Virus record (IMG/VR): IMGVR_UViG_3300008261_000001
Coordinates: 1-64,000 of that record
Length of the DNA stretch: 64,000 bases
Reading direction: 5' to 3' (one strand)
A program made the position numbers and the translations under genes. How positions within the stretch are numbered: the stretch's first letter is position 1; every line of letters begins with the position of its first letter. Shown here in pieces: positions 1 through 64,000 of the stretch. The notes below the pieces were generated by a model. The model ran no database searches. It worked only from the letters and a program-made list of their open reading frames with translations, and was not told where the DNA came from.

Positions 1-9
1 TTTTGACCT

Positions 10-372
10 CTAAGCCTCCGCTTCTTTTTTGTTCCACGAAGCTCTTATAAAATCCAGAACAGAGTTTCCAATATCCATGTGATGGGCATAGACGCTTTTA
101 TTGATGGGGCAGAGTGGAGCACTCTGCTCGGTGGTGTTGTTCCAATCGTCCTCCCAACCAAATCTGTATCCCTCCAACGACATTTTGAGTAAAAACTTCT
201 TGGGGAACAGATTGTGTGCGAAGGAGATCGTTGTTTGGGAAGGGTCTTGTATATTCCCATGTTCGCGGAAACCACATTCAGCCAACACTCCTAAGAGGAG
301 GTCTCTAGTGGTGATCTCAATTTGACGCGGGAGCATAACACGCCTACCACCCTCTATCTTGGTTAAAGTCAT
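10..372 (-). CDS. Small hypothetical protein, paralog family A
   Basis: LTKIEGGRRV N-terminus, LAECGF core and FIRASW end match 54434..54736 and five other small ORFs. Confidence 0.7.
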   Translation of the reverse strand: MTLTKIEGGRRVMLPRQIEITTRDLLLGVLAECGFREHGNIQDPSQTTISFAHNLFPKKFLLKMSLEGYRFGWEDDWNNTTEQSAPLCPINKSVYAHHMDIGNSVLDFIRASWNKKEAEA

Positions 373-444
373 TTAAGCCTCTGTCTTGCTCGTGTTGCTT
401 AACGCTTTATAGAATATCCTATTTGGAACGCTAGGGAGATCAAC

Positions 445-741
445 ATGAGAGTACTTGAGATACTGAGCTTGTTAGAAATCTGCACGGGGCATGGGCAGTT
501 CGATGTGCCTTGTAACTGGCAGGCTTATCTTCAGTCTATAGGTGAGGTCGTGTGGGTTTCAGCTAGAGAGGTGGAACTATCCGAAAAGGGGTCTGTAGCT
601 GAGTGCTTAAAGCCTTGCGTACTTCACTCTAGGATAGCCCCTTACGCTTTGTTGGATAAGGGTAGTCGCTTAGAGGTAGTCGGCAGACTGAGTGATAGGT
701 ATATAGAGGTTAAGCCCATAGACCTAAAGCTGAGAGACTGA
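445..741 (+). CDS. Hypothetical protein, 98 aa
   Basis: ORF with GGAG upstream; fills the gap; no motif recognised. Confidence 0.5.
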   Translation: MRVLEILSLLEICTGHGQFDVPCNWQAYLQSIGEVVWVSAREVELSEKGSVAECLKPCVLHSRIAPYALLDKGSRLEVVGRLSDRYIEVKPIDLKLRD

Positions 742-785
742 GAGACTGAGGGTATGATTGGATAAGCACAAATGAAAGGTTCGTT

Positions 786-944
786 ATGGAAAAGAAATCT
801 AGGAGAGAGCGTAAGAGGGATAAGCTAGTGCAGAGGTTCAAAGAACTAAAGGATAAGGAGCGTTTGTTGTTGGAGTACCTAGATTATGTAGAAAAGAGCG
901 AGCTATCCTCTCCACCAATCGTCAAAAGCACCGAACTCGATTAG
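786..944 (+). CDS. Possible small charged protein (52 aa, MEKKSRRERKRD...)
   Basis: Read manually, below the ORF-track cutoff; fills the 741-903 gap and overlaps the 3' end of the convergent gene. Confidence 0.35.
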   Translation: MEKKSRRERKRDKLVQRFKELKDKERLLLEYLDYVEKSELSSPPIVKSTELD

Positions 945-1262
945 TTCGTAGATATCGTCTGGGATGTAAGGTACACAATCGTAGGAGAACCACTCTCCGT
1001 GTAGTCTGAAATCCTTGAGTAGTTCGTGTAGATCTCTCTCCCTCCAAGCCCATCCCTTAAAGTAGGCGATAAGGCGGAGTTCTTCTCCATTACCTGTTTG
1101 AAGTTCTCTTATGCGTTTGTGTGGGTTTTTAGCCCGACCTATTTTTATCAGTCCCGTCTTATTTGATTGGATAAAATAAAGGAAATCTGATCCTTTTATT
1201 TCGGTTTGCTTTTGAAGCGTCCAAGCTCTTAACTCTTTTGAGTTTGTGATGGGTTTATCCAT
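903..1262 (-). CDS. T5orf172 / GIY-YIG-like domain protein
   Basis: YFIQ...LIKIG...RIRELQTGN...ERDLH...GEWF signature. Confidence 0.9.
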   Translation of the reverse strand: MDKPITNSKELRAWTLQKQTEIKGSDFLYFIQSNKTGLIKIGRAKNPHKRIRELQTGNGEELRLIAYFKGWAWRERDLHELLKDFRLHGEWFSYDCVPYIPDDIYELIEFGAFDDWWRG

Positions 1263-1278
1263 GTTCGTTTAATGAACC

Positions 1279-2823
1279 TCAAAGTTCATCCACAAGGTCT
1301 TCTAGTGGGTCTTTGTCGGCTTTTTTAGCCTTGCCCGTGGGTGAAGGTTTGGGTTTGGGTGAAGACTGAAACTGTAAGGGCATATCTAAAATACGCCCAT
1401 ATGGCCATACAATCTGAGCTTCGAACTCGTCAAAGGGTGCTTGGTCACGGCTCTTGAGGCATTGATACTTGATACAAGACTTCTCTTTCATCTCGTCACC
1501 GAACCAGTTAGTTATCACCACATCAGCGGAGCGTTCGGCTTCGTTCGCGTAGGATAAGTGGGTGAGGTTGTACGAGCCACCGTTCTTCTCTGCCGCCTTA
1601 TAACCCTCACGGCTTATCTGAAAGAGACAAAGGATAGGTACGCCCTCGCCCTTGTTGAAGCCCAACGCGGTCTTCTTCAAATCACGGATAACTTCGTTGA
1701 GCCTGTCGGTCGTATTGGAAACCCATTTACGAGGGGACAGCAACAGAGCGTGATCGACAACAATCATCTTAACAGGCTCAGTCTGAGCTAGAATCTCTGC
1801 TTTCGTGCGTAGGTTCTCTACGGTGAAGTCGAGGGTATTGGGGTCAGCCACCTCGATACGGATACTTCCATAACGCCCCTCTTTTACGCCTTCGTCTAGG
1901 TCTCTAGTGACCTCTCTCAAGAACGCTTCTTCGTCTGCGTTTAATAAACCCGTCTTTATCCTTTGTGGGTCAACGCCCACATCTGGATTCTGTGTCATTT
2001 GGATACCGAGAGCCATGCGTTTAGCTCTAAACTTGGGGTGCATGGAGTGGTACACATAGATCATGCGTCTGCATTGGTCGTAGTGCATCTCAAGCGAAAA
2101 GTATATGGTGTTCGTGCCACCGTAGACCGCTTGGTTATAGACCCAGTTCATAGCGGTCGTGGACTTCATATGACCTGTGAACGCGGCTAAGATATAAAGC
2201 TCTTTTTTCCTAAAGCCCCCCAAAGCACTATCTATCATGGATAAGCCTGTAATGGGGAGCTTGTCCACCTTTACATCTTTAGATTTCTGATAGGCTTCCC
2301 AAAAGTCTGCACTGTCCGAGAGTGCTTCACCACCTAAGCTACCACCAAAGGTGGGGGTGTTAATCTTTCCAATCTCAGAGACAAGAAAGTTGCTTGCGTC
2401 TCTCGCTCCCTTGAGGAGCTTTTTGCGTTTGCCACCGTCTTCTTTGACTTCGAGTCCGGACTTGGCGATGGACTTAGCCTCTGCCATAGCTGTGGCGAGT
2501 TGGATTTGCCTAGCCTCCTCTACCTTACGCTCCACCTCAAGCATAAAGTCGCCCCTATAGAGGGGAGAGGATGTGCCAAGCTGACTGATCTTGTCCACCT
2601 CGTCAAAGCCTTGATTAGCGGTGAAGTGGTCTATCACCGTCTCTTGGTTTGGAAGGTGACCATGTACCCTTACGAAAGATTGGATAAACTCATAAGCATT
2701 GTTCTCGGCAGGGTCTGAGAACTCATAGATACTGCTACGGAGCGAGCAGTAGCTTTGAAACATGAGTGATGGGTCGTCTCCGACTCTAGGGTCGGGAAGT
2801 ATGCTTCTAAGTATTCTATTCAC
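1279..2823 (-). CDS. dnaB: DnaB-like (SF4) replicative helicase
   Basis: P-loop AAFTGHMKST, IYFSLEM, IVVDH, QISRE, EAERSADVV, KSRD follow DnaB motifs H1-H4. Confidence 0.9.
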   Translation of the reverse strand: MNRILRSILPDPRVGDDPSLMFQSYCSLRSSIYEFSDPAENNAYEFIQSFVRVHGHLPNQETVIDHFTANQGFDEVDKISQLGTSSPLYRGDFMLEVERKVEEARQIQLATAMAEAKSIAKSGLEVKEDGGKRKKLLKGARDASNFLVSEIGKINTPTFGGSLGGEALSDSADFWEAYQKSKDVKVDKLPITGLSMIDSALGGFRKKELYILAAFTGHMKSTTAMNWVYNQAVYGGTNTIYFSLEMHYDQCRRMIYVYHSMHPKFRAKRMALGIQMTQNPDVGVDPQRIKTGLLNADEEAFLREVTRDLDEGVKEGRYGSIRIEVADPNTLDFTVENLRTKAEILAQTEPVKMIVVDHALLLSPRKWVSNTTDRLNEVIRDLKKTALGFNKGEGVPILCLFQISREGYKAAEKNGGSYNLTHLSYANEAERSADVVITNWFGDEMKEKSCIKYQCLKSRDQAPFDEFEAQIVWPYGRILDMPLQFQSSPKPKPSPTGKAKKADKDPLEDLVDEL

Positions 2824-3557
2824 AGCTTGACCCTCTTATGTGCCGAAGCAGGTAAGTTAAATGATGTGGCGGTGGGCTCTATAGATAACGCTTGTGCCGA
2901 TGTGGGTGTTGTAGATAGACGACTATGTGTGTTCACATCGTCAAGGGTTAAGCGTAGACGCTCCCATCCACTTATAGTTTCCTCCACTGCTCGACTCCAT
3001 GACAGATGTCCTTCTTGTAGAGGCTTTGTCGGCTCTTCGACTATCCATGTAGCTCTGTGTAAGTGGTTTCTAAGCTCTAGCGTCTCCACAAGCACCTCAG
3101 ACATGGCGGAGTTTCTCGCCCGCTTTACGCCCAATCGGATAATCAATAAATGTGGGCTCTCGGCTAGATCCTCAAGGGAAGCCACCAAGAGATCCCTCCT
3201 ATAGTCAGGGTCTGCTATATCCGATTGATTTAGATTGGATAACCAAGCAGACATGAGCGTAGCGTCATTAACGACCTTTACGAACTTGCTCGGTTGCCCC
3301 CAATCGGCAAGGCTCGCCCTTAAATGAACCTGTAAGGCGGGCTTCTCGGCATTGATAACCAAGCACTCGTCTATCTTTCCATTTAGGGGGGACTTCTTCT
3401 TCACGGGGACTTTGGATAGATTATCCCATGTGCGTTCGGCTTGGGCTTCCAAAGCCTTCTTAAACACACACTCGCATTGTATAGCACGAGGTATCCCATA
3501 GGCTCCCTCTTCGGTTTGAGTGAAGCCAAATCCGCCGCACTTTTTACAAGAACTCAT
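2820..3557 (-). CDS. DnaC/IstB-like helicase loader, degenerate ATPase, N-terminal Zn finger
   Basis: CKKCGG...CEC; HLLIIRLG...EVLVETLELRN...TWI resembles the DnaC Walker B region; overlaps the helicase gene; start moved to ATG 3557 after AAGGAG. Confidence 0.6.
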   Translation of the reverse strand: MSSCKKCGGFGFTQTEEGAYGIPRAIQCECVFKKALEAQAERTWDNLSKVPVKKKSPLNGKIDECLVINAEKPALQVHLRASLADWGQPSKFVKVVNDATLMSAWLSNLNQSDIADPDYRRDLLVASLEDLAESPHLLIIRLGVKRARNSAMSEVLVETLELRNHLHRATWIVEEPTKPLQEGHLSWSRAVEETISGWERLRLTLDDVNTHSRLSTTPTSAQALSIEPTATSFNLPASAHKRVKL

Positions 3558-3641
3558 TGTGTGTATCTCCTTTGTGAGATAATACCCCACCCTCGCTCAC
3601 AAAGGCTAAAAGGGTGGTCTTAGCCCTCGGAAGGGGTATCC

Positions 3642-5240
3642 TTAAACCCTTATAAAGTCCTTAGCGTCCTCAAGTAGACCATCGAAAATATCGGCAAGCT
3701 CAGAAGACCCAAACTCCACCACAGAGTCCTCAGTACCCTCCTCTTTAAGACGCTTACCCAAAACCGCCTCGATCAATCCCATCTTAGCCTTGAGGGTCTT
3801 CATCACACGCTCGTCTATCGTCTTAGGAGCACACAAGTGATAGCTGTAAACCCTATCGTGGATAGAGCCTATACGGATCATGCGACCCACAATCTGTAAA
3901 TAGTCCCCAGCACTCCAGGGGGTGTCATAAAACACAACGGCTTTGGCAAGCTGTAGGTTCACGCCCTCAGCCGCCGCCATTGTAATCAAACACACGGTCA
4001 CATCGGACTTGGGGTCTTGAAACTGCTGTTGGGACTTTAAGCGTTCTTCTCCCGACTCACCACCTGTGATACGGCAGGTCTTGATGCCCTTCGAGGAAAT
4101 CTCCCCATCGAGTATGTCGATCATAGATCTAAACCTAGAGAAGATGATGACCTTCTCTCCCTCAAGCTCAGTATCCAATAAGTCGAGTAGCGTCTCTAGC
4201 TTGCCTGAGTCGCCCTCTACATCTACAAGGGCAGGGTGATTTACGATTTGTTGGCACACGGTCACAGCGGTGAGCTTTGAGACCTCTCGCTCGGAAAGCT
4301 CACCTGTCTGCTTGTCGGAGTACTCAAGCAGTCCGTTCAATGCCTCTTTGTACTTTTCCTTTTGGATATTGGATAAGTCGCAATCCACAATCTTTGTGGT
4401 GAGGGGAGGGAGTTCTTTGGCAACCTCGTGTTTGGGTCGCCCGATGAAGTAGGGGTCGATTACCTCTCTAAAGGCTTCGATGTCCCTCTTGCGGTGTCCG
4501 ACAACGATTTGGATACGCCTACGAGAGCCAGGTATGGTTTGCTCTCTAGTCACGCAGTATTCACGCATGAACTGCGTCTTGGTCGTAAACAAGTCAGGAA
4601 CGGTGACCTTGTAGATAGCCCAAGCCTCCATGAGCCTGTTCTTGATGATGGTGGCGGATAAAGACCACACACGCTCTGCCGAACCTGCCAAGTGTTTACA
4701 GACTTGATGTACTTGAGCGGTGTCGTTCTTAAAAGCGGTCGCCTCGTCGAAAATCACCACATGACCGACCATAGGCTGTAGTCGTTCAAAGTCTTGAACC
4801 GCAGTCCTATAGCCCATGATGAGAGCCTTTGGACCTGTGGCTTGGGTAAAGGCATCGTAGATCTTCTCACGCTTGGCTTTGGTGCCTAAGACCTTAAAGA
4901 CTTGAACACCAGTCGTAAACCGCTCGAACTCGGTTTCCCATTGACCTACGGCACTCTTAGTGGTGCAAATGATAGCGGGTATCTCTGCTCGCTTGTCCCA
5001 CAAATAGGATAAAGCGGCAATCGTCTGTAGCGTCTTGCCCAAGCCTGTGTCGTCACCAAGTACGAACCTCGGCATAGCGAGTAGGTGGAGTACCCCTTGC
5101 ACTTGATACTGCCTAAGGGTCAGTTCTTGACCTGTAGGGAGATGCGTCCTCAGTATCTTAGATGTAGGGGGTTTAAGGTTATCCTTTGTGCGGATCTCCC
5201 TGAGCTTTTCAATCGTGGCGAGTAGCTTCTTGTCGTCCAT
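3642..5240 (-). CDS. SNF2-family (SF2) helicase/ATPase
   Basis: LGDDTGLGKT, DEAT, LSAT, KVIIFSRF, AAEGVNLQ, QIVGRMIRIG. Confidence 0.95.
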   Translation of the reverse strand: MDDKKLLATIEKLREIRTKDNLKPPTSKILRTHLPTGQELTLRQYQVQGVLHLLAMPRFVLGDDTGLGKTLQTIAALSYLWDKRAEIPAIICTTKSAVGQWETEFERFTTGVQVFKVLGTKAKREKIYDAFTQATGPKALIMGYRTAVQDFERLQPMVGHVVIFDEATAFKNDTAQVHQVCKHLAGSAERVWSLSATIIKNRLMEAWAIYKVTVPDLFTTKTQFMREYCVTREQTIPGSRRRIQIVVGHRKRDIEAFREVIDPYFIGRPKHEVAKELPPLTTKIVDCDLSNIQKEKYKEALNGLLEYSDKQTGELSEREVSKLTAVTVCQQIVNHPALVDVEGDSGKLETLLDLLDTELEGEKVIIFSRFRSMIDILDGEISSKGIKTCRITGGESGEERLKSQQQFQDPKSDVTVCLITMAAAEGVNLQLAKAVVFYDTPWSAGDYLQIVGRMIRIGSIHDRVYSYHLCAPKTIDERVMKTLKAKMGLIEAVLGKRLKEEGTEDSVVEFGSSELADIFDGLLEDAKDFIRV

Positions 5241-5287
5241 GTGTGTTCTCTCCTCTGTAGAAGCGACCCTCCCCTATAGGATTTCGC

Positions 5288-5346
5288 CCTCAAGGAAATA
5301 ACACCCTCAAGGAAATAACACCCTCAAGGAAATAACACCCTCAAGA
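5288..5346. repeat. 17-bp tandem repeat CCCTCAAGGAAATAACA x3.5
   Basis: Exact copies at 5288, 5305 and 5322, partial at 5339. Confidence 0.95.
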
Positions 5347-5779
5347 TGCTGATGTACTCGTAGGAGAACTCTACGCTCGTGGATAGCTGACTAAGTTGAA
5401 CTCGGATAGCGGACATCTCAACACTACCTGCGGACACCCAAAGTTTAGCGTATGCTTTGCTTGCCCATACGGTGTATATCCATTTACACATCTCAGTAAG
5501 GAGTTTCAGTGCGTTTGTTTTCTCAAGGGGAGTTATGTTTTCTGGCATCTTTGGGTTGTAGTAGTTTCCTGCTATTCGACCTAGATACCTTGCCTCTTGT
5601 GTAAATCTGCTAAGGTAGGGGGGGAACTTCCCCTCCATCCAATAGTAGTGAGCTAGAGATATTTCTCTTTCTGTGGCATTGGATTTTTTGGATAAATCCA
5701 AAACCCCTTGAAAAGCCAGAGGTACAAGGGCATTAAAAGACTTTATGACCCTTTGGGTACGCTTTTGGATGATATCCAT
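5324..5779 (-). CDS. Hypothetical protein, 151 aa
   Basis: ORF co-oriented with neighbours; no motif. Confidence 0.65.
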   Translation of the reverse strand: MDIIQKRTQRVIKSFNALVPLAFQGVLDLSKKSNATEREISLAHYYWMEGKFPPYLSRFTQEARYLGRIAGNYYNPKMPENITPLEKTNALKLLTEMCKWIYTVWASKAYAKLWVSAGSVEMSAIRVQLSQLSTSVEFSYEYISILRVLFP

Positions 5780-5784
5780 TGCCG

Positions 5785-6291
5785 TTATCCATTAAGCAGT
5801 TTATTGGATAGTAGGCTATTGAGGCGTAAAACAGATTGCTTAAAGTATATGCGGGACTCTTCTGGTAGCTCAGATAAGAGTTTATCGACTTTTTTCAAAT
5901 CTTGCTTGGCGAGCGTAAAAGCTATTTCTTCATGCCCTAAATCTTTTAGCTCAGAGATAAGGGGTGAGAACACCTCTTTAAATGCCTTATCTATCTTAGC
6001 GTCTGCTATGCGTTGTAGGGAGGCTTTTTTGCTCCGACCAGGAAAGTACTCGGAGGGTTCTTTTTTACAGTGTGGGGAGTTTGGCTCTTTGTACTTGCAG
6101 TAGATGGACCAAGCTACAGGCCAAGATTTCTCGGGCTCGTAACCTTTCTCTTCCTCGAAATACTTTACTTTATCCTCGACATACTTGGGGAGATTCTCTG
6201 CGTTCTTGGTGGGTAAAGAGTGTGTAGAGTATCCACCGTATGCCTTTTCACTAGAGTTAAATGCAGTCTTTCTCTTGTTTGCTTTATTCAT
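5785..6291 (-). CDS. Hypothetical basic protein, possibly virion-associated
   Basis: ORF with GAGG RBS; AT-rich late-like motif upstream. Confidence 0.7.
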   Translation of the reverse strand: MNKANKRKTAFNSSEKAYGGYSTHSLPTKNAENLPKYVEDKVKYFEEEKGYEPEKSWPVAWSIYCKYKEPNSPHCKKEPSEYFPGRSKKASLQRIADAKIDKAFKEVFSPLISELKDLGHEEIAFTLAKQDLKKVDKLLSELPEESRIYFKQSVLRLNSLLSNKLLNG

Positions 6292-6385
6292 GATTACGAC
6301 CCTCTTTTTTAGTTCGTTTATAATATGTACTGCATAAATAGATTATTGAAGCCCCTCTCAGTATATCCCCTAAATGGAGGACATC

Positions 6386-7210
6386 ATGGCGAATAACGAT
6401 CTCAATCCTATTGAGGGTGGACCTCAGGGTTCATCTAGCTTGTACAAATACGGAACAACCCCCAACACTCGAACGGTTGTTTCTCAAAAGGTACGAATGA
6501 TGACTCCTGCGTATGGGGGTCGTGGCTTACTCTATCAGATTGGAGTATGCTCAGAAATAGGAGTAGGCGATACGACCAGAAGCGTGGATAAAGTTAAGGG
6601 TGTGGGTTTCGGTGATCGTATTGCTGAACTTGTACCTGGACCTTCAGAAATCGGAGCACTTAGCTTTACAAGAGCTGTGCTTTACTTATCCAATGGTCAC
6701 CAAGCATTTGGTTATGCAGGTGGTGTGGACGGAGCAGTAAGGAGCCTTCAGCACCACAGATGGCCATTCGACACGGAGCATCAGCTTGTGCTTTCACACC
6801 TTGCTAATGCCGAGCTTGGTGCAGACAGCGACACAGTGCAGGGGCTTAAGGACATTGACTTTTCTGGTCAGAATGTCACTGGTGCCGCCGAGGCTTACGC
6901 TTCTCAGAAGCTCAAGGCTATTCTATCCTATTACGAGGGTTGTTGGATAAACAGCATGGGTGGAATCACTGCGAGTGCAGACTCAGGCATGGTCACACAG
7001 AGCATCTCTGCGGACTTCACCGATCTGCACGATCTGTACAGCACCTATGGCGAGTTCTTACCTACGGGTAATGATCCTACGATTGGTCAGAACGGATCTC
7101 TCCTTTATGTGGGGGGTCGTGGTACAACGGTTACAGCGACTCAAGGGTTCTCTAACCCAGAGGACACCTTTAGTGCCTTAACAGGTGCTACCACACCCGC
7201 TGGTGGGTAA
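6386..7210 (+). CDS. Putative tail tube protein
   Basis: GVGFGDRIAELVPG...LSFTRAVLY resembles large-myovirus tube proteins; first gene upstream of chaperones and tape measure; GGAGG precedes ATG 6386. Confidence 0.65.
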   Translation: MANNDLNPIEGGPQGSSSLYKYGTTPNTRTVVSQKVRMMTPAYGGRGLLYQIGVCSEIGVGDTTRSVDKVKGVGFGDRIAELVPGPSEIGALSFTRAVLYLSNGHQAFGYAGGVDGAVRSLQHHRWPFDTEHQLVLSHLANAELGADSDTVQGLKDIDFSGQNVTGAAEAYASQKLKAILSYYEGCWINSMGGITASADSGMVTQSISADFTDLHDLYSTYGEFLPTGNDPTIGQNGSLLYVGGRGTTVTATQGFSNPEDTFSALTGATTPAGG

Positions 7211-7307
7211 TGGATAGGTGGGGAGGGGTGGGTATAAGGTTGCCGAACCTTGTGGTCTTAGAGCCTCAACTAAACGGATAACATACAACTAGGGGTTAGA
7301 AATCATA

Positions 7308-7853
7308 ATGTTGAACTTGGCACAGCTTAATAAGCTATTGGAGCCATTATCCAATATCGGCAAGGGGGAGAAGATCGTGGATGTGGCGGGGCTTCCTGTC
7401 ACTATCCGAAATCTAACTCCGCTTGAAGAATCAGAAGTCCAAAGGGCGTTGCCCACGATGAGTGAGGGTGAGGGGGCAACGCCTTTGGACTTTGTGGAAA
7501 CTTTTAGAAGGGAGACGCTTGCTAGGAGTATTGTTCAAGTGGGTGACTTGGACTTGAGAGGTCTAGACTATGTAGAAACGGGTGAGACCCTCCCTAATGG
7601 AAAACCCATAAAAGTCTCCAAGACAGAGGCTCTTATTAGGTTGATTTCGTCATGGAGCCGACCTGTTTCTACGAAGCTCTTTGAGCAGTATGGGATACTG
7701 ATCGAAGAGGTGGAAAACAACTTGGATAAAAGCCTGCTCGTATCTCCTACAGATCTGTCGGAAGAGAAGAGAAACCTCGAAGCTCGCCTTGAAGAAATCA
7801 ACAGGCGTATAGAGCTAGAGAAGATGGGCAAGCCTAAGAATGAAGGTCTATGA
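7308..7853 (+). CDS. Putative tail assembly chaperone
   Basis: Position between tube and tape measure; IRNLT, LARSIVQV pattern typical of chaperones. Confidence 0.6.
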   Translation: MLNLAQLNKLLEPLSNIGKGEKIVDVAGLPVTIRNLTPLEESEVQRALPTMSEGEGATPLDFVETFRRETLARSIVQVGDLDLRGLDYVETGETLPNGKPIKVSKTEALIRLISSWSRPVSTKLFEQYGILIEEVENNLDKSLLVSPTDLSEEKRNLEARLEEINRRIELEKMGKPKNEGL

Positions 7854-8892
7854 CAACTTACACCGAGCTATACGGACAGGTGGGGTAGGACTAACTCTTT
7901 CCATTCAAGGGGGTAGGTCTTTTAGTTTTCGTTTACCCTCTGTAGACGATTACGAAAAGAGCAAAGACTTTGGTGGATCTGTCCATGAACAGAACTCTTA
8001 TCTGTTGGCTTCCTCGCTCGTTGAGGTGGGTGGTTTTTCAGTACCCCATAACCTCTTATTGGATAAGATAGAGTTTATCCAAAACCTATCTGTGTCTCTA
8101 CATAGGCGGATGGTTTACGCTTTAAGCCATTACATATCTACGAGCATAGATCACGAGCGGTACTTCGAGGGGTTCTGTTACGAGAATATCTCTCGAAACC
8201 TATGGTTCCAATGGAAACAATCACAACAACTTGGATATCCATTACCGCATAGGGACTATCCATTAACACCACTACAGACAAACTGGGTAGCTTATAATGT
8301 TATGGAGGACGAGCGTGAGCGGATAAACCACTCATGGTCTCACTCTTTTTTTGTCGCGAGTAGCATGAACCCAAAGGGTGTCGAAAAGGTACGACAAAAG
8401 TGGGAGGAGTCTGAGAAAAAAGAGAGGGAGTATAGAGAGAAAGTTAGGGAGGCTTGTCGTAAAGGAGACACCTTAACGGATAAGGCGAGGGATAAGATCC
8501 GTAATGAGAAATCTGTAGAGGACTTACAGAAGGAATATCACGCATGGGTGGCTGGAGAAGAAGACGAACACGACAGACTCGTTAACCAATACAAAAACTG
8601 GGTGCAAGGGCAAATCCAACAAAGGGGCAATGCGGAGCGTCTAGCTCAACACAACGCACAAAAAGACGAGTTATTGCAGGCACTGCAAGCTAGTTCTTCT
8701 ATGAGTTCACCGATAAGAACTCTCTCTGATGATGAAGTCGCTCGTATCTCAGCACAAAAGAACCAAAACCGAGGGGTTATGAATGAGTTATCCGATTACG
8801 ACCGAAAGGTAACTCAAATCTTAAACCCCAAGTTTACAGACGAGCCACCACCATCATTGATGGAACAAATCGCTAACCGCAAGGTCACTTAG
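7840..8892 (+). CDS. Tail-region protein, possible second chaperone
   Basis: Overlaps the previous gene and directly precedes the tape measure; helical, charged C-terminal half. Confidence 0.5.
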   Translation: MKVYDNLHRAIRTGGVGLTLSIQGGRSFSFRLPSVDDYEKSKDFGGSVHEQNSYLLASSLVEVGGFSVPHNLLLDKIEFIQNLSVSLHRRMVYALSHYISTSIDHERYFEGFCYENISRNLWFQWKQSQQLGYPLPHRDYPLTPLQTNWVAYNVMEDERERINHSWSHSFFVASSMNPKGVEKVRQKWEESEKKEREYREKVREACRKGDTLTDKARDKIRNEKSVEDLQKEYHAWVAGEEDEHDRLVNQYKNWVQGQIQQRGNAERLAQHNAQKDELLQALQASSSMSSPIRTLSDDEVARISAQKNQNRGVMNELSDYDRKVTQILNPKFTDEPPPSLMEQIANRKVT

Positions 8893-8902
8893 GGGTAAAT
8901 AA

Positions 8903-11900
8903 ATGGCAAGCCCAATAGCAGACTTTAAAAAGATTATAGAGGATTTTGGACAGCTAGAGGGCAAAGACTACTTTAAAGGCTCTGTACGCTCAGTTAAAGA
9001 ACTCAGCAAGCAAATAGAGTCCGCACGATCCGCCACCACGGAGATGTTTAAAAAGAACCTCGTCTACACCACAACTCAGTTAGACAAGGTCACTCGCTCT
9101 ATCGAGGCTTCTGCTCAAGAGCAAGTTTCCATTATGAGGACGAACTTACAAGCTCTACAAAAAGCCCAAGAGGAACAGAACCAAGCAGAAGTGTCCCGTC
9201 TAGAAGCCGTTATGCGTGAAACACAAGCACGATATGACGCTATGAACAAACAACAAGAGGCGGAGCTTGGTCGAGCCTTACGGTTTTATAAACAAAACGA
9301 GAAAGCGTATGAGGCACAACAAGAACTCTTAAAGTCACGAAAAGAAAAAGTCGAGGAGCTTGGGTACATAGGTGCTAAAGCATCTGCTGGATTGGAGGGG
9401 TTGGAGTCTGCTCTAACTGGATTCACCGAATCTTTGGGCAGTATGGACAACCTAGCCTCCAAATTTAAAGAGGGTGGGTCTGCCTTATCTAAGGGTATTT
9501 TACTGCTTCAAGCCTACACAGCTAAAAAGGCTGAAGCAGGTGGAGGAGAGGGGGGTGTATTCGGAAGTGTATCTAAAGGCTTACTGGGTTTATCCAAAGG
9601 GGTACTCGCCATCACCGCCGTCGTAGGTGGAGCAGTGGCGATATTTAAGGTTATGCAAGGGCTAGAGGAAAAAGTTAAAGGCTTCAATAAAGAACTCATT
9701 AACTCCGTGGGGGTTAATGATCTTCTCTTGGAGGGTACTGAAAACTTGGGGCAATCGCTTGATATGTGGAGAAGGGCGTTCTCGGACGCAGATTACGCCA
9801 ACGAGATGGGAATGACCCTAGACGAACTCAAGAATATCCCAGGGCAGTTAAAGTCCGCTAACCTCATCGTTAAAGACTTTGGTGGTAGCTTATCCAAAAT
9901 GAAGGACTTTATTTATGGGGCTAAGTCCGCGTCTGTATCTTTGGGTGTCTCTTTCGAGTCTGCTCTAGAACGCTCTCAGTACTTTAAAGAGGAGCTAGGC
10001 ATTATCGCTCAGTCAGGTGATATGTTATCCAAGCTCACCGAAGAGTTCGCCAACATAAGGGATATGGCTGTTCAGTCTGGTTACTCCACCGAGGGCTTTT
10101 ATCAAAAGATAAAGGGACTCGTAGATGGAATGGATAACATGAACAACCGCGTTGAAGAAGCAGGTAAGCTCCTTATCAGCTTCACCCGCGTCTTGGGGGC
10201 TAAGGGTGCCAACGCTTTCCTTTCGGCTATGGGGCAAGGACTAGGGGGGGAAGGATACACAGACCTCATTAAACGGCAAATACTCACAGGTAGGAAAAGG
10301 ATAACTCCCATCCTTCAGTCCGAAGCCGAGTATATGCACAAGATGCTCACAAAAGACTATCAAAGCGTCTTACAAAACGACACGGCAAGGGATGCCCTCG
10401 CCAAAGCAGGTCTAGAGCAGTTTGGTACGGATATGGGGAAGGACATGAAATCCCTCCAAAAAATGACCACCGAACAACAAGAAGACTTGGTTAGCTCGTT
10501 GTTAGGGCGTAAAGAAACCGAGGGTCTAGGTAGAGAAATCCAAAAGCTCATTCTTGTTGCTAAGGGGGGTAAAGAAGGGGCAACTAGGACTGACATATCA
10601 TCCGCAGTGGGTGAGGTGGGGGCGGCAGGTAGCATCGCTCTCAAATATGCACAGCTAGAAGCTCACCTAGCAGGTAAATCCATAGACTCCATGAGCGACA
10701 TCCAAAAGCTCGCCCTTGAACAGTTTAGCGGACTATCCAAAGAGCAGATCGAGCAGTTTAGGGTTATCCAACGCAAGATGAGGGGCGACCTCAGATACGC
10801 TAGGGACTTAGCTAAGTCTGGACAACAACTGACCGAGAATCAGATGAGTCAGTTAGAGAAAATGGGGCTAAAGGTCGAAGGAGGGAAGGTTTTATCCAAA
10901 GATACGGGCAGAGAGGTCAAAACAGAGGCGGACTACCTACTCGCTCAACGCGAAGCTCTTGAGTCCATGAAAGAAGCCACAGATGCTTTTACTCAAGAGG
11001 GGCTATTACAAGAGGTTGCGGATAACACCCTTACCTCAGCGGATATGATCAATAACCACTTGGGGGAAATCCTCATGACCATATCTGGCTATGTTAACGG
11101 CATCTTCAACTTTATGGATAAAGCCACCGACTCAGAAGATAAAGTCAAACGAGAAGCCATACTAGGTGAACTCGCCAATGAAATAAGAAGTCTTAATGAG
11201 CAAAACAAAGAGGGTGGTAAAGAGATCCGTGGCATAGAGGCTCAGATGAAGCGTAAGGCTGCCGAACTTGCCAAACAAGGAATATCTACTGACGAAGACG
11301 CGGGCTATCAAGAGCTAGTCCGTCAAAGGGAACAAAAGGTTCAAGAACAAGAGAAGAGAAAAAACAGATCCGAAGTTCTTAAACGGCAGAGACAACTTAC
11401 CCGAAGTGGTGATGTAGACATAAAAGGCAAAACCGCCAGCGAAATAAAGGCTCTTGGGTTATCTACTGCCGCCTCTCAACTAGCTGGTGAGGGGCAAGAA
11501 ATAGGGCTAAGTGCAGAGACACAAGAAAAGGTCAAACAGCTTCAAGAGCTACGCACGATGGGCTTCACAAGCATAGACGAGATGATCCGCTTTGTCTTAT
11601 CCGAGCAAGTAAAAGGAACCCCAAGTAAGAGATACGATGAGGTAGCAGGTTGGCTGTCAAACAAGGGCTACGCGGTGTTCGGTGAGATGAAAGGTGGGGC
11701 AGTTACATCCACAGGTGCGAGGACAACTAAACCCTTCGAAATCGGAGTAAAAGCAGGCGGTGGAGTCTTGGTTAAGGGTGGAGATGTAGTTCATGCTCTA
11801 GAGGGTACTAGGGCTACCGCTCTCACAAAAGAAGGTGAATACGACTTAACAAAGCTCAAGGAGGATAGGGTTAGGGAGGCCCTCAAGCAAGAGGATGAGG

Positions 11901-12619
11901 GGGAGATAGCACTAAGAGCGGTCAGTGCTATCACCGGAGCATTACCTGTAATGGATTTGAGCCCAGAGGCGAAAAGAGAACGAGCTATAAGGCGTGTGGC
12001 AACAGAGGGTGAACTTGTTACTGAGAGGGGGGGTATATCCGAAGAGGCTTTGGGTGAAGCACTTAAAGTACCACCTTCGGATGTCCTAAAAGACGCAAAG
12101 CTCGAAGCCAAAGAGACAACCACTATTAATGCGGAAGTAAGAAAAGCCGAGATTGACACACAACGCGAGGCGGCTAAAAAGATCCGTGAAGACGAAAAGT
12201 CCGCTAAGAAATCTGAGCTTTTGAGTATTTTAAAGCTCGGTGCGGAGGCAAGCGATGTACAAATACAAGATGCTTTGAGGGGTAGGGGTGCAGACGCTAA
12301 CTTGATGGGGCTTGCGGCGGGAGCAGGGTTTTACATAGACCCCACAGAGGTCATAGACGCTCAAGACTTGTATGTGACGAGAAACGGAGTGTTTAGACTC
12401 GACCCTCAAGATTTGCCATCTATGATAGGTGGGGGGATGGCATTTACAAAGCCTGGGGGTGCGGTGGATCAACTCGCTCAAGGGCTAGGTGGGGCTGGGA
12501 TAAACATAGGTACGGTGACTATTCATGTAGATGGTTCTAAGTCTCCTGAGGAGACTGGCAAGGCTGTGGTGGGTGAACTCATAAAGCTCAAGAAGCGTAG
12601 AGAGGGCAAAGCCATATGA
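8903..12619 (+). CDS. Tape measure protein
   Basis: 1238 aa, Ala/Gly/Lys/Glu-rich helical; hydrophobic segment near aa 230-250; canonical position. Confidence 0.8.
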   Translation: MASPIADFKKIIEDFGQLEGKDYFKGSVRSVKELSKQIESARSATTEMFKKNLVYTTTQLDKVTRSIEASAQEQVSIMRTNLQALQKAQEEQNQAEVSRLEAVMRETQARYDAMNKQQEAELGRALRFYKQNEKAYEAQQELLKSRKEKVEELGYIGAKASAGLEGLESALTGFTESLGSMDNLASKFKEGGSALSKGILLLQAYTAKKAEAGGGEGGVFGSVSKGLLGLSKGVLAITAVVGGAVAIFKVMQGLEEKVKGFNKELINSVGVNDLLLEGTENLGQSLDMWRRAFSDADYANEMGMTLDELKNIPGQLKSANLIVKDFGGSLSKMKDFIYGAKSASVSLGVSFESALERSQYFKEELGIIAQSGDMLSKLTEEFANIRDMAVQSGYSTEGFYQKIKGLVDGMDNMNNRVEEAGKLLISFTRVLGAKGANAFLSAMGQGLGGEGYTDLIKRQILTGRKRITPILQSEAEYMHKMLTKDYQSVLQNDTARDALAKAGLEQFGTDMGKDMKSLQKMTTEQQEDLVSSLLGRKETEGLGREIQKLILVAKGGKEGATRTDISSAVGEVGAAGSIALKYAQLEAHLAGKSIDSMSDIQKLALEQFSGLSKEQIEQFRVIQRKMRGDLRYARDLAKSGQQLTENQMSQLEKMGLKVEGGKVLSKDTGREVKTEADYLLAQREALESMKEATDAFTQEGLLQEVADNTLTSADMINNHLGEILMTISGYVNGIFNFMDKATDSEDKVKREAILGELANEIRSLNEQNKEGGKEIRGIEAQMKRKAAELAKQGISTDEDAGYQELVRQREQKVQEQEKRKNRSEVLKRQRQLTRSGDVDIKGKTASEIKALGLSTAASQLAGEGQEIGLSAETQEKVKQLQELRTMGFTSIDEMIRFVLSEQVKGTPSKRYDEVAGWLSNKGYAVFGEMKGGAVTSTGARTTKPFEIGVKAGGGVLVKGGDVVHALEGTRATALTKEGEYDLTKLKEDRVREALKQEDEGEIALRAVSAITGALPVMDLSPEAKRERAIRRVATEGELVTERGGISEEALGEALKVPPSDVLKDAKLEAKETTTINAEVRKAEIDTQREAAKKIREDEKSAKKSELLSILKLGAEASDVQIQDALRGRGADANLMGLAAGAGFYIDPTEVIDAQDLYVTRNGVFRLDPQDLPSMIGGGMAFTKPGGAVDQLAQGLGGAGINIGTVTIHVDGSKSPEETGKAVVGELIKLKKRREGKAI

Positions 12620-13236
12620 CCGCTATGATTAAATCACCTGTAACTCTCCAAAAGGGCGAGGCTGGACTAGGTATCCGTCCTTTTGTGTTCGACATCATTG
12701 CACCTGATGGGGTGACCTCGCTTTTACCCGACAACCTTAAGATGGTGCTCCATGTGAACCCATCTGGACTAGATTTCTCGTACAGCAAAATCGTCAGTAG
12801 AGATCAGACCATGATGGGTTGGGTGGAAAGTTATTTCGGTGATGCTGTGGTGACGGTGAATCTAGAGAACGCAAGTGGTGCGTTCATAAGACCTTACACG
12901 GGCTTGTCTGCGATCACAGGACCTGTAGGTGTAAATGGCACTAGCTTTGGGACAAGTATTGGGGGTACACGCAGAGATACAATCACCTACGATAAGTACT
13001 TGGACAGCCTTGCGTTGTTTCACAATAACGGCTCCATCTATGATGACATGGGCAATGTGGCTCTACAAGGTCGGATAAAGATGAGTTTCGATGGGGGGAC
13101 TTGGTTTGGGTGGTTTCAGAGCTTCAGTGTGACAGAGAACGCAGACAGCCCTTATCAGTTCAAGAGTTCTCTGACCATGCAAGTGGAACGCGAGACACAT
13201 GGCATAAGAACCCAAAATGGATATCTGCCCTCGTAA
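12616..13236 (+). CDS. Putative tail tube initiator / baseplate protein
   Basis: Follows tape measure; LHVNPSGLDFSYSK and WFGWFQSFSVTENAD pattern. Confidence 0.55.
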   Translation: MTAMIKSPVTLQKGEAGLGIRPFVFDIIAPDGVTSLLPDNLKMVLHVNPSGLDFSYSKIVSRDQTMMGWVESYFGDAVVTVNLENASGAFIRPYTGLSAITGPVGVNGTSFGTSIGGTRRDTITYDKYLDSLALFHNNGSIYDDMGNVALQGRIKMSFDGGTWFGWFQSFSVTENADSPYQFKSSLTMQVERETHGIRTQNGYLPS

Positions 13237-13265
13237 AACCCCACCCACATAAGAAGGACGCTTAG

Positions 13266-14228
13266 ATGAAGGCTACTACAGGTACTGCACCCTATGTGGA
13301 TCTCTACACAACGGACGAGTTTATCCTATTTCCGGAGGACAACAATGGAACTATTCCTTTAGATCCGAACAACCAACAACAGCTTCGTTCGTTTTCTCCG
13401 TTTGTGTTATCCGTTACGCCGCCCTCGATTGGAAGGTACAGCACTAATGTGGGTACGAACCGCCCCTTTAGAAATCCAATGGGCATAACAGACAGCCAAA
13501 GGTATTCGATAAACACCAAGCAAGCTCGCCTTATCTCTCCTAATATATCTACGAGGGCGAGTACACCCATATCGAGAGGTGGGGTGGAGCCAAGCGTTCC
13601 GTATTTACAAGCAGGTGTGGTCGATAGAGATGTGGTCATAGACGCTGTGCTTCAACACCAACAGCTAAGGCAACTACCCCCCATTGTCTTCTTAATCAAC
13701 CCCATATCTTTTGCGGTCAACTACACAGATATCCAAAACTACGGAGATCAGTCCAAGTACGGATTTATCTTTTACAGATGGGGCGAGGACTTAACCAAGA
13801 TTTCAGTGACTTGTAAGCTAGGTGCTTTCATCGCTGGTAGGGAGAACCCCAATGAGGGCTTAACGAGTGATGGAAAGATGAGGGGTGTATCTGGACTTCA
13901 GTTTGTCTCTCGGAAAGACTCAGCGGGGTGGAGACAACTCATGGCTATATTGGGTGTGTACCGCAACAGCGTCACTATTGCAGATAGACTCAATCGAAGC
14001 AGGGCATACCACGACATCGGAACACAATCTATCCATTATGATGGGCAACGCTATGTGGGAAGAATGGATAGTTTCAGTTTTGGGATAAACGAGGAAAATC
14101 AGCTTGGTGGGGTGGAGTTTAGTTTTGAGTTTGTGGTGTACGAGCACTACCAAGAGGGCTTTGAGATGAAGACAAGCCTATCCCCCATGTATCCACCAAG
14201 TGCATCTGGATTTGGAGGTGCTTTATGA
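13266..14228 (+). CDS. Putative tail/baseplate protein, distant paralog of 12616..13236
   Basis: FLINPISFAVNYT...WGEDLTKI...YVGRMDSFSFG...FSFEF parallels the preceding gene. Confidence 0.55.
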   Translation: MKATTGTAPYVDLYTTDEFILFPEDNNGTIPLDPNNQQQLRSFSPFVLSVTPPSIGRYSTNVGTNRPFRNPMGITDSQRYSINTKQARLISPNISTRASTPISRGGVEPSVPYLQAGVVDRDVVIDAVLQHQQLRQLPPIVFLINPISFAVNYTDIQNYGDQSKYGFIFYRWGEDLTKISVTCKLGAFIAGRENPNEGLTSDGKMRGVSGLQFVSRKDSAGWRQLMAILGVYRNSVTIADRLNRSRAYHDIGTQSIHYDGQRYVGRMDSFSFGINEENQLGGVEFSFEFVVYEHYQEGFEMKTSLSPMYPPSASGFGGAL

Positions 14229-17200
14229 GAATAGAGAATAGACCCTACGCAGGAAACTGGACCTCCGACATAAAGAACAAGTACAGACGAGTTAGGTCGT
14301 GGACTCCAGATGTTATCGTTCAGTTCAATGGAGACACGGCAATACCTGGCTGTAATGAGTGTAAAAATAGGATAGATTTCCAAGCCTTTATCACGAGCGT
14401 CAGCGTGGGTGCAGGAGTCACAGCGAACTCGAATAGCTGTAGCATATCTGCCGTTATCCCTAGAGCATATGGAGACAGCGTTTTTAAAGATGGTGAGTTT
14501 ATCCTTCAGCCAGGGGTAGAGGTTAATGTTTTCTACAGAGGGTTCTTCAAGACGAGCGAGCTATTGGGTGCAGGAGACACCCTCAATCTTAACGACGAAG
14601 AAGTAGACTTATCCAAAGTCGAGATGAGACCCTACTACCCAGTGTTTCATGGGGTGTTGAGCGGTGTAGATGTGGATTCGACCCTACAAGGGTCTTACAG
14701 CATAAGCATGACTTGTAAGGCGTTATTGGCATTTTGGGAAAACCAACAAGTCAACACCAACGCTGGATTCTTAGCGGCTCAACCTACGGAGTCTAAAGGC
14801 AGTATTCAGCTAACGGGTCATAAATACACCGACATGACCCCGCATCAGATTATTTACGACTTGTATTTGGACTCCGGTGGGTCGGCTCAAGGTACAGGAT
14901 TCGTCTTACAGAAATCGGATAACCTCAAAGCCAAAGCGGTCACTGGTCAGCAGTTCTTTTCACTCGCCCTTAGATATTGGGAAAACCGATTCGAAAATGG
15001 CTTATATGGCTTAAGGATGTACGGAGTCTCAGGTAGGCTTTACTCAGCCACAGAGACGGCTCTCTTATCCGATGTGTCAGTTAAAGGAAAAAAGAACGAG
15101 TTTATCTCGGTCATAAAAGAAGCTCTACAACCTAATGCTCAAGAAAAACCAAGCCTCATGCTCAAACGCTTTATGGAAGCTGGGCTTGTGCAGTATGACG
15201 CTAAGGGGAATGTCCTCAGACTTCCCGACCTTCAGTTCCTTGCTCAAGCCGCCGAGGACGATAGAGGTGGAGGTGTCAATGTAAGGGCGTTAAAGGAGTT
15301 CATCACCGACATAGGGGCATTAGGGCAAGTGAGCCTATTCGAGTCGTCTTTCACCTCTAAGCTGTCTCTCGCTCAAACAGTAGCGGAAAAGTGCGGATAC
15401 GAGTTCTTTCAAGACCTCGATGGGGACTTGGTTTTCAAACCTCCCATGTACAACCTCGACACATCGGATAACCGCGTCTATCGGATACAACGCGAGGACA
15501 TATTGTCGATCAGCTTCGGTGTGACTGAGCCAGAAGCCACATACATCGTGTGTAAAGGTGGACCGTTTAGAAATCTATCGGGCGTGATCGACTCTGGTGA
15601 GTGGGGCGTAAAAGGGACTTATGTGGACTATCACCTTGTGGCTAAGTTCGGTTGGAAAGAACACTCGTTCGACACCACCTTTTACAACACCAAAAGGCAA
15701 GCCTATTATGCCGCTGTCGTGGAGCTAGACCGCATAAACAAAGGCATGAACACCTGTAGCGTGTCCATACCCATGCGACCAGAAATCAAGCCAGGTTATC
15801 CAATATACATAGAGCATATAGACTGTTTCTACTATGTAGAGAGCGTAAGCCACTCGTTCAGCTATGGTTCGAGTGCCACCACCTCTTTAACGCTCACTTG
15901 TAGGCGTAAGAAGTTCATCCCTCCAGGGGACGCGGATGTTGACTACGCTCAAGACCCAGCTCGCTCCGTGGACTTGGGCAGAACCGACCTCCCCAAGAAA
16001 TACATCTACAAGCGAGTCAAGTTATCCAATGACCTCGGTGACTCCTATGAGACTCGTAAGATAGCTGGATTTCCAAATGTTGTTATGGCTCTCGACCCTA
16101 CGAAGATCGACCCAGGGTTCTTGACCTTCTCGATAGATTTCCAAAACATCGGTGGGCTTGGCACTAAAGAGCGAGAAGCCTATCGCAACAATCTCCTCAT
16201 AGAAGCGAAACGCCTTAAAATCCTTGAGATTGGCGATGGCGGTAGCTTGTTTGAAGGTCCGTGGGTGTTAAATCTACCCGATCCAAAAAACCCTAACGGA
16301 GAACCCATCAAAGGAAATCTCAATCTAGACGCTGTGGGTACGACTACGGTGTCTAGGGACAAGAAGGGCATTGTGGTCACTCGTAAGGGAGAGGTACAAA
16401 CAAGAAGGGTATCCAAAAAAGATGGTGTGGTGATAGCGGGAGAGTCTCAGCTTGAGCTTGCCTCAGTTAAGCGTCAACAAGCGAGCCTAAGTGCCGCCAA
16501 GCTCGCCTCTCAAGGTCAAAGGGGTAAGGCTCAGTCCAACGCAGACAGAGAAGAGGCACAACAAGAGTTCGAGCGTACTATCCAATCTTTAAGGGGTAAT
16601 GCGGAGACAGGGTTCACGATAGTGGACTTGCTAACGGCTGTTAAAGAGGCGAGGTATTCAACAAGCGACAATAACTCCATAGAGGCAGGCAGTACTGCCA
16701 ATATCCTTCGTCTGCTTCAAAATAAGAAAGCGTCCTTTGGCCCACAGCTACCTGGCTATTACAGATACTACTCGTCTTCACATCCTGCGTCGGAACACCA
16801 AGCACCTGACATTATGGATGCGAGGGTAGATGATGGACAACCCAAACTCACGCTCACAGAGGGGCGTATAGATGACACCGATGTCAATATGGTCTTCAGC
16901 GAGGGCGGAGGAGACTCGGTGTACTATGGACAAGGACTTATCCAAAGGGGCTTGCTTACACGCACTCAGTATTCGAACGACTTTGGCATAGTGCCGACCA
17001 AAGACATTCTGACCCTTGCCTTTCAAAAGCACGGAACGCTACAGAAAAGGAAAGTCACAACCACGACTGCTAAAGCATCAGGTTGGGGTAATATGGGTGC
17101 TACCTTTTGGAATGGATTATTCTCGGCAATCACAGCGAGTTTTAGCAAAGCTATCCAATCCAAGAAGGGGTCTATAAGTGCTAGGGTATTGGCGGACTCT

Positions 17201-18361
17201 TTCTTTGTGGATAACTGGAGTTCGGCTTTCTTTAATAAAAGCCTCCCCTCCAAAATGTTCATAAAAGCAGGTTCTATCGCTTACGCTGAAACGGATAACA
17301 TAACACTCGCTGAGTTATCTGTTTTGATAAGAAATCTCAGGGGTTCTTTGATAGGGCTTCACAGAGTACAGAAACCTAACTATTACATAGAGAGTTTTGA
17401 TCCAGTGGTGGCATTGAGCGGAACGATGGCGGATTTGAGGACAAGCATAAAGAACGCGGATAGGTTCTTCCCTTCAGCTTCAGTTAGCAAAACAACGGTG
17501 GAGAAGGAAACTTGGTCTAAAGACACCTTCGTGTCCCCCATATTCCCCATCTCAGACGAGAAGGGGTTTGAGGTATTCGGTGCGTATCAATACGGGAGGG
17601 GATTGGATATCTCTAGTGGTGGTTCATTCGATCAGTTATTGGTGCAAGACCCAACGAGGGTGTTCTCTGCTAAAGACCTTCAGTCGTTTGTATTGGAAAA
17701 TAACGGCACAGTGGAGGGCAGTAAGGAGATCCGAGGGAAGTTAATATCTGAGAAGCTCGAGCAGATAGAGCGAGCAGGGCGTTTGGACTTGATAGACGAG
17801 ATAGCTTCATCAAGAGGGCTTAGGCGTGGTGACTTAGTGGGGGATGTTAAAAGTGAGGTATTGAACAAGATTATGACGACCTTAGACGAGCAAGTCATAA
17901 CGAATGTTCCCAAGCGTTTGGGTGAGATAAATCCTCCTTCGAGGGGGGATGCGATGTGTAAGTGCAAGGCACAAAGCACAGACCTAGAACTACTCGCCCT
18001 TGCTTCGGATACTTCAAACTTTGTGAGCGTGGGGTCTGCTATCAAGACGGAAATGGACATTGTGAACAACATAGCAAGTGGGATAGCGAATAAGGGGGTA
18101 GATCACAACACACATCAGTCGGCATTGAGGCATGACTTAGATGGAGCTGGCGGTGAGGGTAGCTTTAAGAGATTGTCGGATGCTTTTGGAAAGCTAGGCG
18201 ATACAGTAGCGGAGGACTATGAGAACCTTGTTGGTGCAATAGACGCAAGCGTAGGTGTATTGGATAACACATTGGATAAGTTGGTAGAGAGGGCGGGGGA
18301 GATAGGGACAACGGATAAAGAACGCATGGACTCAGCCAAGAAGCTGAGAGGAAGGGGCTAA
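14225..18361 (+). CDS. Putative baseplate hub protein with large extensions
   Basis: 1378 aa; YEFFQDLDGDLVFKPPMYN and IPMRPEIKPGYPIYI...YYVESVSHSF resemble hub (gp27/gpD-like) segments. Confidence 0.65.
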   Translation: MRIENRPYAGNWTSDIKNKYRRVRSWTPDVIVQFNGDTAIPGCNECKNRIDFQAFITSVSVGAGVTANSNSCSISAVIPRAYGDSVFKDGEFILQPGVEVNVFYRGFFKTSELLGAGDTLNLNDEEVDLSKVEMRPYYPVFHGVLSGVDVDSTLQGSYSISMTCKALLAFWENQQVNTNAGFLAAQPTESKGSIQLTGHKYTDMTPHQIIYDLYLDSGGSAQGTGFVLQKSDNLKAKAVTGQQFFSLALRYWENRFENGLYGLRMYGVSGRLYSATETALLSDVSVKGKKNEFISVIKEALQPNAQEKPSLMLKRFMEAGLVQYDAKGNVLRLPDLQFLAQAAEDDRGGGVNVRALKEFITDIGALGQVSLFESSFTSKLSLAQTVAEKCGYEFFQDLDGDLVFKPPMYNLDTSDNRVYRIQREDILSISFGVTEPEATYIVCKGGPFRNLSGVIDSGEWGVKGTYVDYHLVAKFGWKEHSFDTTFYNTKRQAYYAAVVELDRINKGMNTCSVSIPMRPEIKPGYPIYIEHIDCFYYVESVSHSFSYGSSATTSLTLTCRRKKFIPPGDADVDYAQDPARSVDLGRTDLPKKYIYKRVKLSNDLGDSYETRKIAGFPNVVMALDPTKIDPGFLTFSIDFQNIGGLGTKEREAYRNNLLIEAKRLKILEIGDGGSLFEGPWVLNLPDPKNPNGEPIKGNLNLDAVGTTTVSRDKKGIVVTRKGEVQTRRVSKKDGVVIAGESQLELASVKRQQASLSAAKLASQGQRGKAQSNADREEAQQEFERTIQSLRGNAETGFTIVDLLTAVKEARYSTSDNNSIEAGSTANILRLLQNKKASFGPQLPGYYRYYSSSHPASEHQAPDIMDARVDDGQPKLTLTEGRIDDTDVNMVFSEGGGDSVYYGQGLIQRGLLTRTQYSNDFGIVPTKDILTLAFQKHGTLQKRKVTTTTAKASGWGNMGATFWNGLFSAITASFSKAIQSKKGSISARVLADSFFVDNWSSAFFNKSLPSKMFIKAGSIAYAETDNITLAELSVLIRNLRGSLIGLHRVQKPNYYIESFDPVVALSGTMADLRTSIKNADRFFPSASVSKTTVEKETWSKDTFVSPIFPISDEKGFEVFGAYQYGRGLDISSGGSFDQLLVQDPTRVFSAKDLQSFVLENNGTVEGSKEIRGKLISEKLEQIERAGRLDLIDEIASSRGLRRGDLVGDVKSEVLNKIMTTLDEQVITNVPKRLGEINPPSRGDAMCKCKAQSTDLELLALASDTSNFVSVGSAIKTEMDIVNNIASGIANKGVDHNTHQSALRHDLDGAGGEGSFKRLSDAFGKLGDTVAEDYENLVGAIDASVGVLDNTLDKLVERAGEIGTTDKERMDSAKKLRGRG

Positions 18362-18366
18362 GGGTT

Positions 18367-20643
18367 ATGACCTCAAGTGACTTAATGAGAGAACGCCTTG
18401 AGTTCGAGAGTAGAAATCAAGGTTGGTCGGCTTTGTCATTGGGCATAGCGATTGTATTGGAAATCCATTGGGAGGAGTTTAGGTGTACCTTACAGATCCT
18501 TCATGGTGCTGGGGCGGATACGACCATGAACGGAGTAGAACTGATGATGCCGTCTATGGGCAACAGGCACTTTTTAGGTGGTATCCCTGAGCGTGGGGAC
18601 AAGTGCGTAGTGGGTTGGTTTGCAACGGAAACCAAAGGAGACTCGTCACAGAAAACGCCTGCGATTTTAGCGTGGTTACCAGCTTCGAGCTACTTGGGGC
18701 ATGAGTGGATACCTGTGCAAGGAATAACGCCCGATGAAGGGCTTATGGGCAATCTAAAAGATCGCCAAAAGATACGCTCGTTTTATCAACGCATACGCCA
18801 CAAGCTCAAGCACTACAACGCGGGCAACATAGGGGCTTCTTCTTCACAAGGGGCTGACCTATTGCTCGATGAGAGTGTTCATTTATCCAATAGACGCTCC
18901 AATGAAATCATCTTAAGGGATCAAGACCAAGCCATCGTGTTTAGGTCTTTACAGCAGTTTCATGCTCTCTCTGGTGCGAGGGTCTATGGGGGCATGGTTC
19001 AACGCGATGCTAGGCTTCTGCCAAAGGAGATGTTCTCGGACGGATTAAAGTGGGACTCGGCAGTACAGCTAGATGAAAATGGAAACCCATTTATCCCCAC
19101 AGAGGAAAACAAGCTAGGTTTTGGAAAACTAGAGCCTCACCCATTGTTCAATAGGGGGGGTGATTCTCATGTAGACCTAGAGGGTGACTTCGTCTTATCC
19201 AATACGCTATTTGAGGCAGATTCACCGAATGGGAGTATTCCGACTGCTATAGACCCTTACAGATTTCTGTACAGGGCAGGTTTAGTTTCGGATAGTTTTG
19301 GGGACACAACGGATAACTACAAGGGTGAAGTTTATGGGGGCAAGTCGATTCTTAGAGTGGGGGACGCTTATGACGAGAACGCTGTTTTAACGGGTAATGC
19401 TTTCACGGAGTACAGAATAGAGGTATCACACACAACCGATGGAACATTACCTGTAACAGAGCAAACTGATGGTTTCGACAGCGACCGCTTGCCCGAGGTT
19501 CGTGGTGGCTCAGACAAAGCTCCATTTATTGAGTGGGTTATTGGAACACCCGTAGGTAATGACCCTTATTCAACGCTAGGACAAGAGTCCTATGGGTTGC
19601 CATTAGTGCCTGAGATAAACGGTGCTATAGGGCTGATTAAAGGGGCTTTACAAGCGACCCCTTTGGTAGACCATGCAGCGACTTTACTCAGAGTGAAGCC
19701 TATAGTTGAGTCGATAGAGGATAGCTTCATTACGCTCACAAAAGGGGGTAAGTTCAAGGCTTACATCTCATCCCCTCAAGCCGACTCGGTTCAAGTTTTA
19801 TCCAAAGGGGGTGTGTCTCTTAATGCCAACCTCGGTGTAGAGGTTAAAGCACCTCGTGTGTCTTTAGATGGGAGTGAGAGAGTCGAGGTATCTGGTGGTG
19901 TTATAAACATATCGGCTAACGGTACAGATATCCAAAATGGGCAAGAGTTTTCTTTGTCTATTTTGGGCAAGAAGCGTGTAAGTATTCAAAGTAGCGTGGC
20001 GGTGGAAATAAAAGCTCCCGTAGTGGATTTCTCCAACGCGGGGGAAATAAGACTAGCAAGTCAGAGTCAGCTATCTTTGAACACCGGAGCGGGTATGGAG
20101 TTATCCGCTCAGTCCATGAAGCAAGTGGCATTGGGTGAGTACAATCTGGTGGTGTCTGGACCAACGAACTTCAACACCCCTCAAGGGGCATCGAGGTCAG
20201 TCACCATAGCTTCGAACCCAGCAAGTGGAAGCGTAGGACCTTCGGATAAGTACACAAATGTGTTTGGTGGTCGTAGTGAAACATACTTGGGGGTGACGAC
20301 CAACACTAAAACTATCCTATCCGGAACAGAAACGAAAACCATAGCTGTTGGCTCCGATACGACTATCGTGGGTACAAACACCCAAGTGATTGACCCTACA
20401 GGTTTCAAGTTCTTAGCCCCTAGCGGTGGCGTTGTTGTACAAGCAGGCTTGGTAGTTTCAGTTAACGCACCATCAGTTGTGGTCACAGGTACAGCAAGTG
20501 TAGTTGTGTCCGCACCATCTATTCTGTTGTCGTCACCAGGTGCTTCTTTTGGTCCTATTGTGTGTGGCTCAGATATACACCCCATACTCGGTGTACCATT
20601 CTCTACCTTCTGCCCACCTAGAGGACAGAACCTCTCTACATAA
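18367..20643 (+). CDS. Putative baseplate central spike (gp5/gpV-like)
   Basis: N-terminal OB-like GGIPERGDKCVVGW; C-terminal Ser/Val/Gly beta-helix-like periodicity; follows the hub. Confidence 0.65.
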   Translation: MTSSDLMRERLEFESRNQGWSALSLGIAIVLEIHWEEFRCTLQILHGAGADTTMNGVELMMPSMGNRHFLGGIPERGDKCVVGWFATETKGDSSQKTPAILAWLPASSYLGHEWIPVQGITPDEGLMGNLKDRQKIRSFYQRIRHKLKHYNAGNIGASSSQGADLLLDESVHLSNRRSNEIILRDQDQAIVFRSLQQFHALSGARVYGGMVQRDARLLPKEMFSDGLKWDSAVQLDENGNPFIPTEENKLGFGKLEPHPLFNRGGDSHVDLEGDFVLSNTLFEADSPNGSIPTAIDPYRFLYRAGLVSDSFGDTTDNYKGEVYGGKSILRVGDAYDENAVLTGNAFTEYRIEVSHTTDGTLPVTEQTDGFDSDRLPEVRGGSDKAPFIEWVIGTPVGNDPYSTLGQESYGLPLVPEINGAIGLIKGALQATPLVDHAATLLRVKPIVESIEDSFITLTKGGKFKAYISSPQADSVQVLSKGGVSLNANLGVEVKAPRVSLDGSERVEVSGGVINISANGTDIQNGQEFSLSILGKKRVSIQSSVAVEIKAPVVDFSNAGEIRLASQSQLSLNTGAGMELSAQSMKQVALGEYNLVVSGPTNFNTPQGASRSVTIASNPASGSVGPSDKYTNVFGGRSETYLGVTTNTKTILSGTETKTIAVGSDTTIVGTNTQVIDPTGFKFLAPSGGVVVQAGLVVSVNAPSVVVTGTASVVVSAPSILLSSPGASFGPIVCGSDIHPILGVPFSTFCPPRGQNLST

Positions 20644-21092
20644 TGGATAACCACATGAGACTTTATTACTTTGCCTACGGTTCAAACCTCAACCAAGAAC
20701 AGATGGCTGATAGGTGTCCCACAGGGAGATTTCATAAGTTCGCGGTGCTCGGTGGATATTCACTTTGCTTTAGGGGGTACAGCCACAAGAGAAACGGAGC
20801 TGTAGCGTCCGTACAGAAAGACGAGAAGTCTTATGTGGAGGGTGTCCTCTACAACATATCCTTAGACGACCTCAAGCTATTGGATAAGTTCGAGGGTTAT
20901 CCAATGTCTTATATGCGTTCGAGCATGGACATCATTACGGATAGTGGCGGACTTGTTAAAGCTCTTGTGTACTTCAAAGAGGATAGCGAGCCTTTGGGGA
21001 TACCCTCGGCTGAGTACTTGGAAATCATCACCAAGTACTACTACCGCTATGGGTTCTCTTTAGAGAACCTAAGGAAATCCTTAACTCTTTAA
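20643..21092 (+). CDS. Gamma-glutamylcyclotransferase (AIG2-like) family protein
   Basis: YFAYGSNL...VEGVLY...LDKFEGYP..Y signature. Confidence 0.92.
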   Translation: MDNHMRLYYFAYGSNLNQEQMADRCPTGRFHKFAVLGGYSLCFRGYSHKRNGAVASVQKDEKSYVEGVLYNISLDDLKLLDKFEGYPMSYMRSSMDIITDSGGLVKALVYFKEDSEPLGIPSAEYLEIITKYYYRYGFSLENLRKSLTL

Positions 21093-21133
21093 TACAACGC
21101 ACTCCTAGAGAAGTATCCAATAAGGAGCAGAAT

Positions 21134-21505
21134 ATGAGAAGGCTATCATCACCAAATGTAGCTAATGCGGAGACCGCTTGGCAGAACAACAGAAGGACTT
21201 TCCTAAAGGACACCATATCGGTTATAGCGGATAGGTTATTAGACGAGGGTGTGGGGTTCATTAAAGATGAAAACCATCGCGTAGGGAGATTGAACGATGA
21301 CAGGCTTCGTATAGCGTTGTACGATGTATTAGATGACAGAGGGGAAGGTTGGAAAGATTATTTATCTTTAGGGCAAGAGGCGTACAATCAGTTTAATGTG
21401 GGTCTTGCGGTTTTCCGTTCAAAGATAGAGAAAAGCAGATTTAGGATAGAGGAAGTGGTATCCCCTACAACGGGAGTTCATGGTTGGAAGATTACTCGCT
21501 TATAG
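21134..21505 (+). CDS. Hypothetical protein, 123 aa
   Basis: AAGGAG RBS; begins MRRLSS like the protein at 45006..45434. Confidence 0.7.
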   Translation: MRRLSSPNVANAETAWQNNRRTFLKDTISVIADRLLDEGVGFIKDENHRVGRLNDDRLRIALYDVLDDRGEGWKDYLSLGQEAYNQFNVGLAVFRSKIEKSRFRIEEVVSPTTGVHGWKITRL

Positions 21506-21517
21506 TTCATTTATAGA

Positions 21518-21565
21518 CCGAGATAGGGATAGGTTGAGAAACCCTTAACCCAACCCCTATCTCGG
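21518..21565 (+). other. Long hairpin upstream of gene (copy 1)
   Basis: CCGAGATAGGG...CCCTATCTCGG 11-bp stem. Confidence 0.8.
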
Positions 21566-21575
21566 AGTAAGTAAG

Positions 21576-21941
21576 ATGAGAACAGCAAGCGAAGTTGTAA
21601 GAAGCCTTGAGCAGAGGATTGCTCGCCTTGAAAGACAATCCAGTATCTTGGGTAAGACCTGTGTGATTGAGAAAATGTATAGGGGAGGCAGAGAAGGTGA
21701 GAGGGGTGAAGCCGTTCTTAATTGTAATGGAGTTAAGCTGTCCATAAAGTTCGACCTTTATGGTTATTCGACGGTGATTGGAAATGACCAACACTTGGAA
21801 AGTACAGGGGCGTTGGGACTCTTAGACAATCTTAAGATGGAGTATGGTGTGCCTAAAATCAAAGAGTTCATCGCTAAATGTATTGCGATAGCAGGTAGAG
21901 AAGGTATGACTCTTGACGAGTGTATCAAAATCGCCCGATAA
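21576..21941 (+). CDS. Hypothetical protein with RTASEV..LE.RIARLE leader
   Basis: N-terminal about 20 aa shared with the next gene; remainder unrelated. Confidence 0.8.
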   Translation: MRTASEVVRSLEQRIARLERQSSILGKTCVIEKMYRGGREGERGEAVLNCNGVKLSIKFDLYGYSTVIGNDQHLESTGALGLLDNLKMEYGVPKIKEFIAKCIAIAGREGMTLDECIKIAR

Positions 21942-21961
21942 ACAGATGCCTTGTTTATTTA

Positions 21962-22017
21962 TACTCCGAGATGGGGGATAGGTTTTAACCCTTAACCCAA
22001 CCCCTATCTCGGAGTAA
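21962..22017 (+). other. Long hairpin upstream of gene (copy 2)
   Basis: TACTCCGAGATGGGGG...CCCCTATCTCGGAGTA, about 16-bp stem; loop nearly identical to copy 1. Confidence 0.8.
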
Positions 22018-22021
22018 TGAC

Positions 22022-22627
22022 ATGAGAAGAACAGCAAGCGAAGTTTTACAGGAGCTTGAGACAAGAGTTGCCCGCCTTGAGAGGAAGGCTTGGAACCCCT
22101 TCAAGAAAAAAGAGGCACCCGTTGCCCCCGTGGAAGAGAAAGGGGCGTGGTCTACAAGCTATCCAGCTTTGGATTTGGGCTACAAAGGTCACACAAAAGA
22201 GGTGGTTCAGATGGGTCTTAATAACCTTGTCTATTCGGGCGATGAGGAAACCGTTGGGGATGTGGTTAAAATACACCTGCGTGATATGCACGGAACCACC
22301 TATGTGGAGGGAGCCTCAGCAGGGGACTACTATCGAAGGAATCTTAATGTGGATATAAAGAAAGTATCCGTAAGGTCTGTTTGGCTAGAAGAAAAGTCTA
22401 GCCGAAAGATAGATCTAGCTGTAGTGTTAGATGTGGTTTACGGTGATGTTTCACACCGAATGATGGATGGCGACACCTGGACGGATAGTCATGGGGGTAA
22501 GGGTACATTAGTGTCCTCCATAGGTGGTGTGATCTATATGTTCGAGGGACACGAATCGGATGACATTGCGATCAAGTATCTGCAAAAAAAGGAAGGCAAT
22601 AAGTACTTCAAGCTCTGGGGTAAGTGA
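22022..22627 (+). CDS. Hypothetical protein with RTASEV..LE.RVARLE leader
   Basis: As for 21576..21941. Confidence 0.8.
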   Translation: MRRTASEVLQELETRVARLERKAWNPFKKKEAPVAPVEEKGAWSTSYPALDLGYKGHTKEVVQMGLNNLVYSGDEETVGDVVKIHLRDMHGTTYVEGASAGDYYRRNLNVDIKKVSVRSVWLEEKSSRKIDLAVVLDVVYGDVSHRMMDGDTWTDSHGGKGTLVSSIGGVIYMFEGHESDDIAIKYLQKKEGNKYFKLWGK

Positions 22628-23362
22628 TTAGAGTCCTAGTTCTTTCTTGATCGCCTTATAAGCCACAACATCAGCTAGGGTGGGGATAACTCCGTCTCTT
22701 GCCTTTAGACCGAGGTCTTTTATTGTGTCCATAGCTTCCTCGTCACCCATTCTGCGGGCGAGGACATACATCTGACGCAGTTCATCTACAGGTAAAGGGC
22801 GAGTCAAGATGGGGTCTACACGCTTAGACCTTGAGGTGGCTTTTTGAGCGTCTAGTAAGTACTGCTCTTGTCCATCCCATAAAACACCACCTTCCTCTAG
22901 GGTGTTTCTCATCTCGACCATACGAGGGTTGCTACCTCCTGCTGGGATAGAGTCAATAACGGCTAACCACTTAGCTTTATAGCCCGCTCGGTCAGCTATC
23001 TTTTCGTAAAATCCTGGATTCTTGTTATACACGCCTATCCAATGCCCTACGCCCTCTTTCCAAGTCTTCCTCCAGTTTGTGGTGCGTTGGAAGTGCTTGC
23101 GGTCTCTATCCTTTGTGTTCAAGTTCGATCCGTCCACAAGGCTAACGAGATTTAGGTTCATGCTCGCTTGCCCATGACCCATGCTCGTACCTGTGGACTT
23201 CTGTGTCGAACTCAGCTTTACACCCACATTATCGGATAGCTGAATATAGTACACGCCAGCAGTACCGACCGCCTTCTTCCATCTAGAGAAGTTAGTGTCT
23301 AGCCAATCCTCTAGGTCTTGTACAGATATGTCCACATAGCTCATGGAGTAAAGGTTCCTCAT
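22628..23362 (-). CDS. Hypothetical protein, 244 aa
   Basis: Long ORF with AAGGGAG RBS, convergent with the previous gene. Confidence 0.8.
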   Translation of the reverse strand: MRNLYSMSYVDISVQDLEDWLDTNFSRWKKAVGTAGVYYIQLSDNVGVKLSSTQKSTGTSMGHGQASMNLNLVSLVDGSNLNTKDRDRKHFQRTTNWRKTWKEGVGHWIGVYNKNPGFYEKIADRAGYKAKWLAVIDSIPAGGSNPRMVEMRNTLEEGGVLWDGQEQYLLDAQKATSRSKRVDPILTRPLPVDELRQMYVLARRMGDEEAMDTIKDLGLKARDGVIPTLADVVAYKAIKKELGL

Positions 23363-23418
23363 TTGCGTCTCCCTTAAGGTTAGTCGCCTTAAGGAAGGAC
23401 ATAAAAGACTTATTGTTG

Positions 23419-23631
23419 TTACTTATCCGAGACTTTGTATGAGGCGATTACCTTGTCTTGGTCTTCGTCATACACATCTATTTGGTTATAGTTAGGCTCA
23501 AGAGAGCCGAAAAGAAAACCACTGCGAGTGACGAGTTCTATTTCACCGTCCAAGTACACATCACACTTGCGTTGTAGCTCCATCAAGCCCTTTAAGAACT
23601 GATTAAGGTTTTCTTTCATCTCTGCGTTCAT
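23419..23631 (-). CDS. Small hypothetical protein
   Basis: Start moved to ATG 23631 (MNAEMKENL). Confidence 0.6.
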   Translation of the reverse strand: MNAEMKENLNQFLKGLMELQRKCDVYLDGEIELVTRSGFLFGSLEPNYNQIDVYDEDQDKVIASYKVSDK

Positions 23632-23645
23632 CTGTCTTCTCTTGG

Positions 23646-23966
23646 TTATGTGGGGTGGTTGTTTTCGTACCAAAGCCTACGAGCTTCGGTTAGAACATCT
23701 TCCATCGAGTCGAGCAAATACTCGACATCGTAAGTGATGTGTACATTACCATAATCAAGTCGAAAAGAAGTTTCCTTGAAATGGATAGACCCTTGCTCAC
23801 CGAGGAGCAAGAAGGAGAGTTGGTTTATCTGAGGGTTGTAATCAACCTCCATTTCGGTTAAAAACTCCTCCCAGTATGTTTGGATTTCATCCGAGTTCTG
23901 GGCGTAGACCAAAAGGTCAACATCGACATGGGTCTCCGCCCCTATCTTATGAGTGAACACCCTCAA
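23646..23966 (-). CDS. Small hypothetical protein, possibly a distant family A member
   Basis: GAAGGAGG RBS; ends EARRLW. Confidence 0.65.
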   Translation of the reverse strand: MRVFTHKIGAETHVDVDLLVYAQNSDEIQTYWEEFLTEMEVDYNPQINQLSFLLLGEQGSIHFKETSFRLDYGNVHITYDVEYLLDSMEDVLTEARRLWYENNHPT

Positions 23967-24186
23967 CCTCCTTCAGCATAAGAGTGAGGTAGATTTTCCC
24001 CAAGTCCTGATCGAGGAACACAACCTGCCAGTCCTCTACCTTAGAGGCGATCTCAAGGCATAACTCATCACCCTTAATGACCCACACCATGTCAGTGGGC
24101 AGAAAATCCGATGAATATGTGTCATAGTCATAAGGGTCGGGCTTGCCACCACCCAAGAACTTACTGAAAACTGAAAGGTGAACCAT
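23947..24186 (-). CDS. Small hypothetical protein
   Basis: AGGAGG before ATG 24186; directly downstream of a promoter cassette. Confidence 0.7.
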   Translation of the reverse strand: MVHLSVFSKFLGGGKPDPYDYDTYSSDFLPTDMVWVIKGDELCLEIASKVEDWQVVFLDQDLGKIYLTLMLKEVEGVHS

Positions 24187-24223
24187 CTGAGCCTCCTGTG
24201 CTGTGTTTGGTTTCCACCCCCCT

Positions 24224-24252
24224 CTAATAAGAGCGACCCACACTTGGGATAA
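24224..24252 (-). promoter_or_regulatory. Promoter-like cassette TTATCC-N17-TATTAG
   Basis: Conserved boxes with 17-nt spacer; points into ORF 24186. Confidence 0.75.
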
Positions 24253-24394
24253 TAATAAATGAATAAAATAGATCTGTGTTTACTGATGGGGAGCTTTTAC
24301 ACGCTCCTATTAACAAATGGAAACCCAAACAAGACACCTGTGTTTCTTGCTGTGACAAGTACCTTGTTTTTCTTCACTTGGTTGTTCGGTGAGC

Positions 24395-25339
24395 TTATCC
24401 AATAGCCGTGTACTTCTCTTCTCCTGTGGGTGCATCGTCCACGAGGGACTTGTAGTAAGAGTCTTTTGTTGTTAAACGGGGCTTAGAGAAATCTGGTGCT
24501 GTGGGCGTGTCTTCTAAGGGGAAGTAGAAGTTCAAGTCGATATTCGAGACTATCTTGGATAAGTGGTTCTCAGGTAGAGCCTCTGTAGGGTCGTAGTCTG
24601 GGTAATACAGTGTTACGCCTTGTATGGCTGTCTTGAGTATCTCGTCACGCTCTAGGAGCAGTTGCTCCCTCAAGTCGCACAGCTTGAGGATCCTCCCTTC
24701 CAAGTTATTCCTCAGTTGAGAGATTTCTTGGGTTATCCATTTTCTAGCCTCTGTGGTGATGTTTCCAATCTCGTCTGCTCTGGGGTAGATGTTTTGGTTA
24801 TTCCCACCGAGCTTGCGGGCAGGGTATCTCCAAAGGGGAAGCCAACCTGCGGTTTCAACCCCTTTAAAGTCCTCTTCTTTCTGTGGGAGTTGTGCCACCA
24901 CGCCTCCATAGGGCTGAGAGGGATTCAAGATGGTTTGATCTTCAAGCACGACAGAGCCGTTGGGTATATCCAATAGCTCATAGGAGTCTGGCTGTAAGAA
25001 CATGGATATATCGAAGGGGTTTCCACCTTGAGCGATGTAAGCCATAATGAGCTTCCCCAACGACGACGAGGCATCTACCTCTAGTCCTATGCGTCTTTCG
25101 GTGACTTGTAAGAACTGAGGGCTGATGTCCCAAGCACCTGAATCACGAGCTTGTTTGATGGCATCAGGTATCTGAGCCTCGTTGGGCTTGTGATAAAGCA
25201 CCTTTACATTTCCGATATTGGATAACTCCGAGTTAATAACCCTTATGCGTGAGTCCACATTTTTGCGTTGGAGTAGGGCAAATCTTCTGAACTCCAACCA
25301 TGCCCCCCTACGAAACATACAGTTCCAACCGAAGCTCAT
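24395..25339 (-). CDS. Hypothetical protein, probable virion component
   Basis: 314 aa; last gene of a tightly coupled leftward operon. Confidence 0.7.
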   Translation of the reverse strand: MSFGWNCMFRRGAWLEFRRFALLQRKNVDSRIRVINSELSNIGNVKVLYHKPNEAQIPDAIKQARDSGAWDISPQFLQVTERRIGLEVDASSSLGKLIMAYIAQGGNPFDISMFLQPDSYELLDIPNGSVVLEDQTILNPSQPYGGVVAQLPQKEEDFKGVETAGWLPLWRYPARKLGGNNQNIYPRADEIGNITTEARKWITQEISQLRNNLEGRILKLCDLREQLLLERDEILKTAIQGVTLYYPDYDPTEALPENHLSKIVSNIDLNFYFPLEDTPTAPDFSKPRLTTKDSYYKSLVDDAPTGEEKYTAIG

Positions 25340-27753
25340 TATTCACCTCCTATGATGGCGATAAAGAAATCTACGAGTAGAGAGGGCAATCCACCGAGTA
25401 CGATCATTCCACCTGCTCCATAACCCCCCACGATGTTGGGCTTGTTTTTAGCGGATAAGAAGGCGTTCGTAGCGTCTGTTGTTCCATTACCTGTGAAGGG
25501 CAACACATAAAGACCCGCAGGAAACCTAAAAGACAAAATCGCATCTAGCACAGCCTTAATCCTCGACAAAATCCTCTGAATCTCAGCTATCCTATTTTTG
25601 ATCTGAGCGATGTACTTTTTGATGGTCTCCACAATGCCAGCTAGTCCTGCCGATAAAGCACTCGCGTAATCGTTAAGATCATCGAGTACATCTATTACAC
25701 CTGACAGCCCTACAAAATCCCCCAACCTAAGGTTCAACCATTGACCCACAGGCTTTTCCTTAGGCACCACAATGGATAGAACAGCCAAAGCACTCTCACA
25801 CAATGGAGCTACACCTTGAGTTTGTGCTACCGCCCTCGCATAAAATTGCGTAGGGGTGATTGGGTTTCTCACGAACTCTCTGAGGGTGCCGTTGGAGCAG
25901 TAAACAATAGGGGCTGACTCCAAACCCCTTATATCTGTTACTTTTACGACAGCTTTGTTAGGGGGTGCTAAATCTACGGATAAAGCACCCACTGTCTGTT
26001 CGGTCGTTCTTTCTACAATCGGTACACCCAAAACAACTTGGTTTTGGAGATTGCTCTCTAGTTCCCCCACATAACTCGTGTTGTTGTCCTTGTAGAACTG
26101 CTCTAGACCGCTCTTTCTCCCTATGCCATCGGCTGTAGAACCACTCGTCAGTGCATTGGACATAAAGCTATAAAATGGGATGTGATCTTTATTTTTATTG
26201 TTGAGGGCATCTATGTGTGCTTTTATTCCGACCAACAAGCTATCGGATGGGGATGCTGGTACTAACTCCCCTATTGCTCTGTCTATCGCGTCTTTTAAGG
26301 ATTTGGTCGTCTGTATTTTATTATCATTGGATAGTAGCCCCACACTGAAAAACTTTGCAATTTGTCGAGCTTGGTACTCACTCGTCTGCAAACCTAAGAA
26401 ATCTCTAGCCTCCTTTTTATCCAATCTACAAAGCACAAAAAGGCTCAGAGCTTCTCGTAAGGCACTTACATAGAGGAGCTTTGTATCGCTGTCTACCTTT
26501 GGGATAGAAACAGAGTTTGAGGGGAGGCTTAGGTTGTTCGGTGTAATGTTTATGCGTTTAACAGGCTTCAAGTCTGCTTTAAGAAGCCTAGTCGCACATT
26601 TTCCGTCATAAGCGTTGTCTCCCTCTAAATCTCTCAAGTCTGCTTCTAGAAGTGTGGTTTCTGTACAACTCCTAACGGATACCACATACCCACCGTCACC
26701 CTCTGTGGGTAAAGCCTCAAAAGGAATGTCTATGGCGTAAGAGGTTGGACCAAATAACTGCCCTAGTACGCTCTGTGGCTGTATGAAGTATGTCCTATGT
26801 GTCTGATGATAAGTATCTAAGCTATCGGTTATGTTTCCGTCTTGATCCCTTAAATAAACCTTATTGACCCCACTGCCAACAGGAATATCTAATATGCCTA
26901 ATAGATCAGAGGAGGCATCCAATCTGACATCGGCAGGGTCTTGTAAGACACCCTCGTAAAGCTCCGTAGGGCTTGAGGTTGACGAGGTCTGAGCTACCTT
27001 AAAATGGATAGTTTGTTTCTTGGTGGTGGTTTTCACGGAAACGATGAATAAGGGAGGGGGGCTTGCTACGCCTGTTAGATTAACGGATGGGTACTCCCAA
27101 GTGAGGCGAATGCCTGAGGGTTTATTGTCGAGGTCTATGGAGGCTGGATTAAGCTCTGTATGTGCGACTCCGAACTTTTGGTAATACTTTGCGTTTACAC
27201 TAGATGGAGCCCTTAAAGAGTTCTGTTGTGGAGAGACACCGAATAAACCGAACAAGTCGGTCAAGGTTTTGATAAGCCTATTTATGCCTGATGTGTCGGC
27301 ACCCCCAAAAAATGCCAACCCAAACACGCTCGTGTTGGAAGAGAAATCTGGTCTCGATAAGTCTTTTCTATCCAATAGCTTTTGGGAGGTTCGAGTTTCG
27401 AACGCTGGGTAACCTCCCCTCAGCCCCAAAAGGGGGTCTGAGAACAAATCATAGTCCCAAGTGAAATATATACCCGCTGACTTTAAGTCCCTTATCAACC
27501 CCTCCAATAACGCTATAAGAGCGTCTATGGCTAGTTTGATGGGCTGACTTATGTCTATAAGCAAAGAGGACACAAAGTCCAATATGCTCTCTAAAATACC
27601 CAGACCTGTATTTATGAGTGTAAAGGCAGGGTCGGTGGTCTGCTTGACTTGATCTAAGAAGTCATAGACCGAGTTTTCTTTAGGGACTTGTACACCCCCC
27701 CATTGGTTAATCGTTGGTGGGGCTGAAAAATCAGTGGGTTTAGGGTCTGCCAC
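25339..27753 (-). CDS. Hypothetical protein, 804 aa, probable virion/baseplate component
   Basis: Long coupled ORF with a central beta-rich region; function inferred from context only. Confidence 0.7.
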   Translation of the reverse strand: MADPKPTDFSAPPTINQWGGVQVPKENSVYDFLDQVKQTTDPAFTLINTGLGILESILDFVSSLLIDISQPIKLAIDALIALLEGLIRDLKSAGIYFTWDYDLFSDPLLGLRGGYPAFETRTSQKLLDRKDLSRPDFSSNTSVFGLAFFGGADTSGINRLIKTLTDLFGLFGVSPQQNSLRAPSSVNAKYYQKFGVAHTELNPASIDLDNKPSGIRLTWEYPSVNLTGVASPPPLFIVSVKTTTKKQTIHFKVAQTSSTSSPTELYEGVLQDPADVRLDASSDLLGILDIPVGSGVNKVYLRDQDGNITDSLDTYHQTHRTYFIQPQSVLGQLFGPTSYAIDIPFEALPTEGDGGYVVSVRSCTETTLLEADLRDLEGDNAYDGKCATRLLKADLKPVKRINITPNNLSLPSNSVSIPKVDSDTKLLYVSALREALSLFVLCRLDKKEARDFLGLQTSEYQARQIAKFFSVGLLSNDNKIQTTKSLKDAIDRAIGELVPASPSDSLLVGIKAHIDALNNKNKDHIPFYSFMSNALTSGSTADGIGRKSGLEQFYKDNNTSYVGELESNLQNQVVLGVPIVERTTEQTVGALSVDLAPPNKAVVKVTDIRGLESAPIVYCSNGTLREFVRNPITPTQFYARAVAQTQGVAPLCESALAVLSIVVPKEKPVGQWLNLRLGDFVGLSGVIDVLDDLNDYASALSAGLAGIVETIKKYIAQIKNRIAEIQRILSRIKAVLDAILSFRFPAGLYVLPFTGNGTTDATNAFLSAKNKPNIVGGYGAGGMIVLGGLPSLLVDFFIAIIGGE

Positions 27754-27955
27754 GATTGTCTCCCTTTCGCCTGCTCTGTTGCACTTGAGCCTTTAAGAGT
27801 TCTTGCTCTAAATGGGTTAGCTTCGATTGCTCTTTCAACAACTCCCCCTCAAAGTGCTTCTGTAGCTCCTCCAAATACGACACCATCTGCGATAAAGGGT
27901 TAACCCCATCCGCAGATGGCTTTATATCCTCTGTCTTTTTCCAATCGTTAGCCAT
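27740..27955 (-). CDS. Small coiled-coil protein
   Basis: GGGAG RBS before ATG 27955; heptad-like Leu/Glu/Gln. Confidence 0.65.
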   Translation of the reverse strand: MANDWKKTEDIKPSADGVNPLSQMVSYLEELQKHFEGELLKEQSKLTHLEQELLKAQVQQSRRKGDNRGRP

Positions 27956-28000
27956 GTGAATCACTCCCCTCTTTGTCTTAGGTGTTGGGTGTTAAATAAC

Positions 28001-31000
28001 CTAGCGGTTCGTCAGACTCTTTAGTGCAAATAGATCAGGCTTCGGATAAACCGAGCTTTCCATTTTAGCCAAAGTCCCTTGAGTCCGATGTGTCCTCGTT
28101 TTAATCCAAGCCATTCGTGACTCCCTCGCCTGTAAAACACCCAACCCATCATCCAAGTCACTCGGCAAACCTGAGCCCAACTCCCCATAACCCTCCGTTA
28201 TTAAAACAGAGTCCTCTATCACAACACGCCTGTCCAAGACACTTAAACAGGTGTTTGTGTTCACAAAAGGCTTTGAGCTTGTTAAGCCCTTAATGTTGTC
28301 CAACAACAACTCATTAGACGGATGTGTAGGATCCCCCTCACCCACAAGGCTCATGTAATCGTCTGCCTCATAGTCTGCCCAACTGACCATGTCCGTAGGA
28401 AACGACATAAACCTACGCACACGCTCAGACCAAGATAGTGTCCTCTCCCGATAAAATAAGAAGTCTTCAGCTACGCTCTGCACCAACCCATTTTTCATCC
28501 GAACTATCCGATACGAGAAGGGATGTACGCTATCGGTAGTCGTCGAATAAGTGCCTCCCTCCACCCCTGAGGTCACCCTTAAGGGATTTCCTAAATCTCC
28601 ACCAACACTAGGCAAGAGGTTGTAGGTGGACTTATCCTTAGTCCCTACACTACCGCTTACTATGAGGTAATCAAGTCCAACCTCTAGAACACGATACGAA
28701 CCTCTGTTGTCGTCCAACTCATGTGGCTCACCCTCTATGTACCCAACCTCACCTAGCTTGCCCTGATCCCCACGCGGTGGATACCCATACTCTACAGGTG
28801 AACTATCCAATAACGCCCCTTGTGGATCTATCACAAGGTAATCACCCACAAGGACACCAAGATCTAAGAAGTCTGCATTGGTATCCACGAGCTTACCCTC
28901 TAGAGGAACGGATATGCCCTCTTGTGCAGGAGACTCGTAAAGCACCTCAAACCCCTGTGAGAAGTACTCATCAAACGACTGCAACTGAGGAATAAGCCCA
29001 CCCACCCTTGTCTTAATCCTAAAGCTGTAAGCCTCCGCGATAGATGAACCCCTTACCCAACTACAAGTCAACTCCCCATCCACAACCCCCACAACCCTCA
29101 AGTACAACGCCTCTGTTCCGTCCTCCTTGTGGATAAACACATGGTCTCCCATCTGCACCACATTAGAGAAGTTTCCAATTTGGGTATCCGTCCCATCGGT
29201 GTCTTCTTCAATCAGATAGTTCACTTGCTTGGGAGTTAGGACATACACGCCCTCGCCCTCGTCTGTAAGATTTAACACCAAGCCCTCTCTCCCCTCATAA
29301 ACATAACGCAAAGAGGAGACACCCTCAACCACACCCTTTAGGACATCGGTGAACCTACGAGGTCTCCTAGCCACCAACTGCACCCTCTCTGTGAAATCCC
29401 ATGCGGGTAAATCCGATAGGGTGTAATCTATGGGGCTTCTTACATTACTACTGCCGTCTCCAAATACACTCTTGGTTGAATAGTCTCTCACCAACAGCGG
29501 AAAAGACTTATCCAAGTATATTCCACCTAAGACCGTCACGCTCATGGATAATACATCTAGGGGCAATAAGAACCCCTCCCCATAAGAGTTAACATCGGTG
29601 ACTTCACCTAAAGAACCCCACTCTATTCCGTAAACGACTCCGTCTGTACCCCTAAGAGCCGTAAGAGATGACGAGGTATCCCCTCCACCAGCTACACCAA
29701 GTGTAAACTGAATACTTCCACTTAAAGTACAAGGAGCTTCGCTAGGCACAAGGGAGGTCTTAACAAGGTCGAACTTAGCCCTTGTCCCACCTGTAATCAC
29801 TTGCCCATACGCCTCACCCAATATGTCGCTCAGTTCACTGAAGTCCACGACCGTCCCATCTAAATACGCCACGGAGCCATCTACAAAACTAAAGCTCGTC
29901 TCTGTCCTTGAGGCATAAGATATCCGTAGGGCTGATCGACCATAGACGGAGTCGTACACACCCAAAGTCGTAGACATGGGTCTAGATGAAACCCCCACTG
30001 AGTCTAAAATAACAATCAAGTCCCCAACAGAACCAAAGAAAGAGGACAACTCGGTGTTGTCTGTACTCAGTGTGGCTGAGATACCCAATACGCTTAAACC
30101 TGTCACCTTAGGGAATGAAATAACAACAGACTGACTCTGTGTCACAATCTCTCTAATCTCTTCGTCTGCGACACCCTCCGTGTAAAACTCCACTCGGTGA
30201 AGTCCAGAGTTATGCCCAGAGCTAACAACTAAGAAATCTCCCTTCAGAATATTATCCGCAGGTAAAGAGAGATTATGGATAACACCAGATAGGTTATCCG
30301 TAGAGCCCCCACTCAACACCAAGCCCATGTCCCCCTCACCGACATAGATAACACCTTGTTCGTTGACCTCCGACCCTACCATAATGGATAAACCGACCCC
30401 ACTCAAAGCAACCGAGTTTTCACCGCTTGAGCGATATCCGTAGATTAATAACCCATCGGATAAGATTTCTTTAATCTCAAAGGCTGAACCCCCATTTATG
30501 ACGGACGAGTTATTCACATCGGAAGATACGATGTGAGTACCACCCCCACCACCTACGGACTCATAAACAAGAAAACCGCTGTCCAAAACCTCAACCGAGG
30601 ACGAGTAGCTACCTTGTACCTCATAAGAGTCAAATAATGGATAACTCTCCCTAATAGAGACACGATCCGATGGGATATAAGCCGATGGGGATTGGGCTGT
30701 ATAGCCCAAGTGGAAATCCATAAACCAAGCCGAACCCACACCTGTGTAGATGGTCGTACCGCTTGTGGTGGTTAAGCCACCCAAGCCCCCCCAAAATGAG
30801 GAAGCTCTGAATAACCAAGTCTCACCCGTAAAGGCAGGAGCAGGTGGGACATTGGGATTATCTATGGGTGAGTCCACGATGGTGAGCGTGTTGCCCACAT
30901 AGGTGAAGGAAGTCATGTTGTCTGGTGAGTACGCCACATAACCAAAGCCAAACCTTTGGAAACTCACCGTCCAATCTGTCACGCCCCTTGTAAAAGTAAA

Positions 31001-34000
31001 CCGACCATATCGGATTAACCCTCCGTTCAAGTACACATCTAGCCGTATCTCGTTACCTGTGCTACCCTCGCCCGCAAGGTAGTCGAAATAAAGGAAATAA
31101 TCTCTGTACTTGGTGTTGGAAAACACGAGTTCTACAGTCGATACATCGTACTTGCCAGAGCTAGGGATACCCTCGCTCAAGGTCTCCGTTACGCTCACAC
31201 CGACCGCGTCATCGGATAAGTGATAAACGAGAGCGTTATTGACTCTGTAAGAGAGAGAACCACCCGAGTTCGAGGCGGAGAACCTCGGTGGCATGATTTC
31301 AGTTCCGTTTATCCAACCCAACTCCAGAAGCCTGTCCTCGAACACCATGAGGTCTGATTGTCTAGGTGTTTGTACACACTCACCAATCGCTGTGGCTACA
31401 GAGTAGTCATATGTTGTGACAAGGACACCATCCACGCCCTCTACGCCATCGTCCCTAACCTCATCTGGATAAACATATTCAAGGCTCCCATTGTTGTCTG
31501 CTTGTGCTGTAAGTCTCTCTAAATAGGGAGGAACCGTGACGAGAATATCCTTTTCTGTTAAGGGCTTCTTAAAGGGTATAGACTCGTCTCCGTCGTCGTT
31601 TACACCCAATCCCATGAGTGCTGGATACACATAAGGTTCCAAGCTAGTGTTTCCAAAAGTAACCGACCCCTCAAGAGCCGTGTGTGCCGAGGGGACATTT
31701 TGACCTAAGATTTCTTTAATAGGATAGTTAGGGTCAGACCCACTTGGCAAGGTTATGTCGAATATCTCACCCTCTGCCGACCTTAGTCCCACATCGACAC
31801 CCACACGATAAACACTGCTGTCTCCTTCTTCGTCCAAATCGAGGGCAAAGCTCTGAACAATCGTGTCTCCCCTCTTGGGGGCAAAAGCTGAACCAAAGGC
31901 TGTTATTAAGCTACCCTCCAAGACCACCACACACCCATTTACGATTTCTTTAATCCTCGCGTTCCGAGGTTCTCCAGTTAATGAAAACACAGAGTCATAG
32001 GCATACTCCCCCTCGTTCAATACGGGAGAGAAGCCAACACCATCAACACCCAACTGTAGCTTATCCCCCACACGCAACCCATTAAATACCCTTTCTAAAT
32101 TCCCCACCACCACATCGGATAAATCCCCACCCTCAGATAAGAACCTATCTGTTATTGGATAACCAGTAAGTGGGTCTATGGGAAACTCACTCAGTGGGAC
32201 AGCGGATAAGATGAGGCTAGGTCTTCCTACAGAGCTAGGAGCATATTCACTAAACCCATTAGGCGAATACGACACAACTCTGAACCTTGCTCCCCTCTTA
32301 GAGAGAGTTAAGCTGGATATGTTTTTTAATGAACCGAAAGCTGGGTTTTCTACGAGTGCTATGACATCCGTAAAAGTGCTCTCAAAGTCCCTAAAAAAGA
32401 ACAACTCCCCACCGCCTCGATAAGTCATCATCTTAGCCGACTGCGGATACAGCCTCGACTCTACACTCGGTTTCCACAAGGGCGAATAAATGGGAGCGTA
32501 CTCATACTTAATGAATGGATAACCCACACCCATGTCATAAGACATACGCTTTTCATAAGAAACCAAAGCGTAGTCGTCTATCTCGTTCTCTATGAGATTC
32601 CTCTGTGTAGATTTCTTCTTCTTAAAGTCCAAGACGCTCGATACACCCTCTGCATCTATCAAGTATCTTGGATAAATCTCCCTTGTGATGGGGTCTTCTA
32701 ATCCCGCACCACACCACTTGTCTCCCCTCAAAAGCTCGAACTTAAACAACCCATCCGCATCACCCACGACCTTGCCCGTTGTACTTGAGACAAGCTCGTC
32801 CACTGGCTTAATAAAACCATCGTATCTCTTTATCCAATTTCTAGCCACCACATCAGAGGCGAGAAGATCAAAATATCCAATAGACCTCCCTCGCTGAGTG
32901 TTTTCTGTCCGAGTTATCTTCGCCCCAAATCCCCTCTTGTCACTCACCTTGAGACTATCCAATAACTCTCTCTCTACCTCGCCTTCATAGGTTTGTTCAG
33001 CGACTGTTCTGAAGTAAAACACATCTGGGGCATACACCATGCACTTAGCGTAAATCTTCTTGCCCGTGTGCTCAGTCGGAACTCTCCTTTCCGTAAAACT
33101 TAACTCGTACTTCGGATACTCCACCTCGCCTGTGGCTAAAACCCTCTCACTGACCACCCCTTGTGCCGTATGCTTTAAGTAATAACTCTCACCCACAGAT
33201 ACGCCCAAACCACCCAACAAGTTTAACACATCCGAACTCAGAGCGTAGTCAACCCCCTCTACAAGCTCATAACCCAAACCCTCCGACTCCACATAACGGA
33301 TAAGAGTATAGCCCTTATCCGTTAAAACCTTGCTCGATAAAGCTAAAGATTTATCCCCCACTTTAAGCACAGCCCTCATCGACACCAATAACTCACTCAC
33401 ATTGTGTTCTGCCGTTTGCCCCCTCACTCCTAAAATAGTCACCCCATTAATCAAAGACACCGAAAGTACCTCGTAAGCAATACCTGCCAACATCAATAAA
33501 CCACCCACCTTAAATAAATCCCTCAAGTCACCCTCTACAGAAATCTCCCCACCACCCAAACGGCTCTTACAAACAACCCCACTTACGCTCTTGAAAACAT
33601 AACCAGATGCCCTCAAGACACTCACATCACTCGACTTTATCCCATACCTCGCAGGAGGATACACGGATAAGTTTCCATTAGAACCGACCGCAGTCACCCT
33701 AAAGATATGTCCAGATAGATTTAACAAATCATCTACAGCCACTAAACCACTCGGTATCCAACTCGAAATCGTACTGCTACCAATACTTATCTCTAAGTCC
33801 TCAACCTCTTTTATTCCAGTAGATACCCTAACCGAATACTCCCCACCCATAGACCTCGTCACATAATAACTAACACGCACATCCCCCACCGCGTTCACAT
33901 AAATAATCCTGTCACTCGTTATGCTCGCACCAGATGTGACAATAGATGCCCCGTCATACAAAGTAAATAAATCACTATCCAAGACCACCCCTCGCTCCAA

Positions 34001-36697
34001 CCCCCCATAACTGTAAACTCCGCTCTCCAATAAAACCGCACTCTCCTCCCTAACTAAAAATAAAACACCCTCCAAGACACGCTCGCTCTCCGTAAAAGGA
34101 ATATAAGACACCTCAACACCCACACCAGACTCTAAAGGAGACTCAAAAGATATAGCACCAGTGCTAACCTCATATCTCACACGCCCCCTGTCCAATAACT
34201 CCATCAACTCTAAAGCAACACCCTCACCAAATGGACTCGATAAGTCGTCCAATGACGCACTCACCTCCGCCCTGTCCGTTAAAACATCTCTCGGAACCCC
34301 CTTGTAATAACACACACCCACCCAACTGCTATCCAATACCCCATCGCTCTCAAAATATATCCGTCCACTCACCGAGTCCCTCGTAAAACCATAACCATCT
34401 ACAATAACACCCTCCTCATAGGTGACACCATCAACCTCTAATCTGTAATAACCATCTCGCCTCTGAATATCCGATATGTAAAAATCACCCAATAACTCCC
34501 TCTTTAAAATCACTAAGGGATAATAAACCGAACCCCCAACCTCCCTCAAATATAAACTAGATGTAGGATGCACATTGGATAAATCCATACCCCAATTGCG
34601 AATAATGTACACCTCACAACTACGCCTCTCACTGTAAAGCCTCTCCCAACACTCCCCCAACACTAAATCAGAACCACCCACACCCCCACCCTCATGCTCC
34701 TCCCATATGTTAGAGGATTCATCTATCCTATCCATACTCGATAAAACCCCATCCCCTGAGATAACACGCCTCCATAAAACCACCCCAGATGTTATCTGCC
34801 TAACAAAGTTCCCCTCCGCCTTATCCAAATCCTCTAAACGACCACTACCCACCACATTAAGCCAACCCCTCAGAAATCTTAAACGCCCCCCCAACCCATA
34901 CAAAACATCAAAATCTACACCCTCACTCAAAACCTCACCACCTATAGACAAACCACCCACCAACGACAAAACTCCACCACTCGTCTCTAAACCATCCAAT
35001 ACCCCACGCACATAACCACTACGAGAAACAACACCCAACCATGTAATCGAGTTATCCATATCCAAACCATACTCAATGTCCTCCCCCTTCGTTAAATAAC
35101 CACCACCCTCCACCCTAAAGTGCCTGCTACCCGTTGCGTCCGCCCCACCCCTAAATAAAGACACCTCACCCAAACCACTCAGCAGACTTAAAGATAAACC
35201 CCCACCACCGACCACACCCACCTCCTCGTCATCATAACTTACATAACCACCCACACTAAGTGAACCCACACTTAAAAAGACACCACCCGCCCAACGCTCA
35301 TGTGGCACTAAACCCAACTTATCCAAATCCCCAGACACAGACTCCCCTAAGACCCTTATGTGTCCATAACGATCCACATCCACTAAACCCTCCCCCCCTA
35401 CAAGATCCCCCCCTACCCACGACACCAAATCCCCATCAACTAAAATACTCCCACTGCCCGATAAAGGCTTGCTCGATACCATACCCAAACCCACCCTGTC
35501 CATACCCACTAACCCCGTGCCGTACTTGGCCCCCGTTAAATCCACTCGCCCCCCTGTGTACACCCTCCCAAAGTCCCCTGAGCCCAACGATACATACGCC
35601 ACACCCACCTTACGCTTCTTAAACTCAGGTACATCCTCTACATACTCACACAATAAAACATCCCCACTCAATAACCTCACATACGAACCCAATAAATAAC
35701 CCCTAAAGAAACCACGCCTCACCCCCTCACCCAATCCGTCCTTCTCCCACTCCCAACCACTCACCCCAAATGAACCCTCCCCTATTACCCCACTTTCCAA
35801 CTCACTCTCCGACTCCATAAACACACGATCACTACATAACGCTAACCCCTCATACACCAACTCGTAATCCCCCGACCAATACACACGCCCAGCCTCCCTA
35901 TCAAACTCAAAATCAGTCAAGAAATCCCCCACACCACCCACTCGCCTCAATAATGGAAACTCATTCAAACGAGGACAAGGAGATAAATAATCTCCTGACC
36001 TTAACGCACTACCGCCCACTAAAGATCCCCTGATTAAGATTATCCCCAAACCCCTGTCCTCGTCACTCAACGAACCCCACCTTAACTCACTACCCTCACT
36101 ATCCATTAACCCATATGAAGAAGATAAATCACCACCCCCAACAAGAATGTCCTCACCCACTGTTAGCCTCTTCGAACCCACCACCAACTCGTCACCTAAC
36201 CTCAAACCCACTAACCCCCCATCACCCACTACACCAAATGACTCCCCACGACCCCCACCCAATAACTTCCATGTCGAACCCTCCCACTTAAAACGCTCCC
36301 TCACACCATCGTTTGCCGTCCACCAATAACTCACCCCCTCCAAATATACCAACCCATCCGGCTCACCCCCCTCTGATTCTGCTACTCCTAAACCACTATC
36401 CAATACCTCTAAACTCTCCCCCCCACGAGTCGCTGATCTTATCCTATTCCCACCAAGCTCCACACCCCCATACCAAATACCACCCCCTACAGATACCCAA
36501 CTGATCTCCCTCGATACATCACCCACTGCACCATCCCCCGCAGATATCCATAAGACTTCCCCCTCCCCCCTTATAGCCTCATAGTCATAACCCAATAAAT
36601 CCACCCCTCCCCTCACAATACGACTGCCCAAACCCGTCAGCGTGTTGTTCCCATCCCCAGACCTTACATCTAGCCTCAGTAATGTTAATGTACTCAT
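28001..36697 (-). CDS. Giant protein (2898 aa), probable baseplate/tail-associated structural protein
   Basis: Uninterrupted 8.7-kb ORF; recurring L.EG(V/E)D(Y/F/I) motifs; function inferred. Confidence 0.75.
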   Translation of the reverse strand: MSTLTLLRLDVRSGDGNNTLTGLGSRIVRGGVDLLGYDYEAIRGEGEVLWISAGDGAVGDVSREISWVSVGGGIWYGGVELGGNRIRSATRGGESLEVLDSGLGVAESEGGEPDGLVYLEGVSYWWTANDGVRERFKWEGSTWKLLGGGRGESFGVVGDGGLVGLRLGDELVVGSKRLTVGEDILVGGGDLSSSYGLMDSEGSELRWGSLSDEDRGLGIILIRGSLVGGSALRSGDYLSPCPRLNEFPLLRRVGGVGDFLTDFEFDREAGRVYWSGDYELVYEGLALCSDRVFMESESELESGVIGEGSFGVSGWEWEKDGLGEGVRRGFFRGYLLGSYVRLLSGDVLLCEYVEDVPEFKKRKVGVAYVSLGSGDFGRVYTGGRVDLTGAKYGTGLVGMDRVGLGMVSSKPLSGSGSILVDGDLVSWVGGDLVGGEGLVDVDRYGHIRVLGESVSGDLDKLGLVPHERWAGGVFLSVGSLSVGGYVSYDDEEVGVVGGGGLSLSLLSGLGEVSLFRGGADATGSRHFRVEGGGYLTKGEDIEYGLDMDNSITWLGVVSRSGYVRGVLDGLETSGGVLSLVGGLSIGGEVLSEGVDFDVLYGLGGRLRFLRGWLNVVGSGRLEDLDKAEGNFVRQITSGVVLWRRVISGDGVLSSMDRIDESSNIWEEHEGGGVGGSDLVLGECWERLYSERRSCEVYIIRNWGMDLSNVHPTSSLYLREVGGSVYYPLVILKRELLGDFYISDIQRRDGYYRLEVDGVTYEEGVIVDGYGFTRDSVSGRIYFESDGVLDSSWVGVCYYKGVPRDVLTDRAEVSASLDDLSSPFGEGVALELMELLDRGRVRYEVSTGAISFESPLESGVGVEVSYIPFTESERVLEGVLFLVREESAVLLESGVYSYGGLERGVVLDSDLFTLYDGASIVTSGASITSDRIIYVNAVGDVRVSYYVTRSMGGEYSVRVSTGIKEVEDLEISIGSSTISSWIPSGLVAVDDLLNLSGHIFRVTAVGSNGNLSVYPPARYGIKSSDVSVLRASGYVFKSVSGVVCKSRLGGGEISVEGDLRDLFKVGGLLMLAGIAYEVLSVSLINGVTILGVRGQTAEHNVSELLVSMRAVLKVGDKSLALSSKVLTDKGYTLIRYVESEGLGYELVEGVDYALSSDVLNLLGGLGVSVGESYYLKHTAQGVVSERVLATGEVEYPKYELSFTERRVPTEHTGKKIYAKCMVYAPDVFYFRTVAEQTYEGEVERELLDSLKVSDKRGFGAKITRTENTQRGRSIGYFDLLASDVVARNWIKRYDGFIKPVDELVSSTTGKVVGDADGLFKFELLRGDKWCGAGLEDPITREIYPRYLIDAEGVSSVLDFKKKKSTQRNLIENEIDDYALVSYEKRMSYDMGVGYPFIKYEYAPIYSPLWKPSVESRLYPQSAKMMTYRGGGELFFFRDFESTFTDVIALVENPAFGSLKNISSLTLSKRGARFRVVSYSPNGFSEYAPSSVGRPSLILSAVPLSEFPIDPLTGYPITDRFLSEGGDLSDVVVGNLERVFNGLRVGDKLQLGVDGVGFSPVLNEGEYAYDSVFSLTGEPRNARIKEIVNGCVVVLEGSLITAFGSAFAPKRGDTIVQSFALDLDEEGDSSVYRVGVDVGLRSAEGEIFDITLPSGSDPNYPIKEILGQNVPSAHTALEGSVTFGNTSLEPYVYPALMGLGVNDDGDESIPFKKPLTEKDILVTVPPYLERLTAQADNNGSLEYVYPDEVRDDGVEGVDGVLVTTYDYSVATAIGECVQTPRQSDLMVFEDRLLELGWINGTEIMPPRFSASNSGGSLSYRVNNALVYHLSDDAVGVSVTETLSEGIPSSGKYDVSTVELVFSNTKYRDYFLYFDYLAGEGSTGNEIRLDVYLNGGLIRYGRFTFTRGVTDWTVSFQRFGFGYVAYSPDNMTSFTYVGNTLTIVDSPIDNPNVPPAPAFTGETWLFRASSFWGGLGGLTTTSGTTIYTGVGSAWFMDFHLGYTAQSPSAYIPSDRVSIRESYPLFDSYEVQGSYSSSVEVLDSGFLVYESVGGGGGTHIVSSDVNNSSVINGGSAFEIKEILSDGLLIYGYRSSGENSVALSGVGLSIMVGSEVNEQGVIYVGEGDMGLVLSGGSTDNLSGVIHNLSLPADNILKGDFLVVSSGHNSGLHRVEFYTEGVADEEIREIVTQSQSVVISFPKVTGLSVLGISATLSTDNTELSSFFGSVGDLIVILDSVGVSSRPMSTTLGVYDSVYGRSALRISYASRTETSFSFVDGSVAYLDGTVVDFSELSDILGEAYGQVITGGTRAKFDLVKTSLVPSEAPCTLSGSIQFTLGVAGGGDTSSSLTALRGTDGVVYGIEWGSLGEVTDVNSYGEGFLLPLDVLSMSVTVLGGIYLDKSFPLLVRDYSTKSVFGDGSSNVRSPIDYTLSDLPAWDFTERVQLVARRPRRFTDVLKGVVEGVSSLRYVYEGREGLVLNLTDEGEGVYVLTPKQVNYLIEEDTDGTDTQIGNFSNVVQMGDHVFIHKEDGTEALYLRVVGVVDGELTCSWVRGSSIAEAYSFRIKTRVGGLIPQLQSFDEYFSQGFEVLYESPAQEGISVPLEGKLVDTNADFLDLGVLVGDYLVIDPQGALLDSSPVEYGYPPRGDQGKLGEVGYIEGEPHELDDNRGSYRVLEVGLDYLIVSGSVGTKDKSTYNLLPSVGGDLGNPLRVTSGVEGGTYSTTTDSVHPFSYRIVRMKNGLVQSVAEDFLFYRERTLSWSERVRRFMSFPTDMVSWADYEADDYMSLVGEGDPTHPSNELLLDNIKGLTSSKPFVNTNTCLSVLDRRVVIEDSVLITEGYGELGSGLPSDLDDGLGVLQARESRMAWIKTRTHRTQGTLAKMESSVYPKPDLFALKSLTNR

Positions 36698-36753
36698 CTC
36701 TGTCTACACCCCTCATGTTAAAGTCTAAGATTATAATACCCTAACCTATCCCA

Positions 36754-37326
36754 CTATCCCACTATCCTTAATGGCATAGGCACACTCACAGGCACTATAG
36801 AAGGAACACCACTCAACGCCCCTACTGCCACACCACCACCAAAATAACCCGTTAAACCCAAACCCAATCCCTCCGCTAACTGATCCACAAAACCACCCAC
36901 CAAACCCACTCCCCTCAACCCCAACCTTAAATCATCCGCAAGACGACCCCCAAATACCACACCAACACCTGTAAATGTACCCACCACTGGATAAGGCAAC
37001 CCATAAGAACCCACCGTAAACACCGCCCCCCTCAAACCCAACTCCACACCCAACGCTAACTGACCCACCGATACACCCACCAAACCCACTCCCCTCAAAC
37101 CACTCTCCAATACCCCCACAGGACTCGACGATAAACTGAATGTACCCATAGGTACTCCACTACCTCCCACACCCAAACCCACACATAACACCTGCCCCCT
37201 CAATAAACCCAACCTCAAACCCTCCTCTATACCCGTACTTATACGCAACCACTCCCCACCCACTAAACCAACCCCAACTCCAGCATTATATACCAACCCC
37301 CCCAATACACCCCTCATTAAACTCAT
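36754..37326 (-). CDS. Gly/Val/Leu-rich hypothetical protein
   Basis: 190-aa ORF with GAGGGG RBS, first gene of the leftward operon; extreme composition bias. Confidence 0.65.
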   Translation of the reverse strand: MSLMRGVLGGLVYNAGVGVGLVGGEWLRISTGIEEGLRLGLLRGQVLCVGLGVGGSGVPMGTFSLSSSPVGVLESGLRGVGLVGVSVGQLALGVELGLRGAVFTVGSYGLPYPVVGTFTGVGVVFGGRLADDLRLGLRGVGLVGGFVDQLAEGLGLGLTGYFGGGVAVGALSGVPSIVPVSVPMPLRIVG

Positions 37327-37397
37327 GTCGCACCCCCTCCTCTACATATGTTGTTATCCATCCTATCTGCACTAAATACACACATAAACAAATAACA

Positions 37398-37735
37398 CCA
37401 TATACCCCTATAAGCATACACCCATATACACCCATATACCCCTATAAGCATATGCGACCATATACCCCTACTTCGACCACATACCCTATAAGCATATATG
37501 ACCACACCCCCAACCGCAGAAGACTCACCCAACCACGACCCCATCACCTATCACCGTACTCCGACTAAGCATATATGACCCTATGTGCTTATGTGAATAT
37601 ATGACCCTATGTGCTTATATGACCATATGTGCTTATATGACCATATGTGCTTATATGACCATATGTGCTTATATAAGACCCCATTTTTAACATTTAATAT
37701 TTAACATATTTTAACATTTAACATTCAACAAAAGT
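37398..37735. repeat. Iteron-like repeats plus AT-rich tract (origin-like island 1)
   Basis: CCATATACCCCTATAAGCATA-like x3-4 (37398-37503); 18-bp ATATGACCATATGTGCTT x4 (about 37600-37671); TTTAACA-rich AT tract 37684-37735. Confidence 0.85.
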
Positions 37736-37769
37736 TAATACACATAGATGGATACTTTCTGTTTATGGT

Positions 37770-37817
37770 GGTGAACACACGAATACCGCTCGTAGAAGCT
37801 GTATCGGTGTGTTCACC
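37770..37817. other. Inverted repeat / hairpin
   Basis: GGTGAACACAC...GTGTGTTCACC arms. Confidence 0.8.
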
Positions 37818-37872
37818 CTCCAGAAGACAAACCTGCATCCAAAATGCGACTGAAAAAACAAAAACGGATTAA

Positions 37873-37926
37873 AACCCACCCCCCACACCTACTAAAAGCA
37901 ACAAGGTAGGTGTGGGGGGGTGGGTT
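37873..37926. terminator. Strong hairpin, possible terminator of the leftward gene 37968..38204
   Basis: AACCCACCCCCCACACCTAC...GTAGGTGTGGGGGGGTGGGTT stem; short T-run follows on the minus strand. Confidence 0.6.
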
Positions 37927-37967
37927 CTCTCTAGGGGGTCTCTCACACCCCCACCTATCTCGCTCTC

Positions 37968-38204
37968 TTAGCCGATGACCACATAGTCTGCGTTAATCTT
38001 GTCCATGTGGTTGAGGATGTCGTTGTTCTCGTTGCGGTAGTAGCCTGTGTAGTAGTTTCCCATCTCCCACTCCACCACGAGCTTCTGACCGAGGATGTTT
38101 TCGAGGTCAGCGTAAGCGTTGTCGGTGAGGGTGAAGTAGATGGTGGTGGTGTTGGGCTGGCGGTAGATGACTGAGGTCTCTGCGTGGAGCTTGTTCTTTA
38201 ACAA
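37968..38204 (-). CDS. Small hypothetical protein
   Basis: TTG start after AAGGA; downstream of the cassette at 38277. Confidence 0.7.
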   Translation of the reverse strand: MLKNKLHAETSVIYRQPNTTTIYFTLTDNAYADLENILGQKLVVEWEMGNYYTGYYRNENNDILNHMDKINADYVVIG

Positions 38205-38276
38205 GGCTGTTGTCCTTAGGCGAGTGGGTTAGGCGAGTGGGTTAGGTTAGGTTGTTGTCTCTCTCGCTCTGCCCCA

Positions 38277-38306
38277 CTAATAGACGAGCTTTGGGACTTG
38301 GGATAA
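38277..38306 (-). promoter_or_regulatory. Promoter-like cassette (18-nt spacer)
   Basis: TTATCC-N18-TATTAG; divergent pair with 38348. Confidence 0.75.
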
Positions 38307-38347
38307 CAAAATGGAAAGTTTTTTCACCGAAGATTTTTCTCGAAAGA

Positions 38348-38376
38348 TTATCCCAAATTGGAAAGTCCTTTATTAG
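38348..38376 (+). promoter_or_regulatory. Promoter-like cassette
   Basis: TTATCC-N17-TATTAG. Confidence 0.75.
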
Positions 38377-38462
38377 TGGGGGACAGCCTAGAGAGCGAGA
38401 AGCACAGATACCAACCCACACAGATACCAACCCACACCCCTTCATACGGAGGCATGATAGAT

Positions 38463-38696
38463 ATGTACAAGGTAGTTAAGATTCACAGGTACAACGCTCC
38501 CCTCAGCGGATTTTCTCACAACACAGTTTCTCAACATAAGAAGAGGGATCTGGCGGAAAAAGTCTTGGATAAGTGTAAGGCTTCCGACCCCACAGGTGAG
38601 TACGCCATCTACACATACACCTCCAGATCTACAGAGCGGAGGAGTACAGAGTGTGGTCTACAGATGCTCAACAACATCTTAAATGGAAACTTCTAA
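38463..38696 (+). CDS. Small hypothetical protein
   Basis: GGAGG upstream of ATG 38463. Confidence 0.65.
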   Translation: MYKVVKIHRYNAPLSGFSHNTVSQHKKRDLAEKVLDKCKASDPTGEYAIYTYTSRSTERRSTECGLQMLNNILNGNF

Positions 38697-38740
38697 GAGG
38701 GTAGGGCGGACAGCCCCCCAAGCGATCCGCCTCAAGGGAG

Positions 38741-38770
38741 AGCCTATACCCCATAGTGAGGGTATAGGCT
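38741..38770. terminator. Hairpin AGCCTATACC...GGTATAGGCT (related copy at 39691-39717)
   Basis: Perfect 10-bp stem after a gene end; no clear U-tract. Confidence 0.45.
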
Positions 38771-38804
38771 AAATAATGGATAAAACAGACAAGGGATTTT
38801 AAGA

Positions 38805-39194
38805 ATGATGTACGCAGGTGATTTGAGTTTTGTTCTCAGCTACAAGAACTTCAACGCTCTCATTGCTCAGGGTGAGGGTCATGTGACCTTTACCAACGAG
38901 AAGGGCGAGAGGGTGAGGGTGTTCCATGCACAAGTGGAGAGGGGTGTGTATTGGGACATGGAGACGAACCACACGGTGGCTTGTCAGTCTGGGTGGATGG
39001 GGGCGATTGCCCTAGCTGACACGGATGTGGAGTTCATGGAGGCGGTCAAGGGGGGGATGGTGGACGGCTCAAGTAAACTAGAGAGGTGTCAGCTAGAGAA
39101 TGGGTACTTGAGCTTGGACGCGGTGGAGTTTGATCTCACACAGATGGCGGACGAGGAGGATCCCTTGTGGGAGACGCTAGAGCTAGATCACTAA
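38805..39194 (+). CDS. Hypothetical protein, 129 aa
   Basis: ORF with AAGGGA upstream. Confidence 0.7.
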   Translation: MMYAGDLSFVLSYKNFNALIAQGEGHVTFTNEKGERVRVFHAQVERGVYWDMETNHTVACQSGWMGAIALADTDVEFMEAVKGGMVDGSSKLERCQLENGYLSLDAVEFDLTQMADEEDPLWETLELDH

Positions 39195-39233
39195 AGGCTA
39201 GGGGGGCTAGGGCGGATAAAGTTTTCCATTTTG

Positions 39234-39262
39234 TTATCCCAAGTCCAAAGCTCGTCTATTAG
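39234..39262 (+). promoter_or_regulatory. Promoter-like cassette
   Basis: TTATCC-N17-TATTAG; near-identical inverted copy of the 38277 cassette. Confidence 0.75.
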
Positions 39263-39297
39263 GGGGGGCAACCGATAGACTAGGAGCTACAGACAGT

Positions 39298-39648
39298 ATG
39301 GACATCATCACTCTCAAGGATAACATGGACACCACCTCAGCTCTGAGCCCCATCTTCACCGCCCTCAACGCCTTCGCAGAGGCTCTGAACGCCTCAGCCA
39401 CTCCTTCCTATGACGCTAATGCCCGTTTCTTCGGCATCGACACCGAGGTGGAGGAGGGTGAGTTGGTTCACCTCCTCCCCTCGTGGGGGGATCTGACGGA
39501 GGAGGAGATTCTCACCGCCCTCAAGACCCTTCAGCTTCATGGGGTCAAGGCAACCTACACACCTACGGTGTACAAGTCCCGCCTTCGCAACGGGGAGTTG
39601 AGGAAGGTGTCTTCTCGACCTGCACAGATTACGATCCTCAAGCCCTAA
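39298..39648 (+). CDS. Small hypothetical protein, probable paralog of 49709..50026
   Basis: LKTLQLHGVKATYTPTVYK vs LKTINSFEGVGADFMPATYK. Confidence 0.7.
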   Translation: MDIITLKDNMDTTSALSPIFTALNAFAEALNASATPSYDANARFFGIDTEVEEGELVHLLPSWGDLTEEEILTALKTLQLHGVKATYTPTVYKSRLRNGELRKVSSRPAQITILKP

Positions 39649-39814
39649 GAGCTTGGCGGAGCGTTTATCGCCCCCATTGAGCCACTTTAGAGCCTAACCC
39701 TAGTGGGGGTATAGGCTAACGGAGAAAAGACGCTCTAGGGGGCATTAAAGCACGGATAGAGGTGGTTGAGTAGGCACATATCCTATAAGTGTCTTGTAAG
39801 GAGGTACAGACAGA

Positions 39815-40189
39815 ATGGATGAGCGTTCGAATAGGATAAGCACTTTGTTTGGTGACTTGGGTGTTCTTTCTACAGCGTTAGAGAAGACATTCCCTTACAG
39901 GTGCAGGGTGTGTGATGGTCGTGGGGGGGAGGTGACTTGGGTAGATTGTGAGCCTGTGGTGAAGGCGTGTACGAGTTGTTATTACAACGAGCTTGATCCT
40001 CTGAACATAAATCTCAGGATGATCTTTAAGGGTTATTTGCCGACTTATGGGTGGTGGTCTTGGATAAGTCCTACAGCAGGGTTCGACTTACTGGACGCGG
40101 AGGGTACAGATAGGGTGGATTTACTGACAGACGAGATAGACCGTCTGAGGGCGGAGTTTAATGGGCTTATCGTGATATTGGATAACTAA
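39815..40189 (+). CDS. Zn-finger protein (CxxCxGxGG...CxxC), paralog family B
   Basis: CRVCDGRGG, CTSC, LDPLNINL, ISPTAGFDLLD. Confidence 0.8.
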   Translation: MDERSNRISTLFGDLGVLSTALEKTFPYRCRVCDGRGGEVTWVDCEPVVKACTSCYYNELDPLNINLRMIFKGYLPTYGWWSWISPTAGFDLLDAEGTDRVDLLTDEIDRLRAEFNGLIVILDN

Positions 40190-40231
40190 CTCGTGATATT
40201 GGATAACTAACTCGTGATATTGGATAACTAA
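40171..40231. repeat. 21-bp tandem repeat CGTGATATTGGATAACTAACT x~3
   Basis: Exact copies at 40171, 40192 and 40213; each holds TTGGATAA. Confidence 0.95.
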
Positions 40232-40240
40232 GGAGAAAAG

Positions 40241-40654
40241 ATGAAGCACAAGTACATATCGGAGAGCTTGGTGGCGTTGGAGGGGCATCTCAACGCTCTT
40301 GTGGACGAGCATGAGGTGTTGGGGGTAACCCCCCACTCGGAAATGGACATAGGTGGTAAGACCTTTGTGGTGTTTAGGGTACACCTGGAGGGTAGGAACA
40401 CTTACGAGGGGATAGACTACAAGTCCCCTACAGAGGGTTGGCTTGTAGCTGCGGAGATCCCCTTAGAGGACAAACATCAGCTATTTATCGAGGATGTATT
40501 GTTCGACATCATCTTGAACAACGCTTGGGCTGTAGACCCTAAGGTAGCCATCTCGAACTTTATCCAATACAAGGGTAGTTCAGTTGTGGAGGTCAATCGG
40601 AGCAATGGGATCTTGAAGCTGTGGGGCGAGCTAAGGGGGAGGATCAAGCGTTAG
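40241..40654 (+). CDS. Hypothetical protein, 137 aa
   Basis: AAGGAG RBS. Confidence 0.75.
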   Translation: MKHKYISESLVALEGHLNALVDEHEVLGVTPHSEMDIGGKTFVVFRVHLEGRNTYEGIDYKSPTEGWLVAAEIPLEDKHQLFIEDVLFDIILNNAWAVDPKVAISNFIQYKGSSVVEVNRSNGILKLWGELRGRIKR

Positions 40655-40669
40655 GTTTTTTAAAAACCC

Positions 40670-40698
40670 TTATCCCAAGTTGTGTGTGGGCTTATTAG
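40670..40698 (+). promoter_or_regulatory. Promoter-like cassette
   Basis: TTATCC-N17-TATTAG. Confidence 0.75.
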
Positions 40699-40743
40699 TA
40701 GGTGGACAGCTAGAGAGACCACCCACACACAAGGATATAGCCC

Positions 40744-40935
40744 ATGACTTGGGGTAAGATCATCGACCGCATGAAGAACGACATCGACACGCTCAAGACC
40801 GCCCTCGCCTCCGCAACCGCAGAGGGTAAGGACACCACGGAGCTTGTCAGCCTTCTCAAGAAGGCGGAGAAGGATCTCAGAGAGCTTTACGAGTACGAGC
40901 TTGAGGGACCTGAGTTCGACGACCACGATCTGTAA
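40744..40935 (+). CDS. Small acidic coiled-coil protein
   Basis: Downstream of cassette; AAGGA RBS. Confidence 0.7.
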   Translation: MTWGKIIDRMKNDIDTLKTALASATAEGKDTTELVSLLKKAEKDLRELYEYELEGPEFDDHDL

Positions 40936-40942
40936 TGGATAA

Positions 40943-41776
40943 GTGGGGATAGTGGATAAGTCAATAAACAAACACTTACGAGAGGTTTTAGAGATGAAGT
41001 ATGATCTAAAGAGATTTAAGAACCTTTATGAGATGGGGGCGACACGCTCCTCCCTTGAGGCTGAGTTTAAGGTGTTGCCTATCACTATTGATAGGCGGAT
41101 ACTTGCTTTGGGGTTGAAGCCCCGTGGGGTTGATTTTCTCAAGGGCAGGGTGGGGCGGTTAAAGGAGCTTTTAGGGGCTGGGTATCACCTACAGACCATC
41201 TCTAAGGAGTTGATGGTGCCTTTGTCTTCTCTAACCTTCTTCATGAAGGAAGAGGGGTTAGAGAAGACAAAGAGGGTCACAGAGGCTCGTAGGGCTAGGG
41301 TAGCCCAAGCGGTGGAGTTGAGGGGGAAGAATATGACCTTGAGGGATATTGGGTCAGTTATGGGTATGACGATGGAGGGGGTTCGTCTGTTATTGCTCGA
41401 TGGTGGTATGAGCGGACGGATAGGTTGTCATAAGGAGGGAGTGAGGAAGAAGAGGGAGCAGTTTATTAAGAGGTATAAAATGGATTTGTGGGAGGGTTTG
41501 GCTTATGGAAAGACGCTCACGCAGATAGCGAAGGAGCTTGGTCTTTCGCGGAGTCAGATCACTAAGCTCTCAAAAGAGGTGGGTGGTTCTGAGATGATGG
41601 ATATAGCGAAGGAGTTGAAGTTTGAGTATCTCAGTAAGCTCTATCAAGAGGGATTATCGGTTCAACAGATAGCGGATATGTACGAAATGAACGCTATGGG
41701 CTTGTATGTGTTTCTAAGGCGGAGGGGTAATAAGTTTAGGAAAGCTGGTGGGCGTAGGGGGAAGCGGACTCAGTAA
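40943..41776 (+). CDS. Multi-HTH DNA-binding protein with a sigma-70 region-4-like HTH
   Basis: TLRDIGSVMGMTMEGVR, TLTQIAKELGLSRSQI, SVQQIADMY, HLQTISKEL. Confidence 0.75.
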   Translation: MGIVDKSINKHLREVLEMKYDLKRFKNLYEMGATRSSLEAEFKVLPITIDRRILALGLKPRGVDFLKGRVGRLKELLGAGYHLQTISKELMVPLSSLTFFMKEEGLEKTKRVTEARRARVAQAVELRGKNMTLRDIGSVMGMTMEGVRLLLLDGGMSGRIGCHKEGVRKKREQFIKRYKMDLWEGLAYGKTLTQIAKELGLSRSQITKLSKEVGGSEMMDIAKELKFEYLSKLYQEGLSVQQIADMYEMNAMGLYVFLRRRGNKFRKAGGRRGKRTQ

Positions 41777-42081
41777 ACGGTGTCCTCGTCCTCGTCCTCG
41801 TAAATGGATAAATCAGGAGGGTTCTGTACCTCATAACGGTATGGACTCTTCTTGCTCATTTCCTCAAGTACAATCATGACCGCTTCGACATTGGTCATTT
41901 GCTTAGGTCCCATAGTGTACTCGGTGGTGGTAGATAAGCACTTAGCGATTTGATTGTAGATGTAGTCACTTCCCTCGTAGCTTGTCTGTACAGCACCGAG
42001 GGGGTAGTCCACCTCATAGGTAAAGCTCATTGTGAGCGAGAGGGGGTAGAGGGTGACATTGATGATTGTGGTGTTTGTCAT
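41770..42081 (-). CDS. Small hypothetical protein
   Basis: AAGGA before ATG 42081. Confidence 0.65.
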   Translation of the reverse strand: MTNTTIINVTLYPLSLTMSFTYEVDYPLGAVQTSYEGSDYIYNQIAKCLSTTTEYTMGPKQMTNVEAVMIVLEEMSKKSPYRYEVQNPPDLSIYEDEDEDTVY

Positions 42082-42092
42082 GGTGTTGTCCT

Positions 42093-44321
42093 TCATTTAA
42101 CGAGTCCATTACGGATATTATAGGCGAAGAGGAAGTACTCAGGGTTCTTTTTAGCAAGGGAGGCGAGTGCTTCCCTGCTTTGGAACGCCTCCATCGTGAC
42201 GGTAACGATTTCGGAAGCAGTATCTCCAGGGTAGAGCTTACCAGCATAGTTGCTTGGTGGGTTCTTCATGTCCAAAGAGTACTCTCCCGACGCACTACAA
42301 GCTCTTACCGTCTTTTTTGGATCGTTGACTTGGTTGCAGTAGAAAGCAGTACCGTAGTGTCTAATCTCTGGGCAGTAGTACTCAAGAGAGTGCATAACTT
42401 CATGTATAGCGACATCTGTACCGCAGTCGTACCCTACTTGGAGGGTTGCACTTTGATTCCTGTAGTTGTTTCGTGCGTGTGCCCGTCCTCTTTGAAGAAC
42501 CCAAATGATTTTCTTCAAGTTGAAGGACGGATACTGCTTACAGATTTGAAGTGCGAATAAGCCTGCTGTAAGGAGCTTACTGATTTTAGAGCCCTCGTTA
42601 GATTCCCAGAGTTCTCTTGCCCTATCTGTCACTTGGGGTAGCCCCCCAAAGAAAGGGTTTCTGTAAGTGTCCTCTAGGTCTTGGTCAGACTTCACCAAGT
42701 GTAGATCCACACCTAGTTTTTTGTACTCCTCGAAGATGTCTAGAGGTATTGGAAAGTCGTCTAGGGACTGCCCATCTAAGAGGGCGAGGTGGGGGTTGTT
42801 TGAGGAGGGTTTGATGTATTCTAAGCTCTTTTTATCTAGCTTTCTTTTTTCTATGGCAACCCCCCACGGCTGAGAATTATAAAACTCTAGAACCTCATCT
42901 ATGCTTTGAGGGGGTGTAAAATCGCTGTTAAACCTAAACCCTCCCTCTTTTGAGGACTTATGGAAAAGTTCAACGAAGCCCACATCCTCCAATATCTCTA
43001 TGTAGGCATCCTTTTGTCCAGGGTTTCGGTGAATGAAACTGAAGAACTCTTCATACCAACCCACAATCGTGTCTCTAGGAGGTTGGTACGCGGGCAGTCT
43101 ACCAGGCTTGTTCGGGTGGTTTCTGATTTTAAGGATAAGATCCGCATACTCTTTTAGATGAGAGTCAAAGTCCACCAACTTAAAAAATGGGACTCTATGG
43201 ATTGAGTCTCCCACGATGTAGAAGTAGTTCGCTTGCTGAATGAGTCTCATCTTTGTGGCAGGTTCTAGCCCGTCAAGGATTACCTTTTCGGCTTCCGTGA
43301 TAGGAGCCTCAGTAGTTGACTTCCCATATAAAGGACTTCCAAAGCGTATATTGAAGGGTGCGGATTGTTGATCCACGAGTGGTTTTAGTTGAGAGAACGA
43401 TTTTCTACTCCTACCAAGTTGGGTTTTAAATATGTCGATGAGATAACCATACGCCTGATAGAGTTGTTCGTTGTCCGATTGGATAACGCTCTCTTCCGTC
43501 TTGGACTCAAGCAAAGGGACGAACTTACGATACGCCTCGTTCATGATTGCGTTGTACTTTCGAGTCGCTTCTTTCTTATCCATGCCCAACAACCTTCTGC
43601 GTAGGTGGTCGTGGGTCGAATCATAACCGAACCTCGCCCCATCCATGTCTTCTTCTTTGAGGATAAGCCCTTGATACACACGAGAGGACTCGTCCACCAA
43701 GTCGCTCGGATTAACCTCTTCTACGACCACCTCCTTATCCACATCTACGATAACGGGAGGGGGTACATCTAGGGGCAAGGCTTGGGCATAACCGCCCACC
43801 TCAAACATCTTCTTAATGAGCAAGTTCGTGAGGCGATCTTCACGAATCTTTAACTCAAGATCTATGTCTATTATCTCTTCCGCGTGTCCATCTCTCCAAG
43901 ATAGGATAAATAACGAGATGGGTGCAGGATTGGATAAGTAAGTGCCACCCTTTATGGAAAAATCGGTCTTCTGCATATCGGGCTTCAGCTTGAGAAGATC
44001 CTGTAGAAATCTATCCATTTTATTGGGACTGGACTCTATTGCTTTGACTTGACCACCGACCCAACCGAGAGCTTCCACCTCATAGAAGCCACCGACCTTT
44101 TTCCATCTAGGGTCATTGGTGGGTGCTTGTACGAAATAGAAGTCGTACTCTTTTCCAATCTTGGTGCTTTTGACCCTCCACTTCTCCCACGACAGAGACA
44201 TTTCTCTAGTGAGGAAGTTTTCCAATGTGCGGGGGTTGAACACCTTAAGGCGTTTTCTACCTGCTTCTAGGAGGCGGGCGATCATGGCTTTCTTAGCGTA
44301 GGTGTGGTGCTTGTAGTTCAT
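42093..44321 (-). CDS. 742-aa protein with C-terminal zincin-like HExxH domain
   Basis: AIHEVMHSLEY...YAGKLY...SEIVTVTME. Confidence 0.65.
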   Translation of the reverse strand: MNYKHHTYAKKAMIARLLEAGRKRLKVFNPRTLENFLTREMSLSWEKWRVKSTKIGKEYDFYFVQAPTNDPRWKKVGGFYEVEALGWVGGQVKAIESSPNKMDRFLQDLLKLKPDMQKTDFSIKGGTYLSNPAPISLFILSWRDGHAEEIIDIDLELKIREDRLTNLLIKKMFEVGGYAQALPLDVPPPVIVDVDKEVVVEEVNPSDLVDESSRVYQGLILKEEDMDGARFGYDSTHDHLRRRLLGMDKKEATRKYNAIMNEAYRKFVPLLESKTEESVIQSDNEQLYQAYGYLIDIFKTQLGRSRKSFSQLKPLVDQQSAPFNIRFGSPLYGKSTTEAPITEAEKVILDGLEPATKMRLIQQANYFYIVGDSIHRVPFFKLVDFDSHLKEYADLILKIRNHPNKPGRLPAYQPPRDTIVGWYEEFFSFIHRNPGQKDAYIEILEDVGFVELFHKSSKEGGFRFNSDFTPPQSIDEVLEFYNSQPWGVAIEKRKLDKKSLEYIKPSSNNPHLALLDGQSLDDFPIPLDIFEEYKKLGVDLHLVKSDQDLEDTYRNPFFGGLPQVTDRARELWESNEGSKISKLLTAGLFALQICKQYPSFNLKKIIWVLQRGRAHARNNYRNQSATLQVGYDCGTDVAIHEVMHSLEYYCPEIRHYGTAFYCNQVNDPKKTVRACSASGEYSLDMKNPPSNYAGKLYPGDTASEIVTVTMEAFQSREALASLAKKNPEYFLFAYNIRNGLVK

Positions 44322-44324
44322 GGC

Positions 44325-44645
44325 TTATTTCCTGCTGAGGTAGAGGTTGAGGTTATCCTCAAGGACTTCTTTGAGTTCGCTTGCACTCGCTCTCACCTTG
44401 AGGGGTAACCCCTTTTGAGTTTCGGTGAAGGTGAGGACAAAGGCACCGCCTGCCCACTTAATCTCGACCTCGTTGGGGTATCCATTATTGATTGGAAAGT
44501 AGAGCTTGACGCTGTTGGTGGACTTTTCGACTCGCTTTAGCCCTGTGGTTTGAGTGACTTGTTTAAGCCCCCCCAACAAGGAAAAGACGCTGTCCATGTA
44601 GCCCCCACCGCTCGCCACTTTATTCCATAGTCGTGCGTTATCCAT
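44325..44645 (-). CDS. Small hypothetical protein
   Basis: GAGGAG RBS; coupled to the next gene. Confidence 0.7.
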   Translation of the reverse strand: MDNARLWNKVASGGGYMDSVFSLLGGLKQVTQTTGLKRVEKSTNSVKLYFPINNGYPNEVEIKWAGGAFVLTFTETQKGLPLKVRASASELKEVLEDNLNLYLSRK

Positions 44646-44752
44646 TTTAGAGTACTCCTCGTTTGTATGAGCAAGTACGGGGCACTATAAAAGCAATACA
44701 AGATGTCTAGAGTAAAAACCAAGAGCTTGTTCGTATAGCCACCAACTTGAGA

Positions 44753-44998
44753 CTAATGAGAAATAATCTGATAGCCCCGTGTTAAGTCGATTACTTTAGG
44801 CATATTGGATAACTTGGTCTTTGACTCTACCCACAAGCTGAAGAGGGTGTTCACTCGGTCTTTTAGATACTCTTTGTAGGGGGAGGGGCATCCCTCATCT
44901 TCAAGACACTCTATGTACTTCTTGGTGAGAGTATCCAATAACCGCTCGTGAGCTTGTAGATCTATCTCTAATAGCTCTATCCGAGTGAACTTATCCAT
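44753..44998 (-). CDS. Small hypothetical protein
   Basis: Co-oriented ORF. Confidence 0.6.
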   Translation of the reverse strand: MDKFTRIELLEIDLQAHERLLDTLTKKYIECLEDEGCPSPYKEYLKDRVNTLFSLWVESKTKLSNMPKVIDLTRGYQIISH

Positions 44999-45005
44999 TT
45001 AGGGA

Positions 45006-45434
45006 TTACCGCCTACGAGCTTCGAGACGAGCGATGCGGGTTTCGAGACTTCTGAGTACATCAGAGGCTGATCTTCTGCTACCCATACCGTGGGTGTTAT
45101 AGAGGCTACGCTCGTGTTCCGCATCGGATGCCCCTTCTGCCCAATCTTGATAAGAGCTAATGCTCTCGTTTAGCTCTGAGATGGCACTTGCGGATAAGGG
45201 GCTCATAGCGAGTATGTCTAATGCCTCACTGAAGTCCCCTGAGGTGAGGGCTTCGTTGAGGGACTCTAAACCACGCTGTCCAAAGACAGACCTTCTTTGT
45301 GTGGGGGACATCTCAAGCCAAATACCATGTAGTGTTGAGAAACACGCTTTCGCCTCTGCCGTGGGGCGACCACTCACCGCCGCATGGTTTAACGCTGAAC
45401 AACCAAGATAGTCTCTAGATGATAATCTTCTCAT
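45006..45434 (-). CDS. Hypothetical protein with C-terminal RSASDVLRSLETRIARLE motif
   Basis: GGAG before ATG 45434 (MRRLSS); motif shared with the N-termini of 21576 and 22022. Confidence 0.75.
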   Translation of the reverse strand: MRRLSSRDYLGCSALNHAAVSGRPTAEAKACFSTLHGIWLEMSPTQRRSVFGQRGLESLNEALTSGDFSEALDILAMSPLSASAISELNESISSYQDWAEGASDAEHERSLYNTHGMGSRRSASDVLRSLETRIARLEARRR

Positions 45435-45498
45435 GATTTCTCCATGTGTGTGTGTACTGAGCAAGAAAGAACAACACATGGGAAACCCTATAAACAAA

Positions 45499-46107
45499 CT
45501 ATTGAGGGATAACCGACCAATCCAAAATGTACTCGATGAGGGTAGTTAAGAAGTCTTTCCTATCTGCCTCGTAGTCGATGTAGTGAGCGTGTTCCCATAG
45601 GTCTATGGTCAATAACGGCACATGACCCCTCATCATGGGTGTGTTCTGATTGAGCGTTGTGTACACCCTCAAGGTGTTCGTGTGTGGGACTAAAACAAGC
45701 CACACCCAACCCGAGCCAAAATGACTCGTACCCTCTTGGATAAGTTTATCCTTTAACTGCTCGTATCCACCGAAGGTGTTGGACACCGCAGTTTGAAACC
45801 AAAGGGGCGTGTCTATGTAAGACCCAGGGCTTGGGGACAAACACCTCCAATAGAAGTCGTGATTCCACACCCCTCCCCCAAAGTCTATCACCGACTGCTT
45901 TAACTCCAAAGGTATCCAATGTGGATTGGATAACACCTCATAGAGACCACCTAGACGGTCGAGGAGTGTGGGGTCTCCCTTTAGGGCTTTGTTGAGCTTG
46001 TCTACATACCCTTTATGGTGAGTCCCATGATGGAGTCTCATAGCTTTCTCAGATAGTACAGGCTCTAGGGCATCGTATGCGTAGGGCAAGGGCTTCAGCT
46101 TAATCAT
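45499..46107 (-). CDS. sod: Fe/Mn superoxide dismutase
   Basis: LPYAYDALEP, HHGTHHKGY, NHDFYW, FGSGWVWL, DLWEHAHY with all four metal ligands. Confidence 0.97.
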   Translation of the reverse strand: MIKLKPLPYAYDALEPVLSEKAMRLHHGTHHKGYVDKLNKALKGDPTLLDRLGGLYEVLSNPHWIPLELKQSVIDFGGGVWNHDFYWRCLSPSPGSYIDTPLWFQTAVSNTFGGYEQLKDKLIQEGTSHFGSGWVWLVLVPHTNTLRVYTTLNQNTPMMRGHVPLLTIDLWEHAHYIDYEADRKDFLTTLIEYILDWSVIPQ

Positions 46108-46117
46108 GGGCTTCTTC

Positions 46118-46327
46118 TTACTCTTGGGAGTTATCCAATAAGACAGACAGCCTATAAGAGATTAAACGACACTCCGCATCTATGTCCTCCAGTCGTTTCT
46201 CTAACGCCTCACGCTCCTCGTGATGCCTACCCAACATCTGCTCGATCTTTATCCAATCCTTCAGGAGAGATTCCCTCAGACGGAACAAAGCTGAGTGTTT
46301 AATCCTTAGCTGCTCTAAGTTATCCAT
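46118..46327 (-). CDS. Small coiled-coil protein
   Basis: Co-oriented ORF. Confidence 0.6.
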   Translation of the reverse strand: MDNLEQLRIKHSALFRLRESLLKDWIKIEQMLGRHHEEREALEKRLEDIDAECRLISYRLSVLLDNSQE

Positions 46328-46383
46328 TTTTTATAAGCCCATATAAACAAGAGGGGTTGTGTAGGATACGACCTACACAACCC

Positions 46384-46566
46384 CTACTTTTGATTAAAGA
46401 TTTTCAAGAGTGTCGAGAGGGTTTGCTCTTGTGGGAGGAGGATACGCTTACCATCTTCGAACACCAATAAGATCAAGGACTCAGACCGCTTTATTTCCCT
46501 TATGTGGGGGAGTTTGCTTCTAAGTCTGTTATCCGAGACCACTTTTAGGGGTAGTTCATCCAACAT
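46384..46566 (-). CDS. Small hypothetical protein (60 aa)
   Basis: ATG 46566 overlaps the stop of the upstream gene. Confidence 0.5.
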   Translation of the reverse strand: MLDELPLKVVSDNRLRSKLPHIREIKRSESLILLVFEDGKRILLPQEQTLSTLLKIFNQK

Positions 46567-47674
46567 ACTTCGAGTGCCACACCGAGAGTGGGCAGTTGTC
46601 GTGGTCAGAACAACGGTTCTTGAACCCAGCGTACTCGTCTGAGTGGTTGCACTTCTCCTTGCAGTACACAAGGCACTTCACCACCCAACGACCCGTCTCG
46701 TCCAAACCACCCTCCCAAATCTTCTTCTGCTTCTCGCTCTCGAACTCCACAGCGGGCTTGGACAAGTCCACAATAACATAGTCCTTCTTAGCTGATGTGG
46801 TGATGATGAGGCGGTCAGCCTCTTTGTTCACCAAGTAGTTGCCCATTCCACCGTTCTTGAGCTTGATGGAGCAGGGGTTCAAGTCGAGCTTATTGAGATC
46901 GAGGGGTGCTTCTTCCTCCTCAGCCACCTCTACACCATCGTCAAATAGGGAGTCCAACACCGACTCGTCGATAGGCTCTATAGCCTCCTCATGGATAGGC
47001 TCAGGGATAACTTCCACAGCCTCAGCAATAACCTCAGGGATAATCTGAGCAGTAACCTCAGGGGTAGCCTCTACAGGCTCAGGGATAACCTCGGGGATAG
47101 CCTCAGGGATAGCCTCCACAGCCTCATGGATAACCTCGCTTCTCCACTCACGACCACGAGCGTCTACACCCACTCGCTCAAGGGTGATGGGGTCGATGTA
47201 AACCTCCACCTCACCATCGAGCATAGGGGCGAGGTCGATGACCTCATCTACCTCTACCTCTGTCTCAGAAGCTACCTCTGTCTCTACCTCGGGAGCTATC
47301 TGAGCAGGTACAATCTGCACCGTCTTCATGGTATGGGGGAGGAGCTTGACCTTAGGGGTCTTAGCTGTAGGGATCTTAGCTGTAGGGGCTTGCCACTCCC
47401 TATTGAGAGCTACCCGCTTATAAGCGGACTTAATCAAAGACCCCATCTTTATGTGGTCGTCCACCGCACGATTGAAGTCGAAGTAGATGGGGTTGTTATT
47501 TGGAGCTTTAGGATCGCTCCCATAGTCCATCTCGTCCTTACCCTCGCTACGAGCAAAAGCGATTCGAGCGTCTGCGATGAGACAATCCCCTCCGAGGGAG
47601 TCAACGATGTCCCTCATAGCGTTTCTCATACGGGAGCGGATTGAGTTAGGGTCACGAGGTCCACGAGGTGCCAT
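46556..47674 (-). CDS. 372-aa protein with acidic Glu/Pro/Ile repeat linker and Cys/His-rich C-terminus
   Basis: EAIPEAIPEVIPEP repeats; CLVYCKEKCNH...CSDHDNC; AAAGGA RBS. Confidence 0.8.
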   Translation of the reverse strand: MAPRGPRDPNSIRSRMRNAMRDIVDSLGGDCLIADARIAFARSEGKDEMDYGSDPKAPNNNPIYFDFNRAVDDHIKMGSLIKSAYKRVALNREWQAPTAKIPTAKTPKVKLLPHTMKTVQIVPAQIAPEVETEVASETEVEVDEVIDLAPMLDGEVEVYIDPITLERVGVDARGREWRSEVIHEAVEAIPEAIPEVIPEPVEATPEVTAQIIPEVIAEAVEVIPEPIHEEAIEPIDESVLDSLFDDGVEVAEEEEAPLDLNKLDLNPCSIKLKNGGMGNYLVNKEADRLIITTSAKKDYVIVDLSKPAVEFESEKQKKIWEGGLDETGRWVVKCLVYCKEKCNHSDEYAGFKNRCSDHDNCPLSVWHSKYVG

Positions 47675-47762
47675 AGGTCTTATCCTTTTCGTTTAATGGT
47701 TCGGTTAATCTCAGCGTCTGTATCTATCTAATATAGGATAACCTTTAGCGGTTATTTTCCAA

Positions 47763-47975
47763 TCAGCGGTTATTATTCCAATCAGCTATTCGCTTTCTCA
47801 CCTTCTCCACCTCCTCGATACCCTCCTCCTTGAGCGAGGCGAAGCGTGTTGAGCGTGAGCCGAAGCTAAAATCGGATACCTCGTCCTCCTCGCGGTCGGG
47901 GATAAACCCCAGCTCGTCCGCTAGGTGGTAAAGGTTCTTTCCGAACATCCCAAGTTCCGTGATGTGTACTGCCAT
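47763..47975 (-). CDS. Small hypothetical protein
   Basis: AAGGAG RBS. Confidence 0.65.
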   Translation of the reverse strand: MAVHITELGMFGKNLYHLADELGFIPDREEDEVSDFSFGSRSTRFASLKEEGIEEVEKVRKRIADWNNNR

Positions 47976-48000
47976 TGTCTCTCTCCTTCGTGAGTTAAGT

Positions 48001-48066
48001 GAGCTTAGGGGCTAAGTGAGCTTAGGGGCTAAGTGAGCTTAGGGGGCTAAGTGAGATTAGGGGCTA
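48001..48066. repeat. 17-bp tandem repeat GAGCTTAGGGGCTAAGT x~4
   Basis: Units at 48001, 48018, 48035 and 48053. Confidence 0.95.
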
Positions 48067-48078
48067 CCCCCCACTCTC

Positions 48079-48480
48079 TCACCCCTCCCACTCGGGATCC
48101 TCTGAGGGGTCGTACATATTGTGGCTCTCATAGGAGTGCCACATATCGTTCACAGCCTTCGTGACAGCTTCGTCCGACTCCATCATGACATCCACGAGGA
48201 GGTCACGAGGGCGGTTGGGGTCGAGGAGGTTCACACCCACCTCACGGCTCACACCGTTGGGACCGAGGGGGAGGTTCGTGTTGAGGGGGTCAAGACCCTT
48301 CTCTGTGCAAGCGAAGCACACATCGGTGCCAGTAGGGGCGGTCTTGCCGAGGTTCAAAAGCTCATGCCCCTTGCCACCGCAGTTGGTGCAGGCGTGGGGG
48401 TAGTGCCTCTCCATGAGGTCAGCGATGAGGTCGGGGTTGTTGCGGTCGAGGTTCTTGAGGTCGAGGTTCTTGAAGCTCAT
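48079..48480 (-). CDS. Zn-finger protein, paralog family B
   Basis: CTNCGGKG...CFAC...LDPLNTNL...LLDPNRP; AGGAG before ATG 48480. Confidence 0.8.
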   Translation of the reverse strand: MSFKNLDLKNLDRNNPDLIADLMERHYPHACTNCGGKGHELLNLGKTAPTGTDVCFACTEKGLDPLNTNLPLGPNGVSREVGVNLLDPNRPRDLLVDVMMESDEAVTKAVNDMWHSYESHNMYDPSEDPEWEG

Positions 48481-48535
48481 TGGATAACTCCTTAGTCTGT
48501 TGTGGTCTGTTGTGGTTCGTTCTGTCGCTACCCCT

Positions 48536-48564
48536 CTAATAAGGGGCTTTTGAGCTTGGGATAA
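48536..48564 (-). promoter_or_regulatory. Promoter-like cassette
   Basis: TTATCC-N17-TATTAG. Confidence 0.75.
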
Positions 48565-48605
48565 AAATCGGGGAAGTTTTTTGAGGGGTCTCTCACCCCT
48601 CACTA

Positions 48606-48809
48606 TCAGTTAAGGCTCTTGAAGCAGAAGGTGGCCATGTCGGTTGTGGGGTATGTAATGACATACCACCCCTGTGCGTTGAGAGCCTCCTTAGCCTTCT
48701 TGACCAAAGCGGGGGTCATGTTCTTCACAATCGCCTCTCTCTCGCTGACGAACTTCGCCTCGTTGGTGGGGAGGGCCTGCTTGAGGATCTTGATGATTCC
48801 GTAATCCAT
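48606..48809 (-). CDS. Small hypothetical protein
   Basis: AAGGAG RBS; degenerate cassette upstream (CATTAG at 48854). Confidence 0.7.
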   Translation of the reverse strand: MDYGIIKILKQALPTNEAKFVSEREAIVKNMTPALVKKAKEALNAQGWYVITYPTTDMATFCFKSLN

Positions 48810-48887
48810 GTGTAACTCCTTAGTAGGTTGTTCTGTCTCACGCTGTCCCCCTACTAATGAGGGGTGTTCTCTCTCGTCTAGGGGTTT

Positions 48888-49121
48888 TTACATCCCAGTG
48901 ATGAGCCACTCTCTGTCTTCCACAGAGAGGAAGGGGAGAGCCTTTTGGATAAGCTCCCCTGCACACCACACCTCAAGCCCCTTATGGAGCTTGTCCGCAT
49001 CCACACCCATCAGAGTTCGGGTCTCCCCATTAGGGGTAAAGGGACAACTACGAGTGATGGTGGTGCCGTTGAGGTTGAGGGTGATGGTGCCGAGAGGTCT
49101 CTTGTTCTTGAGCGTAAGCAT
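48888..49121 (-). CDS. Small hypothetical protein
   Basis: AAGGA RBS; LSVEDREWLITG end. Confidence 0.7.
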   Translation of the reverse strand: MLTLKNKRPLGTITLNLNGTTITRSCPFTPNGETRTLMGVDADKLHKGLEVWCAGELIQKALPFLSVEDREWLITGM

Positions 49122-49177
49122 CTTATTGTCCTTGTCTTGTGGTGGGGCTAGAGAGGGGGGCTAGAGTGAGGGCTAGT

Positions 49178-49471
49178 CTAGCCTATCTTCGTCCACTCGA
49201 TGGTCTTGGGTGTCTCGATAGACTCAAGACCGTCATACTCCTTGATGCGGTAGCGGTTCCCCGCTACCGAGGCAACGGACAACCTTGCGAAAGGACCCCA
49301 CGAAGCCCGCCCCATTTCCTCCACGACCGCTACAAGGTCAGCGTCATGGCGGGAGATGGAGAAGGGGTCGATGTCGTCCATGTTAACTCCCTTACGGGTG
49401 GCGAGGGCGGTGAGGGCGAGGTCGCTGAGATCGAAGCCGCCGTAGCAGATGTTGATGACAACCTTTTTCAT
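49178..49471 (-). CDS. Conserved-looking small phage protein (KVVINxCYGGF type)
   Basis: KKVVINICYGGFDLS...RHDADLV...IKEYDGLESI; AAGGAG RBS. Confidence 0.75.
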   Translation of the reverse strand: MKKVVINICYGGFDLSDLALTALATRKGVNMDDIDPFSISRHDADLVAVVEEMGRASWGPFARLSVASVAGNRYRIKEYDGLESIETPKTIEWTKIG

Positions 49472-49522
49472 AACGAAGCTCCTTGTTGGAGGCGGGGGGG
49501 GGATTCTCGTTCGGTTGCCCCA

Positions 49523-49551
49523 CTAATAAAGGGTCTTAGAGCTTGGGATAA
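49523..49551 (-). promoter_or_regulatory. Promoter-like cassette
   Basis: TTATCC-N17-TATTAG; divergent pair with 49626. Confidence 0.75.
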
Positions 49552-49625
49552 AAAATTAGGAAACTTTTTCTCCTCACCACTGACCCCTCCATAATGGAGG
49601 GGGGTATGAAAAACTTTCCATTTTC

Positions 49626-49654
49626 TTATCCCAAGTGTGGGGGACGATTATTAG
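49626..49654 (+). promoter_or_regulatory. Promoter-like cassette
   Basis: TTATCC-N17-TATTAG. Confidence 0.75.
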
Positions 49655-49708
49655 TGGGTGACAGCGATAGACAGAACAACCTAGAGCCTACAGAAAGGGC
49701 TTAGAGAC

Positions 49709-50026
49709 ATGATCATCTACAGCAACAGCAACCCGCTCTTTGAGCAGGTGAAGGACGCCCTCGACACCGTCCTCCTTCACGACTTGGACGAGGGGGTGTA
49801 CTTTAACTCCTTCTCTACATCAGTCGAGAAGGATAACCGAGAGGTCTACCTCACCCTCTCCTACGAGCCCAACATCGAGCAGATCCACCTTATCCTCAAG
49901 ACCATCAACAGCTTCGAGGGTGTGGGGGCAGATTTTATGCCCGCCACCTATAAGCTCACTTTGGTGCGAGGATTTGTATCCCCCACTTGGCTCACCTCAC
50001 CCACGATTCGGCTTTACATGAAGTAA
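49709..50026 (+). CDS. Small hypothetical protein, probable paralog of 39298..39648
   Basis: Shared LKT...GV.A...P..YK segment. Confidence 0.7.
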   Translation: MIIYSNSNPLFEQVKDALDTVLLHDLDEGVYFNSFSTSVEKDNREVYLTLSYEPNIEQIHLILKTINSFEGVGADFMPATYKLTLVRGFVSPTWLTSPTIRLYMK

Positions 50027-50088
50027 GCACCCCCTAAGCACCCCCTAGCACTAAGCTCCCACCTAGCCCCTAAGCTCCATATCCGCCT

Positions 50089-50589
50089 CTAGCGTGAGTC
50101 GCCACTACCCTTGATGACACCGCGTGAGGATCTATCCAATAGCTTCTCGATGTTCTTCTCAGCCACTTCGGATAAGCTCACATCTAGCTCGTCCGCTATA
50201 CGAGCTATGTACCAGAGAACATCACCCACCTCGGATAAGAAATCTTTCTTCCACTCCGTAGAAAGGTCAAAGGCGGACTGATCACGGATAACCTTCTTGA
50301 TCTTACCTGCGACTTCACCTGCTTCGGAAGCAAGACCCAAAGCTAAATAAGTGATGGCTTGGTCTTTTGGATAGATAGCTGTAAGCCTCGTGGACTCTTG
50401 ATACTCGTTAAGGCGGGCGTTGTAACACACAACTGCCCCCTTATCCTCTAGGTACTTATCAATAATCTTGTCGTTTTCCTCTTGAGAGCGTCCAGGTAAC
50501 CCAAATAGACGGTTCATGTCCCCACGGGTGACTATAATAGGAAGCTCTATGCCCCCTACACGCTCTATGTACTCGTATCTCTTCTGCAT
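50089..50589 (-). CDS. mazG: MazG-like nucleotide pyrophosphohydrolase
   Basis: LGLASEAGEVAGKIKK...EVGDVLWY...NIEKL; AGGAG before ATG 50589. Confidence 0.93.
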   Translation of the reverse strand: MQKRYEYIERVGGIELPIIVTRGDMNRLFGLPGRSQEENDKIIDKYLEDKGAVVCYNARLNEYQESTRLTAIYPKDQAITYLALGLASEAGEVAGKIKKVIRDQSAFDLSTEWKKDFLSEVGDVLWYIARIADELDVSLSEVAEKNIEKLLDRSSRGVIKGSGDSR

Positions 50590-50643
50590 AGACAAACTCC
50601 TTCTGTAAGTCTGTGTCTGTGTTCCTTGTAAAGAAGCATACCT

Positions 50644-50952
50644 TCAATAACTGAGCATACCCATTATCCCATTGATTACACCTCCTATAACAAACGCTAA
50701 CTTCAGCTTATCCAATGTCTTCACCTCCCCAACAAGCTCTTTAAAAATGGGGTTCTCCTTCACCAACTCCGCCACAACATCGTTCACTTCCTCTTGGGTC
50801 ACTAGAACCTCTTCGGTTAGTGCCTTATCCGCAAATAAGGCGTTGGACTGCACAAGTAGGTGTACCACCTGCGATGTCTTACGAATACACAACACATGGG
50901 TCACAACAGCACCCATGCTGAACAATAAAAACAAACCGATGCTCGGTGTCAT
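50644..50952 (-). CDS. Small membrane protein
   Basis: Hydrophobic N- and C-terminal segments. Confidence 0.65.
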   Translation of the reverse strand: MTPSIGLFLLFSMGAVVTHVLCIRKTSQVVHLLVQSNALFADKALTEEVLVTQEEVNDVVAELVKENPIFKELVGEVKTLDKLKLAFVIGGVINGIMGMLSY

Positions 50953-50968
50953 ATCCTATTTTTCCTTT

Positions 50969-51038
50969 GGGTTAGGGCTAGTGGGGGTTAGGGCTAGTGG
51001 GGGTTAGAGCTAGTGGGGGTTAGGGCTAGTGGGGCTAG
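50969..51038. repeat. 16-bp tandem repeat GGGTTAGGGCTAGTGG x4
   Basis: Units at 50969, 50985, 51001 and 51017. Confidence 0.95.
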
Positions 51039-51261
51039 TCGTCAACACAACACGATGGCTTTTTGTTAAATGAGATAAAAACTTTGAGGTTAGTTCTCCC
51101 CATACAAGGTAGTTCACGAAGGCACCCGCTGTGTCGTTGAAATCAACCTTACAGCCCACCACTACTGCGAGCTTCATTAGAGAAGCCTCGGTTTCTTTGT
51201 CTTGTGGGAAGATGACCTCTACAGCCTCTTTGCTTTTTATAAGAACCATCATAGACACCAT
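51010..51261 (-). CDS. Small hypothetical protein, paralog of 54816..55082
   Basis: EAVEVI...GCKVDF...YLVW...KFL...SH matches DALEVV...GCKLEY...YLVY...KFI...SH. Confidence 0.7.
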   Translation of the reverse strand: MVSMMVLIKSKEAVEVIFPQDKETEASLMKLAVVVGCKVDFNDTAGAFVNYLVWGELTSKFLSHLTKSHRVVLTTSPTSPNPH

Positions 51262-51287
51262 GTGTTATTCCCCCATAAGGACTTTGA

Positions 51288-51599
51288 ATGAAGAACACCA
51301 TCTTGCTAGATGGAAAACGAGTGTGGAACTTCGACCCCCAATGGGTCGAAACTCTATCTGTCGAAGTGCTTTATTACTTGGTCTCTGAGACCCTCGGTGA
51401 ACTAGGCTTTGAACGGCTAAATAAATGTGTGTACTACAAGGACGGCATAACTATCTTCTGTGACTCAGAGAAGAAGACCTATGAGGTCGATATAACCATC
51501 AACGGCAAGATGATCACCTCTCACAGCTTCATGCACTTATGGGAGTCTATCCGTACACATTGGATAGTCACCCATCGACTTAGAGAACCCTCCGCTTAG
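51288..51599 (+). CDS. Small protein, paralog family A
   Basis: DGKRVW, LGELGF, LWESIRTHW. Confidence 0.75.
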   Translation: MKNTILLDGKRVWNFDPQWVETLSVEVLYYLVSETLGELGFERLNKCVYYKDGITIFCDSEKKTYEVDITINGKMITSHSFMHLWESIRTHWIVTHRLREPSA

Positions 51600-51958
51600 A
51601 TAGAACCCTCCTCAGCCTCTTCGTAGAGGCTATCGAGCAACTCCACCGCCTCATTAATCTGATCTATAAGGAGCGTCTTTGGGCGGTCTGGGTCGAGGAG
51701 GTCAAAACCCGCTGTGGGGCTGATGTACCCCTCTCCGTCAGGGGTCATCTTGAGATTGATGTTCAAGGGGTCATAGCCCTTGTCATAGCAGTCCGCACAG
51801 GTGTGGATGTCCACACAAGCTGGCTCGTAATGCGTCTGAGAGAGGTGGCGGATCTCACCGCCACGACCGTTACAAGTAAGGCATCTGTGGATGTAAGCGT
51901 CTGCGTGAGCGAGCTTGAGGTTCTTGATGGTGTTCTTGGTGGTCTCGATGGGGGTCAT
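51596..51958 (-). CDS. Zn-finger protein, paralog family B
   Basis: CLTCNGRGG, CADC, YDPLNINL, ISPTAGFDLLD. Confidence 0.8.
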   Translation of the reverse strand: MTPIETTKNTIKNLKLAHADAYIHRCLTCNGRGGEIRHLSQTHYEPACVDIHTCADCYDKGYDPLNINLKMTPDGEGYISPTAGFDLLDPDRPKTLLIDQINEAVELLDSLYEEAEEGSI

Positions 51959-51997
51959 GTGCGTCTCCTAGTGTGTCTCTATCTTGGTTGCCCCTCC

Positions 51998-52026
51998 CTA
52001 ATAGCCGAGCTTCGGACTTGGGATAA
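51998..52026 (-). promoter_or_regulatory. Promoter-like cassette
   Basis: TTATCC-N17-TATTAG; extended identity to the 38277 and 39234 copies. Confidence 0.75.
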
Positions 52027-52071
52027 CAAAATGGAAAGTTTTTTTGGAGTTAGAGAAATCTAGACACCACC

Positions 52072-52181
52072 ACCTAGATTTCTACCTAGATTTCTACCCC
52101 CCACCCACCTCCCACCTCTGCCCTCTCCCTTAACCTCTGCCCTCTCCCTTAACCTCTGCCCCCTCCCCCCCACCTCTGCCC
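52072..52181. repeat. C-rich intergenic repeats (ACCTAGATTTCT x2; ACCTCTGCCCTCTCCCTTA x2+)
   Basis: Direct repeats read from sequence. Confidence 0.85.
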
Positions 52182-52418
52182 TTAGTAGGGGAGGGACTGC
52201 CACCCCTTACCCACCTTCACCACATTTCCCACGAGGCCACGGAAGTGGGGGTTAGCGGGGAGTCCGAGGGGCAAGCCGTCCTCGTTGGCGAGGGTGGTGA
52301 TGCCTTTGACCTTCTCCACAATCTGCACATCGCCACCCACGGCTCTCTGAAGGTCGGTGAAGCTGTTAACCTCGATGTCGAGGATGTCTCCGTTGGTCTT
52401 GAACACTTGTGCCTTCAT
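52182..52418 (-). CDS. DUF3846-like small phage protein
   Basis: DLQRAVGGDVQIV...NEDGL..GLPAN...LVGNVV. Confidence 0.7.
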   Translation of the reverse strand: MKAQVFKTNGDILDIEVNSFTDLQRAVGGDVQIVEKVKGITTLANEDGLPLGLPANPHFRGLVGNVVKVGKGWQSLPY

Positions 52419-52467
52419 GGGCAATCTCCGTATGTGTTGGTTGGGTGTCTCTCTCGCTGTCCCCCTA

Positions 52468-52496
52468 CTAATAAGGGGGATTGGGACTTGGGATAA
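52468..52496 (-). promoter_or_regulatory. Promoter-like cassette
   Basis: TTATCC-N17-TATTAG. Confidence 0.75.
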
Positions 52497-52555
52497 TCTT
52501 TTGAGAATATTTTTTTGGGGGGGTGTAGAAATCTTGCCCTAGAAATCTAGCCCAA

Positions 52556-52876
52556 CTAGCTAGACCGCGTACCTTGCTTGCGTCTGGGGATGCCCAATAG
52601 CTTCATGTGTTTCCACACCGTACACACACTGCAACCTAGTGAGTCAGCTATATATTGGATAGTTCTACCTTCCTCTACATACAGCTTATTGAGAACCACT
52701 ATCCAATCCACATCATAGGTTCTATCCTTTACGCCTATGCCGAGCTTCTTTTTGGCGTAGCTGATAGAAGAGAACCCATACTTCGCCTCGACCTCTACAT
52801 TGGTCATACCACTATTCAGATCAGCTATGAACTCGTCTAGCTGAGAGGGTTCTAAGAACCTCGGTTTATAGCTCAT
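52556..52876 (-). CDS. Small two-HTH DNA-binding protein
   Basis: MTNVEVEAKYG; LYVEEGRTIQYIADSLGCSVCTVWKHM. Confidence 0.75.
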   Translation of the reverse strand: MSYKPRFLEPSQLDEFIADLNSGMTNVEVEAKYGFSSISYAKKKLGIGVKDRTYDVDWIVVLNKLYVEEGRTIQYIADSLGCSVCTVWKHMKLLGIPRRKQGTRSS

Positions 52877-52907
52877 GTTTAGCACCCATTTCTTAAATAC
52901 GGAAAGT

Positions 52908-52936
52908 TTATCCCAACCCTCAGAACCCCTTATTAG
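52908..52936 (+). promoter_or_regulatory. Promoter-like cassette
   Basis: TTATCC-N17-TATTAG. Confidence 0.75.
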
Positions 52937-52972
52937 TAGGGGGCAGAGCCCCACCTAAGCAAGGAGAACCCT

Positions 52973-53284
52973 ATGAACAGCTTCAACAGCAACAGCTTTG
53001 TTACCATCAGCACCATCCTCACCAATAACAACACGCAGGACGACACCCTCTTGATGGTGAAGGAGTGGGCGGAGCTTATGCTCCTCCTCACGGGAGAGTG
53101 TCCTAACTATACGCCCACCCTCACCCATCTCCCCACCGCCTATGTGGAGGTGGGGAAGTTGCTCGATGAGCAACAAGCCCATCAGCTTGCCTTGTGGAAG
53201 GAGGAGGAGGCTTCTAATAAGGAAGCCTTGTGGCTTGAGGAGGTGGAGAACCGCCTAGAAGCTGGCGAGCGTGTGAGCTTCTAA
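52973..53284 (+). CDS. Small hypothetical protein
   Basis: AAGGAG RBS after cassette. Confidence 0.7.
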   Translation: MNSFNSNSFVTISTILTNNNTQDDTLLMVKEWAELMLLLTGECPNYTPTLTHLPTAYVEVGKLLDEQQAHQLALWKEEEASNKEALWLEEVENRLEAGERVSF

Positions 53285-53319
53285 CCCAACCCCATTCACA
53301 ACACAAGAAAGGTAGACAC

Positions 53320-53634
53320 ATGGCGATATACAGCTTCTTGACCGAAGAAGGAAAGAGGGAGTGGACAGCCCACGCCACCTCATGCTTTTGGTTCGACAAC
53401 ACGGAGGACGGAAAGAGGGCGAATCTAGAGCTTGCCTTCAACGCTCTGATAGAGGCTGGGTTCAACGCCCAAAATGGTCTATTGGTTAAGGGGGGTATGT
53501 CCATCAAGCTGTCCGACTATGGGCTACAAATAAATACGGCTGGTGGTACGGCAGGTAGAAAGCTGAACATTTCCACCATGTGGAAGGACATAAGGGATGC
53601 TTGGGACTTATTGATGCCTCCCCCTAAGGGTTAG
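53320..53634 (+). CDS. Small protein, paralog family A
   Basis: EGKREW, LIEAGF, MWKDIRDAW. Confidence 0.75.
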   Translation: MAIYSFLTEEGKREWTAHATSCFWFDNTEDGKRANLELAFNALIEAGFNAQNGLLVKGGMSIKLSDYGLQINTAGGTAGRKLNISTMWKDIRDAWDLLMPPPKG

Positions 53635-53695
53635 GGGGGTTAAGGGCTAGAGGGTAAGGGGCTAGTGGGTAAGGGGCTAGAGGGTAAGGCTAGAG
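53628..53695. repeat. About 15-bp G-rich tandem repeat GGGTAAGGGGCTAG(A/T) x~4
   Basis: Between convergent stop codons. Confidence 0.9.
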
Positions 53696-54366
53696 ATGAA
53701 GGCGTTCATCTGAGAGACTGCATCTTCGGATAACAGATACTCCCTAGCATAGACGCTATCGCTCTGATCTTGTCGATTGGATAAATCATCTCCGACTTCG
53801 CTTTTAAGGTTGGAGGTCTTTTGCCAAACAAACCGAGAGTCCACCGAGGTCTCAAAGCCTATCCAAGAGAACATCTCTAGTAGGTGAGAAGAGACTTGTT
53901 GAGCATGAGCGTTATGCCCAGAGACGATTACACCGCACTTCTTTCCGTCTAAGGGGTTTTGTTCTCCATAGACGGATTTCCTATTCTCTAGGGTGTTGAG
54001 TCGCTCGATGATTTTTTGCAGTAGTGCCGAGTGGGATCCCCAACGAACGCTTGTGGAGAACAACACCGCGTCCGCCCAAGCGATGCCGTCATAAATAACG
54101 GGCATTTCATCTACTCCCCCATAAGCCTTTGGGTTTTCAGCGGAGAGCTTATGAGCCCAACAGCGATATTGACCTGCATCGAACGAAGCACAGTTGAACT
54201 TTCCGTCCGCATAACAGCTTAGGTTATCCACAATGTGGAGGTCGTTTGCGTTGATGTATCTTATCTCATGCCCTAGAGCTTTAAGCTCTTGTAAGGCGTA
54301 GGACAAGAAAGCACGGCTAGTAGATTTCTTAGCGTGTGTGGTCGTACTGATAGCTAGGATGTTCAT
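53677..54366 (-). CDS. Flavodoxin-fold NAD(P)H-dependent FMN reductase / iron-sulfur flavoprotein-like
   Basis: ILAISTT, Cys cluster CY...C...CW, DEMPVIY...ADAVLFSTSVRWGSHSALLQKIIERL, GKKCGVIVSG. Confidence 0.88.
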   Translation of the reverse strand: MNILAISTTTHAKKSTSRAFLSYALQELKALGHEIRYINANDLHIVDNLSCYADGKFNCASFDAGQYRCWAHKLSAENPKAYGGVDEMPVIYDGIAWADAVLFSTSVRWGSHSALLQKIIERLNTLENRKSVYGEQNPLDGKKCGVIVSGHNAHAQQVSSHLLEMFSWIGFETSVDSRFVWQKTSNLKSEVGDDLSNRQDQSDSVYAREYLLSEDAVSQMNAFISSLTL

Positions 54367-54433
54367 GTGAAGCTCTCTAGGTGGGGGGGTTCTCTATACT
54401 TAGGCTATACTAGCACGAAATGGAAATCCCTAT

Positions 54434-54736
54434 ATGAGATTAACCAAGATAGACAACGGCAAGAGGGTGTGGGACTTGGATAATCCTGAGGTCAACCCTA
54501 GCTCGTGGACGGAAGATAAAAGGAAAGTTCTGTTAGCCACCGCCTTGACCATAGAGCTTGGGTTTCAGTTCCACCCACCCACCAACACCTTCAGCAAGGG
54601 TAGCCTACACCTAGTTGTAGATCTGAAAGACGACACCTTCTCATGTTTGGTAGTCGTTCGTGGTGTATGGTGTCACACAGACGACTTTGAGAGCATATGG
54701 GATGTCATCCGAGAACATTGGGTGCAGTACGCTTAG
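54434..54736 (+). CDS. Small protein, paralog family A
   Basis: NGKRVW, IELGF, IWDVIREHW. Confidence 0.75.
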   Translation: MRLTKIDNGKRVWDLDNPEVNPSSWTEDKRKVLLATALTIELGFQFHPPTNTFSKGSLHLVVDLKDDTFSCLVVVRGVWCHTDDFESIWDVIREHWVQYA

Positions 54737-54739
54737 TTT

Positions 54740-54768
54740 TTATCCCAAGTCCGAAATCAGCTTATTAG
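54740..54768 (+). promoter_or_regulatory. Promoter-like cassette
   Basis: TTATCC-N17-TATTAG. Confidence 0.75.
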
Positions 54769-54815
54769 GGGGGTGTTAGAGAGAGAGACACAACCCCACA
54801 GCTAAGGAGCTAACG

Positions 54816-55082
54816 ATGTTTCAAGCCCTACCCGACACAGCTATGATTTACCTCAATGGCGACGCTCTGGAGGTGGTTATCCTCCACAGCAAGACCTCCC
54901 ACGCAGTCCTCAAGGCGGCGGCTGATCACTCTGGGTGTAAGCTGGAGTACACGGGACTCCATAATGGAGAGGGGGGGAGCTTCGACCCCTACCTTGTGTA
55001 CCACCCCACGGAGGGGCGGAAGGGTGTGGAGAAGTTCATCAAGGAGCTTCCCCCTAGCCATGTGGTGATTGTTTACCGCTAA
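54816..55082 (+). CDS. Small hypothetical protein, paralog of 51010..51261
   Basis: AAGGAG RBS; shared motifs. Confidence 0.75.
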   Translation: MFQALPDTAMIYLNGDALEVVILHSKTSHAVLKAAADHSGCKLEYTGLHNGEGGSFDPYLVYHPTEGRKGVEKFIKELPPSHVVIVYR

Positions 55083-55269
55083 CCCTCCTCATAGGTGGAG
55101 GGGACTAGGTACTCGTTATTATCATTTATCCAATTTAGAGTACCGAGGAAGGATTGGATAAGTCCTACTGATTAATGCTATGAGATTTCTCTACTGAGAG
55201 AGTCCAGAACTGAGAGAGTCCTCTAGTCCAACATAAATAGGGTGTTGTAGGTTGACCCTATAATCCTAT

Positions 55270-56553
55270 CTAGGAGGGGATCTTCACACCTAGACGATAG
55301 TATCTATTCTGAAGTGATAGGGGGCGTATGCCGAACCTCTTGGCTAGGGGGATTAAGTCTTTCTTTCTGGTGTTCTCGTCTACTAGGGACAGAAACTCTT
55401 CCCTAGTCATGTTTTGATACTCTTGTGTACCTCTGTTGGTGAGAGACTTCCACATCTTCTTACGGAGGAGTTTAATGTAGAGGGACATGGGCTTTATCCC
55501 CATACCCTCGGCTACATTTTTAAGAGACTCCATAGAGTCTATGTCCTTGATAACCTCGTTTAGCTTCTCATTGTCGTGTTTAATCTTCTCTTTCTTCCAC
55601 CCCTTATTTCGAGCTATAGTCCTCAAAATCCCTTCGCTCACCAACCACTCCTCTGAAAGCTCTTCGAAGGTCTTACCCCCCAATAATGCCTCGATGATCT
55701 TATCCCCATAAATATCCTCGGCCTGCTCCAACAGCTTAGGCTTAACCTTACGCTTGAGATTGGAGATCTTACCCCCTAAACCTTGCTTAACGAGGGACAG
55801 TCGCACTCCCTCCCGTGTTAAACCCACTTGGTCTCCAATCTCTTGCAAGGTCTGACCCTCTGCCCTCAGCATTGCAATCTGCTTGTCCACTGGACTTATG
55901 TTCACTCGGGACTTCAAGGTCAAATCGTTTGCCTTTAATACCCTCTGCAACCTTTGATAGTTATACCCCATTAAATCCGCTAACTCCCCCCTCCTCATCC
56001 CTTGCTCTATACCACCCTTGATCTTATCCAATTCTTCTCCACTAAGGATATAACCCTTTGCCTTGACGGTTAAACCCTTATTATCCATATAACGCCTCAC
56101 CGACCAAGCCGACCTCCCCACAACCTTAGACAACTCATGATACCCAAGCCCATCAGCTATGCCCTTATCCAATAACTTCCTCTCGGACACGGAAAACTTG
56201 TCCACATCCATAGAGAACTTATCCAACAAGCTCTTTATCCTCGGATAAGAGCAACCCATATGCACCATCAGCTCCGTAGTGTCCTTACCCTCGTCTATAC
56301 CCGCTTGAAGACGAGTCCTCACCGCATTCTCCCCACCCATAGCCGCAATCCACCTCGTTAAAGAAGCATGAGATAACGACTTCATTAAAGAAGGATTCAA
56401 CTTAAGATCCAACTCCCTCAGCCATATGTAAAAAGTCGAGACCGACACCCCCAACTCCGTAGCACACTCCGCAACAGATAAACCACGAGCGATAACCTGA
56501 GCTATCTTTGCCTTGTTCGGCACTATACGCTTCCTGCCCATATGCTCTCTCAC
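55270..56553 (-). CDS. Multi-HTH DNA-binding protein (about 7-8 HTH-like units) with a sigma-70 region-4-like HTH
   Basis: SVAECATELGVSVST, GYHELSKVVGRS, RRGELADLMG, TLQEIGDQVGLTREGVR, TFEELSEEW, SLKNVAEGMG; paralog of 40943..41776. Confidence 0.8.
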   Translation of the reverse strand: MREHMGRKRIVPNKAKIAQVIARGLSVAECATELGVSVSTFYIWLRELDLKLNPSLMKSLSHASLTRWIAAMGGENAVRTRLQAGIDEGKDTTELMVHMGCSYPRIKSLLDKFSMDVDKFSVSERKLLDKGIADGLGYHELSKVVGRSAWSVRRYMDNKGLTVKAKGYILSGEELDKIKGGIEQGMRRGELADLMGYNYQRLQRVLKANDLTLKSRVNISPVDKQIAMLRAEGQTLQEIGDQVGLTREGVRLSLVKQGLGGKISNLKRKVKPKLLEQAEDIYGDKIIEALLGGKTFEELSEEWLVSEGILRTIARNKGWKKEKIKHDNEKLNEVIKDIDSMESLKNVAEGMGIKPMSLYIKLLRKKMWKSLTNRGTQEYQNMTREEFLSLVDENTRKKDLIPLAKRFGIRPLSLQNRYYRLGVKIPS

Positions 56554-56629
56554 TCTCTCCCCCCAACATTAGGGGGGTTCTAGGTGTCCTTTTTTACTTA
56601 TACAAAACCTCTCGGTCTTGTCAAAAAAC

Positions 56630-57433
56630 TTAGTGATCGTTAGCTTCGATTCCGGTCTTGGACTTAAGGAGCTTCTCAAGGTGTGAAACCACCTTGAGGG
56701 CTACCTCCTCGCCATCTGCCGCTGAAACTCCGTTGGGCAGATCTGTGCCGTCTAGTCCAAGACCGATGCCCACGAGCTTGATGCCCTCAGCTTGAGCTTG
56801 TAGGCGTAGGCTCTCTAAATATCTCTTGGTGTTACACTGACCATCGGTCAGGAAGAAGGCTATCTTATGCGTTGCATCTATCTGTCGAGCGAGGTCGAGG
56901 GCGGCCTCGGCATAACAGATCAAGTCCGTCCCACCTGTCGGATGACTATCCTTCATTTTCTTGAAGTGGTCGGGAGACCACTTCTCATGTGGCCACTTCG
57001 CCACGGCTACGATGGGAGAGTTAGCCGAGCTTGCACCTGTGGGTGCGTTGAAGTGGTACTCGTAAAAGCACCCAGCCACTGCCGTTTTAACACCTATCCT
57101 CTGACACCCATCTGCGAGGGCATCTATGAGGAGACAACACTCGTTCCACCACTTGGTGGTTTTACCTGTAGCTGTCTGTTGGGTGTAGTTCATGGAGTCT
57201 GACATATCGACCACGAAGCTAAACCCAGCGGACACCTCGGGAGAGGAAAAGATCCGCTCATAGCGGTCTTTGTTAACATAACCCGCGTTCACCGCCACCA
57301 CGCTCCGCGTGAGAGCGGAGCGGTTCAGACGGACACCGATGGGGCGGAGCCCTACGGCTTGGTTTGCCACCTCTAGCTGACGACGAATCTTGTTCAAACC
57401 ACCTTGTATGGACGACTTAATCTTCTGAGTCAT
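56630..57433 (-). CDS. von Willebrand factor A (MIDAS) domain protein
   Basis: FVVDMSDSM, PTGGT, FFLTDG; GAGGAG before ATG 57433. Confidence 0.9.
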   Translation of the reverse strand: MTQKIKSSIQGGLNKIRRQLEVANQAVGLRPIGVRLNRSALTRSVVAVNAGYVNKDRYERIFSSPEVSAGFSFVVDMSDSMNYTQQTATGKTTKWWNECCLLIDALADGCQRIGVKTAVAGCFYEYHFNAPTGASSANSPIVAVAKWPHEKWSPDHFKKMKDSHPTGGTDLICYAEAALDLARQIDATHKIAFFLTDGQCNTKRYLESLRLQAQAEGIKLVGIGLGLDGTDLPNGVSAADGEEVALKVVSHLEKLLKSKTGIEANDH

Positions 57434-57468
57434 TTTATCTCCTCTGTGTGTTGGCTCTGTCACACCCT

Positions 57469-57497
57469 ATAATGAGGAGATTTTCAACTTGGGATAA
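57469..57497 (-). promoter_or_regulatory. Promoter-like cassette (CATTAT variant)
   Basis: TTATCC-N17-CATTAT between the zincin-like and vWA genes. Confidence 0.65.
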
Positions 57498-57503
57498 CTT
57501 TTC

Positions 57504-58712
57504 TTACCTTTTTGAACCCCCCTTGCTGGGCTTGAACATAGAGCGATATATGGGCTTATGTCCATTCGGCACATAGAGGGCGTGATCGAGGTTCTTTGTG
57601 TTTTTCTCTACATCCTGTTGCATAGCCGACGAGGGGTCTAGAGCCTTACCCTCCCCCTTTAAGATTTTCTCCAAGTCCTCCAACTTGATGCCCTTTTTGC
57701 CCCCTACACGGCTCTTCTCGTCTGAGGGGTCTACCTCAGACGAGTCTCCATCTGCGGAGCCTTCACCACCCTCTGAGGGGTCTCCCTTACCCTTACCCTT
57801 ACCCTCTGAGGGATCTCCCTCTCCAGGCTCCCCCTCCCCCTTGCCCTTCGCCTCAAGGCCCTCACCATCCTCCAACTTCTCCTTTAAGAGATCGTGGAGC
57901 TTATTGATGATTTGGATAGCGACCACGAGGGGAAGATGTGCGGTCTCCTCCCACCGCGTATGGGTGGGCTTGAGGGTCTTCCATACGGGCTTTAAGGTCT
58001 CCACAAGCAGTCGAGCCTCCTCACAATACTCCTCATAGACCTTGAGGGCTTTCTCGTTCCTCCACCCCTTACCACTATCCCTCAGAGCCATCATAAAGTC
58101 TGAGGGGACACCTTGACCACGAACATCCGCCTCAAGTCCAAACACCCAATCTTGAACACTATAGAAGCGTCCCTCGGTGTCGGGATACAATAGAGCCATC
58201 CCTGGCTCAAGCCTCATATCTGCTGTGACATTCGCCCACTTTTTCATGTTCGCTTCCCCATAGGGGACAGACTGATCAAGGTGTGGAACAATCTTACTCT
58301 CGAACTCCTTGAAGGTGGGAAAGGGCATCGATGCCCTATCACAGATGCCATGTCCCGCCTCGTGGACACCACCCCCCACCCCCGCTGAGGCAGTGATGGT
58401 GCTGGCAGAAGAAGCAGAGGGAGAGGGCAGATAAAGCGTGACCCCTACGGGAGCGTTGGTGTACTGATTGTTTGCCTCGTGATAGATGGCGTCCAACCAC
58501 CGCCCCCTATTTGCATTTATCCGAAGACCCTCGACCCACTCAGAGGAGAGGGCGTTGGCGAAGCTCAACCACGGAAACTTAGCAGATATGCCGAAGGTGT
58601 TGCCCGCACGGACGACTTTTACATCTCCCACATCGGTGGGGAAAAATGCGGTCAAGCCCTTAAAGGCTCCCTCGCAGAACTTCAAGGGGTCTTTGGTGTA
58701 GTCAATGCTCAT
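57504..58712 (-). CDS. Zincin-like (HExxH) protein with Gly/Glu linker, resembling the N-terminal half of MoxR-partner vWA proteins
   Basis: VHEAGH; N..ADMRLE; GEGEPGEGDPSEG linker; between AAA+ and vWA genes. Confidence 0.7.
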   Translation of the reverse strand: MSIDYTKDPLKFCEGAFKGLTAFFPTDVGDVKVVRAGNTFGISAKFPWLSFANALSSEWVEGLRINANRGRWLDAIYHEANNQYTNAPVGVTLYLPSPSASSASTITASAGVGGGVHEAGHGICDRASMPFPTFKEFESKIVPHLDQSVPYGEANMKKWANVTADMRLEPGMALLYPDTEGRFYSVQDWVFGLEADVRGQGVPSDFMMALRDSGKGWRNEKALKVYEEYCEEARLLVETLKPVWKTLKPTHTRWEETAHLPLVVAIQIINKLHDLLKEKLEDGEGLEAKGKGEGEPGEGDPSEGKGKGKGDPSEGGEGSADGDSSEVDPSDEKSRVGGKKGIKLEDLEKILKGEGKALDPSSAMQQDVEKNTKNLDHALYVPNGHKPIYRSMFKPSKGGSKR

Positions 58713-58755
58713 GTGAGCCTCCTCGTGTGTGTTGGGCGTTAGTTCCGCCTCACCC

Positions 58756-58783
58756 CTAATAAGCTCCCCCAGAGCTTGGGATA
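58756..58783 (-). promoter_or_regulatory. Promoter-like cassette (16-nt spacer)
   Basis: Divergent pair with 58859. Confidence 0.7.
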
Positions 58784-58858
58784 ATCTTTTTCAAAAAAAG
58801 ACACCCACCCCCCCTCGTCTGTCCGCGTATGTATAAGCCACAAAAAAACCGAAAAAGA

Positions 58859-58887
58859 TTATCCCAACCCAGAAACTCCCTTATTAG
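58859..58887 (+). promoter_or_regulatory. Promoter-like cassette
   Basis: TTATCC-N17-TATTAG. Confidence 0.75.
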
Positions 58888-58931
58888 TGGGTCACAGCGA
58901 CAGAACCAACACACTCCGAAAGGACTCAAAT

Positions 58932-60059
58932 ATGCGGAAGCCCGCCTCCATCACCAAGCTCTTCACCACCACCTTCAACGGCATCACCCGCCCTCGCTCC
59001 CCCCTCACCGAGATCGAGATCTTGAACGCTGGGTTCGACCCAGCCAACCGCCCTGACGGGTATGTCGAGGGTGAGGATTGGATGGTGGATCTTTCCATTG
59101 TGCTCCCCCTCGGACACACCATCGTGCAGGGTCCAGCAGGTAACGGCAAGGACATCTTCGCCCTCGCCTACGCTCACGCTCACAACCTCCCCCTCAAGGC
59201 TTTCGCCTTCAAAGAGGGGGCAAACCCCCTCGATTGGATTAAGAGGGCAGAGCTTGAGGCAACCCCTCAAGGTGGCACTAAGACCTCTTATGTAGAGGGA
59301 GACCTCGTCAAAGCCTGCAAAGGGGTCACCATCAAGAGGGACTTCACCACCATGTCCTCTGACCTCCGCTCGGCTGTCAAAGCAGACATGGAGAAGCAAG
59401 AGTGGACGGTCACGGATAAGAACGGAATATTCACCATCACCGTCCCCGCACTTATCCTGTTCTCAGACTATGATCGTGCTACGCCCGACCAAGTAGAGGT
59501 TCTTCGCCAAGCCCTAGAGCTTGGGAAGGAGAGGCTCGCTGACCCCATCAGCGGAGAGCTGTTCCCCATCGCAAAGGGGACACGCTTTATCTTCACCGCC
59601 AACAGCGGTGCTGATGGTGATGGGGGTCGTGGCATGATCACACGCCCAAAGGACGCCTCTATCCTAAACCGTTGTCAGGGCATCTACGCCCCCCCTCCCT
59701 CAGCCAAGTTCGAGAGGAAGGTCGTTCAAGCCTCGTACCCATCTCTCACAGAGGAGGAGGTCAAGCTCCTTGTGGATTGCAATAGGGCTATCCGCAAGGT
59801 GGCGGAGGAGCAAGCTATGGGCATCGAGGTCTCTCTCCGCACAGCCCTCGCTTGGGCTAAGGCAACCCTCCGCTATAAAGAGGTTATGCCTAACCTCGAC
59901 TTCAAGAAGGCTATGAAGAAGAGCTTCGTTATCGTAAAGGGACACCTCAGCGAGGCTCACAACCACCAAGCTCTAGAGGGAGCTATTGACCCCCTCCTCC
60001 GCTCCGATGTTGTAGATAGCACCACCACAAACCCTAATGTATGCCCTATTGATATGTAA
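58932..60059 (+). CDS. MoxR/CbbQ/NorQ-type AAA+ ATPase
   Basis: QGPAGNGKD, ILFSDYDRA, FIFTANS, SILNRC; AAGGA before ATG 58932. Confidence 0.88.
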   Translation: MRKPASITKLFTTTFNGITRPRSPLTEIEILNAGFDPANRPDGYVEGEDWMVDLSIVLPLGHTIVQGPAGNGKDIFALAYAHAHNLPLKAFAFKEGANPLDWIKRAELEATPQGGTKTSYVEGDLVKACKGVTIKRDFTTMSSDLRSAVKADMEKQEWTVTDKNGIFTITVPALILFSDYDRATPDQVEVLRQALELGKERLADPISGELFPIAKGTRFIFTANSGADGDGGRGMITRPKDASILNRCQGIYAPPPSAKFERKVVQASYPSLTEEEVKLLVDCNRAIRKVAEEQAMGIEVSLRTALAWAKATLRYKEVMPNLDFKKAMKKSFVIVKGHLSEAHNHQALEGAIDPLLRSDVVDSTTTNPNVCPIDM

Positions 60060-60171
60060 GGGGTAGGTGGAGTAGGGGTAGGGGTCAAAGTCGCTTAAAA
60101 TAGCCCTTTAAACGCTTATAGCGTAAATACGATAAGAAGCTGATTCTCTAGTTTAAAACTTTTAATAAAAG

Positions 60172-60200
60172 TTATCCCAAGTTCCAAACCCACTTATTAG
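60172..60200 (+). promoter_or_regulatory. Promoter-like cassette
   Basis: TTATCC-N17-TATTAG. Confidence 0.75.
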
Positions 60201-60252
60201 TGGGGGAGGCAGAGACAGAACGAGACAACACACTCCGCAGGAGCAGTAGTTT

Positions 60253-61041
60253 ATGGCAAAAGTCAACCACCACATCGCCAGCATCGCCAACATCATCAGC
60301 ACCCTGGTTCAGAACCACGGCTCTCTCAGAGCTCCCGAGGGGCGGAAGCTCGTGCTTGAGACTCTAGGGGTCGAGGAGACCGCCTTCGGTCACTACGCCA
60401 ACGGCAACCCTAAGTTCCCCAACCTTGTCTCGTCCGCTGTGGCGAGCTTGAGGGACGAGGGCAAGATCACCACAAACGGATGGACTTGGACTTGGGGCGG
60501 AACCCCCACCACCAGCATCAGCACCCTCCCTATCAGCACCCCTGTGGCAATGGTCATAGCTCAAGACGAAGATCCCTCCACCGACGAGGACGACGACGAC
60601 CTCTTCTCCTCTATGGAAGAGGAGGTGGACTCGTCTTTCCTATATGACCTTACAGACGAGGCTACCCTCGCCGCCCTTGTAGCCTCTACAGAGTGCTTTG
60701 GAAAGTTCACAGAAAGGGACTCAGCTTGTACCTCTTGTCCCCTTAAAGGGGTCTGTAAGGAAAAGGTACGCCTCTTGAAAGAGGCACGGAAAGATCAGAG
60801 GGCTGAGAGGGCTGCTACAGAGCAGTTAGCTTCCAGCTTAGGACTCGACACCAAAGCTGTTAAGGGGAGTATCCCCAAGTCCGCACAGATTCAACAGGCA
60901 TACAAAATCTACTGCCAACACCCAGTAAACTGTGCCTCTACAGGCACTATTATAGACACAGGTGAAGAAGCCTTAGCTGTCCCCTCTTGGGGAATCATCA
61001 CCCTCAAGGTGTTCGAGATCATTAAAGCCCTCAACCCCTAA
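60253..61041 (+). CDS. Protein with winged-helix-like N-terminus, acidic linker and Cys clusters
   Basis: FPNLVSSAVASLRDEGKI resembles Mrr-N-like wHTH; CFG...CTSCP...C. Confidence 0.6.
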   Translation: MAKVNHHIASIANIISTLVQNHGSLRAPEGRKLVLETLGVEETAFGHYANGNPKFPNLVSSAVASLRDEGKITTNGWTWTWGGTPTTSISTLPISTPVAMVIAQDEDPSTDEDDDDLFSSMEEEVDSSFLYDLTDEATLAALVASTECFGKFTERDSACTSCPLKGVCKEKVRLLKEARKDQRAERAATEQLASSLGLDTKAVKGSIPKSAQIQQAYKIYCQHPVNCASTGTIIDTGEEALAVPSWGIITLKVFEIIKALNP

Positions 61042-61058
61042 ACAAGGATAAAAGAAAA

Positions 61059-61694
61059 ATGGACAAGACGATTATTCAGTACGCTCAAGCTGTCCACCGC
61101 TCCATTCATGGAGCACCCCTCCCCACCTTTAAGGGATTGTTCAACCCCTTCGATGATATTAACCCCAACACCCTTAAAGAACTTGTAGACAACGCACCCC
61201 TCGAAGCTATCGAGGCAGAGTTCGAAGCGAAACTAAACGAGGATTGGGATCTTAAACTCAAAAATAAACTCCCCCTCTCAAATATGCCCGTTAGAGTCAC
61301 CAAAGGCAATAAAGACATGAGAGGTATAGACGGTTGGGTCGTCCATGACCAACAGCGGGCTGACGACCCCGACCGTAAAGCTATGTTCGTCTACGACTTT
61401 AAAAACTCCAAAGGTGGTTGGGTCGCTGACCACGCTGTTAAAATCCGCACCCCCAAATGGAACGAATGGGAAACCGAGGTGCAAACCTACATCACTCAAT
61501 GTGAGAGTATCTCCCACCTCTTTACGAGAGGAAAGCGTGTTAGACATAAAACCACAGGCGAAATCGGTCTCGTACTCTTCGACTGCTCCCTCAACCCAAA
61601 CTGGAACGGAAACGGATTCCACCAATGTAAAGTCGAATGGCAACCAACCTACTCCACCTACTACATCTCACCCCTACTCCTCGATATCATCTAA
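61059..61694 (+). CDS. Hypothetical protein, possibly two SH3/KOW-like modules
   Basis: VRVTKG..GIDGWV and GKRVRHKTTGEIGLV. Confidence 0.65.
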   Translation: MDKTIIQYAQAVHRSIHGAPLPTFKGLFNPFDDINPNTLKELVDNAPLEAIEAEFEAKLNEDWDLKLKNKLPLSNMPVRVTKGNKDMRGIDGWVVHDQQRADDPDRKAMFVYDFKNSKGGWVADHAVKIRTPKWNEWETEVQTYITQCESISHLFTRGKRVRHKTTGEIGLVLFDCSLNPNWNGNGFHQCKVEWQPTYSTYYISPLLLDII

Positions 61695-62007
61695 ACAGGA
61701 CTCGCCCTATAAGGGAAGATACATAGGGTCTATCAGTGGGGGTGTATAAGGGGACACATAGGGGTAAGGGATAAGGGGACACACACCCTACGAGAACTAC
61801 ATCCCCCCCCTACCCACCTAGAAATCTAAACCCACCAAGTTCAAAACTATCCAATATCCGAGAAATATCCAATATTGAAGTTCTGTAGACACCAGAAACC
61901 TGTAGAATCGCGTCAATAAGTGGACTTAGGCACCCCCCTAGCCCAATTTGGCATATTAACTACGCACTGAAAATGCAAACCCAAATTTGAAACCATAGTT
62001 AAACCGC

Positions 62008-62110
62008 CCTTACCCTTACCCTCCATATAGATCTACCTTATCCCTTATCCTCCATATAGACCCATATCCCTTATCCGCATATAGACCCTTACCCTTATCC
62101 CATATAGACC
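62008..62110. repeat. Four degenerate 23-28-bp repeats CC(C)TTA(T/C)CC...CATATAGA (origin-like island 2)
   Basis: Read directly; inside a 650-bp non-coding gap at a C-to-G strand switch. Confidence 0.85.
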
Positions 62111-62310
62111 GTCTTACATATGAGGATTCATCTTGCTCCTTATATACGGCTGATTGGGGTGAGTGGTTTAGTTCGAAAAGGGGTTAGGATTCTGTTAAAT
62201 TTTTCAAAATGGAAACTTGGAAAAGTGGTCCTAAAAATAGTTTTGGGTAAATTTTTTTGGGTTGATTTTGAAACCCCCTATTCTGCTTGAGTGTTTATAT
62301 GTGGGCGTAG

Positions 62311-62348
62311 GGTGTATTGGGCATAAGGTGTATTGGGCATAAGGTGTA
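62311..62348. repeat. 16-bp repeat GGTGTATTGGGCATAA x2.4
   Basis: Exact copies at 62311 and 62327. Confidence 0.9.
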
Positions 62349-62352
62349 GTAT

Positions 62353-62784
62353 ATGAGAGCAAAGACGACAAAGAACAGTGGGGGGGAGAGGGTGTGGGAG
62401 GGTTGGGTATTGGATAAGTCTATATTGCTGTCGGGGGTGTTTGATTATGATTTAGCGTTGGGTTTGTATGAGGACATAGTGTGTGGTTTGGAGGAGTCTA
62501 ATTTAAAGTTGAGGGGTAGTGGAGGTGGGGACAAGTACAAGATAAGGGAGTTTGTGGTGGGTAGTAGGGTTGTGAGGCAGGAGAGTTTGGAGTTATCGAT
62601 GAGGATTTACTTAGTGCGGTCGAGTTTATTTGGTGGTGCTATATGTTATGACATAATGGTGGTGGGAGAGTTTGAGGATGAGGGTATGTTATCGGTATCG
62701 GGTAAGAGGTTAGATTTGCCGATGGTGGAGGACTCTATATGGGTGGACATAAGGGTATGTTGGAGGAGTTTGGGAGGTGAGTAG
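62353..62784 (+). CDS. Small protein, paralog family A
   Basis: GGERVW, IWVDIRVCW. Confidence 0.7.
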   Translation: MRAKTTKNSGGERVWEGWVLDKSILLSGVFDYDLALGLYEDIVCGLEESNLKLRGSGGGDKYKIREFVVGSRVVRQESLELSMRIYLVRSSLFGGAICYDIMVVGEFEDEGMLSVSGKRLDLPMVEDSIWVDIRVCWRSLGGE

Positions 62785-63139
62785 TTGGGAGGTGACTAAG
62801 ATGAACGAGGTAGGGGAGAGGGTATGGAGGGAGGAGTGGGTGTGGGTTTTTGTAAGTTCTCATTTTACGGTAGAGAAGAGGGAGTATGTATTACACCGAG
62901 GGTTGAGGGAGGCTGGGTTTGAGTTATTTTCGCCTGTGGGGGGATTTATTTACGAGTTGGGTGTGTTAGTGGGTGGGGAGCCGAGGTATATAAGGGTGTG
63001 TGGTCTTGAGTCGGATGGTGGACTTGAGATAGGGATATACAATAAGTGGGATTTATTAGTTCGTGGTGAGTTAAGTGGGGGGGAGTGGGGGCTTTTATGG
63101 GAGCGTATAAGGGGGTTATGGGTGAGTAGTTTTGTATAA
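62777..63139 (+). CDS. Small protein, paralog family A
   Basis: VGERVW, LREAGF, LWERIRGLW. Confidence 0.75.
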   Translation: MSSWEVTKMNEVGERVWREEWVWVFVSSHFTVEKREYVLHRGLREAGFELFSPVGGFIYELGVLVGGEPRYIRVCGLESDGGLEIGIYNKWDLLVRGELSGGEWGLLWERIRGLWVSSFV

Positions 63140-63163
63140 GGGGCTTGGTAAGGAGGTTAGAGC

Positions 63164-63535
63164 ATGAGAAATGTTACGGAGAGAGACTTAGAGACTGGGA
63201 AGCGTAGGTGGAAAAGTGAAGTTTGTTATTTATTGGATGAGGGTGCGTTTATTTTAGTGTTGGATGTGTTGCACGAGGGTTTATTGGAGTCAGGTTTTAA
63301 GAAGTTAAATGTGGGTGGTTTTGAGTATGAGTTAGTGACAGCGGATGGGGAGTATTGGATAAGGTTGAGTTTGAAAGAGAATTCTTTGTTGGAGGTGAGT
63401 TTGTATAACAAGTGGGACATATTGGGTCGGGTGGAGTTGGAGAGAAAAGATTGGATAAGTTTATGGGAGCGTATAAGGGATTTGTGGGAGTGGGTATTGA
63501 GGTTTGCGGCGAATAAGTATCCGAACAATAAATGA
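63164..63535 (+). CDS. Small protein, paralog family A
   Basis: TGKRRW, LLESGF, LWERIRDLW; shares YNKWD.L.R.EL with the previous gene. Confidence 0.75.
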   Translation: MRNVTERDLETGKRRWKSEVCYLLDEGAFILVLDVLHEGLLESGFKKLNVGGFEYELVTADGEYWIRLSLKENSLLEVSLYNKWDILGRVELERKDWISLWERIRDLWEWVLRFAANKYPNNK

Positions 63536-63542
63536 TCGGGGT

Positions 63543-64000
63543 TTAGGCTAGTTCAGCGAGGGATTTTTGGATAGAGGCGATAACGCCTTTGGTTTCGACC
63601 TTGTAGATAAGTTCGAGGGTCTCTGGGTCATTGGCGTAGAGTTCTACTGCCTTTTTAGCTCTCTTAGCCCAGTGGATATTCATATCCCATTCGACACCGC
63701 CTTCGAGGGTGACGATCTTGGATTGATCAGTACCTGTTGCTACAGCACCTGTGGCGGGGGTGGATTCGATAGCTTGTAGGGTTTGTAGGTCTTCGTTAGG
63801 GGTGGGGTTGTTCTCTTCTTCTAGGGGTGTGGCATCGTTTTGGTCTTCGATGACGGTCACTTTAAAGGAAGAGCGTGTGCCTTCTAGTTCTTCGAGTTTG
63901 GAGAGTTCGCGGTCTATAGCGGAGGCATCGGTGAGGATGGTCTTTTGCTTAGAGGCGGTCTTCAGTGCGGGTGTGATGGACTTAGAGGCTTGTGCTTCAG
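63543..64000 (-). CDS. Hypothetical protein, 5' end outside the window
   Basis: Frame stays open from 63860 to the window edge (EAQASKSITPALKTASKQK...). Confidence 0.75.
   Translation of the reverse strand, partial: EAQASKSITPALKTASKQKTILTDASAIDRELSKLEELEGTRSSFKVTVIEDQNDATPLEEENNPTPNEDLQTLQAIESTPATGAVATGTDQSKIVTLEGGVEWDMNIHWAKRAKKAVELYANDPETLELIYKVETKGVIASIQKSLAELA

What the first reader, a model, noticed from the sequence alone, without database searches (positions are those of the whole stretch)
21576..45080. Portable peptide R(T/S)AS(E/D)VxxxLExR(I/V)ARLE at either terminus of unrelated proteins
Seen: MRTASEVVRSLEQRIARLERQ (21576), MRRTASEVLQELETRVARLERK (22022) and, at the very C-terminus, RRSASDVLRSLETRIARLEARRR (45006..45434). 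The third copy uses different codons, so conservation is at protein level. Weaker echoes: MRRLSS (21134, 45434), NKVASG (44645), LKTASK (window end), MIARLLEA (44321). Established: T4 internal proteins carry a short N-terminal capsid-targeting sequence removed by the prohead protease. Inference: an amphipathic helical tag for head packaging/ejection or docking on a common scaffold; working at either end would be unusual.
Basis: partly seen in the sequence, partly recalled or inferred. Interest (0 to 1): 0.72.

Follow-up and report, generated by a model that had tools for sequence, protein, structure and literature searches.

The report
Portable head-targeting tag of huge phages
A 20-residue helical peptide is attached, mostly at the start but sometimes at the end, of 17 otherwise unrelated small proteins of a 290-kb freshwater phage, and it most likely serves as a removable address label that loads them into the virus head.

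Summary
The peptide (M)R(T/S)AS(E/D)VLRSLExR(I/V)ARLE occurs on 17 ORFs of this 290,179-bp phage: three in the window, 15 straight after the start Met, one C-terminal, one internal or alternative-start. Five related genomes or fragments hold 55 copies, including a second, independent C-terminal copy. Bodies are unrelated. Synonymous sites are near saturation (dN/dS 0.18), so selection acts on the peptide.

Two tagged paralogues lie between the portal and head-protease genes, and two more follow the capsid gene. The tag usually ends in [RK]-x-A-[S/N]. This motif is about 2.3-fold enriched proteome-wide. The excess sits in the scaffold-like protein, the head maturation protease and a 791-aa protein, in all four genomes.

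One tagged protein belongs to a widespread 98-aa family whose other members lack the tag. There the tag and linker end in KRAN/KRAS exactly where tagless homologues begin.

Best reading (about 0.5): a cleavable prohead-targeting sequence analogous to the T4 CTS, with a different sequence and protease motif. Packaging, cleavage and the docking partner are inferred, not shown. No virion proteome exists, and the complex prediction gave no answer.

The parts
21576..21638 (+). Tag copy 1, N-terminal: MRTASEVVRSLEQRIARLERQ
   Evidence: HMM E 3e-14
21576..21941 (+). Tagged gene 1 (121 aa). The body has no Pfam or PHROG match.
21510..21567 (+). Upstream cassette of gene 1: TTTATA box (21510-21515) followed by a 5'UTR hairpin (21518-21565). 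The 3' arm of the hairpin carries the Shine-Dalgarno GGAG.
   Evidence: MFE -28.8 kcal/mol, z -7.7
22022..22087 (+). Tag copy 2, N-terminal: MRRTASEVLQELETRVARLERK
   Evidence: HMM E 2.8e-14
22022..22627 (+). Tagged gene 2 (201 aa). The body has no Pfam or PHROG match.
21958..22016 (+). Upstream cassette of gene 2: TTTATA box (21958-21963) followed by a hairpin (21962-22016) that contains the SD.
   Evidence: MFE -33.9 kcal/mol, z -6.6
45009..45077 (-). Tag copy 3, C-terminal: RRSASDVLRSLETRIARLEARRR followed by the stop codon. The RSAS motif lies between the body and the helix.
45006..45434 (-). Gene carrying the C-terminal tag. It is 142 aa from the ATG at 45434, which has a GGAG 7 nt upstream and a TTTATA at -60. 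Longer alternative starts exist at 45479 and 45497.
21134..23362 (.). Variable segment holding tagged genes 1 and 2 and two other ORFs. It is absent at this position in relatives G004 and G005, whose flanking genes are 52-90% identical.
44610..44621 (-). KVAS at residues 9-12 of the 106-aa ORF 44325..44645.

Best explanation
**What the module is.** The peptide is a portable address module with three parts:
- a T/S-x-x-E helix cap (RTASE);
- a two-heptad amphipathic helix (VLRSLExRIARLE);
- a junction, [RK]-x-A-[S/N].

**Proposed mechanism.** The helix docks the tagged protein onto an internal component of the assembling prohead. The best candidate is the leucine-zipper-like segment of the acidic scaffold protein encoded next to the protease. 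The inner face of the capsid protein is the alternative.

The head maturation protease then cuts at the junction motif. That frees the cargo inside the head, from where it would enter the next host together with the DNA.

The motif lies on both sides of the helix in this phage. The same module can therefore be severed from a body on either side, which would explain N-terminal, C-terminal and internal use.

**Shown:**
- copy number and selection at the protein level;
- portability between unrelated bodies and between ends of the protein;
- add-on status relative to tagless homologues;
- the junction motif and its concentration in scaffold and protease;
- synteny with the head module;
- a predicted helix-plus-flexible-linker architecture.

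**Inferred:** docking, cleavage, encapsidation and ejection.
For: **Copies and selection.**
- There are 17 copies in the genome and 55 in five related genomes or fragments.
- Bodies are unrelated except for one pair.
- dN/dS is 0.18 with pS 0.61.

**Synteny.** The gene order is portal 148055 (phrog_16240, 6e-35), tagged 149811, tagged 150466, 125-aa ORF, 1062-aa ORF, protease 154859 (phrog_18299, 5.5e-17; hhalign 6e-49 to the Tunturi_5 head maturation protease), acidic scaffold-like 156273, 201-aa ORF, capsid protein 158531 (phrog_2522, 2.7e-51), tagged 159599, tagged 160297.

**The [RK].AS motif.**
- It is enriched 2.1-2.5-fold in the untagged proteomes of four genomes (z 7.3-9.5). Permuted control motifs are not enriched.
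- The excess sits in the same orthologous families in all four genomes: scaffold-like protein 7-9 sites, 791-aa protein 8-10 sites, protease 3-6 sites in three of the four genomes.
- The protease site R25-V-A-S, or a close variant, is kept in all 24 orthologues. A second site follows the catalytic domain.
- Scaffold sites are positionally conserved. One lies just before the invariant C-terminal peptide ELSKLWESAPDVSKFF.
- 17 of 52 N-terminal tags have a strict [RK].AS within 16 residues after the helix, against a background of 1.6%. Most of the others have E[RK]x[AS].

**Add-on status.** In the phrog_9437 family, tagless members start at M..IAxTILQQLGG. Tagged members carry tag plus linker ending KTAN, KRAN, KRAS or RVAS exactly at that point.

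**Structure.** The AF2 model of the tagged 129-aa protein has pLDDT 90. Residues 4-25 form a helix, residues 21-30 average only pLDDT 59, and a compact body follows.

**Turnover and promoter class.**
- Tagged genes are fast-turnover accessory genes, like the T-even internal-protein genes (PMC9026906).
- They share the TTTATA promoter-like box with the first genes of the tail and head modules.

**Possible partner.** The scaffold zipper LAEEIAMLKxANxRL is present in all genomes that carry this tag. It is absent from LR745208 and G009, which lack the tag.
Against: - There is no virion proteome, no N-terminal sequencing and no cultured member. The cultured relatives phage G and Tunturi_5 lack the tag.
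- The complex prediction of capsid protein + scaffold + tag gave 'no answer', so no partner is supported.
- Only a third of the tags have the strict junction motif. The window copies end in RQSS and RKAW.
- Most tagged genes are far from the head module. In the window one pair lies beside the baseplate genes, and seven lie at 212-230 kb.
- The protease assignment rests on PHROG and hhalign matches to annotated proteins. Pfam and PDB sequence searches were silent, and the AF2 model was too poor to use.
- T4- and phiKZ-type prohead proteases cleave after Glu (PMC5694885). A cut at [RK]-x-A-[S/N] would be a different specificity and is unproven.
- Strict positional conservation of the sites is only modestly above controls: 25% against 16-19%, and one control reached 33%.
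- The timing of the TTTATA promoter class is unknown, and a helicase gene carries the box too.
- The zipper/tag co-occurrence rests on a single phylogenetic split.
Confidence: 0.5

Rival explanations
1. The helix is a common docking peptide for a hub that is not the prohead. The hub could be another virion part such as the baseplate or tail, a replication or assembly compartment, or a host protein. In this reading [RK]-x-A-[S/N] is an unrelated feature of linkers.
For: - The window pair lies directly after the baseplate/tail module.
- Most tagged genes are scattered away from the head module.
- No partner was supported.
- Conservation of non-core helix positions argues only for some specific partner, not for which one.
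Against: - Four tagged genes flank the head module, and that arrangement is kept in relatives.
- The junction motif is concentrated in the scaffold and the head protease.
- In LR745208 the other tag type also sits inside the head module.
Confidence: 0.2
2. The helix is a generic short coiled coil. It only makes each protein dimerise or trimerise, or lets the tagged proteins associate with one another, without addressing them anywhere.
For: - The heptad pattern is a/d = L7, L10, I14, L17, with e = Glu and g = Arg. This is compatible with parallel homomers.
- Weak Pfam and Atlas look-alikes are generic coiled coils.
Against: - Near identity at surface positions across 17 unrelated bodies, and across lineages with saturated synonymous sites, is not needed for self-association.
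- Two heptads make a weak zipper.
- This reading does not explain the terminal position, the junction motif or the head-module synteny.
Confidence: 0.12
3. [RK]-x-A-S is a modification site (R-x-x-S resembles basophilic kinase sites) and the tag is a regulatory or degron-like element rather than an address.
For: - There are several tandem RxxS motifs after some tags, for example RTAS..RTAS..RSAS..RKVSS in the 149811 gene.
- The motif is enriched across the proteome.
Against: - No Pkinase-family gene was found in the genome, and the control genomes did ring.
- The junction accepts Asn in place of Ser (KRAN, KTAN), which a kinase site would not.
- The motif is concentrated in the scaffold and the protease.
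Confidence: 0.05
4. The conservation is at the nucleic-acid level. A duplicated expression cassette (promoter, hairpin, SD, first codons) is what is conserved, and the peptide is a by-product.
For: - The TTTATA box and SD-containing hairpin are shared upstream of most N-terminal copies. Some upstream regions are nearly identical.
- The first three codons after ATG hardly vary.
Against: - Synonymous sites in the tag are near saturation while the residues are kept (pS 0.61, pN 0.20).
- C-terminal and internal copies lack the cassette.
- G008 (GC 31%) keeps the peptide core with different DNA and a different upstream sequence.
Confidence: 0.03

Closest known systems
T4 capsid-targeting sequence (CTS) of internal proteins IPI/IPII/IPIII and Alt (Mullaney & Black 1996; reviewed in PMC9026906 and PMC5694885)
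   Same: - It is a short terminal peptide shared by otherwise unrelated, fast-evolving small proteins.
- The proteins are encoded partly within the portal/protease/scaffold/capsid gene block.
- The peptide ends at a motif that also marks the scaffold and the protease itself.
- It can be transferred between bodies.
   Different: - There is no evident sequence likeness.
- It is longer (about 20-30 against 10-19 residues) and is a clear two-heptad helix.
- The inferred cleavage motif is [RK]-x-A-[S/N], not L/I-x-E.
- It is also used at the C-terminus and internally.
- There are 17 carriers (about 5% of genes) against about 4 in T4.
- The phage belongs to a different lineage, with a small HK97-type capsid protein related to that of phage G.
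- Nothing has been tested experimentally.
N-terminal propeptides of head and ejection proteins of phiKZ-like giant phages (SPN3US gp53/gp54, gp47; PMC5694885, PMC10052503)
   Same: Diverged proteins carry conserved N-termini. They are processed by the prohead protease at a short motif, the protease processes itself, and a role in prohead targeting is inferred.
   Different: - Those propeptides are mostly longer than 100 residues, sit on paralogues, and are cut after Glu (A-x-E or S-x-E).
- Here the tag is short and sits on unrelated bodies, including a family that elsewhere lacks it.
Encapsulin cargo-loading peptides and bacterial-microcompartment encapsulation peptides (from my own knowledge)
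   Same: These are short peptides, joined by a flexible linker to either terminus of unrelated cargo proteins, that dock cargo inside a protein shell. Those of microcompartments are amphipathic helices of about 18 residues. For encapsulins the shell has the HK97 fold.
   Different: - Those peptides are not removed by a protease.
- They serve cellular compartments, not a virion.
- The genome has no such shell genes other than the phage capsid protein.
- Binding to the capsid protein was not supported or excluded.
PeSL-type mobile regulatory cassettes of T4-type phages (Arbiol et al. 2010; from my own knowledge)
   Same: Repeated promoter-plus-stem-loop units flank fast-turnover ORFan genes in variable regions.
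   Different: Here the repeated unit extends into the coding region as a peptide that is under selection, and the stem-loop lies between the promoter box and the start codon.

Membership tests
T4-type capsid-targeting sequence | A short terminal peptide shared by otherwise unrelated proteins of one phage | tested here: met
   There are 17 carriers. Only one pair of bodies is homologous.
T4-type capsid-targeting sequence | The peptide is delimited by the cleavage motif of the prohead protease, which also marks the scaffold and the protease itself | tested here: inconclusive
   The [RK]-x-A-[S/N] junction is enriched after tags, in the scaffold-like protein and in the protease. Cleavage itself has not been observed, and the motif is not the Glu-type motif of gp21.
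T4-type capsid-targeting sequence | Carriers are found inside virions in processed form and are ejected | not testable with these tools
   No cultured tag-bearing phage and no proteome exist. Phage G and Tunturi_5 lack the tag.
T4-type capsid-targeting sequence | The peptide is sufficient to load a foreign protein into the head | not testable with these tools
   There is only a natural hint. A widespread 98-aa family acquired the tag in this clade alone.
T4-type capsid-targeting sequence | Sequence relatedness to the T4 CTS | not tested
   No T4 sequence was fetched. The head protease and capsid protein belong to other PHROG families than those of T4.
Encapsulin or microcompartment cargo peptide | The peptide binds the shell protein directly and is not cleaved | tested here: inconclusive
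   The complex prediction with capsid protein and scaffold gave no answer. The capsid protein is 90% identical in LR745208, which lacks this tag. That argues weakly against the capsid protein as partner.
Generic coiled coil | A heptad a/d hydrophobic pattern with other positions free to vary | tested here: not met
   The a/d pattern is present. But E11, R13, A15 and E18 are 90% or more conserved across 25 diverse copies.
Paralogous protein family with a conserved N-terminal domain | The bodies descend from one ancestor together with the tag | tested here: not met
   - Bodies show no BLAST similarity.
- One body belongs to a family whose other members lack the tag.
- C-terminal and internal copies exist.

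The most novel reading that the evidence does not exclude
Phage-G-like huge phages of fresh water may use a modular, orientation-independent cargo-addressing code. It would have at least two alternative address peptides: the LExRIARLE zipper, and a helix-NP-helix peptide, TLRSKLIRLAHxNPxLRPQLLPLL. Each would be severed by a head protease with a previously undescribed [RK]-x-A-[S/N] specificity. With it, almost any small protein, including former cytoplasmic accessory proteins, could be converted into a pre-made injected effector. Which address a phage uses would co-vary with its scaffold protein.
Probability: 0.3. Interest if true: 0.85.

Novelty: new variant of a known kind. Interest (0 to 1): 0.72.

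Why it matters
If this is right, it extends the T4 capsid-targeting principle to an unrelated, uncultured lineage of huge phages that is widespread in fresh water.

It predicts a set of 8-17 injected proteins per phage. These are prime candidates for counter-defence or host-takeover factors, and they can be found by sequence alone.

It defines a new head-protease recognition motif that could be used to predict mature virion proteins.

It offers a compact tag of about 25 residues, usable at either end, for loading foreign proteins into large capsids.

It also gives a natural example of how a cytoplasmic phage protein family becomes virion cargo by gaining a leader peptide.

Tried and rejected
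- **DNA similarity.** Megablast of the region against the phage collection found no match.
- **Family searches on tagged proteins.** Pfam and PHROG searches of all 17 gave nothing except phrog_9437 for one body.
- **Word-index protein search with the tag region.** It found only the query and one near copy. The E-value threshold for a 5.8-billion-sequence library is too strict for 20 residues.
- **Complex prediction** of capsid protein + scaffold + tag: no answer. It is not used as evidence either way.
- **AF2 of the protease** with 12 sequences: pLDDT 52. It was unusable, so no fold search was run on it. Pfam and PDB sequence searches with the protease profile found nothing relevant.
- **Foldseek of the tagged 129-aa model against PDB:** no significant match, best E 0.22.
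- **791-aa motif-rich protein against the Tunturi_5 'DNA ejection protein':** no similarity.
- **Strict column-wise conservation of [RK].AS sites between orthologues:** only a modest excess over controls.
- **Charge and pI of the bodies:** no bias towards basic proteins as in the T4 internal proteins. The hydrophobic moment of the helix is not exceptional.
- **Metagenome and genome-collection scans with tag alignments:** The one accepted metagenome scan confirmed only 3 loci.
- **RNA runs:** none holds the region, so no transcript ends could be read.
- **ESM Atlas on the tag:** only sub-threshold, generic coiled-coil leads.
- **Rejected readings:** a cis-acting DNA or RNA element as the reason for the conservation (codon data), and a phage kinase site (no kinase gene; Asn is tolerated at the Ser position).
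Full report
**1. Observation**

- MRTASEVVRSLEQRIARLERQ opens ORF 21576..21941 (+).
- MRRTASEVLQELETRVARLERK opens ORF 22022..22627 (+).
- RRSASDVLRSLETRIARLEARRR closes the minus-strand ORF 45006..45434.

The window is the first 64 kb of a single 290,179-bp contig with 47% GC. It is an IMG/VR virus record estimated to be 93% complete. A six-frame regex scan, followed by an HMM built from the hits, finds 17 carriers in the genome. The independent search finds the same 17.
- Fifteen carry the peptide directly after the start Met.
- One carries it at the C-terminus; this is the window copy.
- One (159599..160261) carries it at residue 95 of a 220-aa ORF, or at the start if translation begins at 159875.

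De novo clustering of the first 35 residues of all predicted proteins makes this the largest N-terminal cluster, with 15 members. The next clusters have 4 and 3 members and are mostly ordinary paralogues.

**2. Portable, and selected as a peptide**

With the tag removed, only one pair of bodies (149811 and 150466) is homologous, at 38% identity. All other pairs have BLAST E above 0.01. None of the 17 has a Pfam match. One body matches phrog_9437, a family of unknown function.

Across 14 full copies the 19 tag codons have pS 0.61 and pN 0.20, giving dN/dS 0.18. Ser, Leu and Arg use up to six, four and four different codons at single positions. The C-terminal copy shares 28-42 of 57 nt but 13-16 of 19 residues with the others. 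Conservation is therefore at the protein level, and the copies are old.

**3. Surroundings in the window**

Both N-terminal window copies sit behind a repeated unit: a TTTATA box, then a strong hairpin whose 3' arm contains the GGAG Shine-Dalgarno sequence. The hairpins have MFE -28.8 and -33.9 kcal/mol and z -7.7 and -6.6.
- GGAGTAA precedes 14 of 355 predicted genes, and 9 of those are tagged.
- A TTTATA box at -90 to -25 precedes 51 genes. Thirteen of them carry the tag, counting three that the script did not flag. The others include the first gene of the tail module (6386), the gene 141525, and the portal gene.

The segment 21134-23362, which holds both window genes, is missing at this position in two relatives whose flanking genes are 52-90% identical.

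One of these relatives, G004, instead has tagged ORFans elsewhere.
- One is inserted between the orthologues of window genes 2820..3590 and 3642..5240.
- One is a shorter orthologue of 212036..212878 that keeps the tag.
- One is a truncated tag remnant.

Tagged genes are thus fast-turnover accessory genes.

**4. Head module**

PHROG searches identify the portal (148055..149740, 6e-35), a head maturation protease (154859..156244, 5.5e-17) and the major head protein (158531..159409, 2.7e-51). A profile of 12 protease orthologues matches the annotated head maturation protease of Tunturiibacter phage Tunturi_5 at E 6e-49.

The gene after the protease (156273..157757, 494 aa) is acidic, repetitive and partly coiled coil. 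Its C-terminal peptide ELSKLWESAPDVSKFF is invariant in 18 orthologues. It therefore looks like a scaffold protein.

The order is portal, tagged, tagged, 125-aa ORF, 1062-aa ORF, protease, scaffold-like, 201-aa ORF, capsid, tagged, tagged. From my own knowledge, T4 has 20-67-68-21-22-23, with the prohead-core proteins gp67 and gp68 where the two tagged paralogues sit here.

**5. A second motif**

Many tags are followed by (R/K)(T/V)AS.
- In the untagged proteins of this genome, [RK][TSV]AS occurs 36 times against 9.9 +/- 2.7 in per-protein shuffles.
- [RK].AS is enriched 2.1-2.5-fold in four genomes (z 7.3-9.5). The controls [RK].SA, [RK].GS, [DE].AS and SA.[RK] are not enriched.

The excess is concentrated in the same orthologous families in all four genomes:
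- the scaffold-like protein, with 7-9 sites against about 0.6 expected;
- a 791-aa protein (142123..144498), with 8-10 sites;
- the protease, with 3-6 sites in three of the four genomes;
- a 175-aa protein;
- the tagged proteins.

In 24 protease orthologues down to 46% identity, WD(K/R)(V/I)RVASG near residue 25 is kept almost unchanged. A [RK]xAS recurs just after the catalytic domain inside an otherwise unalignable linker. Scaffold sites are positionally conserved (LG[KR]xAS and the N-terminal RRA[NST]S), and one lies just before the invariant C-terminal peptide.

The cultured distant relatives show the same pattern:
- Tunturi_5: KVAS at 265 of 287 in the protease, four sites in the next gene, and five in a gene annotated as a DNA ejection protein.
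- Phage G: KVAS and KIAS near the C-terminus of gp19. A preprint annotates gp19 as the head maturation protease (bioRxiv 10.1101/2024.12.16.628780).

I infer that [RK]-x-A-[S/N] is the recognition motif of this protease family. The scissile bond is unknown.

Strict column-wise conservation of sites between orthologues is only modestly above controls: 25% against 16-19%, and one control reached 33%.

**6. Link between tag and motif**

Of 52 N-terminal tags, 17 have a strict [RK].AS within 16 residues after the helix, against 1.6% of random windows. Most of the others continue E-[RK]-x-[AS]. In the C-terminal window copy the motif (RSAS) lies between the body and the helix.

The clearest case is 160297..160686. 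Its body belongs to a family of about 98 residues with 91 cluster representatives in the protein library.
- Members outside this clade start M..IAxTILQQLGG.
- Members of this clade carry MRRSASEIIRNLEMRIARLE plus a linker of 3-25 residues. The linker ends KTAN, KRAN, KRAS or RVAS exactly where the tagless proteins begin.
- Some 200-aa members have an extra domain, then an internal tag, then the body.

AlphaFold2 with this alignment gives pLDDT 90. Residues 4-25 form a helix, residues 21-30 average only pLDDT 59, and a compact alpha/beta body follows. The body has no significant PDB fold match.

A tagless member sits among small unknown ORFs of a 196-kb contig, not in a head module.

**7. Relatives**

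Searching the viral collection with the protease gave 41 loci with 46-100% identity. Three near-complete genomes were fetched. An iterated HMM finds 55 tags:

| Genome | Copies | Typical form |
|---|---|---|
| G000 (this phage) | 17 | MRTASEVLRSLEARIARLE |
| G004 (fragment) | 4 | as G000 |
| G006 | 15 | MRHLTASQKIAQLESRIARLEK |
| G007 | 11 | MRRTASEILSDLEIRIARLE |
| G008 (GC 31%) | 8 (13 by de novo clustering) | MISQKLASLEARIAKLEQ |

- G006 has a second C-terminal copy on a non-homologous 83-aa protein, encoded right after the capsid gene.
- Across 25 diverse copies, L10 and R13 are invariant, and E11, A15, L17 and E18 are 90% or more conserved.
- Tagged genes lie next to the head module in several further relatives.
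- The capsid protein is 94-98% identical among these genomes, the protease 48-67%, and the scaffold about 50%.

The tag is absent from LR745208 (capsid protein 90% identical), G009, Tunturi_5 and phage G. The search method was validated on the window's own genome.

**8. A second tag type**

De novo clustering in LR745208 revealed another shared leader, M(T)TLRSKLIRLAHxNPxLRPQLLPLLKEA. It has 11 copies there, 8 in G009, 5 in G007 and 3 in this genome.

One carrier in this genome is a 103-aa protein (283647..283958) with a copy at each end. In LR745208 one carrier lies between the scaffold and decoration genes.

The scaffolds of LR745208 and G009 lack the segment LAEEIAMLKxANxRL, which all genomes with the LExRIARLE tag possess. 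This fits docking of the LExRIARLE tag on that scaffold segment. It is a single phylogenetic split, and so weak evidence.

**9. Mechanism and rivals**

The most economical reading is a cleavable prohead-targeting sequence. It is analogous to the T4 CTS, which is N-terminal, 10-19 residues long, shared by unrelated and poorly conserved internal proteins, targets them to the core, and is removed by gp21. Alt and perhaps gp21 itself are trimmed at both ends (PMC9026906, PMC5694885). I put this at about 0.5.

The rivals are:
- docking on a non-capsid hub (0.2);
- plain oligomerisation (0.12);
- a modification or degron element (0.05; no kinase gene; Asn replaces Ser at the junction);
- a nucleic-acid cassette artefact (0.03; contradicted by the codon data).

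The complex prediction gave no answer and is not counted either way.

**10. Comparison and novelty**

In function this would be a CTS. It is not a member of the T4 CTS family in any testable sense:
- the sequence is different;
- the protease motif is different (not after Glu);
- the phage lineage is different (capsid protein related to those of phage G, 39% identical, and Tunturi_5, 47% identical).

Use at either terminus and internally, the site-helix-site design, the number of carriers, the coexistence of two tag types, and the conversion of a widespread tagless family into a tagged one are not described in the papers I could search. I rate it a new variant of a known kind.

The phage is common in lakes. 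More than 20 freshwater DNA runs from 15 studies hold the region. No RNA run holds it and no cultured representative exists, so every step after 'the peptide exists and is selected' remains inference.

Noticed in passing
G000 198183-199253 (-) and 283647-283958 (+), outside the window; LR745208 (L152-L176), e.g. 398171-398575 (-); G009: There is a second, unrelated shared terminal peptide, M(T)TLRSKLIRLAHxNPxLRPQLLPLLKEA, of helix-NP-helix form. It has 11 copies in LR745208, 8 in G009, 5 in G007 and 3 in this genome. One carrier here is a 103-aa protein with a copy at each end. The peptide looks like an alternative address tag or a coat-binding helix-turn-helix.
   Followed up: partly
window 21510-21567 and 21958-22016; also upstream of most other tagged genes: A repeated 5' cassette consists of a TTTATA box followed at once by a strong hairpin (z -7.7 and -6.6). 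The 3' arm of the hairpin sequesters the GGAG ribosome-binding site, and the stems co-vary between copies. It may stabilise the mRNA or gate translation.
   Followed up: partly
G000 156273-157757 and 18 orthologues (alignment A5): The acidic scaffold-like protein has a hypervariable repetitive middle. Its C-terminal peptide ELSKLWESAPDVSKFF is invariant and is preceded by a [RK]xAS site. This is probably the capsid-binding end, released by the protease.
   Followed up: partly
G000 142123-144498: A 791-aa protein of unknown function near the portal gene carries 10 [RK].AS motifs against 0.7 expected. Its orthologues in three other genomes carry 8-10. It may be a polyprotein-like head or ejection protein that is cut into pieces of about 70 residues.
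   Followed up: partly
window 21134-23362: This segment, holding two tagged genes and two other ORFs, is absent at this position in relatives G004 and G005. Their baseplate genes on one side and small genes on the other are conserved.
   Followed up: yes
window 45499-46107 (-): An Fe/Mn superoxide dismutase gene (Pfam Sod_Fe_N and Sod_Fe_C) lies directly upstream of the gene with the C-terminal tag.
   Followed up: partly
window 28001-36697 (-): A 2898-aa ORF has no Pfam match and sits in a region of extreme GC skew (-0.51). It is conserved at 62% identity in relative G005.
   Followed up: no
window 42093-44321 (-): A 742-aa protein has an HEVMH (HExxH-like) motif near its C-terminus. Only a weak match to a PHROG of unknown function was found.
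   Followed up: no
window 20643-21092 (+): A gamma-glutamyl cyclotransferase-like gene (phrog_2520, 7.5e-29) follows the last baseplate-module gene, with an overlapping stop and start.
   Followed up: no
G008 149825-152353 (L139): Four neighbouring genes start MYSQRQRQSRLASLRxxRLASLRSKKAS. This is a leader made of tandem RLAS/KKAS motifs with no zipper helix.
   Followed up: no
window about 5240-5330 and 62270-62350: Short tandem direct repeats lie upstream of genes: CCTTGAGGGTGTTATTT x3 before the helicase gene at 5240, and GGGCATAAGGTGTATT x2 before 62353.
   Followed up: no
window 20600-23400: The region is held, at 46-99% of sampled words, by at least 20 freshwater, lake, drinking-water and ballast-water DNA runs from 15 studies. 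No RNA run holds it. The phage lineage is widespread in fresh water.
   Followed up: partly

What the first reader, a model, noticed from the sequence alone, without database searches (positions are those of the whole stretch)
24224..60200. Sixteen copies of a non-canonical promoter cassette TTATCC-N17-TATTAG organise the accessory genome
Seen at 24224-, 38277-, 38348+, 39234+, 40670+, 48536-, 49523-, 49626+, 51998-, 52468-, 52908+, 54740+, 57469-, 58756-, 58859+ and 60172+ (degenerate copy at 48854-). The spacer is 17 nt in 14 copies, 16 and 18 once each. Most copies have an upstream A/T tract, CAA after the first box, a G-run after the second, then a T-poor leader (GACAGCGAGAGAGAC-like) and an RBS; every copy points into an ORF, three times as divergent pairs. 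Established: the geometry is sigma-70-like but neither box is TTGACA/TATAAT; T4-type phages have mobile promoter cassettes that shuffle small genes. Inference: an early promoter for a phage or unusual host sigma factor that also serves as the recombination unit of a gene-cassette array.
Basis: partly seen in the sequence, partly recalled or inferred. Interest (0 to 1): 0.75.

Follow-up and report, generated by a model that had tools for sequence, protein, structure and literature searches.

The report
Phage-specific promoter cassettes, freshwater jumbo phage
The repeated TTATCCCAA-N14-TATTAG element is a real, phage-specific promoter placed in front of about 30 genes of an uncultured 290-kb freshwater jumbo phage; it is probably read by the host RNA polymerase carrying a small sigma factor that the phage itself encodes, which makes it a new example of a known kind of phage gene control rather than a new mechanism.

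Summary
There are 15 exact TTATCC-N16-18-TATTAG copies in the window (0.03 expected), plus a weaker copy at 57469- and a copy at 48854- that keeps only the second box. Genome-wide there are about 30-32 copies. All are intergenic, and each sits 33-86 nt upstream of a ribosome-binding site and start codon on the same strand.

The window is the first 64 kb of a 290-kb jumbo myovirus. I found no RNA polymerase gene. The phage has three promoter classes: this two-block class 1, an abundant TTTAT(A/G) class 2 before replication and virion genes, and a canonical TGGTATAAGGG extended -10 before the tRNA genes.

The nearest relative keeps the motif as GTATCCCAA-N14-TATTAG, at four orthologous genes among others. 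More distant relatives carry different motifs before orthologous genes. This pattern tracks a phage-encoded 207-aa two-domain (ECF-like) sigma factor, whose gene has a conserved TTGACA-type -35 hexamer upstream. I infer that host sigma drives the phage sigma, which drives class 1.

The "early" timing is untested. The recombination-unit idea has circumstantial support only: cassette segments shared before unrelated genes, ORFan modules bracketed by copies, and homology blocks ending at the motif in a sister clade. I rate it a new variant of known kinds (phage sigma regulons and T4-type PeSL cassettes).

The parts
24224..24252 (-). class-1 promoter, leads to ORF 23947-24186 (79 aa)
38277..38306 (-). 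class-1 promoter with an 18-nt spacer; half of a divergent pair; leads to ORF 37968-38204
38348..38376 (+). class-1 promoter; half of a divergent pair; leads to ORF 38463-38696
39234..39262 (+). class-1 promoter, leads to ORF 39298-39648; shares 24 or more nt beyond the boxes with 38277- and 51998-
40670..40698 (+). class-1 promoter, leads to ORF 40744-40935 and then to the HTH protein 40943-41776
48536..48564 (-). class-1 promoter with an upstream G/C stem-loop, leads to ORF 48079-48480
48854..48859 (-). degenerate copy: CATTAG, G-run and typical leader, but no first box; leads to ORF 48606-48809
49523..49551 (-). class-1 promoter; divergent pair that shares a central hairpin; leads to ORF 49178-49471
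49626..49654 (+). class-1 promoter, leads to ORF 49709-50026; 32 nt of its leader are identical to the copy at 167721+
51998..52026 (-). class-1 promoter, leads to ORF 51596-51958 (120 aa, conserved in relatives)
52468..52496 (-). class-1 promoter, leads to ORF 52182-52418 (DUF3846); the -10 box lies in the loop of a 6-7 bp inverted repeat
52908..52936 (+). class-1 promoter, leads to ORFs 52973-53284 and 53320-53634
54740..54768 (+). class-1 promoter, leads to ORF 54816-55082
57469..57497 (-). class-1 promoter with a weaker second box (CATTAT), leads to ORF 56630-57433 (267 aa, conserved)
58756..58784 (-). class-1 promoter; divergent pair; leads to ORF 57504-58712 (402 aa, conserved)
58859..58887 (+). 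class-1 promoter; divergent pair; leads to ORF 58932-60059 (AAA_5 ATPase, conserved); 27 nt of its leader are shared with the copy at 128475-
60172..60200 (+). class-1 promoter, leads to ORFs 60253-61041 and 61059-61694

Best explanation
The element is a phage-specific promoter class ('class 1') of an uncultured 290-kb freshwater jumbo myovirus that has no RNA polymerase of its own.

Each copy consists of an A/T tract, a -35-like box TTATCCCAA, a -10-like box TATTAG exactly 14 nt further on, a G-run, and a T-poor, A/C-rich untranslated leader ending in a ribosome-binding site.

I infer that the host core RNA polymerase reads these sites when it carries a phage-encoded specificity factor. The most likely factor is the 207-aa two-domain (sigma2 + sigma4, ECF-like) sigma factor encoded at genome positions 270,787-271,410. 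The gene for that sigma appears to be started by the host's own sigma, because a TTGACA-type -35 hexamer is conserved upstream of it in four diverged relatives.

Class 1 then switches on about 30 transcription units. Half of them lie in the hypervariable 38-61 kb block of small ORFans. The rest are scattered and include a DNA ligase and an AAA ATPase.

What is shown: the anatomy, placement and orientation of the sites; their conservation and replacement among relatives; the existence and fold of the sigma factor.

The repeated promoter and leader segments also look like junctions at which gene cassettes have been exchanged, as in T4-type PeSLs. This is circumstantial.
For: Promoter anatomy and statistics.

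No RNA polymerase: Pfam beta, beta-prime, T7-like and YonO-type models find nothing (the T7-like model also rang in no control genome, so one search carries little weight). PHROGs scans of every ORF over 450 aa, with Pfam added for four of those without a match, also find nothing.

The host-type specificity seems canonical. All seven tRNA transcription units carry TGGTATAA(G)GG. Class 1 does not match this, and sigma-70-like sites are depleted in the region.

The motif is clade-specific:
- No exact copy occurs in nine relatives, and only five single, chance-level hits occur in all of IMG/VR.
- The closest relative (about 70% nt identity) has GTATCCCAA-N14-TATTAG at 9 sites. Four of them stand before orthologues of the genes at 203958, 216871, 272063 and 278530; there the boxes are kept while the spacers have diverged.
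- G005/G008/G009 carry TGTAACCCCTTATCTATA-N3-TAGTGT instead (62 copies in G005), and G001 carries CCCCC-N7-8-ATTTGATAAGTA. Both stand before orthologues of class-1 genes.

The 207-aa protein is a sigma factor:
- Sigma70_r2 at 17.5 bits.
- PHROG 1740 'sigma factor', E = 3e-6.
- A C-terminal sigma4-like helix-turn-helix in the alignment.
- A PDB sequence hit to a sigma-H factor.
- An AF2 model with two helical domains.
- Foldseek top hits that are almost all ECF or SigH-type sigmas, probability 0.97-1.0.

Its divergence parallels the motif: 75% identity with G006 (same motif) and 51% with G005 and G001 (different motifs), with substitutions in the sigma4 recognition helix.

The other sigma-like protein (189 aa, two sigma4-like HTH domains) has recognition helices that are nearly unchanged across subclades, and class-2-like TTTATA words occur in all subclades. 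That protein therefore fits the conserved class better than the variable one.

TTGAC(A/T) lies upstream of the sigma gene in G000, G006, G005 and G001, although that hexamer is under-represented in G000 (123 against 283 expected).

General knowledge: jumbo phages that lack an RNA polymerase often encode sigma homologues thought to direct the host polymerase to phage-specific promoters (PMC13282480).
Against: - No transcription start sites or timing data exist.
- The sigma-motif covariation rests on only three subclades.
- The boxes do not resemble known ECF promoters (no GGAAC/CGT).
- The sigma gene's putative host promoter has a poor -10 (AATAAC).
- The class-1 second box plus G-run (TATTAG-GGG) resembles the tRNA and HNH-gene promoters (TATAAG-GG). 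This could mean that the host sigma reads the -10 of both and only the -35 box needs a phage factor.
- An ECF-like sigma driving small host-takeover-type ORFans would make them middle rather than early genes, which is unusual.
- The structure model is of only moderate confidence (pLDDT 65).
- The protein-DNA complex prediction was not run by the tool.
Confidence: 0.5

Rival explanations
1. Sigma appropriation, as at T4 middle promoters. The host primary sigma reads the -10 (TATTAG followed by GGG). A phage-encoded activator, or a replacement for sigma region 4, binds the 9-bp TTATCCCAA box that occupies -35 to -27.
For: - The -10 and discriminator resemble those of promoters that look host-type in this genome: TGGTATAAGGG before the tRNA genes and TTGACA-N16-TATAAG before the HNH gene.
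- The first box is 9-10 bp long and nearly invariant, more like an activator site than a sigma4 hexamer.
- A copy without the first box keeps the -10, G-run and leader.
- The genome encodes several HTH or sigma4-like proteins.
Against: - No MotA or AsiA homologue was identified; I did not search for them specifically.
- The conserved double-sigma4 protein does not vary with the motif.
- In G005 and G001 the whole promoter differs, not just the upstream box.
Confidence: 0.22
2. These are true early promoters read by unmodified host holoenzyme, in a host whose primary sigma has an unusual preference. The motif differences between relatives would then reflect different hosts.
For: - The geometry is sigma-70-like: 17-bp spacing, an UP-like A/T tract and a GGG discriminator.
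- The sites precede small ORFans in a hyperplastic region, as early promoters do in T4 and SPO1 (PMC2839356).
- Relatives differ in GC content (38-47%) and in which restriction sites they avoid, suggesting different hosts.
Against: - tRNA genes in the same genome use a canonical extended -10, and the sigma gene has a canonical TTGACA, so the host sigma looks ordinary.
- The most conserved position of bacterial -10 elements (T at -7) is G here.
- Primary-sigma specificity is highly conserved among bacteria (general knowledge).
- The host is unknown; the SOD gene gave no clue.
Confidence: 0.15
3. These are promoters for an unrecognised phage RNA polymerase, perhaps carried in the virion. Such an enzyme might recognise a DNA hairpin, as the N4 virion polymerase does.
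For: - The information content is very high, as in single-polymerase promoters.
- In 12 of 30 copies the -10 box lies in the loop of an inverted repeat, and the arm sequences differ between copies while staying complementary.
- Several giant ORFs have no annotation.
Against: - No polymerase signature was found by four Pfam models or by motif searches.
- The 2898-aa ORF next to the cluster is a G/V/S/L-rich, structural-looking protein.
- The hairpin is absent from more than half the copies.
- The two-block geometry and A/T tract fit a bacterial holoenzyme.
Confidence: 0.06

Closest known systems
PeSL cassettes (promoter-early stem-loop) of T4-type phages (PMC2839356, PMC4122927)
   Same: - Repeated promoter cassettes with an upstream A/T-rich tract, concentrated in hyperplastic regions in front of small ORFans.
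- Some copies have G/C-rich stem-loops.
- Cassette segments are shared before unrelated genes.
- ORFan modules are bracketed by copies.
- Homology blocks between relatives end at the motif.
   Different: - PeSL promoters match the host sigma-70 consensus; these do not.
- A stem-loop is significant in only 8 of 30 copies.
- There is no demonstration of recombination products or mini-circles.
- The phage is not T4-like.
Phage-encoded sigma factor regulons, such as SPO1 gp28 and gp33/34 and the sigma homologues of jumbo phages that lack an RNA polymerase (PMC13401047, PMC13282480)
   Same: Host core polymerase is redirected by a small phage sigma to a phage-specific, non-canonical two-block promoter set. 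The sigma gene itself appears to be host-transcribed.
   Different: - The link between this sigma and this motif is inferred, not shown.
- The consensus TTATCCCAA-N14-TATTAG is not one I know from any described phage sigma.
- The regulon is rich in accessory ORFans rather than classical middle genes.
T4 middle promoters (MotA box plus a sigma-70 -10; PMC2988021)
   Same: A 9-10 bp box occupies roughly -35 to -26 in place of a canonical -35 hexamer, at fixed spacing from a -10-like element.
   Different: The sequence is different, no MotA or AsiA homologue was identified, and the -10 lacks T at -7.
ECF (group 4) sigma promoters
   Same: The candidate reader has the two-domain sigma2-sigma4 architecture. 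The promoter is two-block, has high information content and a fixed spacing.
   Different: There is no GGAAC-type -35 or CGT-type -10, no anti-sigma partner was identified, and no copy of the motif lies upstream of the sigma gene (no autoregulation).

Membership tests
Bacterial sigma-70-family two-block promoter | Two conserved blocks at a fixed spacing of about 17 bp, upstream of a gene and oriented toward it | tested here: met
   Spacer is 17 nt in all but two copies (18 nt). All 30 copies lie 33-86 nt upstream of an RBS and start codon on the same strand.
Bacterial sigma-70-family two-block promoter | Blocks match TTGACA / TATAAT (housekeeping sigma) | tested here: not met
   TTATCC matches 3 of 6 and TATTAG 4 of 6, with G at -7. 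The consensus scan finds fewer sigma-70-like sites than shuffles do.
Bacterial sigma-70-family two-block promoter | Transcription starts 5-9 nt downstream of the -10 element | not testable with these tools
   Only one metatranscriptome contig was found, and it lies inside a gene (59201-59816).
PeSL mobile regulatory cassette (T4-type) | Strong promoter identical to the host sigma-70 consensus | tested here: not met
   definition from PMC2839356.
PeSL mobile regulatory cassette (T4-type) | AT-rich tract upstream of the -35 element | tested here: met
   The upstream 40 nt are 62% A+T, with A and T runs in the consensus.
PeSL mobile regulatory cassette (T4-type) | Adjacent stable stem-loop (polyG/polyC) that acts as a terminator | tested here: inconclusive
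   8 of 30 copies have an upstream structure with z below -2, for example at 48564-, 49551-/49626+ and 52026-. Terminator-like sites are not enriched in the region (25 against 18.7 expected).
PeSL mobile regulatory cassette (T4-type) | Concentrated in hyperplastic regions next to ORFans | tested here: met
   16 of about 32 copies lie in 38-61 kb, where most genes have no homologue in six relatives.
PeSL mobile regulatory cassette (T4-type) | Indels and replacements between close relatives have their end points in the motif; recombination products (mini-circles) exist | tested here: inconclusive
   G009 against G005: 13 of 208 homology-block ends lie within 10 nt of their motif (1.3 expected at random), including a swapped cassette pair. 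A gene-start control predicts a similar number. For G000 against G006, 2 ends lie at the motif. Strains at 99.6-100% identity show no indels. Mini-circles are not testable here.
ECF-type sigma regulon | A two-domain (sigma2 + sigma4) sigma factor is encoded | tested here: met
ECF-type sigma regulon | Promoter with an AAC-containing -35 (GGAAC-like) and a CGT-like -10; autoregulated sigma operon with an anti-sigma | tested here: not met
   The consensus differs. No class-1 copy lies upstream of the sigma gene. No anti-sigma was identified.
N4-type hairpin promoter / virion RNA polymerase | A single-subunit virion RNA polymerase is encoded | tested here: inconclusive
   PF00940 finds nothing in six frames, but the model rang in none of the 14 control genomes and the tool warns this does not show absence. 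No polymerase motifs were found in large ORFs. PHROGs (with Pfam on four of them) on all large ORFs found nothing.
N4-type hairpin promoter / virion RNA polymerase | A conserved DNA hairpin at the promoter | tested here: inconclusive
   An inverted repeat around the -10 box has z below -2 in 12 of 30 copies, with arms that vary but stay complementary.

The most novel reading that the evidence does not exclude
The phage lineage carries private, co-diversifying sigma-promoter pairs. Each subclade would have re-tuned its ECF-like sigma together with the 30-60 promoters of one largely conserved regulon (TTATCCCAA-N14-TATTAG, TGTAACCCCTTATCTATA-N3-TAGTGT, CCCCC-N7-8-ATTTGATAAGTA). The repeated promoters would double as the junctions at which ORFan cassettes are swapped. 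The 438-copy word TATCCAWT, found only in the subclade that uses the TATCCCAA box, might be a genome-wide binding word for the same sigma4 domain or a related factor.
Probability: 0.25. Interest if true: 0.65.

Novelty: new variant of a known kind. Interest (0 to 1): 0.48.

Why it matters
- It gives a testable transcription programme for a cosmopolitan, uncultured freshwater jumbo phage. Near-identical copies occur in lake metagenomes from many studies. The programme has three promoter classes and a likely master-switch sigma.
- If the sigma-promoter link holds, the clade offers natural orthogonal sigma-promoter pairs and a clear case of a whole regulon changing its promoter motif.
- It would extend the PeSL idea of promoter-flanked ORFan cassettes beyond T4-like phages and beyond host-consensus promoters.
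- It does not reveal a new mechanism of transcription.

Tried and rejected
- **Phage RNA polymerase.** Searched with Pfam PF00562, PF00623, PF00940 and PF05183 in six frames, PHROGs on all ORFs over 450 aa, plus Pfam on four without a match, and catalytic-motif regexes. Nothing was found (PF00940 rang in no control genome either, so that search is weak). The 2898-aa ORF beside the cluster looks structural.
- **Host identification.** The SOD gene's best bacterial matches are 35-44% identical and taxonomically scattered. The nearest cultured phage is very distant (Tunturiibacter phage, about 30% aa identity). HIP1 is absent.
- **RNA evidence.** Two run searches and one read-laying run gave a single contig inside a gene.
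- **Closer relatives covering 21-62 kb.** None was found in IMG/VR, using the AAA ATPase alone, its alignment, or the N-terminus of the 2898-aa protein.
- **Exact-protein look-up.** This found only the same strain, 99.6-100% identical, so no indel test was possible in this phage.
- **Sigma-DNA complex prediction.** The tool did not fold it, so it gives no evidence either way.
- **Canonical sigma-70 promoters as the early class.** Only a handful of plausible sites exist.
- **The double-sigma4 189-aa protein as reader.** Unlikely, because its recognition helices do not vary with the motif.
- **A second class linked to AACCC.** A first attempt to define it led nowhere before TTTAT(A/G) emerged.
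Full report
**What the window is**

The window is bases 1-64,000 of a 290,179-bp IMG/VR virus record, estimated 93% complete. PHROGs and Pfam annotation shows a myovirus. It has a tail sheath, baseplate wedge, portal, large terminase, prohead protease and tail fibres. It also has a DnaB-like helicase, other helicases, a family-A-type DNA polymerase, ribonucleotide reductase and 13 tRNA genes.

No cultured phage is close. The best match is an uncultured 485-kb phage, and next is a Tunturiibacter phage at about 30% amino-acid identity. Near-identical DNA occurs in about 20 freshwater metagenome runs from many studies. Assemblies found by exact protein look-up are 99.6-100% identical over up to 20 kb.

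**The observation**

The pattern TTATCC-N16-18-TATTAG has 15 exact matches in the window against 0.03 expected, and 18 in the whole genome. A position weight matrix trained on the copies gives a bimodal score distribution: 28-30 sites are far above background, and shuffled sequence gives none. A relaxed regular expression plus a requirement for a downstream ORF gives 30 sites. Two further TCATCCCAA variants bring the total to about 32.

Every site is intergenic. Every site points at a ribosome-binding site and start codon 33-86 nt past the second box. The real consensus is an A/T tract, then TTATCCCAA(g), N13, (c)T, TATTAG, then (t)GGGG. Leaders are 39% A, 35% C and only 8.5% T.

No copy has a 16-nt spacer, and 57469- has CATTAT as its second box. 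The copy at 48854- keeps only the second box, the G-run and the leader.

**Other promoter-like classes in the same genome**

- About 70 genes are preceded by TTTAT(A/G) 30-60 nt before the start, often with TAA(T)AG a few bases upstream. I call this 'class 2'. The genes include the DNA polymerase, helicases, and genes around the portal, the tail sheath and the giant virion proteins.
- All seven tRNA transcription units are preceded by TGGTATAA(G)GG, a canonical extended -10.
- Sigma-70-like TTGACA-N17-TATAAT sites are depleted in 37-57 kb (8 against 19 ± 4) and are rare genome-wide.

The polymerase acting on this genome therefore seems to include an ordinary housekeeping specificity, and class 1 does not fit it.

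**Who could read class 1**

No multisubunit, T7-like or YonO-like RNA polymerase was detected (though the T7-like model rang in no control genome, so one search is weak), and no large ORF shows polymerase motifs. Two sigma-related proteins exist.

The 207-aa protein at 270,787-271,410 has these properties:
- A weak Sigma70_r2 hit.
- A PHROG 'sigma factor' hit.
- A C-terminal sigma4-like helix-turn-helix.
- A PDB sequence hit to a sigma-H factor.
- An AlphaFold model with two helical domains joined by a disordered linker, pLDDT 65.
- Foldseek matches that are almost exclusively ECF or SigH-type sigma factors aligned over both domains, probability 0.97-1.0.

The 189-aa protein at 111,423-111,992 consists of two tandem sigma4-like HTH domains. 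Its recognition helices are almost invariant across all relatives.

**Comparative evidence**

The helicase gene retrieved 32 related IMG/VR contigs, and I fetched six of them.

- None of the nine relatives searched has the exact motif. The extended motif occurs only as five single hits in all of IMG/VR.
- The closest relative (G006/G007, about 70% nucleotide identity) carries GTATCCCAA-N14-TATTAG at nine sites. Four of them stand before orthologues of the G000 genes at 203958, 216871, 272063 and 278530. The boxes are conserved and the spacers have diverged.
- A second subclade (G005/G008/G009, about 54% protein identity) has TGTAACCCCTTATCTATA-N3-TAGTGT instead. G005 has 62 copies, 25 of them in the equivalent hyperplastic region.
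- A third subclade (G001) has CCCCC-N7-8-ATTTGATAAGTA.
- Both of these motifs stand before orthologues of G000 class-1 genes, such as the divergent 402-aa/AAA-ATPase pair.

The regulon is therefore at least partly conserved while its motif has been replaced.

Class-2-like TTTATA words are present in all subclades. The 207-aa sigma is 75% identical between the two genomes that share the motif. It is 51% identical to the genomes with other motifs, with substitutions in the sigma4 recognition helix. The double-sigma4 protein does not vary in this way.

A TTGAC(A/T) hexamer lies upstream of the sigma gene in all four subclades examined. This holds even though that hexamer is less than half as frequent as expected in G000.

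From this I infer a cascade: host sigma drives the phage sigma, which drives class 1. The inference rests on three subclades and has no biochemical support. The complex-prediction tool did not fold the sigma-DNA pair.

**A serious rival**

The class-1 second box plus G-run (TATTAG-GGG) resembles the -10 and discriminator of the host-type promoters in this genome. Those are TATAAG-GG at the tRNA genes and TTGACA-N16-TATAAG before the HNH/HTH gene at 56597-56624. This is what a T4-middle-promoter-like arrangement would look like: the host sigma reads the -10, and a phage factor binds a box that replaces the -35. I cannot separate the two models with sequence alone. Both require a phage-encoded, subclade-specific factor.

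**The cassette and recombination idea**

Within G000, only one pair of the 30 downstream proteins is paralogous. Yet several cassettes share 24-44 nt beyond the functional boxes:
- 38306-, 39234+ and 52026-
- 49626+ and 167721+ (32 identical leader bases)
- 58859+ and 128475- (27 bases)
- 52496- and 164718-
- 128475- and 128517+

So promoter and leader segments have been copied, or homogenised, independently of the genes they precede.

In G006, two trios of ORFans without G000 homologues are bracketed by class-1 copies (11184/12379 and 80477/81645). One G000-G006 rearrangement begins 7 nt before the box at 272063.

In the sister pair G009/G005 (84% identity), 13 of 208 homology-block ends lie within 10 nt of their own motif (1.3 expected at random, maximum 6 in 300 trials). 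Eleven of these are at the motif in both genomes. They include two adjacent promoter-led cassettes in swapped order and an inversion at a divergent pair.

A control that places points at the usual promoter distance upstream of gene starts predicts a similar count. The data are therefore consistent with recombination at the motif but do not prove it.

Upstream stem-loops like those of T4 PeSLs are significant in only 8 of 30 copies. An inverted repeat that puts the -10 box in a loop is significant in 12 of 30.

**Comparison with known systems**

The closest known systems are:
- T4-type PeSL cassettes (PMC2839356, PMC4122927).
- Phage sigma regulons, such as those of SPO1 and of jumbo phages that lack an RNA polymerase (PMC13401047, PMC13282480).
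- T4 middle promoters (PMC2988021).

The element works like these, but it fails the defining PeSL feature of a host-consensus promoter, and it does not match ECF promoter consensus.

**Verdict**

This is a real, well-defined, phage-specific promoter class and a new variant of known kinds. 'Early' timing and 'recombination unit' remain inferences. Interest is moderate.

Noticed in passing
whole genome, including the window (for example 5785, 46131, 48480-48490); also G006/G007: The octamer TATCCAWT occurs 438 times in 290 kb (about 22 expected). Copies are evenly spread, lie on both strands, are mostly inside genes and favour particular reading frames. TTATCC alone occurs 860 times (156 expected). 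The enrichment is shared only with the closest relative (1.5 per kb) and is absent from G001, G005, G008 and G009 (0.04-0.08 per kb). It therefore co-occurs with the TATCCCAA promoter box, which it resembles; it also resembles a DnaA box (TTATCCACA). No downstream -10-like element accompanies it.
   Followed up: partly
whole genome and all fetched relatives: GCGC is completely absent from G000 and from all six relatives. ACGT is absent from G000, G005, G006, G007 and G008 and nearly so from G009 (2 copies). GGCC, CCGG and AATT are strongly depleted in G000. This is extreme avoidance of 4-bp palindromes, presumably restriction sites, and the patterns differ between subclades.
   Followed up: partly
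window 21507-21575 and 21950-22021; also genome 149.8, 150.4, 159.6 and 224.6 kb: A second repeated cassette: a class-2 TTTATA box followed by a highly conserved leader of about 55 nt (CTCCGAGATAGGGGATAGGTT..AACCCTTAACCCAACCCCTATCTCGGAGTAA). Its ends are complementary and would enclose the ribosome-binding site in a hairpin.
   Followed up: no
genome 183125, 184933, 186195, 186895-, 196531, 232928-, 233364- (outside the window): All seven tRNA transcription units are preceded by TGGTATAA(G)GG, a canonical extended -10, 15-25 nt before the mature tRNA 5' end. The word TGGTATA is otherwise under-represented.
   Followed up: yes
window 55270-56624: A 427-aa HNH/HTH protein that looks like a homing endonuclease is unique to this phage. 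It carries its own near-canonical promoter, TTGACA-N16-TATAAG (56597-56624, minus strand), inside the accessory block. A second multi-HTH protein at 40943-41776 is also unique.
   Followed up: partly
window 28001-36697 (minus strand): A 2898-aa ORF has no family match. It is 13% Gly, 11% Val, 11% Ser and 11% Leu, which causes the extreme GC skew (-0.6) of 32-38 kb. It is conserved at 35-38% identity in relatives and always lies next to the hyperplastic promoter-rich region.
   Followed up: partly
window 38200-38460 and 62050-62400: There are short tandem direct repeats in the leaders of the divergent pair 38277-/38348+ (CCTAACCCACTCG x2; CACAGATACCAACCCA x2). A repeat-rich non-coding stretch lies at about 62.05-62.4 kb (TATAGACCC.../GGGCATAAGGTGTATT repeats), seen.
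   Followed up: no
window 45499-46107, 50089-50595, 53677-54366: The accessory block contains auxiliary genes: an Fe/Mn superoxide dismutase, a MazG-like pyrophosphatase and an NADPH-dependent FMN reductase. The SOD gene is also present in G005 and G009 (66-68% identity), and its best bacterial matches are only 35-44% identical.
   Followed up: partly
whole record: The phage is nearly clonal across lakes. About 20 metagenome runs from at least 16 studies hold 57-99% of the 31-mers of 48-58 kb. Independent assemblies are 99.6-100% identical over up to 20 kb, with no gene-content differences.
   Followed up: partly

What the first reader, a model, noticed from the sequence alone, without database searches (positions are those of the whole stretch)
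28001..37326. Giant ORF whose amino-acid content follows a DNA strand-bias gradient
Seen: the plus strand becomes progressively C/A-rich from about 33 kb to 37.3 kb (35881-35940: 27 C, 22 A, 7 T, 4 G). The first about 1000 aa of the 2898-aa protein and the 190-aa gene before it are dominated by Gly, Val, Leu, Ser, Asp, Glu, Arg and are poor in Ala, Thr, Asn, Gln, Pro, Lys, whereas the distal part looks ordinary. Inference: local strand-specific mutation (C->T, A->G on the coding strand, as in long-lived single-stranded DNA) is rewriting a probable structural protein while the frame stays open.
Basis: partly seen in the sequence, partly recalled or inferred. Interest (0 to 1): 0.62.

Follow-up and report, generated by a model that had tools for sequence, protein, structure and literature searches.

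The report
Conserved cytosine-poor island in huge-phage gene
A clade of uncultured freshwater huge phages keeps a 1-5 kb stretch at the start of one tail-module operon almost free of cytosine on the coding strand. This has made the first ~1000 residues of a 2898-residue protein Gly/Val/Leu-rich, and it is an old, maintained DNA-level feature rather than fresh damage.

Summary
From about 33.1 to 37.6 kb the + strand has a GC skew of -0.42 to -0.76, against 0.04 +/- 0.15 elsewhere in this 290-kb phage genome. Coding-strand C is 5-10% at all three codon positions and in the leader. The giant protein's first 1000 aa and the 190-aa protein are about 75% G/V/L/S/D/E/R.

The cause lies in the DNA, not the protein. 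At 4-fold sites C is 0-5%, against 26% genome-wide. The end of the island falls at different places in orthologues.

It is not a private, ongoing rewriting. At least ten related phages (26-65% protein identity) carry the same island. It starts at the same operon start, and sharply where I looked closely, and it decays over 1-5 kb. Synonymous sites between this phage and its closest relative are nearly saturated, yet both keep the skew. Lake populations from 16 studies hold the stretch, and the four laid on it are mostly 99% or more identical.

The shared signal is C loss with G gain, plus some purine gain. It is not simply C->T with A->G.

A second, divergent island (62.1-63.6 kb) is also conserved in a relative.

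The best reading is a persistent strand-asymmetric pressure anchored at a transcription or replication start, probably R-loop or D-loop exposure of the non-template strand. Selection for a G-rich, C-poor strand is not excluded.

The parts
33100..37600 (-). GC-skew island 1. The coding (-) strand is C-depleted and G/T-rich. There is a plateau from about 37.6 to 34 kb, then decay to about 33 kb, with residual skew down to 28 kb.
   Evidence: Coding-strand C is 5-10% at all codon positions, and 4-fold C is 4%.
28001..36697 (-). Giant ORF of 2898 aa (P0001). Only its first 1000-1200 codons lie in the island. The N-terminal part is predicted all-beta. No family match was found.
   Evidence: Homologues P0003-P0022 and P0030 share the N-terminal composition gradient. 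Frame 1 has 0 stops against 88 and 97 in the other sense frames.
36754..37326 (-). 190-aa gene (P0002), the first gene of the operon. It is 26% Gly, 17% Val and 16% Leu and carries an internal 74-nt duplication. It is a conserved partner of the giant gene.
   Evidence: 4-fold C is 0 of 111.
37327..37560 (-). Skewed non-coding leader (C 7%) with degenerate repeats of the type GGTCATATATGCTTA / GGGGTATATGG. The skew begins at about 37560.
37571..37674 (.). Tandem array of an 18-mer (TATGTGCTTATATGACCA, 4.7 copies), iteron-like. Its copy number varies between lake populations.
   Evidence: A 36-nt skip at 37607-37644 is seen in runs X2 and X6. The motif is unique to this locus.
37680..37745 (.). 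AT-rich block with repeated ATGTTAAA units, next to the 18-mer array.
37770..37817 (-). Stem-loop (GGTGAACACAC...GTGTGTTCACC) with the loop sequence GCTTCTACGAGCGGT. A related hairpin precedes the island in the closest relative, L021.
37871..37928 (-). Strong G+C hairpin followed by a T run. It is the likely terminator of the upstream C-rich small gene (37968-38204), so the island begins a new transcription unit.
   Evidence: The spurious microRNA hits mark the hairpin. Equivalent terminators are seen in L002, L004, L007 and L021.
62007..62110 (.). Tandem array of 25-29-mers (CCCTTATCC.CATATAGACC, about 4 copies) directly upstream of island 2.
62110..63600 (+). GC-skew island 2. It points the other way and covers three paralogous small genes (62353-62784, 62777-63139, 63164-63535).
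   Evidence: 4-fold C is 0 of 126. A syntenic island exists in relative G001 at 115.4-117.8 kb.

Best explanation
The window is the first 64 kb of a 290-kb uncultured freshwater huge phage. A two-gene operon in its tail/baseplate region, made of a ~190-aa gene and a ~2900-aa beta-rich protein gene, begins with a 'GC-skew island'. Starting at the head of the transcription unit and running 1-5 kb downstream, the non-template (coding) strand is almost cleared of C and enriched in G. The pressure acts on the DNA: it is seen at synonymous sites and in the leader as well as at replacement sites. The proteins simply follow it, becoming richer in Gly, Val, Leu, Arg, Glu and Trp and poorer in Ala, Thr, Pro, Gln, Asn and Lys. 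They stay folded and stay under purifying selection. The island is an old, actively maintained equilibrium shared by a whole phage clade, not a recent burst of damage.

Inferred mechanism: transcription from the promoter at the island's head repeatedly leaves the non-template strand unpaired. This could be an R-loop, possibly one used to prime leading-strand synthesis as at phage T4 oriF/oriG, ColE1 and mitochondrial OH. The exposed strand loses C, and the hybrid-protected template strand keeps its C, which shows up as G gain on the coding strand. The chance of exposure falls with distance, which gives the gradient. A second, divergently oriented island 24.5 kb away fits the same scheme.

Shown: the DNA-level cause, the anchoring at the operon start, conservation, equilibrium and purifying selection. 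Inferred: R-loop or single-strand exposure, and any origin function.
For: DNA-level cause. 4-fold C is 0-5% in islands against 26% genome-wide, and the leader is skewed too.

The island end is not tied to a protein domain. Decay takes about 1 kb in L005, about 3 kb in L002/L012/L014/L018 and 4-5 kb in WIN, L001, L004 and L016.

Anchoring. In every locus where the upstream DNA was held the skew jumps at the start of the ~190-aa gene, and in the loci whose upstream sequence I read this follows a terminator. In L021 it goes from -0.22 to +0.74 within 250 nt. Most relatives share a promoter-like motif and hairpin upstream.

Not a general coding-strand effect. The genome-wide coding-sense GC3 skew is 0.009 +/- 0.26.

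Conservation. All homologues down to 26% identity show the protein gradient, and the seven most distant ones do not.

Persistence. 4-fold sites between WIN and L001 are near saturation, yet both keep C at 0-5%. C gains are 19 against 14 losses.

Purifying selection. There are no stops in frame 1. N-terminal identity is 57-63% against 62-74% distally. pN/pS is 0.28. The fold is predicted all-beta, with pLDDT 70-89 over long stretches.

Geometry. In both islands the G-rich strand is the one read 5'->3' away from the start, and the cumulative GC skew minimum lies at 62147.

R-loop propensity. There are 145 G3+ runs in 3.3 kb, against 130 +/- 5 in synonymous shuffles. Windows in 35.0-37.6 kb are the most hybrid-favourable in the genome (using parameters recalled from memory).

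Precedents. T4 promoter-plus-R-loop origins (PMC3016281) and GC skew linked to R-loops at 5' gene ends (PMC3787257).
Against: There is no direct evidence of R-loops, a transcription start or replication initiation. No RNA run holds the locus, and only contigs, not reads, were available.

The composition shift is not the simple deamination signature. T falls in L001 and A rises in L002. Net amino-acid flows include D->E and F->L, which need a pyrimidine->G change at the third position.

The calculated hybrid advantage is unremarkable for 33-35 kb, although the skew is still strong there.

An elevated substitution density in the island, expected for a mutational hot zone, was seen in one close pair (15 against 6.8 differences per kb) but not in a second pair.

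Equilibrium fluxes cannot separate biased mutation from selection.

The iteron-like and AT-rich elements upstream are specific to this phage and are not conserved.
Confidence: 0.45

Rival explanations
1. The island is kept by selection on the nucleic acid itself, not by biased mutation. A G-rich, C-poor sense strand or transcript would be advantageous. Possible reasons are to build an R-loop that serves as a replication primer, to give the termination factor Rho (which loads on C-rich, G-poor RNA) no entry site on a very long transcript, or to escape a C-dependent nuclease or chain terminator.
For: GC% stays constant while C is swapped for G in every lineage. A and T behave differently in different lineages, so only C and G look constrained. 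C is 0 of 111 and 0 of 126 at 4-fold sites. G runs slightly exceed synonymous shuffles. The feature is conserved over deep divergence, together with a conserved upstream motif. One close pair shows no rate elevation.
Against: A functional element would be expected to have a fixed length, but the length varies from 1 to 5 kb among orthologues and fades gradually. The cost is large, because the composition of a folded protein is remodelled. No other long operon in the genome shows it. Synonymous sites in the island turn over at least as fast as elsewhere. Replication-linked skews in bacteria also show G>C with variable AT skew (own knowledge), so the C/G-only pattern is not specific to selection.
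Confidence: 0.3
2. One reading: a current, lineage-specific wave of C->T and A->G deamination on long-lived single-stranded DNA is eroding this particular gene.
For: In this phage the 4-fold sites are keto-rich (A 11-18, C 4, G 36-43, T 35-49), as on a mitochondrial heavy strand. One close pair of relatives shows about twice as many differences in the island.
Against: The same island is present in at least ten related phages. Fluxes are near equilibrium. The skew persists across saturated synonymous divergence. Populations from 16 studies hold the stretch, and the four laid on it show only a handful of differences in the island, few of them transitions. Relatives lack the T gain and A loss.
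Confidence: 0.08
3. Protein-level selection for a Gly/Val/Leu-rich N-terminal domain drives the nucleotide skew.
For: The N-terminal region is conserved and predicted to fold.
Against: The skew is as strong or stronger at 4-fold sites and in non-coding leader DNA. The same homologous domains are unskewed in L005 and L002 and fully ordinary in distant homologues. Unrelated small genes in island 2 share the bias.
Confidence: 0.03
4. Assembly or sequencing artefact, or a recently acquired foreign segment that has not yet adapted to the genome's composition.
For: Contigs fragment and k-mer depth dips across 34.5-37.9 kb in Logan assemblies.
Against: Independent assemblies from 16 studies hold the stretch, and the four laid on it are mostly 99% or more identical. 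Relatives from JGI, ENA and Logan show the island. The frame is intact, synteny is conserved, and the composition changes gradually inside a single gene.
Confidence: 0.01

Closest known systems
Heavy-strand compositional gradient of vertebrate mitochondrial DNA (strand-displacement replication; own knowledge)
   Same: One strand is driven to G/T richness, with C at only a few per cent of 4-fold sites. The strength depends on distance from a start point. Protein composition follows the DNA. The G-rich strand is the one that would be displaced by synthesis starting at the island head.
   Different: Here the effect is local (1-5 kb of a 290-kb dsDNA phage) and strongest next to the start. In relatives the partner change is purine gain rather than T gain. 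No evidence on the replication mode was available.
GC-skewed R-loop zones just downstream of promoters (human CpG-island promoters, PMC3787257; immunoglobulin switch regions, own knowledge)
   Same: G exceeds C on the non-template strand, starting at the head of a transcription unit, on a kilobase scale and fading with distance. G clusters are dense.
   Different: By my recollection the amplitude here (skew 0.6-0.8) is much larger. It lies inside a translated bacterial-virus gene and reshapes a folded protein. R-loop formation was not tested here.
Phage T4 R-loop origins oriF and oriG (PMC3016281)
   Same: [quoted passage not shown] From my own knowledge, oriG lies within a large tail-fibre gene.
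   Different: T4 origins are about 100 bp, made of a promoter plus an A+T-rich unwinding element. No kilobase GC-skew island is described for them. Origin activity was not tested here.
Replication-associated GC skew of bacterial and phage chromosomes (for huge phages, PMC7162821)
   Same: The sign convention fits, with G-rich strands pointing away from the putative start. Over most of the genome the + strand is G-rich at third positions whatever the gene orientation. The cumulative-skew minimum lies at the head of island 2.
   Different: The island skew is five to ten times the genome-wide level (about 0.04), is confined to a few kilobases and begins at an operon start.

Membership tests
Mitochondrial-type single-strand deamination gradient (C->T and A->G on the displaced strand) | At neutral sites C falls and T rises, and A falls and G rises, on the same strand (keto enrichment at constant purine content). 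| tested here: inconclusive
   Met in this phage: 4-fold A 11-18, C 4, G 36-43, T 35-49, against A 23, C 26, G 19, T 33 genome-wide. Not met in relatives: in L001 T falls from 31 to 21 and purines reach 0.75, and in L002 A rises.
Mitochondrial-type single-strand deamination gradient (C->T and A->G on the displaced strand) | The bias scales with the time a site spends single-stranded during strand-displacement replication. | not testable with these tools
   No raw reads or replication intermediates were available, only contigs.
Promoter-proximal R-loop-forming GC-skew region | G exceeds C on the non-template strand, starting at the head of a transcription unit and fading downstream. | tested here: met
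   The onset follows a terminator and promoter-like motif in the relatives whose upstream sequence was read, and lies at the start of the ~190-aa gene in all loci that include it. It is sharp (within 250 nt) in L021 and decays over 1-5 kb. The start site itself is inferred, not mapped.
Promoter-proximal R-loop-forming GC-skew region | A co-transcriptional, RNase H-sensitive RNA:DNA hybrid is actually formed. | not testable with these tools
   Only indirect evidence: G-run density and nearest-neighbour hybrid energies from parameters recalled from memory.
Transcript-primed replication origin (T4 oriF/oriG, ColE1 type) | A promoter plus a downstream unwinding region that supports initiation of DNA synthesis. 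| not tested
   An AT-rich block and 18-mer iterons lie upstream in this phage only. The cumulative skew minimum at 62147 and a local minimum near 38 kb are compatible. There is no functional or coverage evidence.
Diversity-generating retroelement or other targeted hypermutation | A reverse transcriptase and a template/variable repeat pair with adenine-specific differences, and variability between close relatives. | tested here: not met
   No RVT_1 match in the genome. No template-like repeat. Populations are mostly 99% or more identical.
Tail tape-measure protein (considered for the giant ORF because of its size and position) | A long, predominantly alpha-helical protein with matches to tape-measure families. 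| tested here: not met
   The N-terminal 1000 aa are predicted almost all-beta. The C-terminal 519 aa are mixed. There are no Pfam, PHROG or PDB-profile hits.
Phage tail/baseplate module protein (virion structural) | Conserved synteny with recognisable tail or baseplate genes. | tested here: inconclusive
   The order 190 aa - giant - ~68 aa - ~800 aa - ~300 aa is conserved. The neighbour at 14225-18361 hits the tail protein and baseplate hub PHROGs. Baseplate_J lies nearby in L006, as a weak hit. Fold searches gave no usable match.

The most novel reading that the evidence does not exclude
Two divergent, conserved, kilobase-long R-loop zones (heads at 37.6 kb and 62.1 kb) act as transcript-primed, outward-firing replication starts of these huge phages. 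The long-lived displaced strand imposes a mitochondria-like mutational gradient that has remodelled the composition of a folded virion protein over evolutionary time. This would be the first case of origin-proximal single-strand mutagenesis shaping a phage structural gene.
Probability: 0.2. Interest if true: 0.8.

Novelty: new variant of a known kind. Interest (0 to 1): 0.62.

Why it matters
This is an unusually clean natural experiment. Orthologous, folded protein domains sit inside the skew island in some phages and outside it in others. That shows how far a purely nucleotide-level pressure can push amino-acid composition (about 75% of residues drawn from seven amino acids) while fold and reading frame survive.

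If the island marks an R-loop or a transcript-primed origin, it would give a sequence signature for locating replication starts or R-loop zones in uncultured huge phages, whose replication is essentially unknown.

It is also a practical warning. Composition-based gene callers, horizontal-transfer detectors and low-complexity filters will misjudge such regions, and short-read assemblies tend to break there.

Tried and rejected
1. Family, profile and fold searches for the giant protein found nothing usable. I tried Pfam, PHROGs, a PDB profile, the ESM Atlas and Foldseek against PDB and BFVD.

2. tblastn against cultured and deposited phages found only one distant uncultured 485-kb phage. The N-terminal part found nothing.

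3. Reads. All holders are kept as contigs, with no RNA holder. There were too few differences for a spectrum, and depth cannot be interpreted.

4. Polarised 4-fold changes in a quartet of relatives. Counts are small and fluxes near equilibrium, so this cannot separate mutation from selection.

5. Net amino-acid flows between strongly and weakly skewed orthologues. They mix changes compatible with transitions (A->V, K->R, I->V) with changes that need transversions (D->E, F->L), so they are not decisive.

6. Rate elevation in the island. It is significant in one close pair and absent in a second.

7. A shared promoter or iteron motif between islands 1 and 2, or elsewhere in the genome. None was found, and the repeat units are locus-specific. 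The sigma-70 and terminator scans gave no more hits than chance.

8. Canonical G-quadruplex motifs are not enriched.

9. Rfam gave only spurious hairpin hits.

10. A diversity-generating retroelement is rejected.

11. The two cytidine/dCMP-deaminase-family genes found far from the island are common in large phages (own knowledge) and explain nothing local. No RNase H (PF00075) was found.

12. DNA of the second-closest homologue, P0004, could not be fetched.

Full report
**Context.** The window is the first 64 kb of a single 290,179-bp IMG/VR virus record (linear, about 93% complete by CheckV). It encodes DnaB-like and SNF2 helicases and proteins with tail and baseplate hits. Its only relatives among deposited phages are a 485-kb uncultured huge phage and, much more weakly, a few cultured and fecal phage records. 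Logan contigs of freshwater, drinking-water and ballast-water metagenomes from 16 studies hold the stretch.

**The observation.** Positions 35881-35940 contain 27 C, 22 A, 7 T and 4 G. ORF 28001-36697(-) encodes 2898 aa and ORF 36754-37326(-) encodes 190 aa. GC skew on the + strand is -0.42 to -0.76 from 33 to 37.5 kb, against 0.041 +/- 0.147 in the rest of the genome. Only two large patches of this kind exist in 290 kb: 33.1-37.6 kb, coding on the - strand, and 62.1-64.2 kb, coding on the + strand. In both, the coding strand is the G/T-rich one. G/V/L/S/D/E/R make up 75% of aa 1-1000 and 76% of the 190-aa protein. The figures are 61% for the distal part of the giant protein and 50% for the rest of the proteome. 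The frame is truly maintained: there is no stop in 1100 codons, while the other two sense frames carry 88 and 97 stops.

**DNA or protein.** The bias is a property of the DNA.
- Coding-strand C is 5-10% at all three codon positions over the first ~1000 codons, and 7% in the non-coding leader 37327-37500.
- At 4-fold degenerate sites C is 4% in aa 1-1000, 0 of 111 in the 190-aa gene and 0 of 126 in the three genes of the second patch. Genome-wide it is 26%.
- G roughly doubles and GC% stays constant.
- Genome-wide, the coding-sense GC3 skew averages 0.009 +/- 0.26. This is therefore not a general transcription-linked bias.

**Relatives.** A word-index search with the ordinary C-terminal part found 28 homologues.
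- All those sharing 26-65% identity (P0003-P0022, P0030) show the same N-terminal gradient in amino-acid content. Seven more distant proteins of 3500-3850 aa do not.
- I obtained DNA for more than ten distinct loci. In every clade member the GC skew jumps to +0.5 to +0.8 in the coding sense. Wherever upstream DNA was held, the jump lies at the start of the ~190-aa gene. The skew then decays inside the giant gene.
- Decay takes about 1 kb in L005, about 3 kb in L002, L012, L014 and L018, and 4-5 kb in this phage, L001, L004 and L016.
- The distant L006 locus, where the giant gene sits inside a long co-directional operon, has no skew.
- Synteny is conserved: ~190 aa, giant, ~68 aa, ~800 aa, ~300 aa.
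- In the loci whose upstream sequence I read, the island follows a terminator. Most relatives share a promoter-like motif (GGTTTAAT..AATAGTTGTTTTAT) and a hairpin there.
- In L021, the closest relative that includes the upstream region, the skew changes from -0.22 to +0.74 within 250 nt.

**Is it recent?** No.
- 4-fold sites between this phage and L001 are almost randomised (p = 0.51-0.66, against a maximum of 0.65-0.68). Yet both keep C at 0-5%, while differing in their use of A and T at the same sites.
- On terminal branches of a four-phage set, C gains (19) and losses (14) in the island are about equal.
- Lake populations differ from the window at only a handful of island positions, and few of those differences are transitions.
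- The N-terminal region is about as conserved as the rest, 57-63% against 62-74% identity to P0003.
- Between a close pair pN/pS is 0.28.
- The region is predicted as a chain of beta-rich domains, with pLDDT 70-89 over long stretches.

The protein is therefore not being eroded. It lives at an equilibrium between a strong nucleotide pressure and purifying selection.

**The direction of the pressure.**
- Across the clade the only constant is C loss with G gain, plus some purine gain. In L001 T falls from 31 to 21-24% and purines reach about 75%. In L002 A rises.
- In patch 2 the 2-fold pyrimidine codons keep 21% C, although the 4-fold sites have none. This implies loss of C by transversions as well as by C->T.
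- Net amino-acid flows include changes that need transversions, such as D->E and F->L, alongside A->V, K->R and I->V.
- An elevated substitution density in the island, which a mutational hot zone predicts, appears in one close pair. There the island has 15 differences per kb against 6.8 elsewhere, pS is 0.034 against 0.019 and pN is 0.0094 against 0.0027. Fisher's test gives p = 2e-5 for all differences. A second pair shows no elevation.

**A second island.** Window 62.1-63.6 kb is the mirror image of the first. It lies just downstream of a 25-29-mer tandem array, points the other way and covers three small paralogous genes. A search for C-free runs in two relatives' whole records, followed by fetching DNA, showed a syntenic second island in G001. 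It lies at 115.4-117.8 kb, about 12.5 kb from that phage's giant-gene island, beside a homologue of the small proteins. Over most of the genome the + strand is G-rich at third positions whatever the gene orientation. The cumulative GC skew has its minimum at 62147, the head of island 2, and a local minimum at the head of island 1. The 24 kb between the islands carries many intergenic tandem arrays, two multi-HTH proteins, a superoxide dismutase and an FMN reductase.

**Mechanism.** What is shown is a persistent, strand-specific, DNA-level pressure. It starts at the head of a transcription unit and fades over kilobases.

The geometry fits exposure of the non-template strand, because the G-rich strand is the one read away from the start. 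This is the same geometry as in an R-loop, in a D-loop made by transcript-primed leading-strand synthesis (T4 oriF/oriG, PMC3016281), and for the displaced heavy strand of mitochondrial DNA. It also resembles the GC-skewed R-loop zones at the 5' ends of human genes (PMC3787257).

Supporting hints are weak:
- G runs are dense and slightly exceed synonymous shuffles.
- With nearest-neighbour energies recalled from memory, 35.0-37.6 kb is the most hybrid-favourable part of the genome, although 33-35 kb is not exceptional.
- An AT-rich block and an 18-mer iteron-like array sit upstream, but only in this phage.

Selection for a G-rich, C-poor strand or transcript explains the constant GC% and the C/G-only constraint equally well, and cannot be excluded from sequence alone. 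Protein-level selection, an artefact, foreign origin and diversity-generating retroelements are rejected.

**Verdict.** DNA does drive the protein's composition, and single-strand exposure remains the best guess. However, this is a conserved, equilibrium 'GC-skew island' of a phage clade, not an ongoing private C->T/A->G rewriting.

I know of no description of such islands in phages, and three full-text searches on GC skew in phages found none. I rate it a new variant of known strand-asymmetry phenomena and of moderate to high interest.

Noticed in passing
window 62007-63600: A second GC-skew island on the + strand, downstream of a 25-29-mer tandem array. It covers three paralogous small genes of unknown function with an LW..IR.LW C-terminal motif. 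C is 0 of 126 at 4-fold sites.
   Followed up: partly
L019 (G001:C1:115400-117800): A relative sharing 37% giant-protein identity has a syntenic second island about 12.5 kb from its giant-gene island. It covers K/E-rich genes of 232 and 474 aa, next to a homologue of the small LW..IR.LW protein.
   Followed up: partly
genome 138951-139487 (outside the window): A 178-aa gene with a coding-sense GC3 skew of 0.71, directly after a terminator-like hairpin. It may be a third small island.
   Followed up: no
genome 134120-134251, 134755-134814 and 103012-103097 (outside the window): A 132-nt G-free run, a 60-nt C-free run and an 86-nt C-free run on the + strand, far from the islands.
   Followed up: no
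window 38000-62000: Many intergenic tandem arrays of 15-29-mers with 3-5 copies, each with its own unit (for example 40170-40231, 47996-48066, 50969-51034, 52114-52167, 53644-53689). Two multi-HTH proteins lie here (40943-41776, 55270-56553) and could bind them. A Fe/Mn superoxide dismutase (45499-46107) and an FMN reductase (53677-54366) are also present.
   Followed up: partly
window 37607-37644: The 18-mer array upstream of the island is two units (36 nt) shorter in contigs of two independent lake runs, so its copy number is polymorphic.
   Followed up: no
window 34500-37900: In all four runs laid on the window, the Logan contigs break into pieces of 180-700 nt and k-mer depth drops about threefold across the most skewed part. 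The flanks assemble well. This could be sequencing bias on G-rich strands, strain mixture or something biological. It cannot be interpreted from contigs.
   Followed up: no
L022 2332-2982 and 3001-11283: In one relative the giant gene is called as two ORFs of 216 aa and 2760 aa, split inside the island. Its close relative L023 has one ORF of 2983 aa. This is either a sequencing error or a real break.
   Followed up: no
window 37968-38300: Just upstream of the terminator that precedes the island lie a C-rich small gene (37968-38204, coding-sense GC3 skew -0.48) and C/A-rich short repeats. Similar C-rich repeats precede the terminator in L004 and L007. The skew therefore changes sign at this point in several phages.
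   Followed up: partly
window 36848-36921 and 37028-37101: The 190-aa gene contains an internal 74-nt direct duplication (81% identity), which gives a repeated LRGVGLVG...QLA.G motif in the protein.
   Followed up: no
L021 4581-5075: A gene built of 15-nt repeats (about 11 copies, pentapeptide-repeat-like) lies just upstream of the island in the closest relative that includes the upstream region. It is absent at that place in the window.
   Followed up: no
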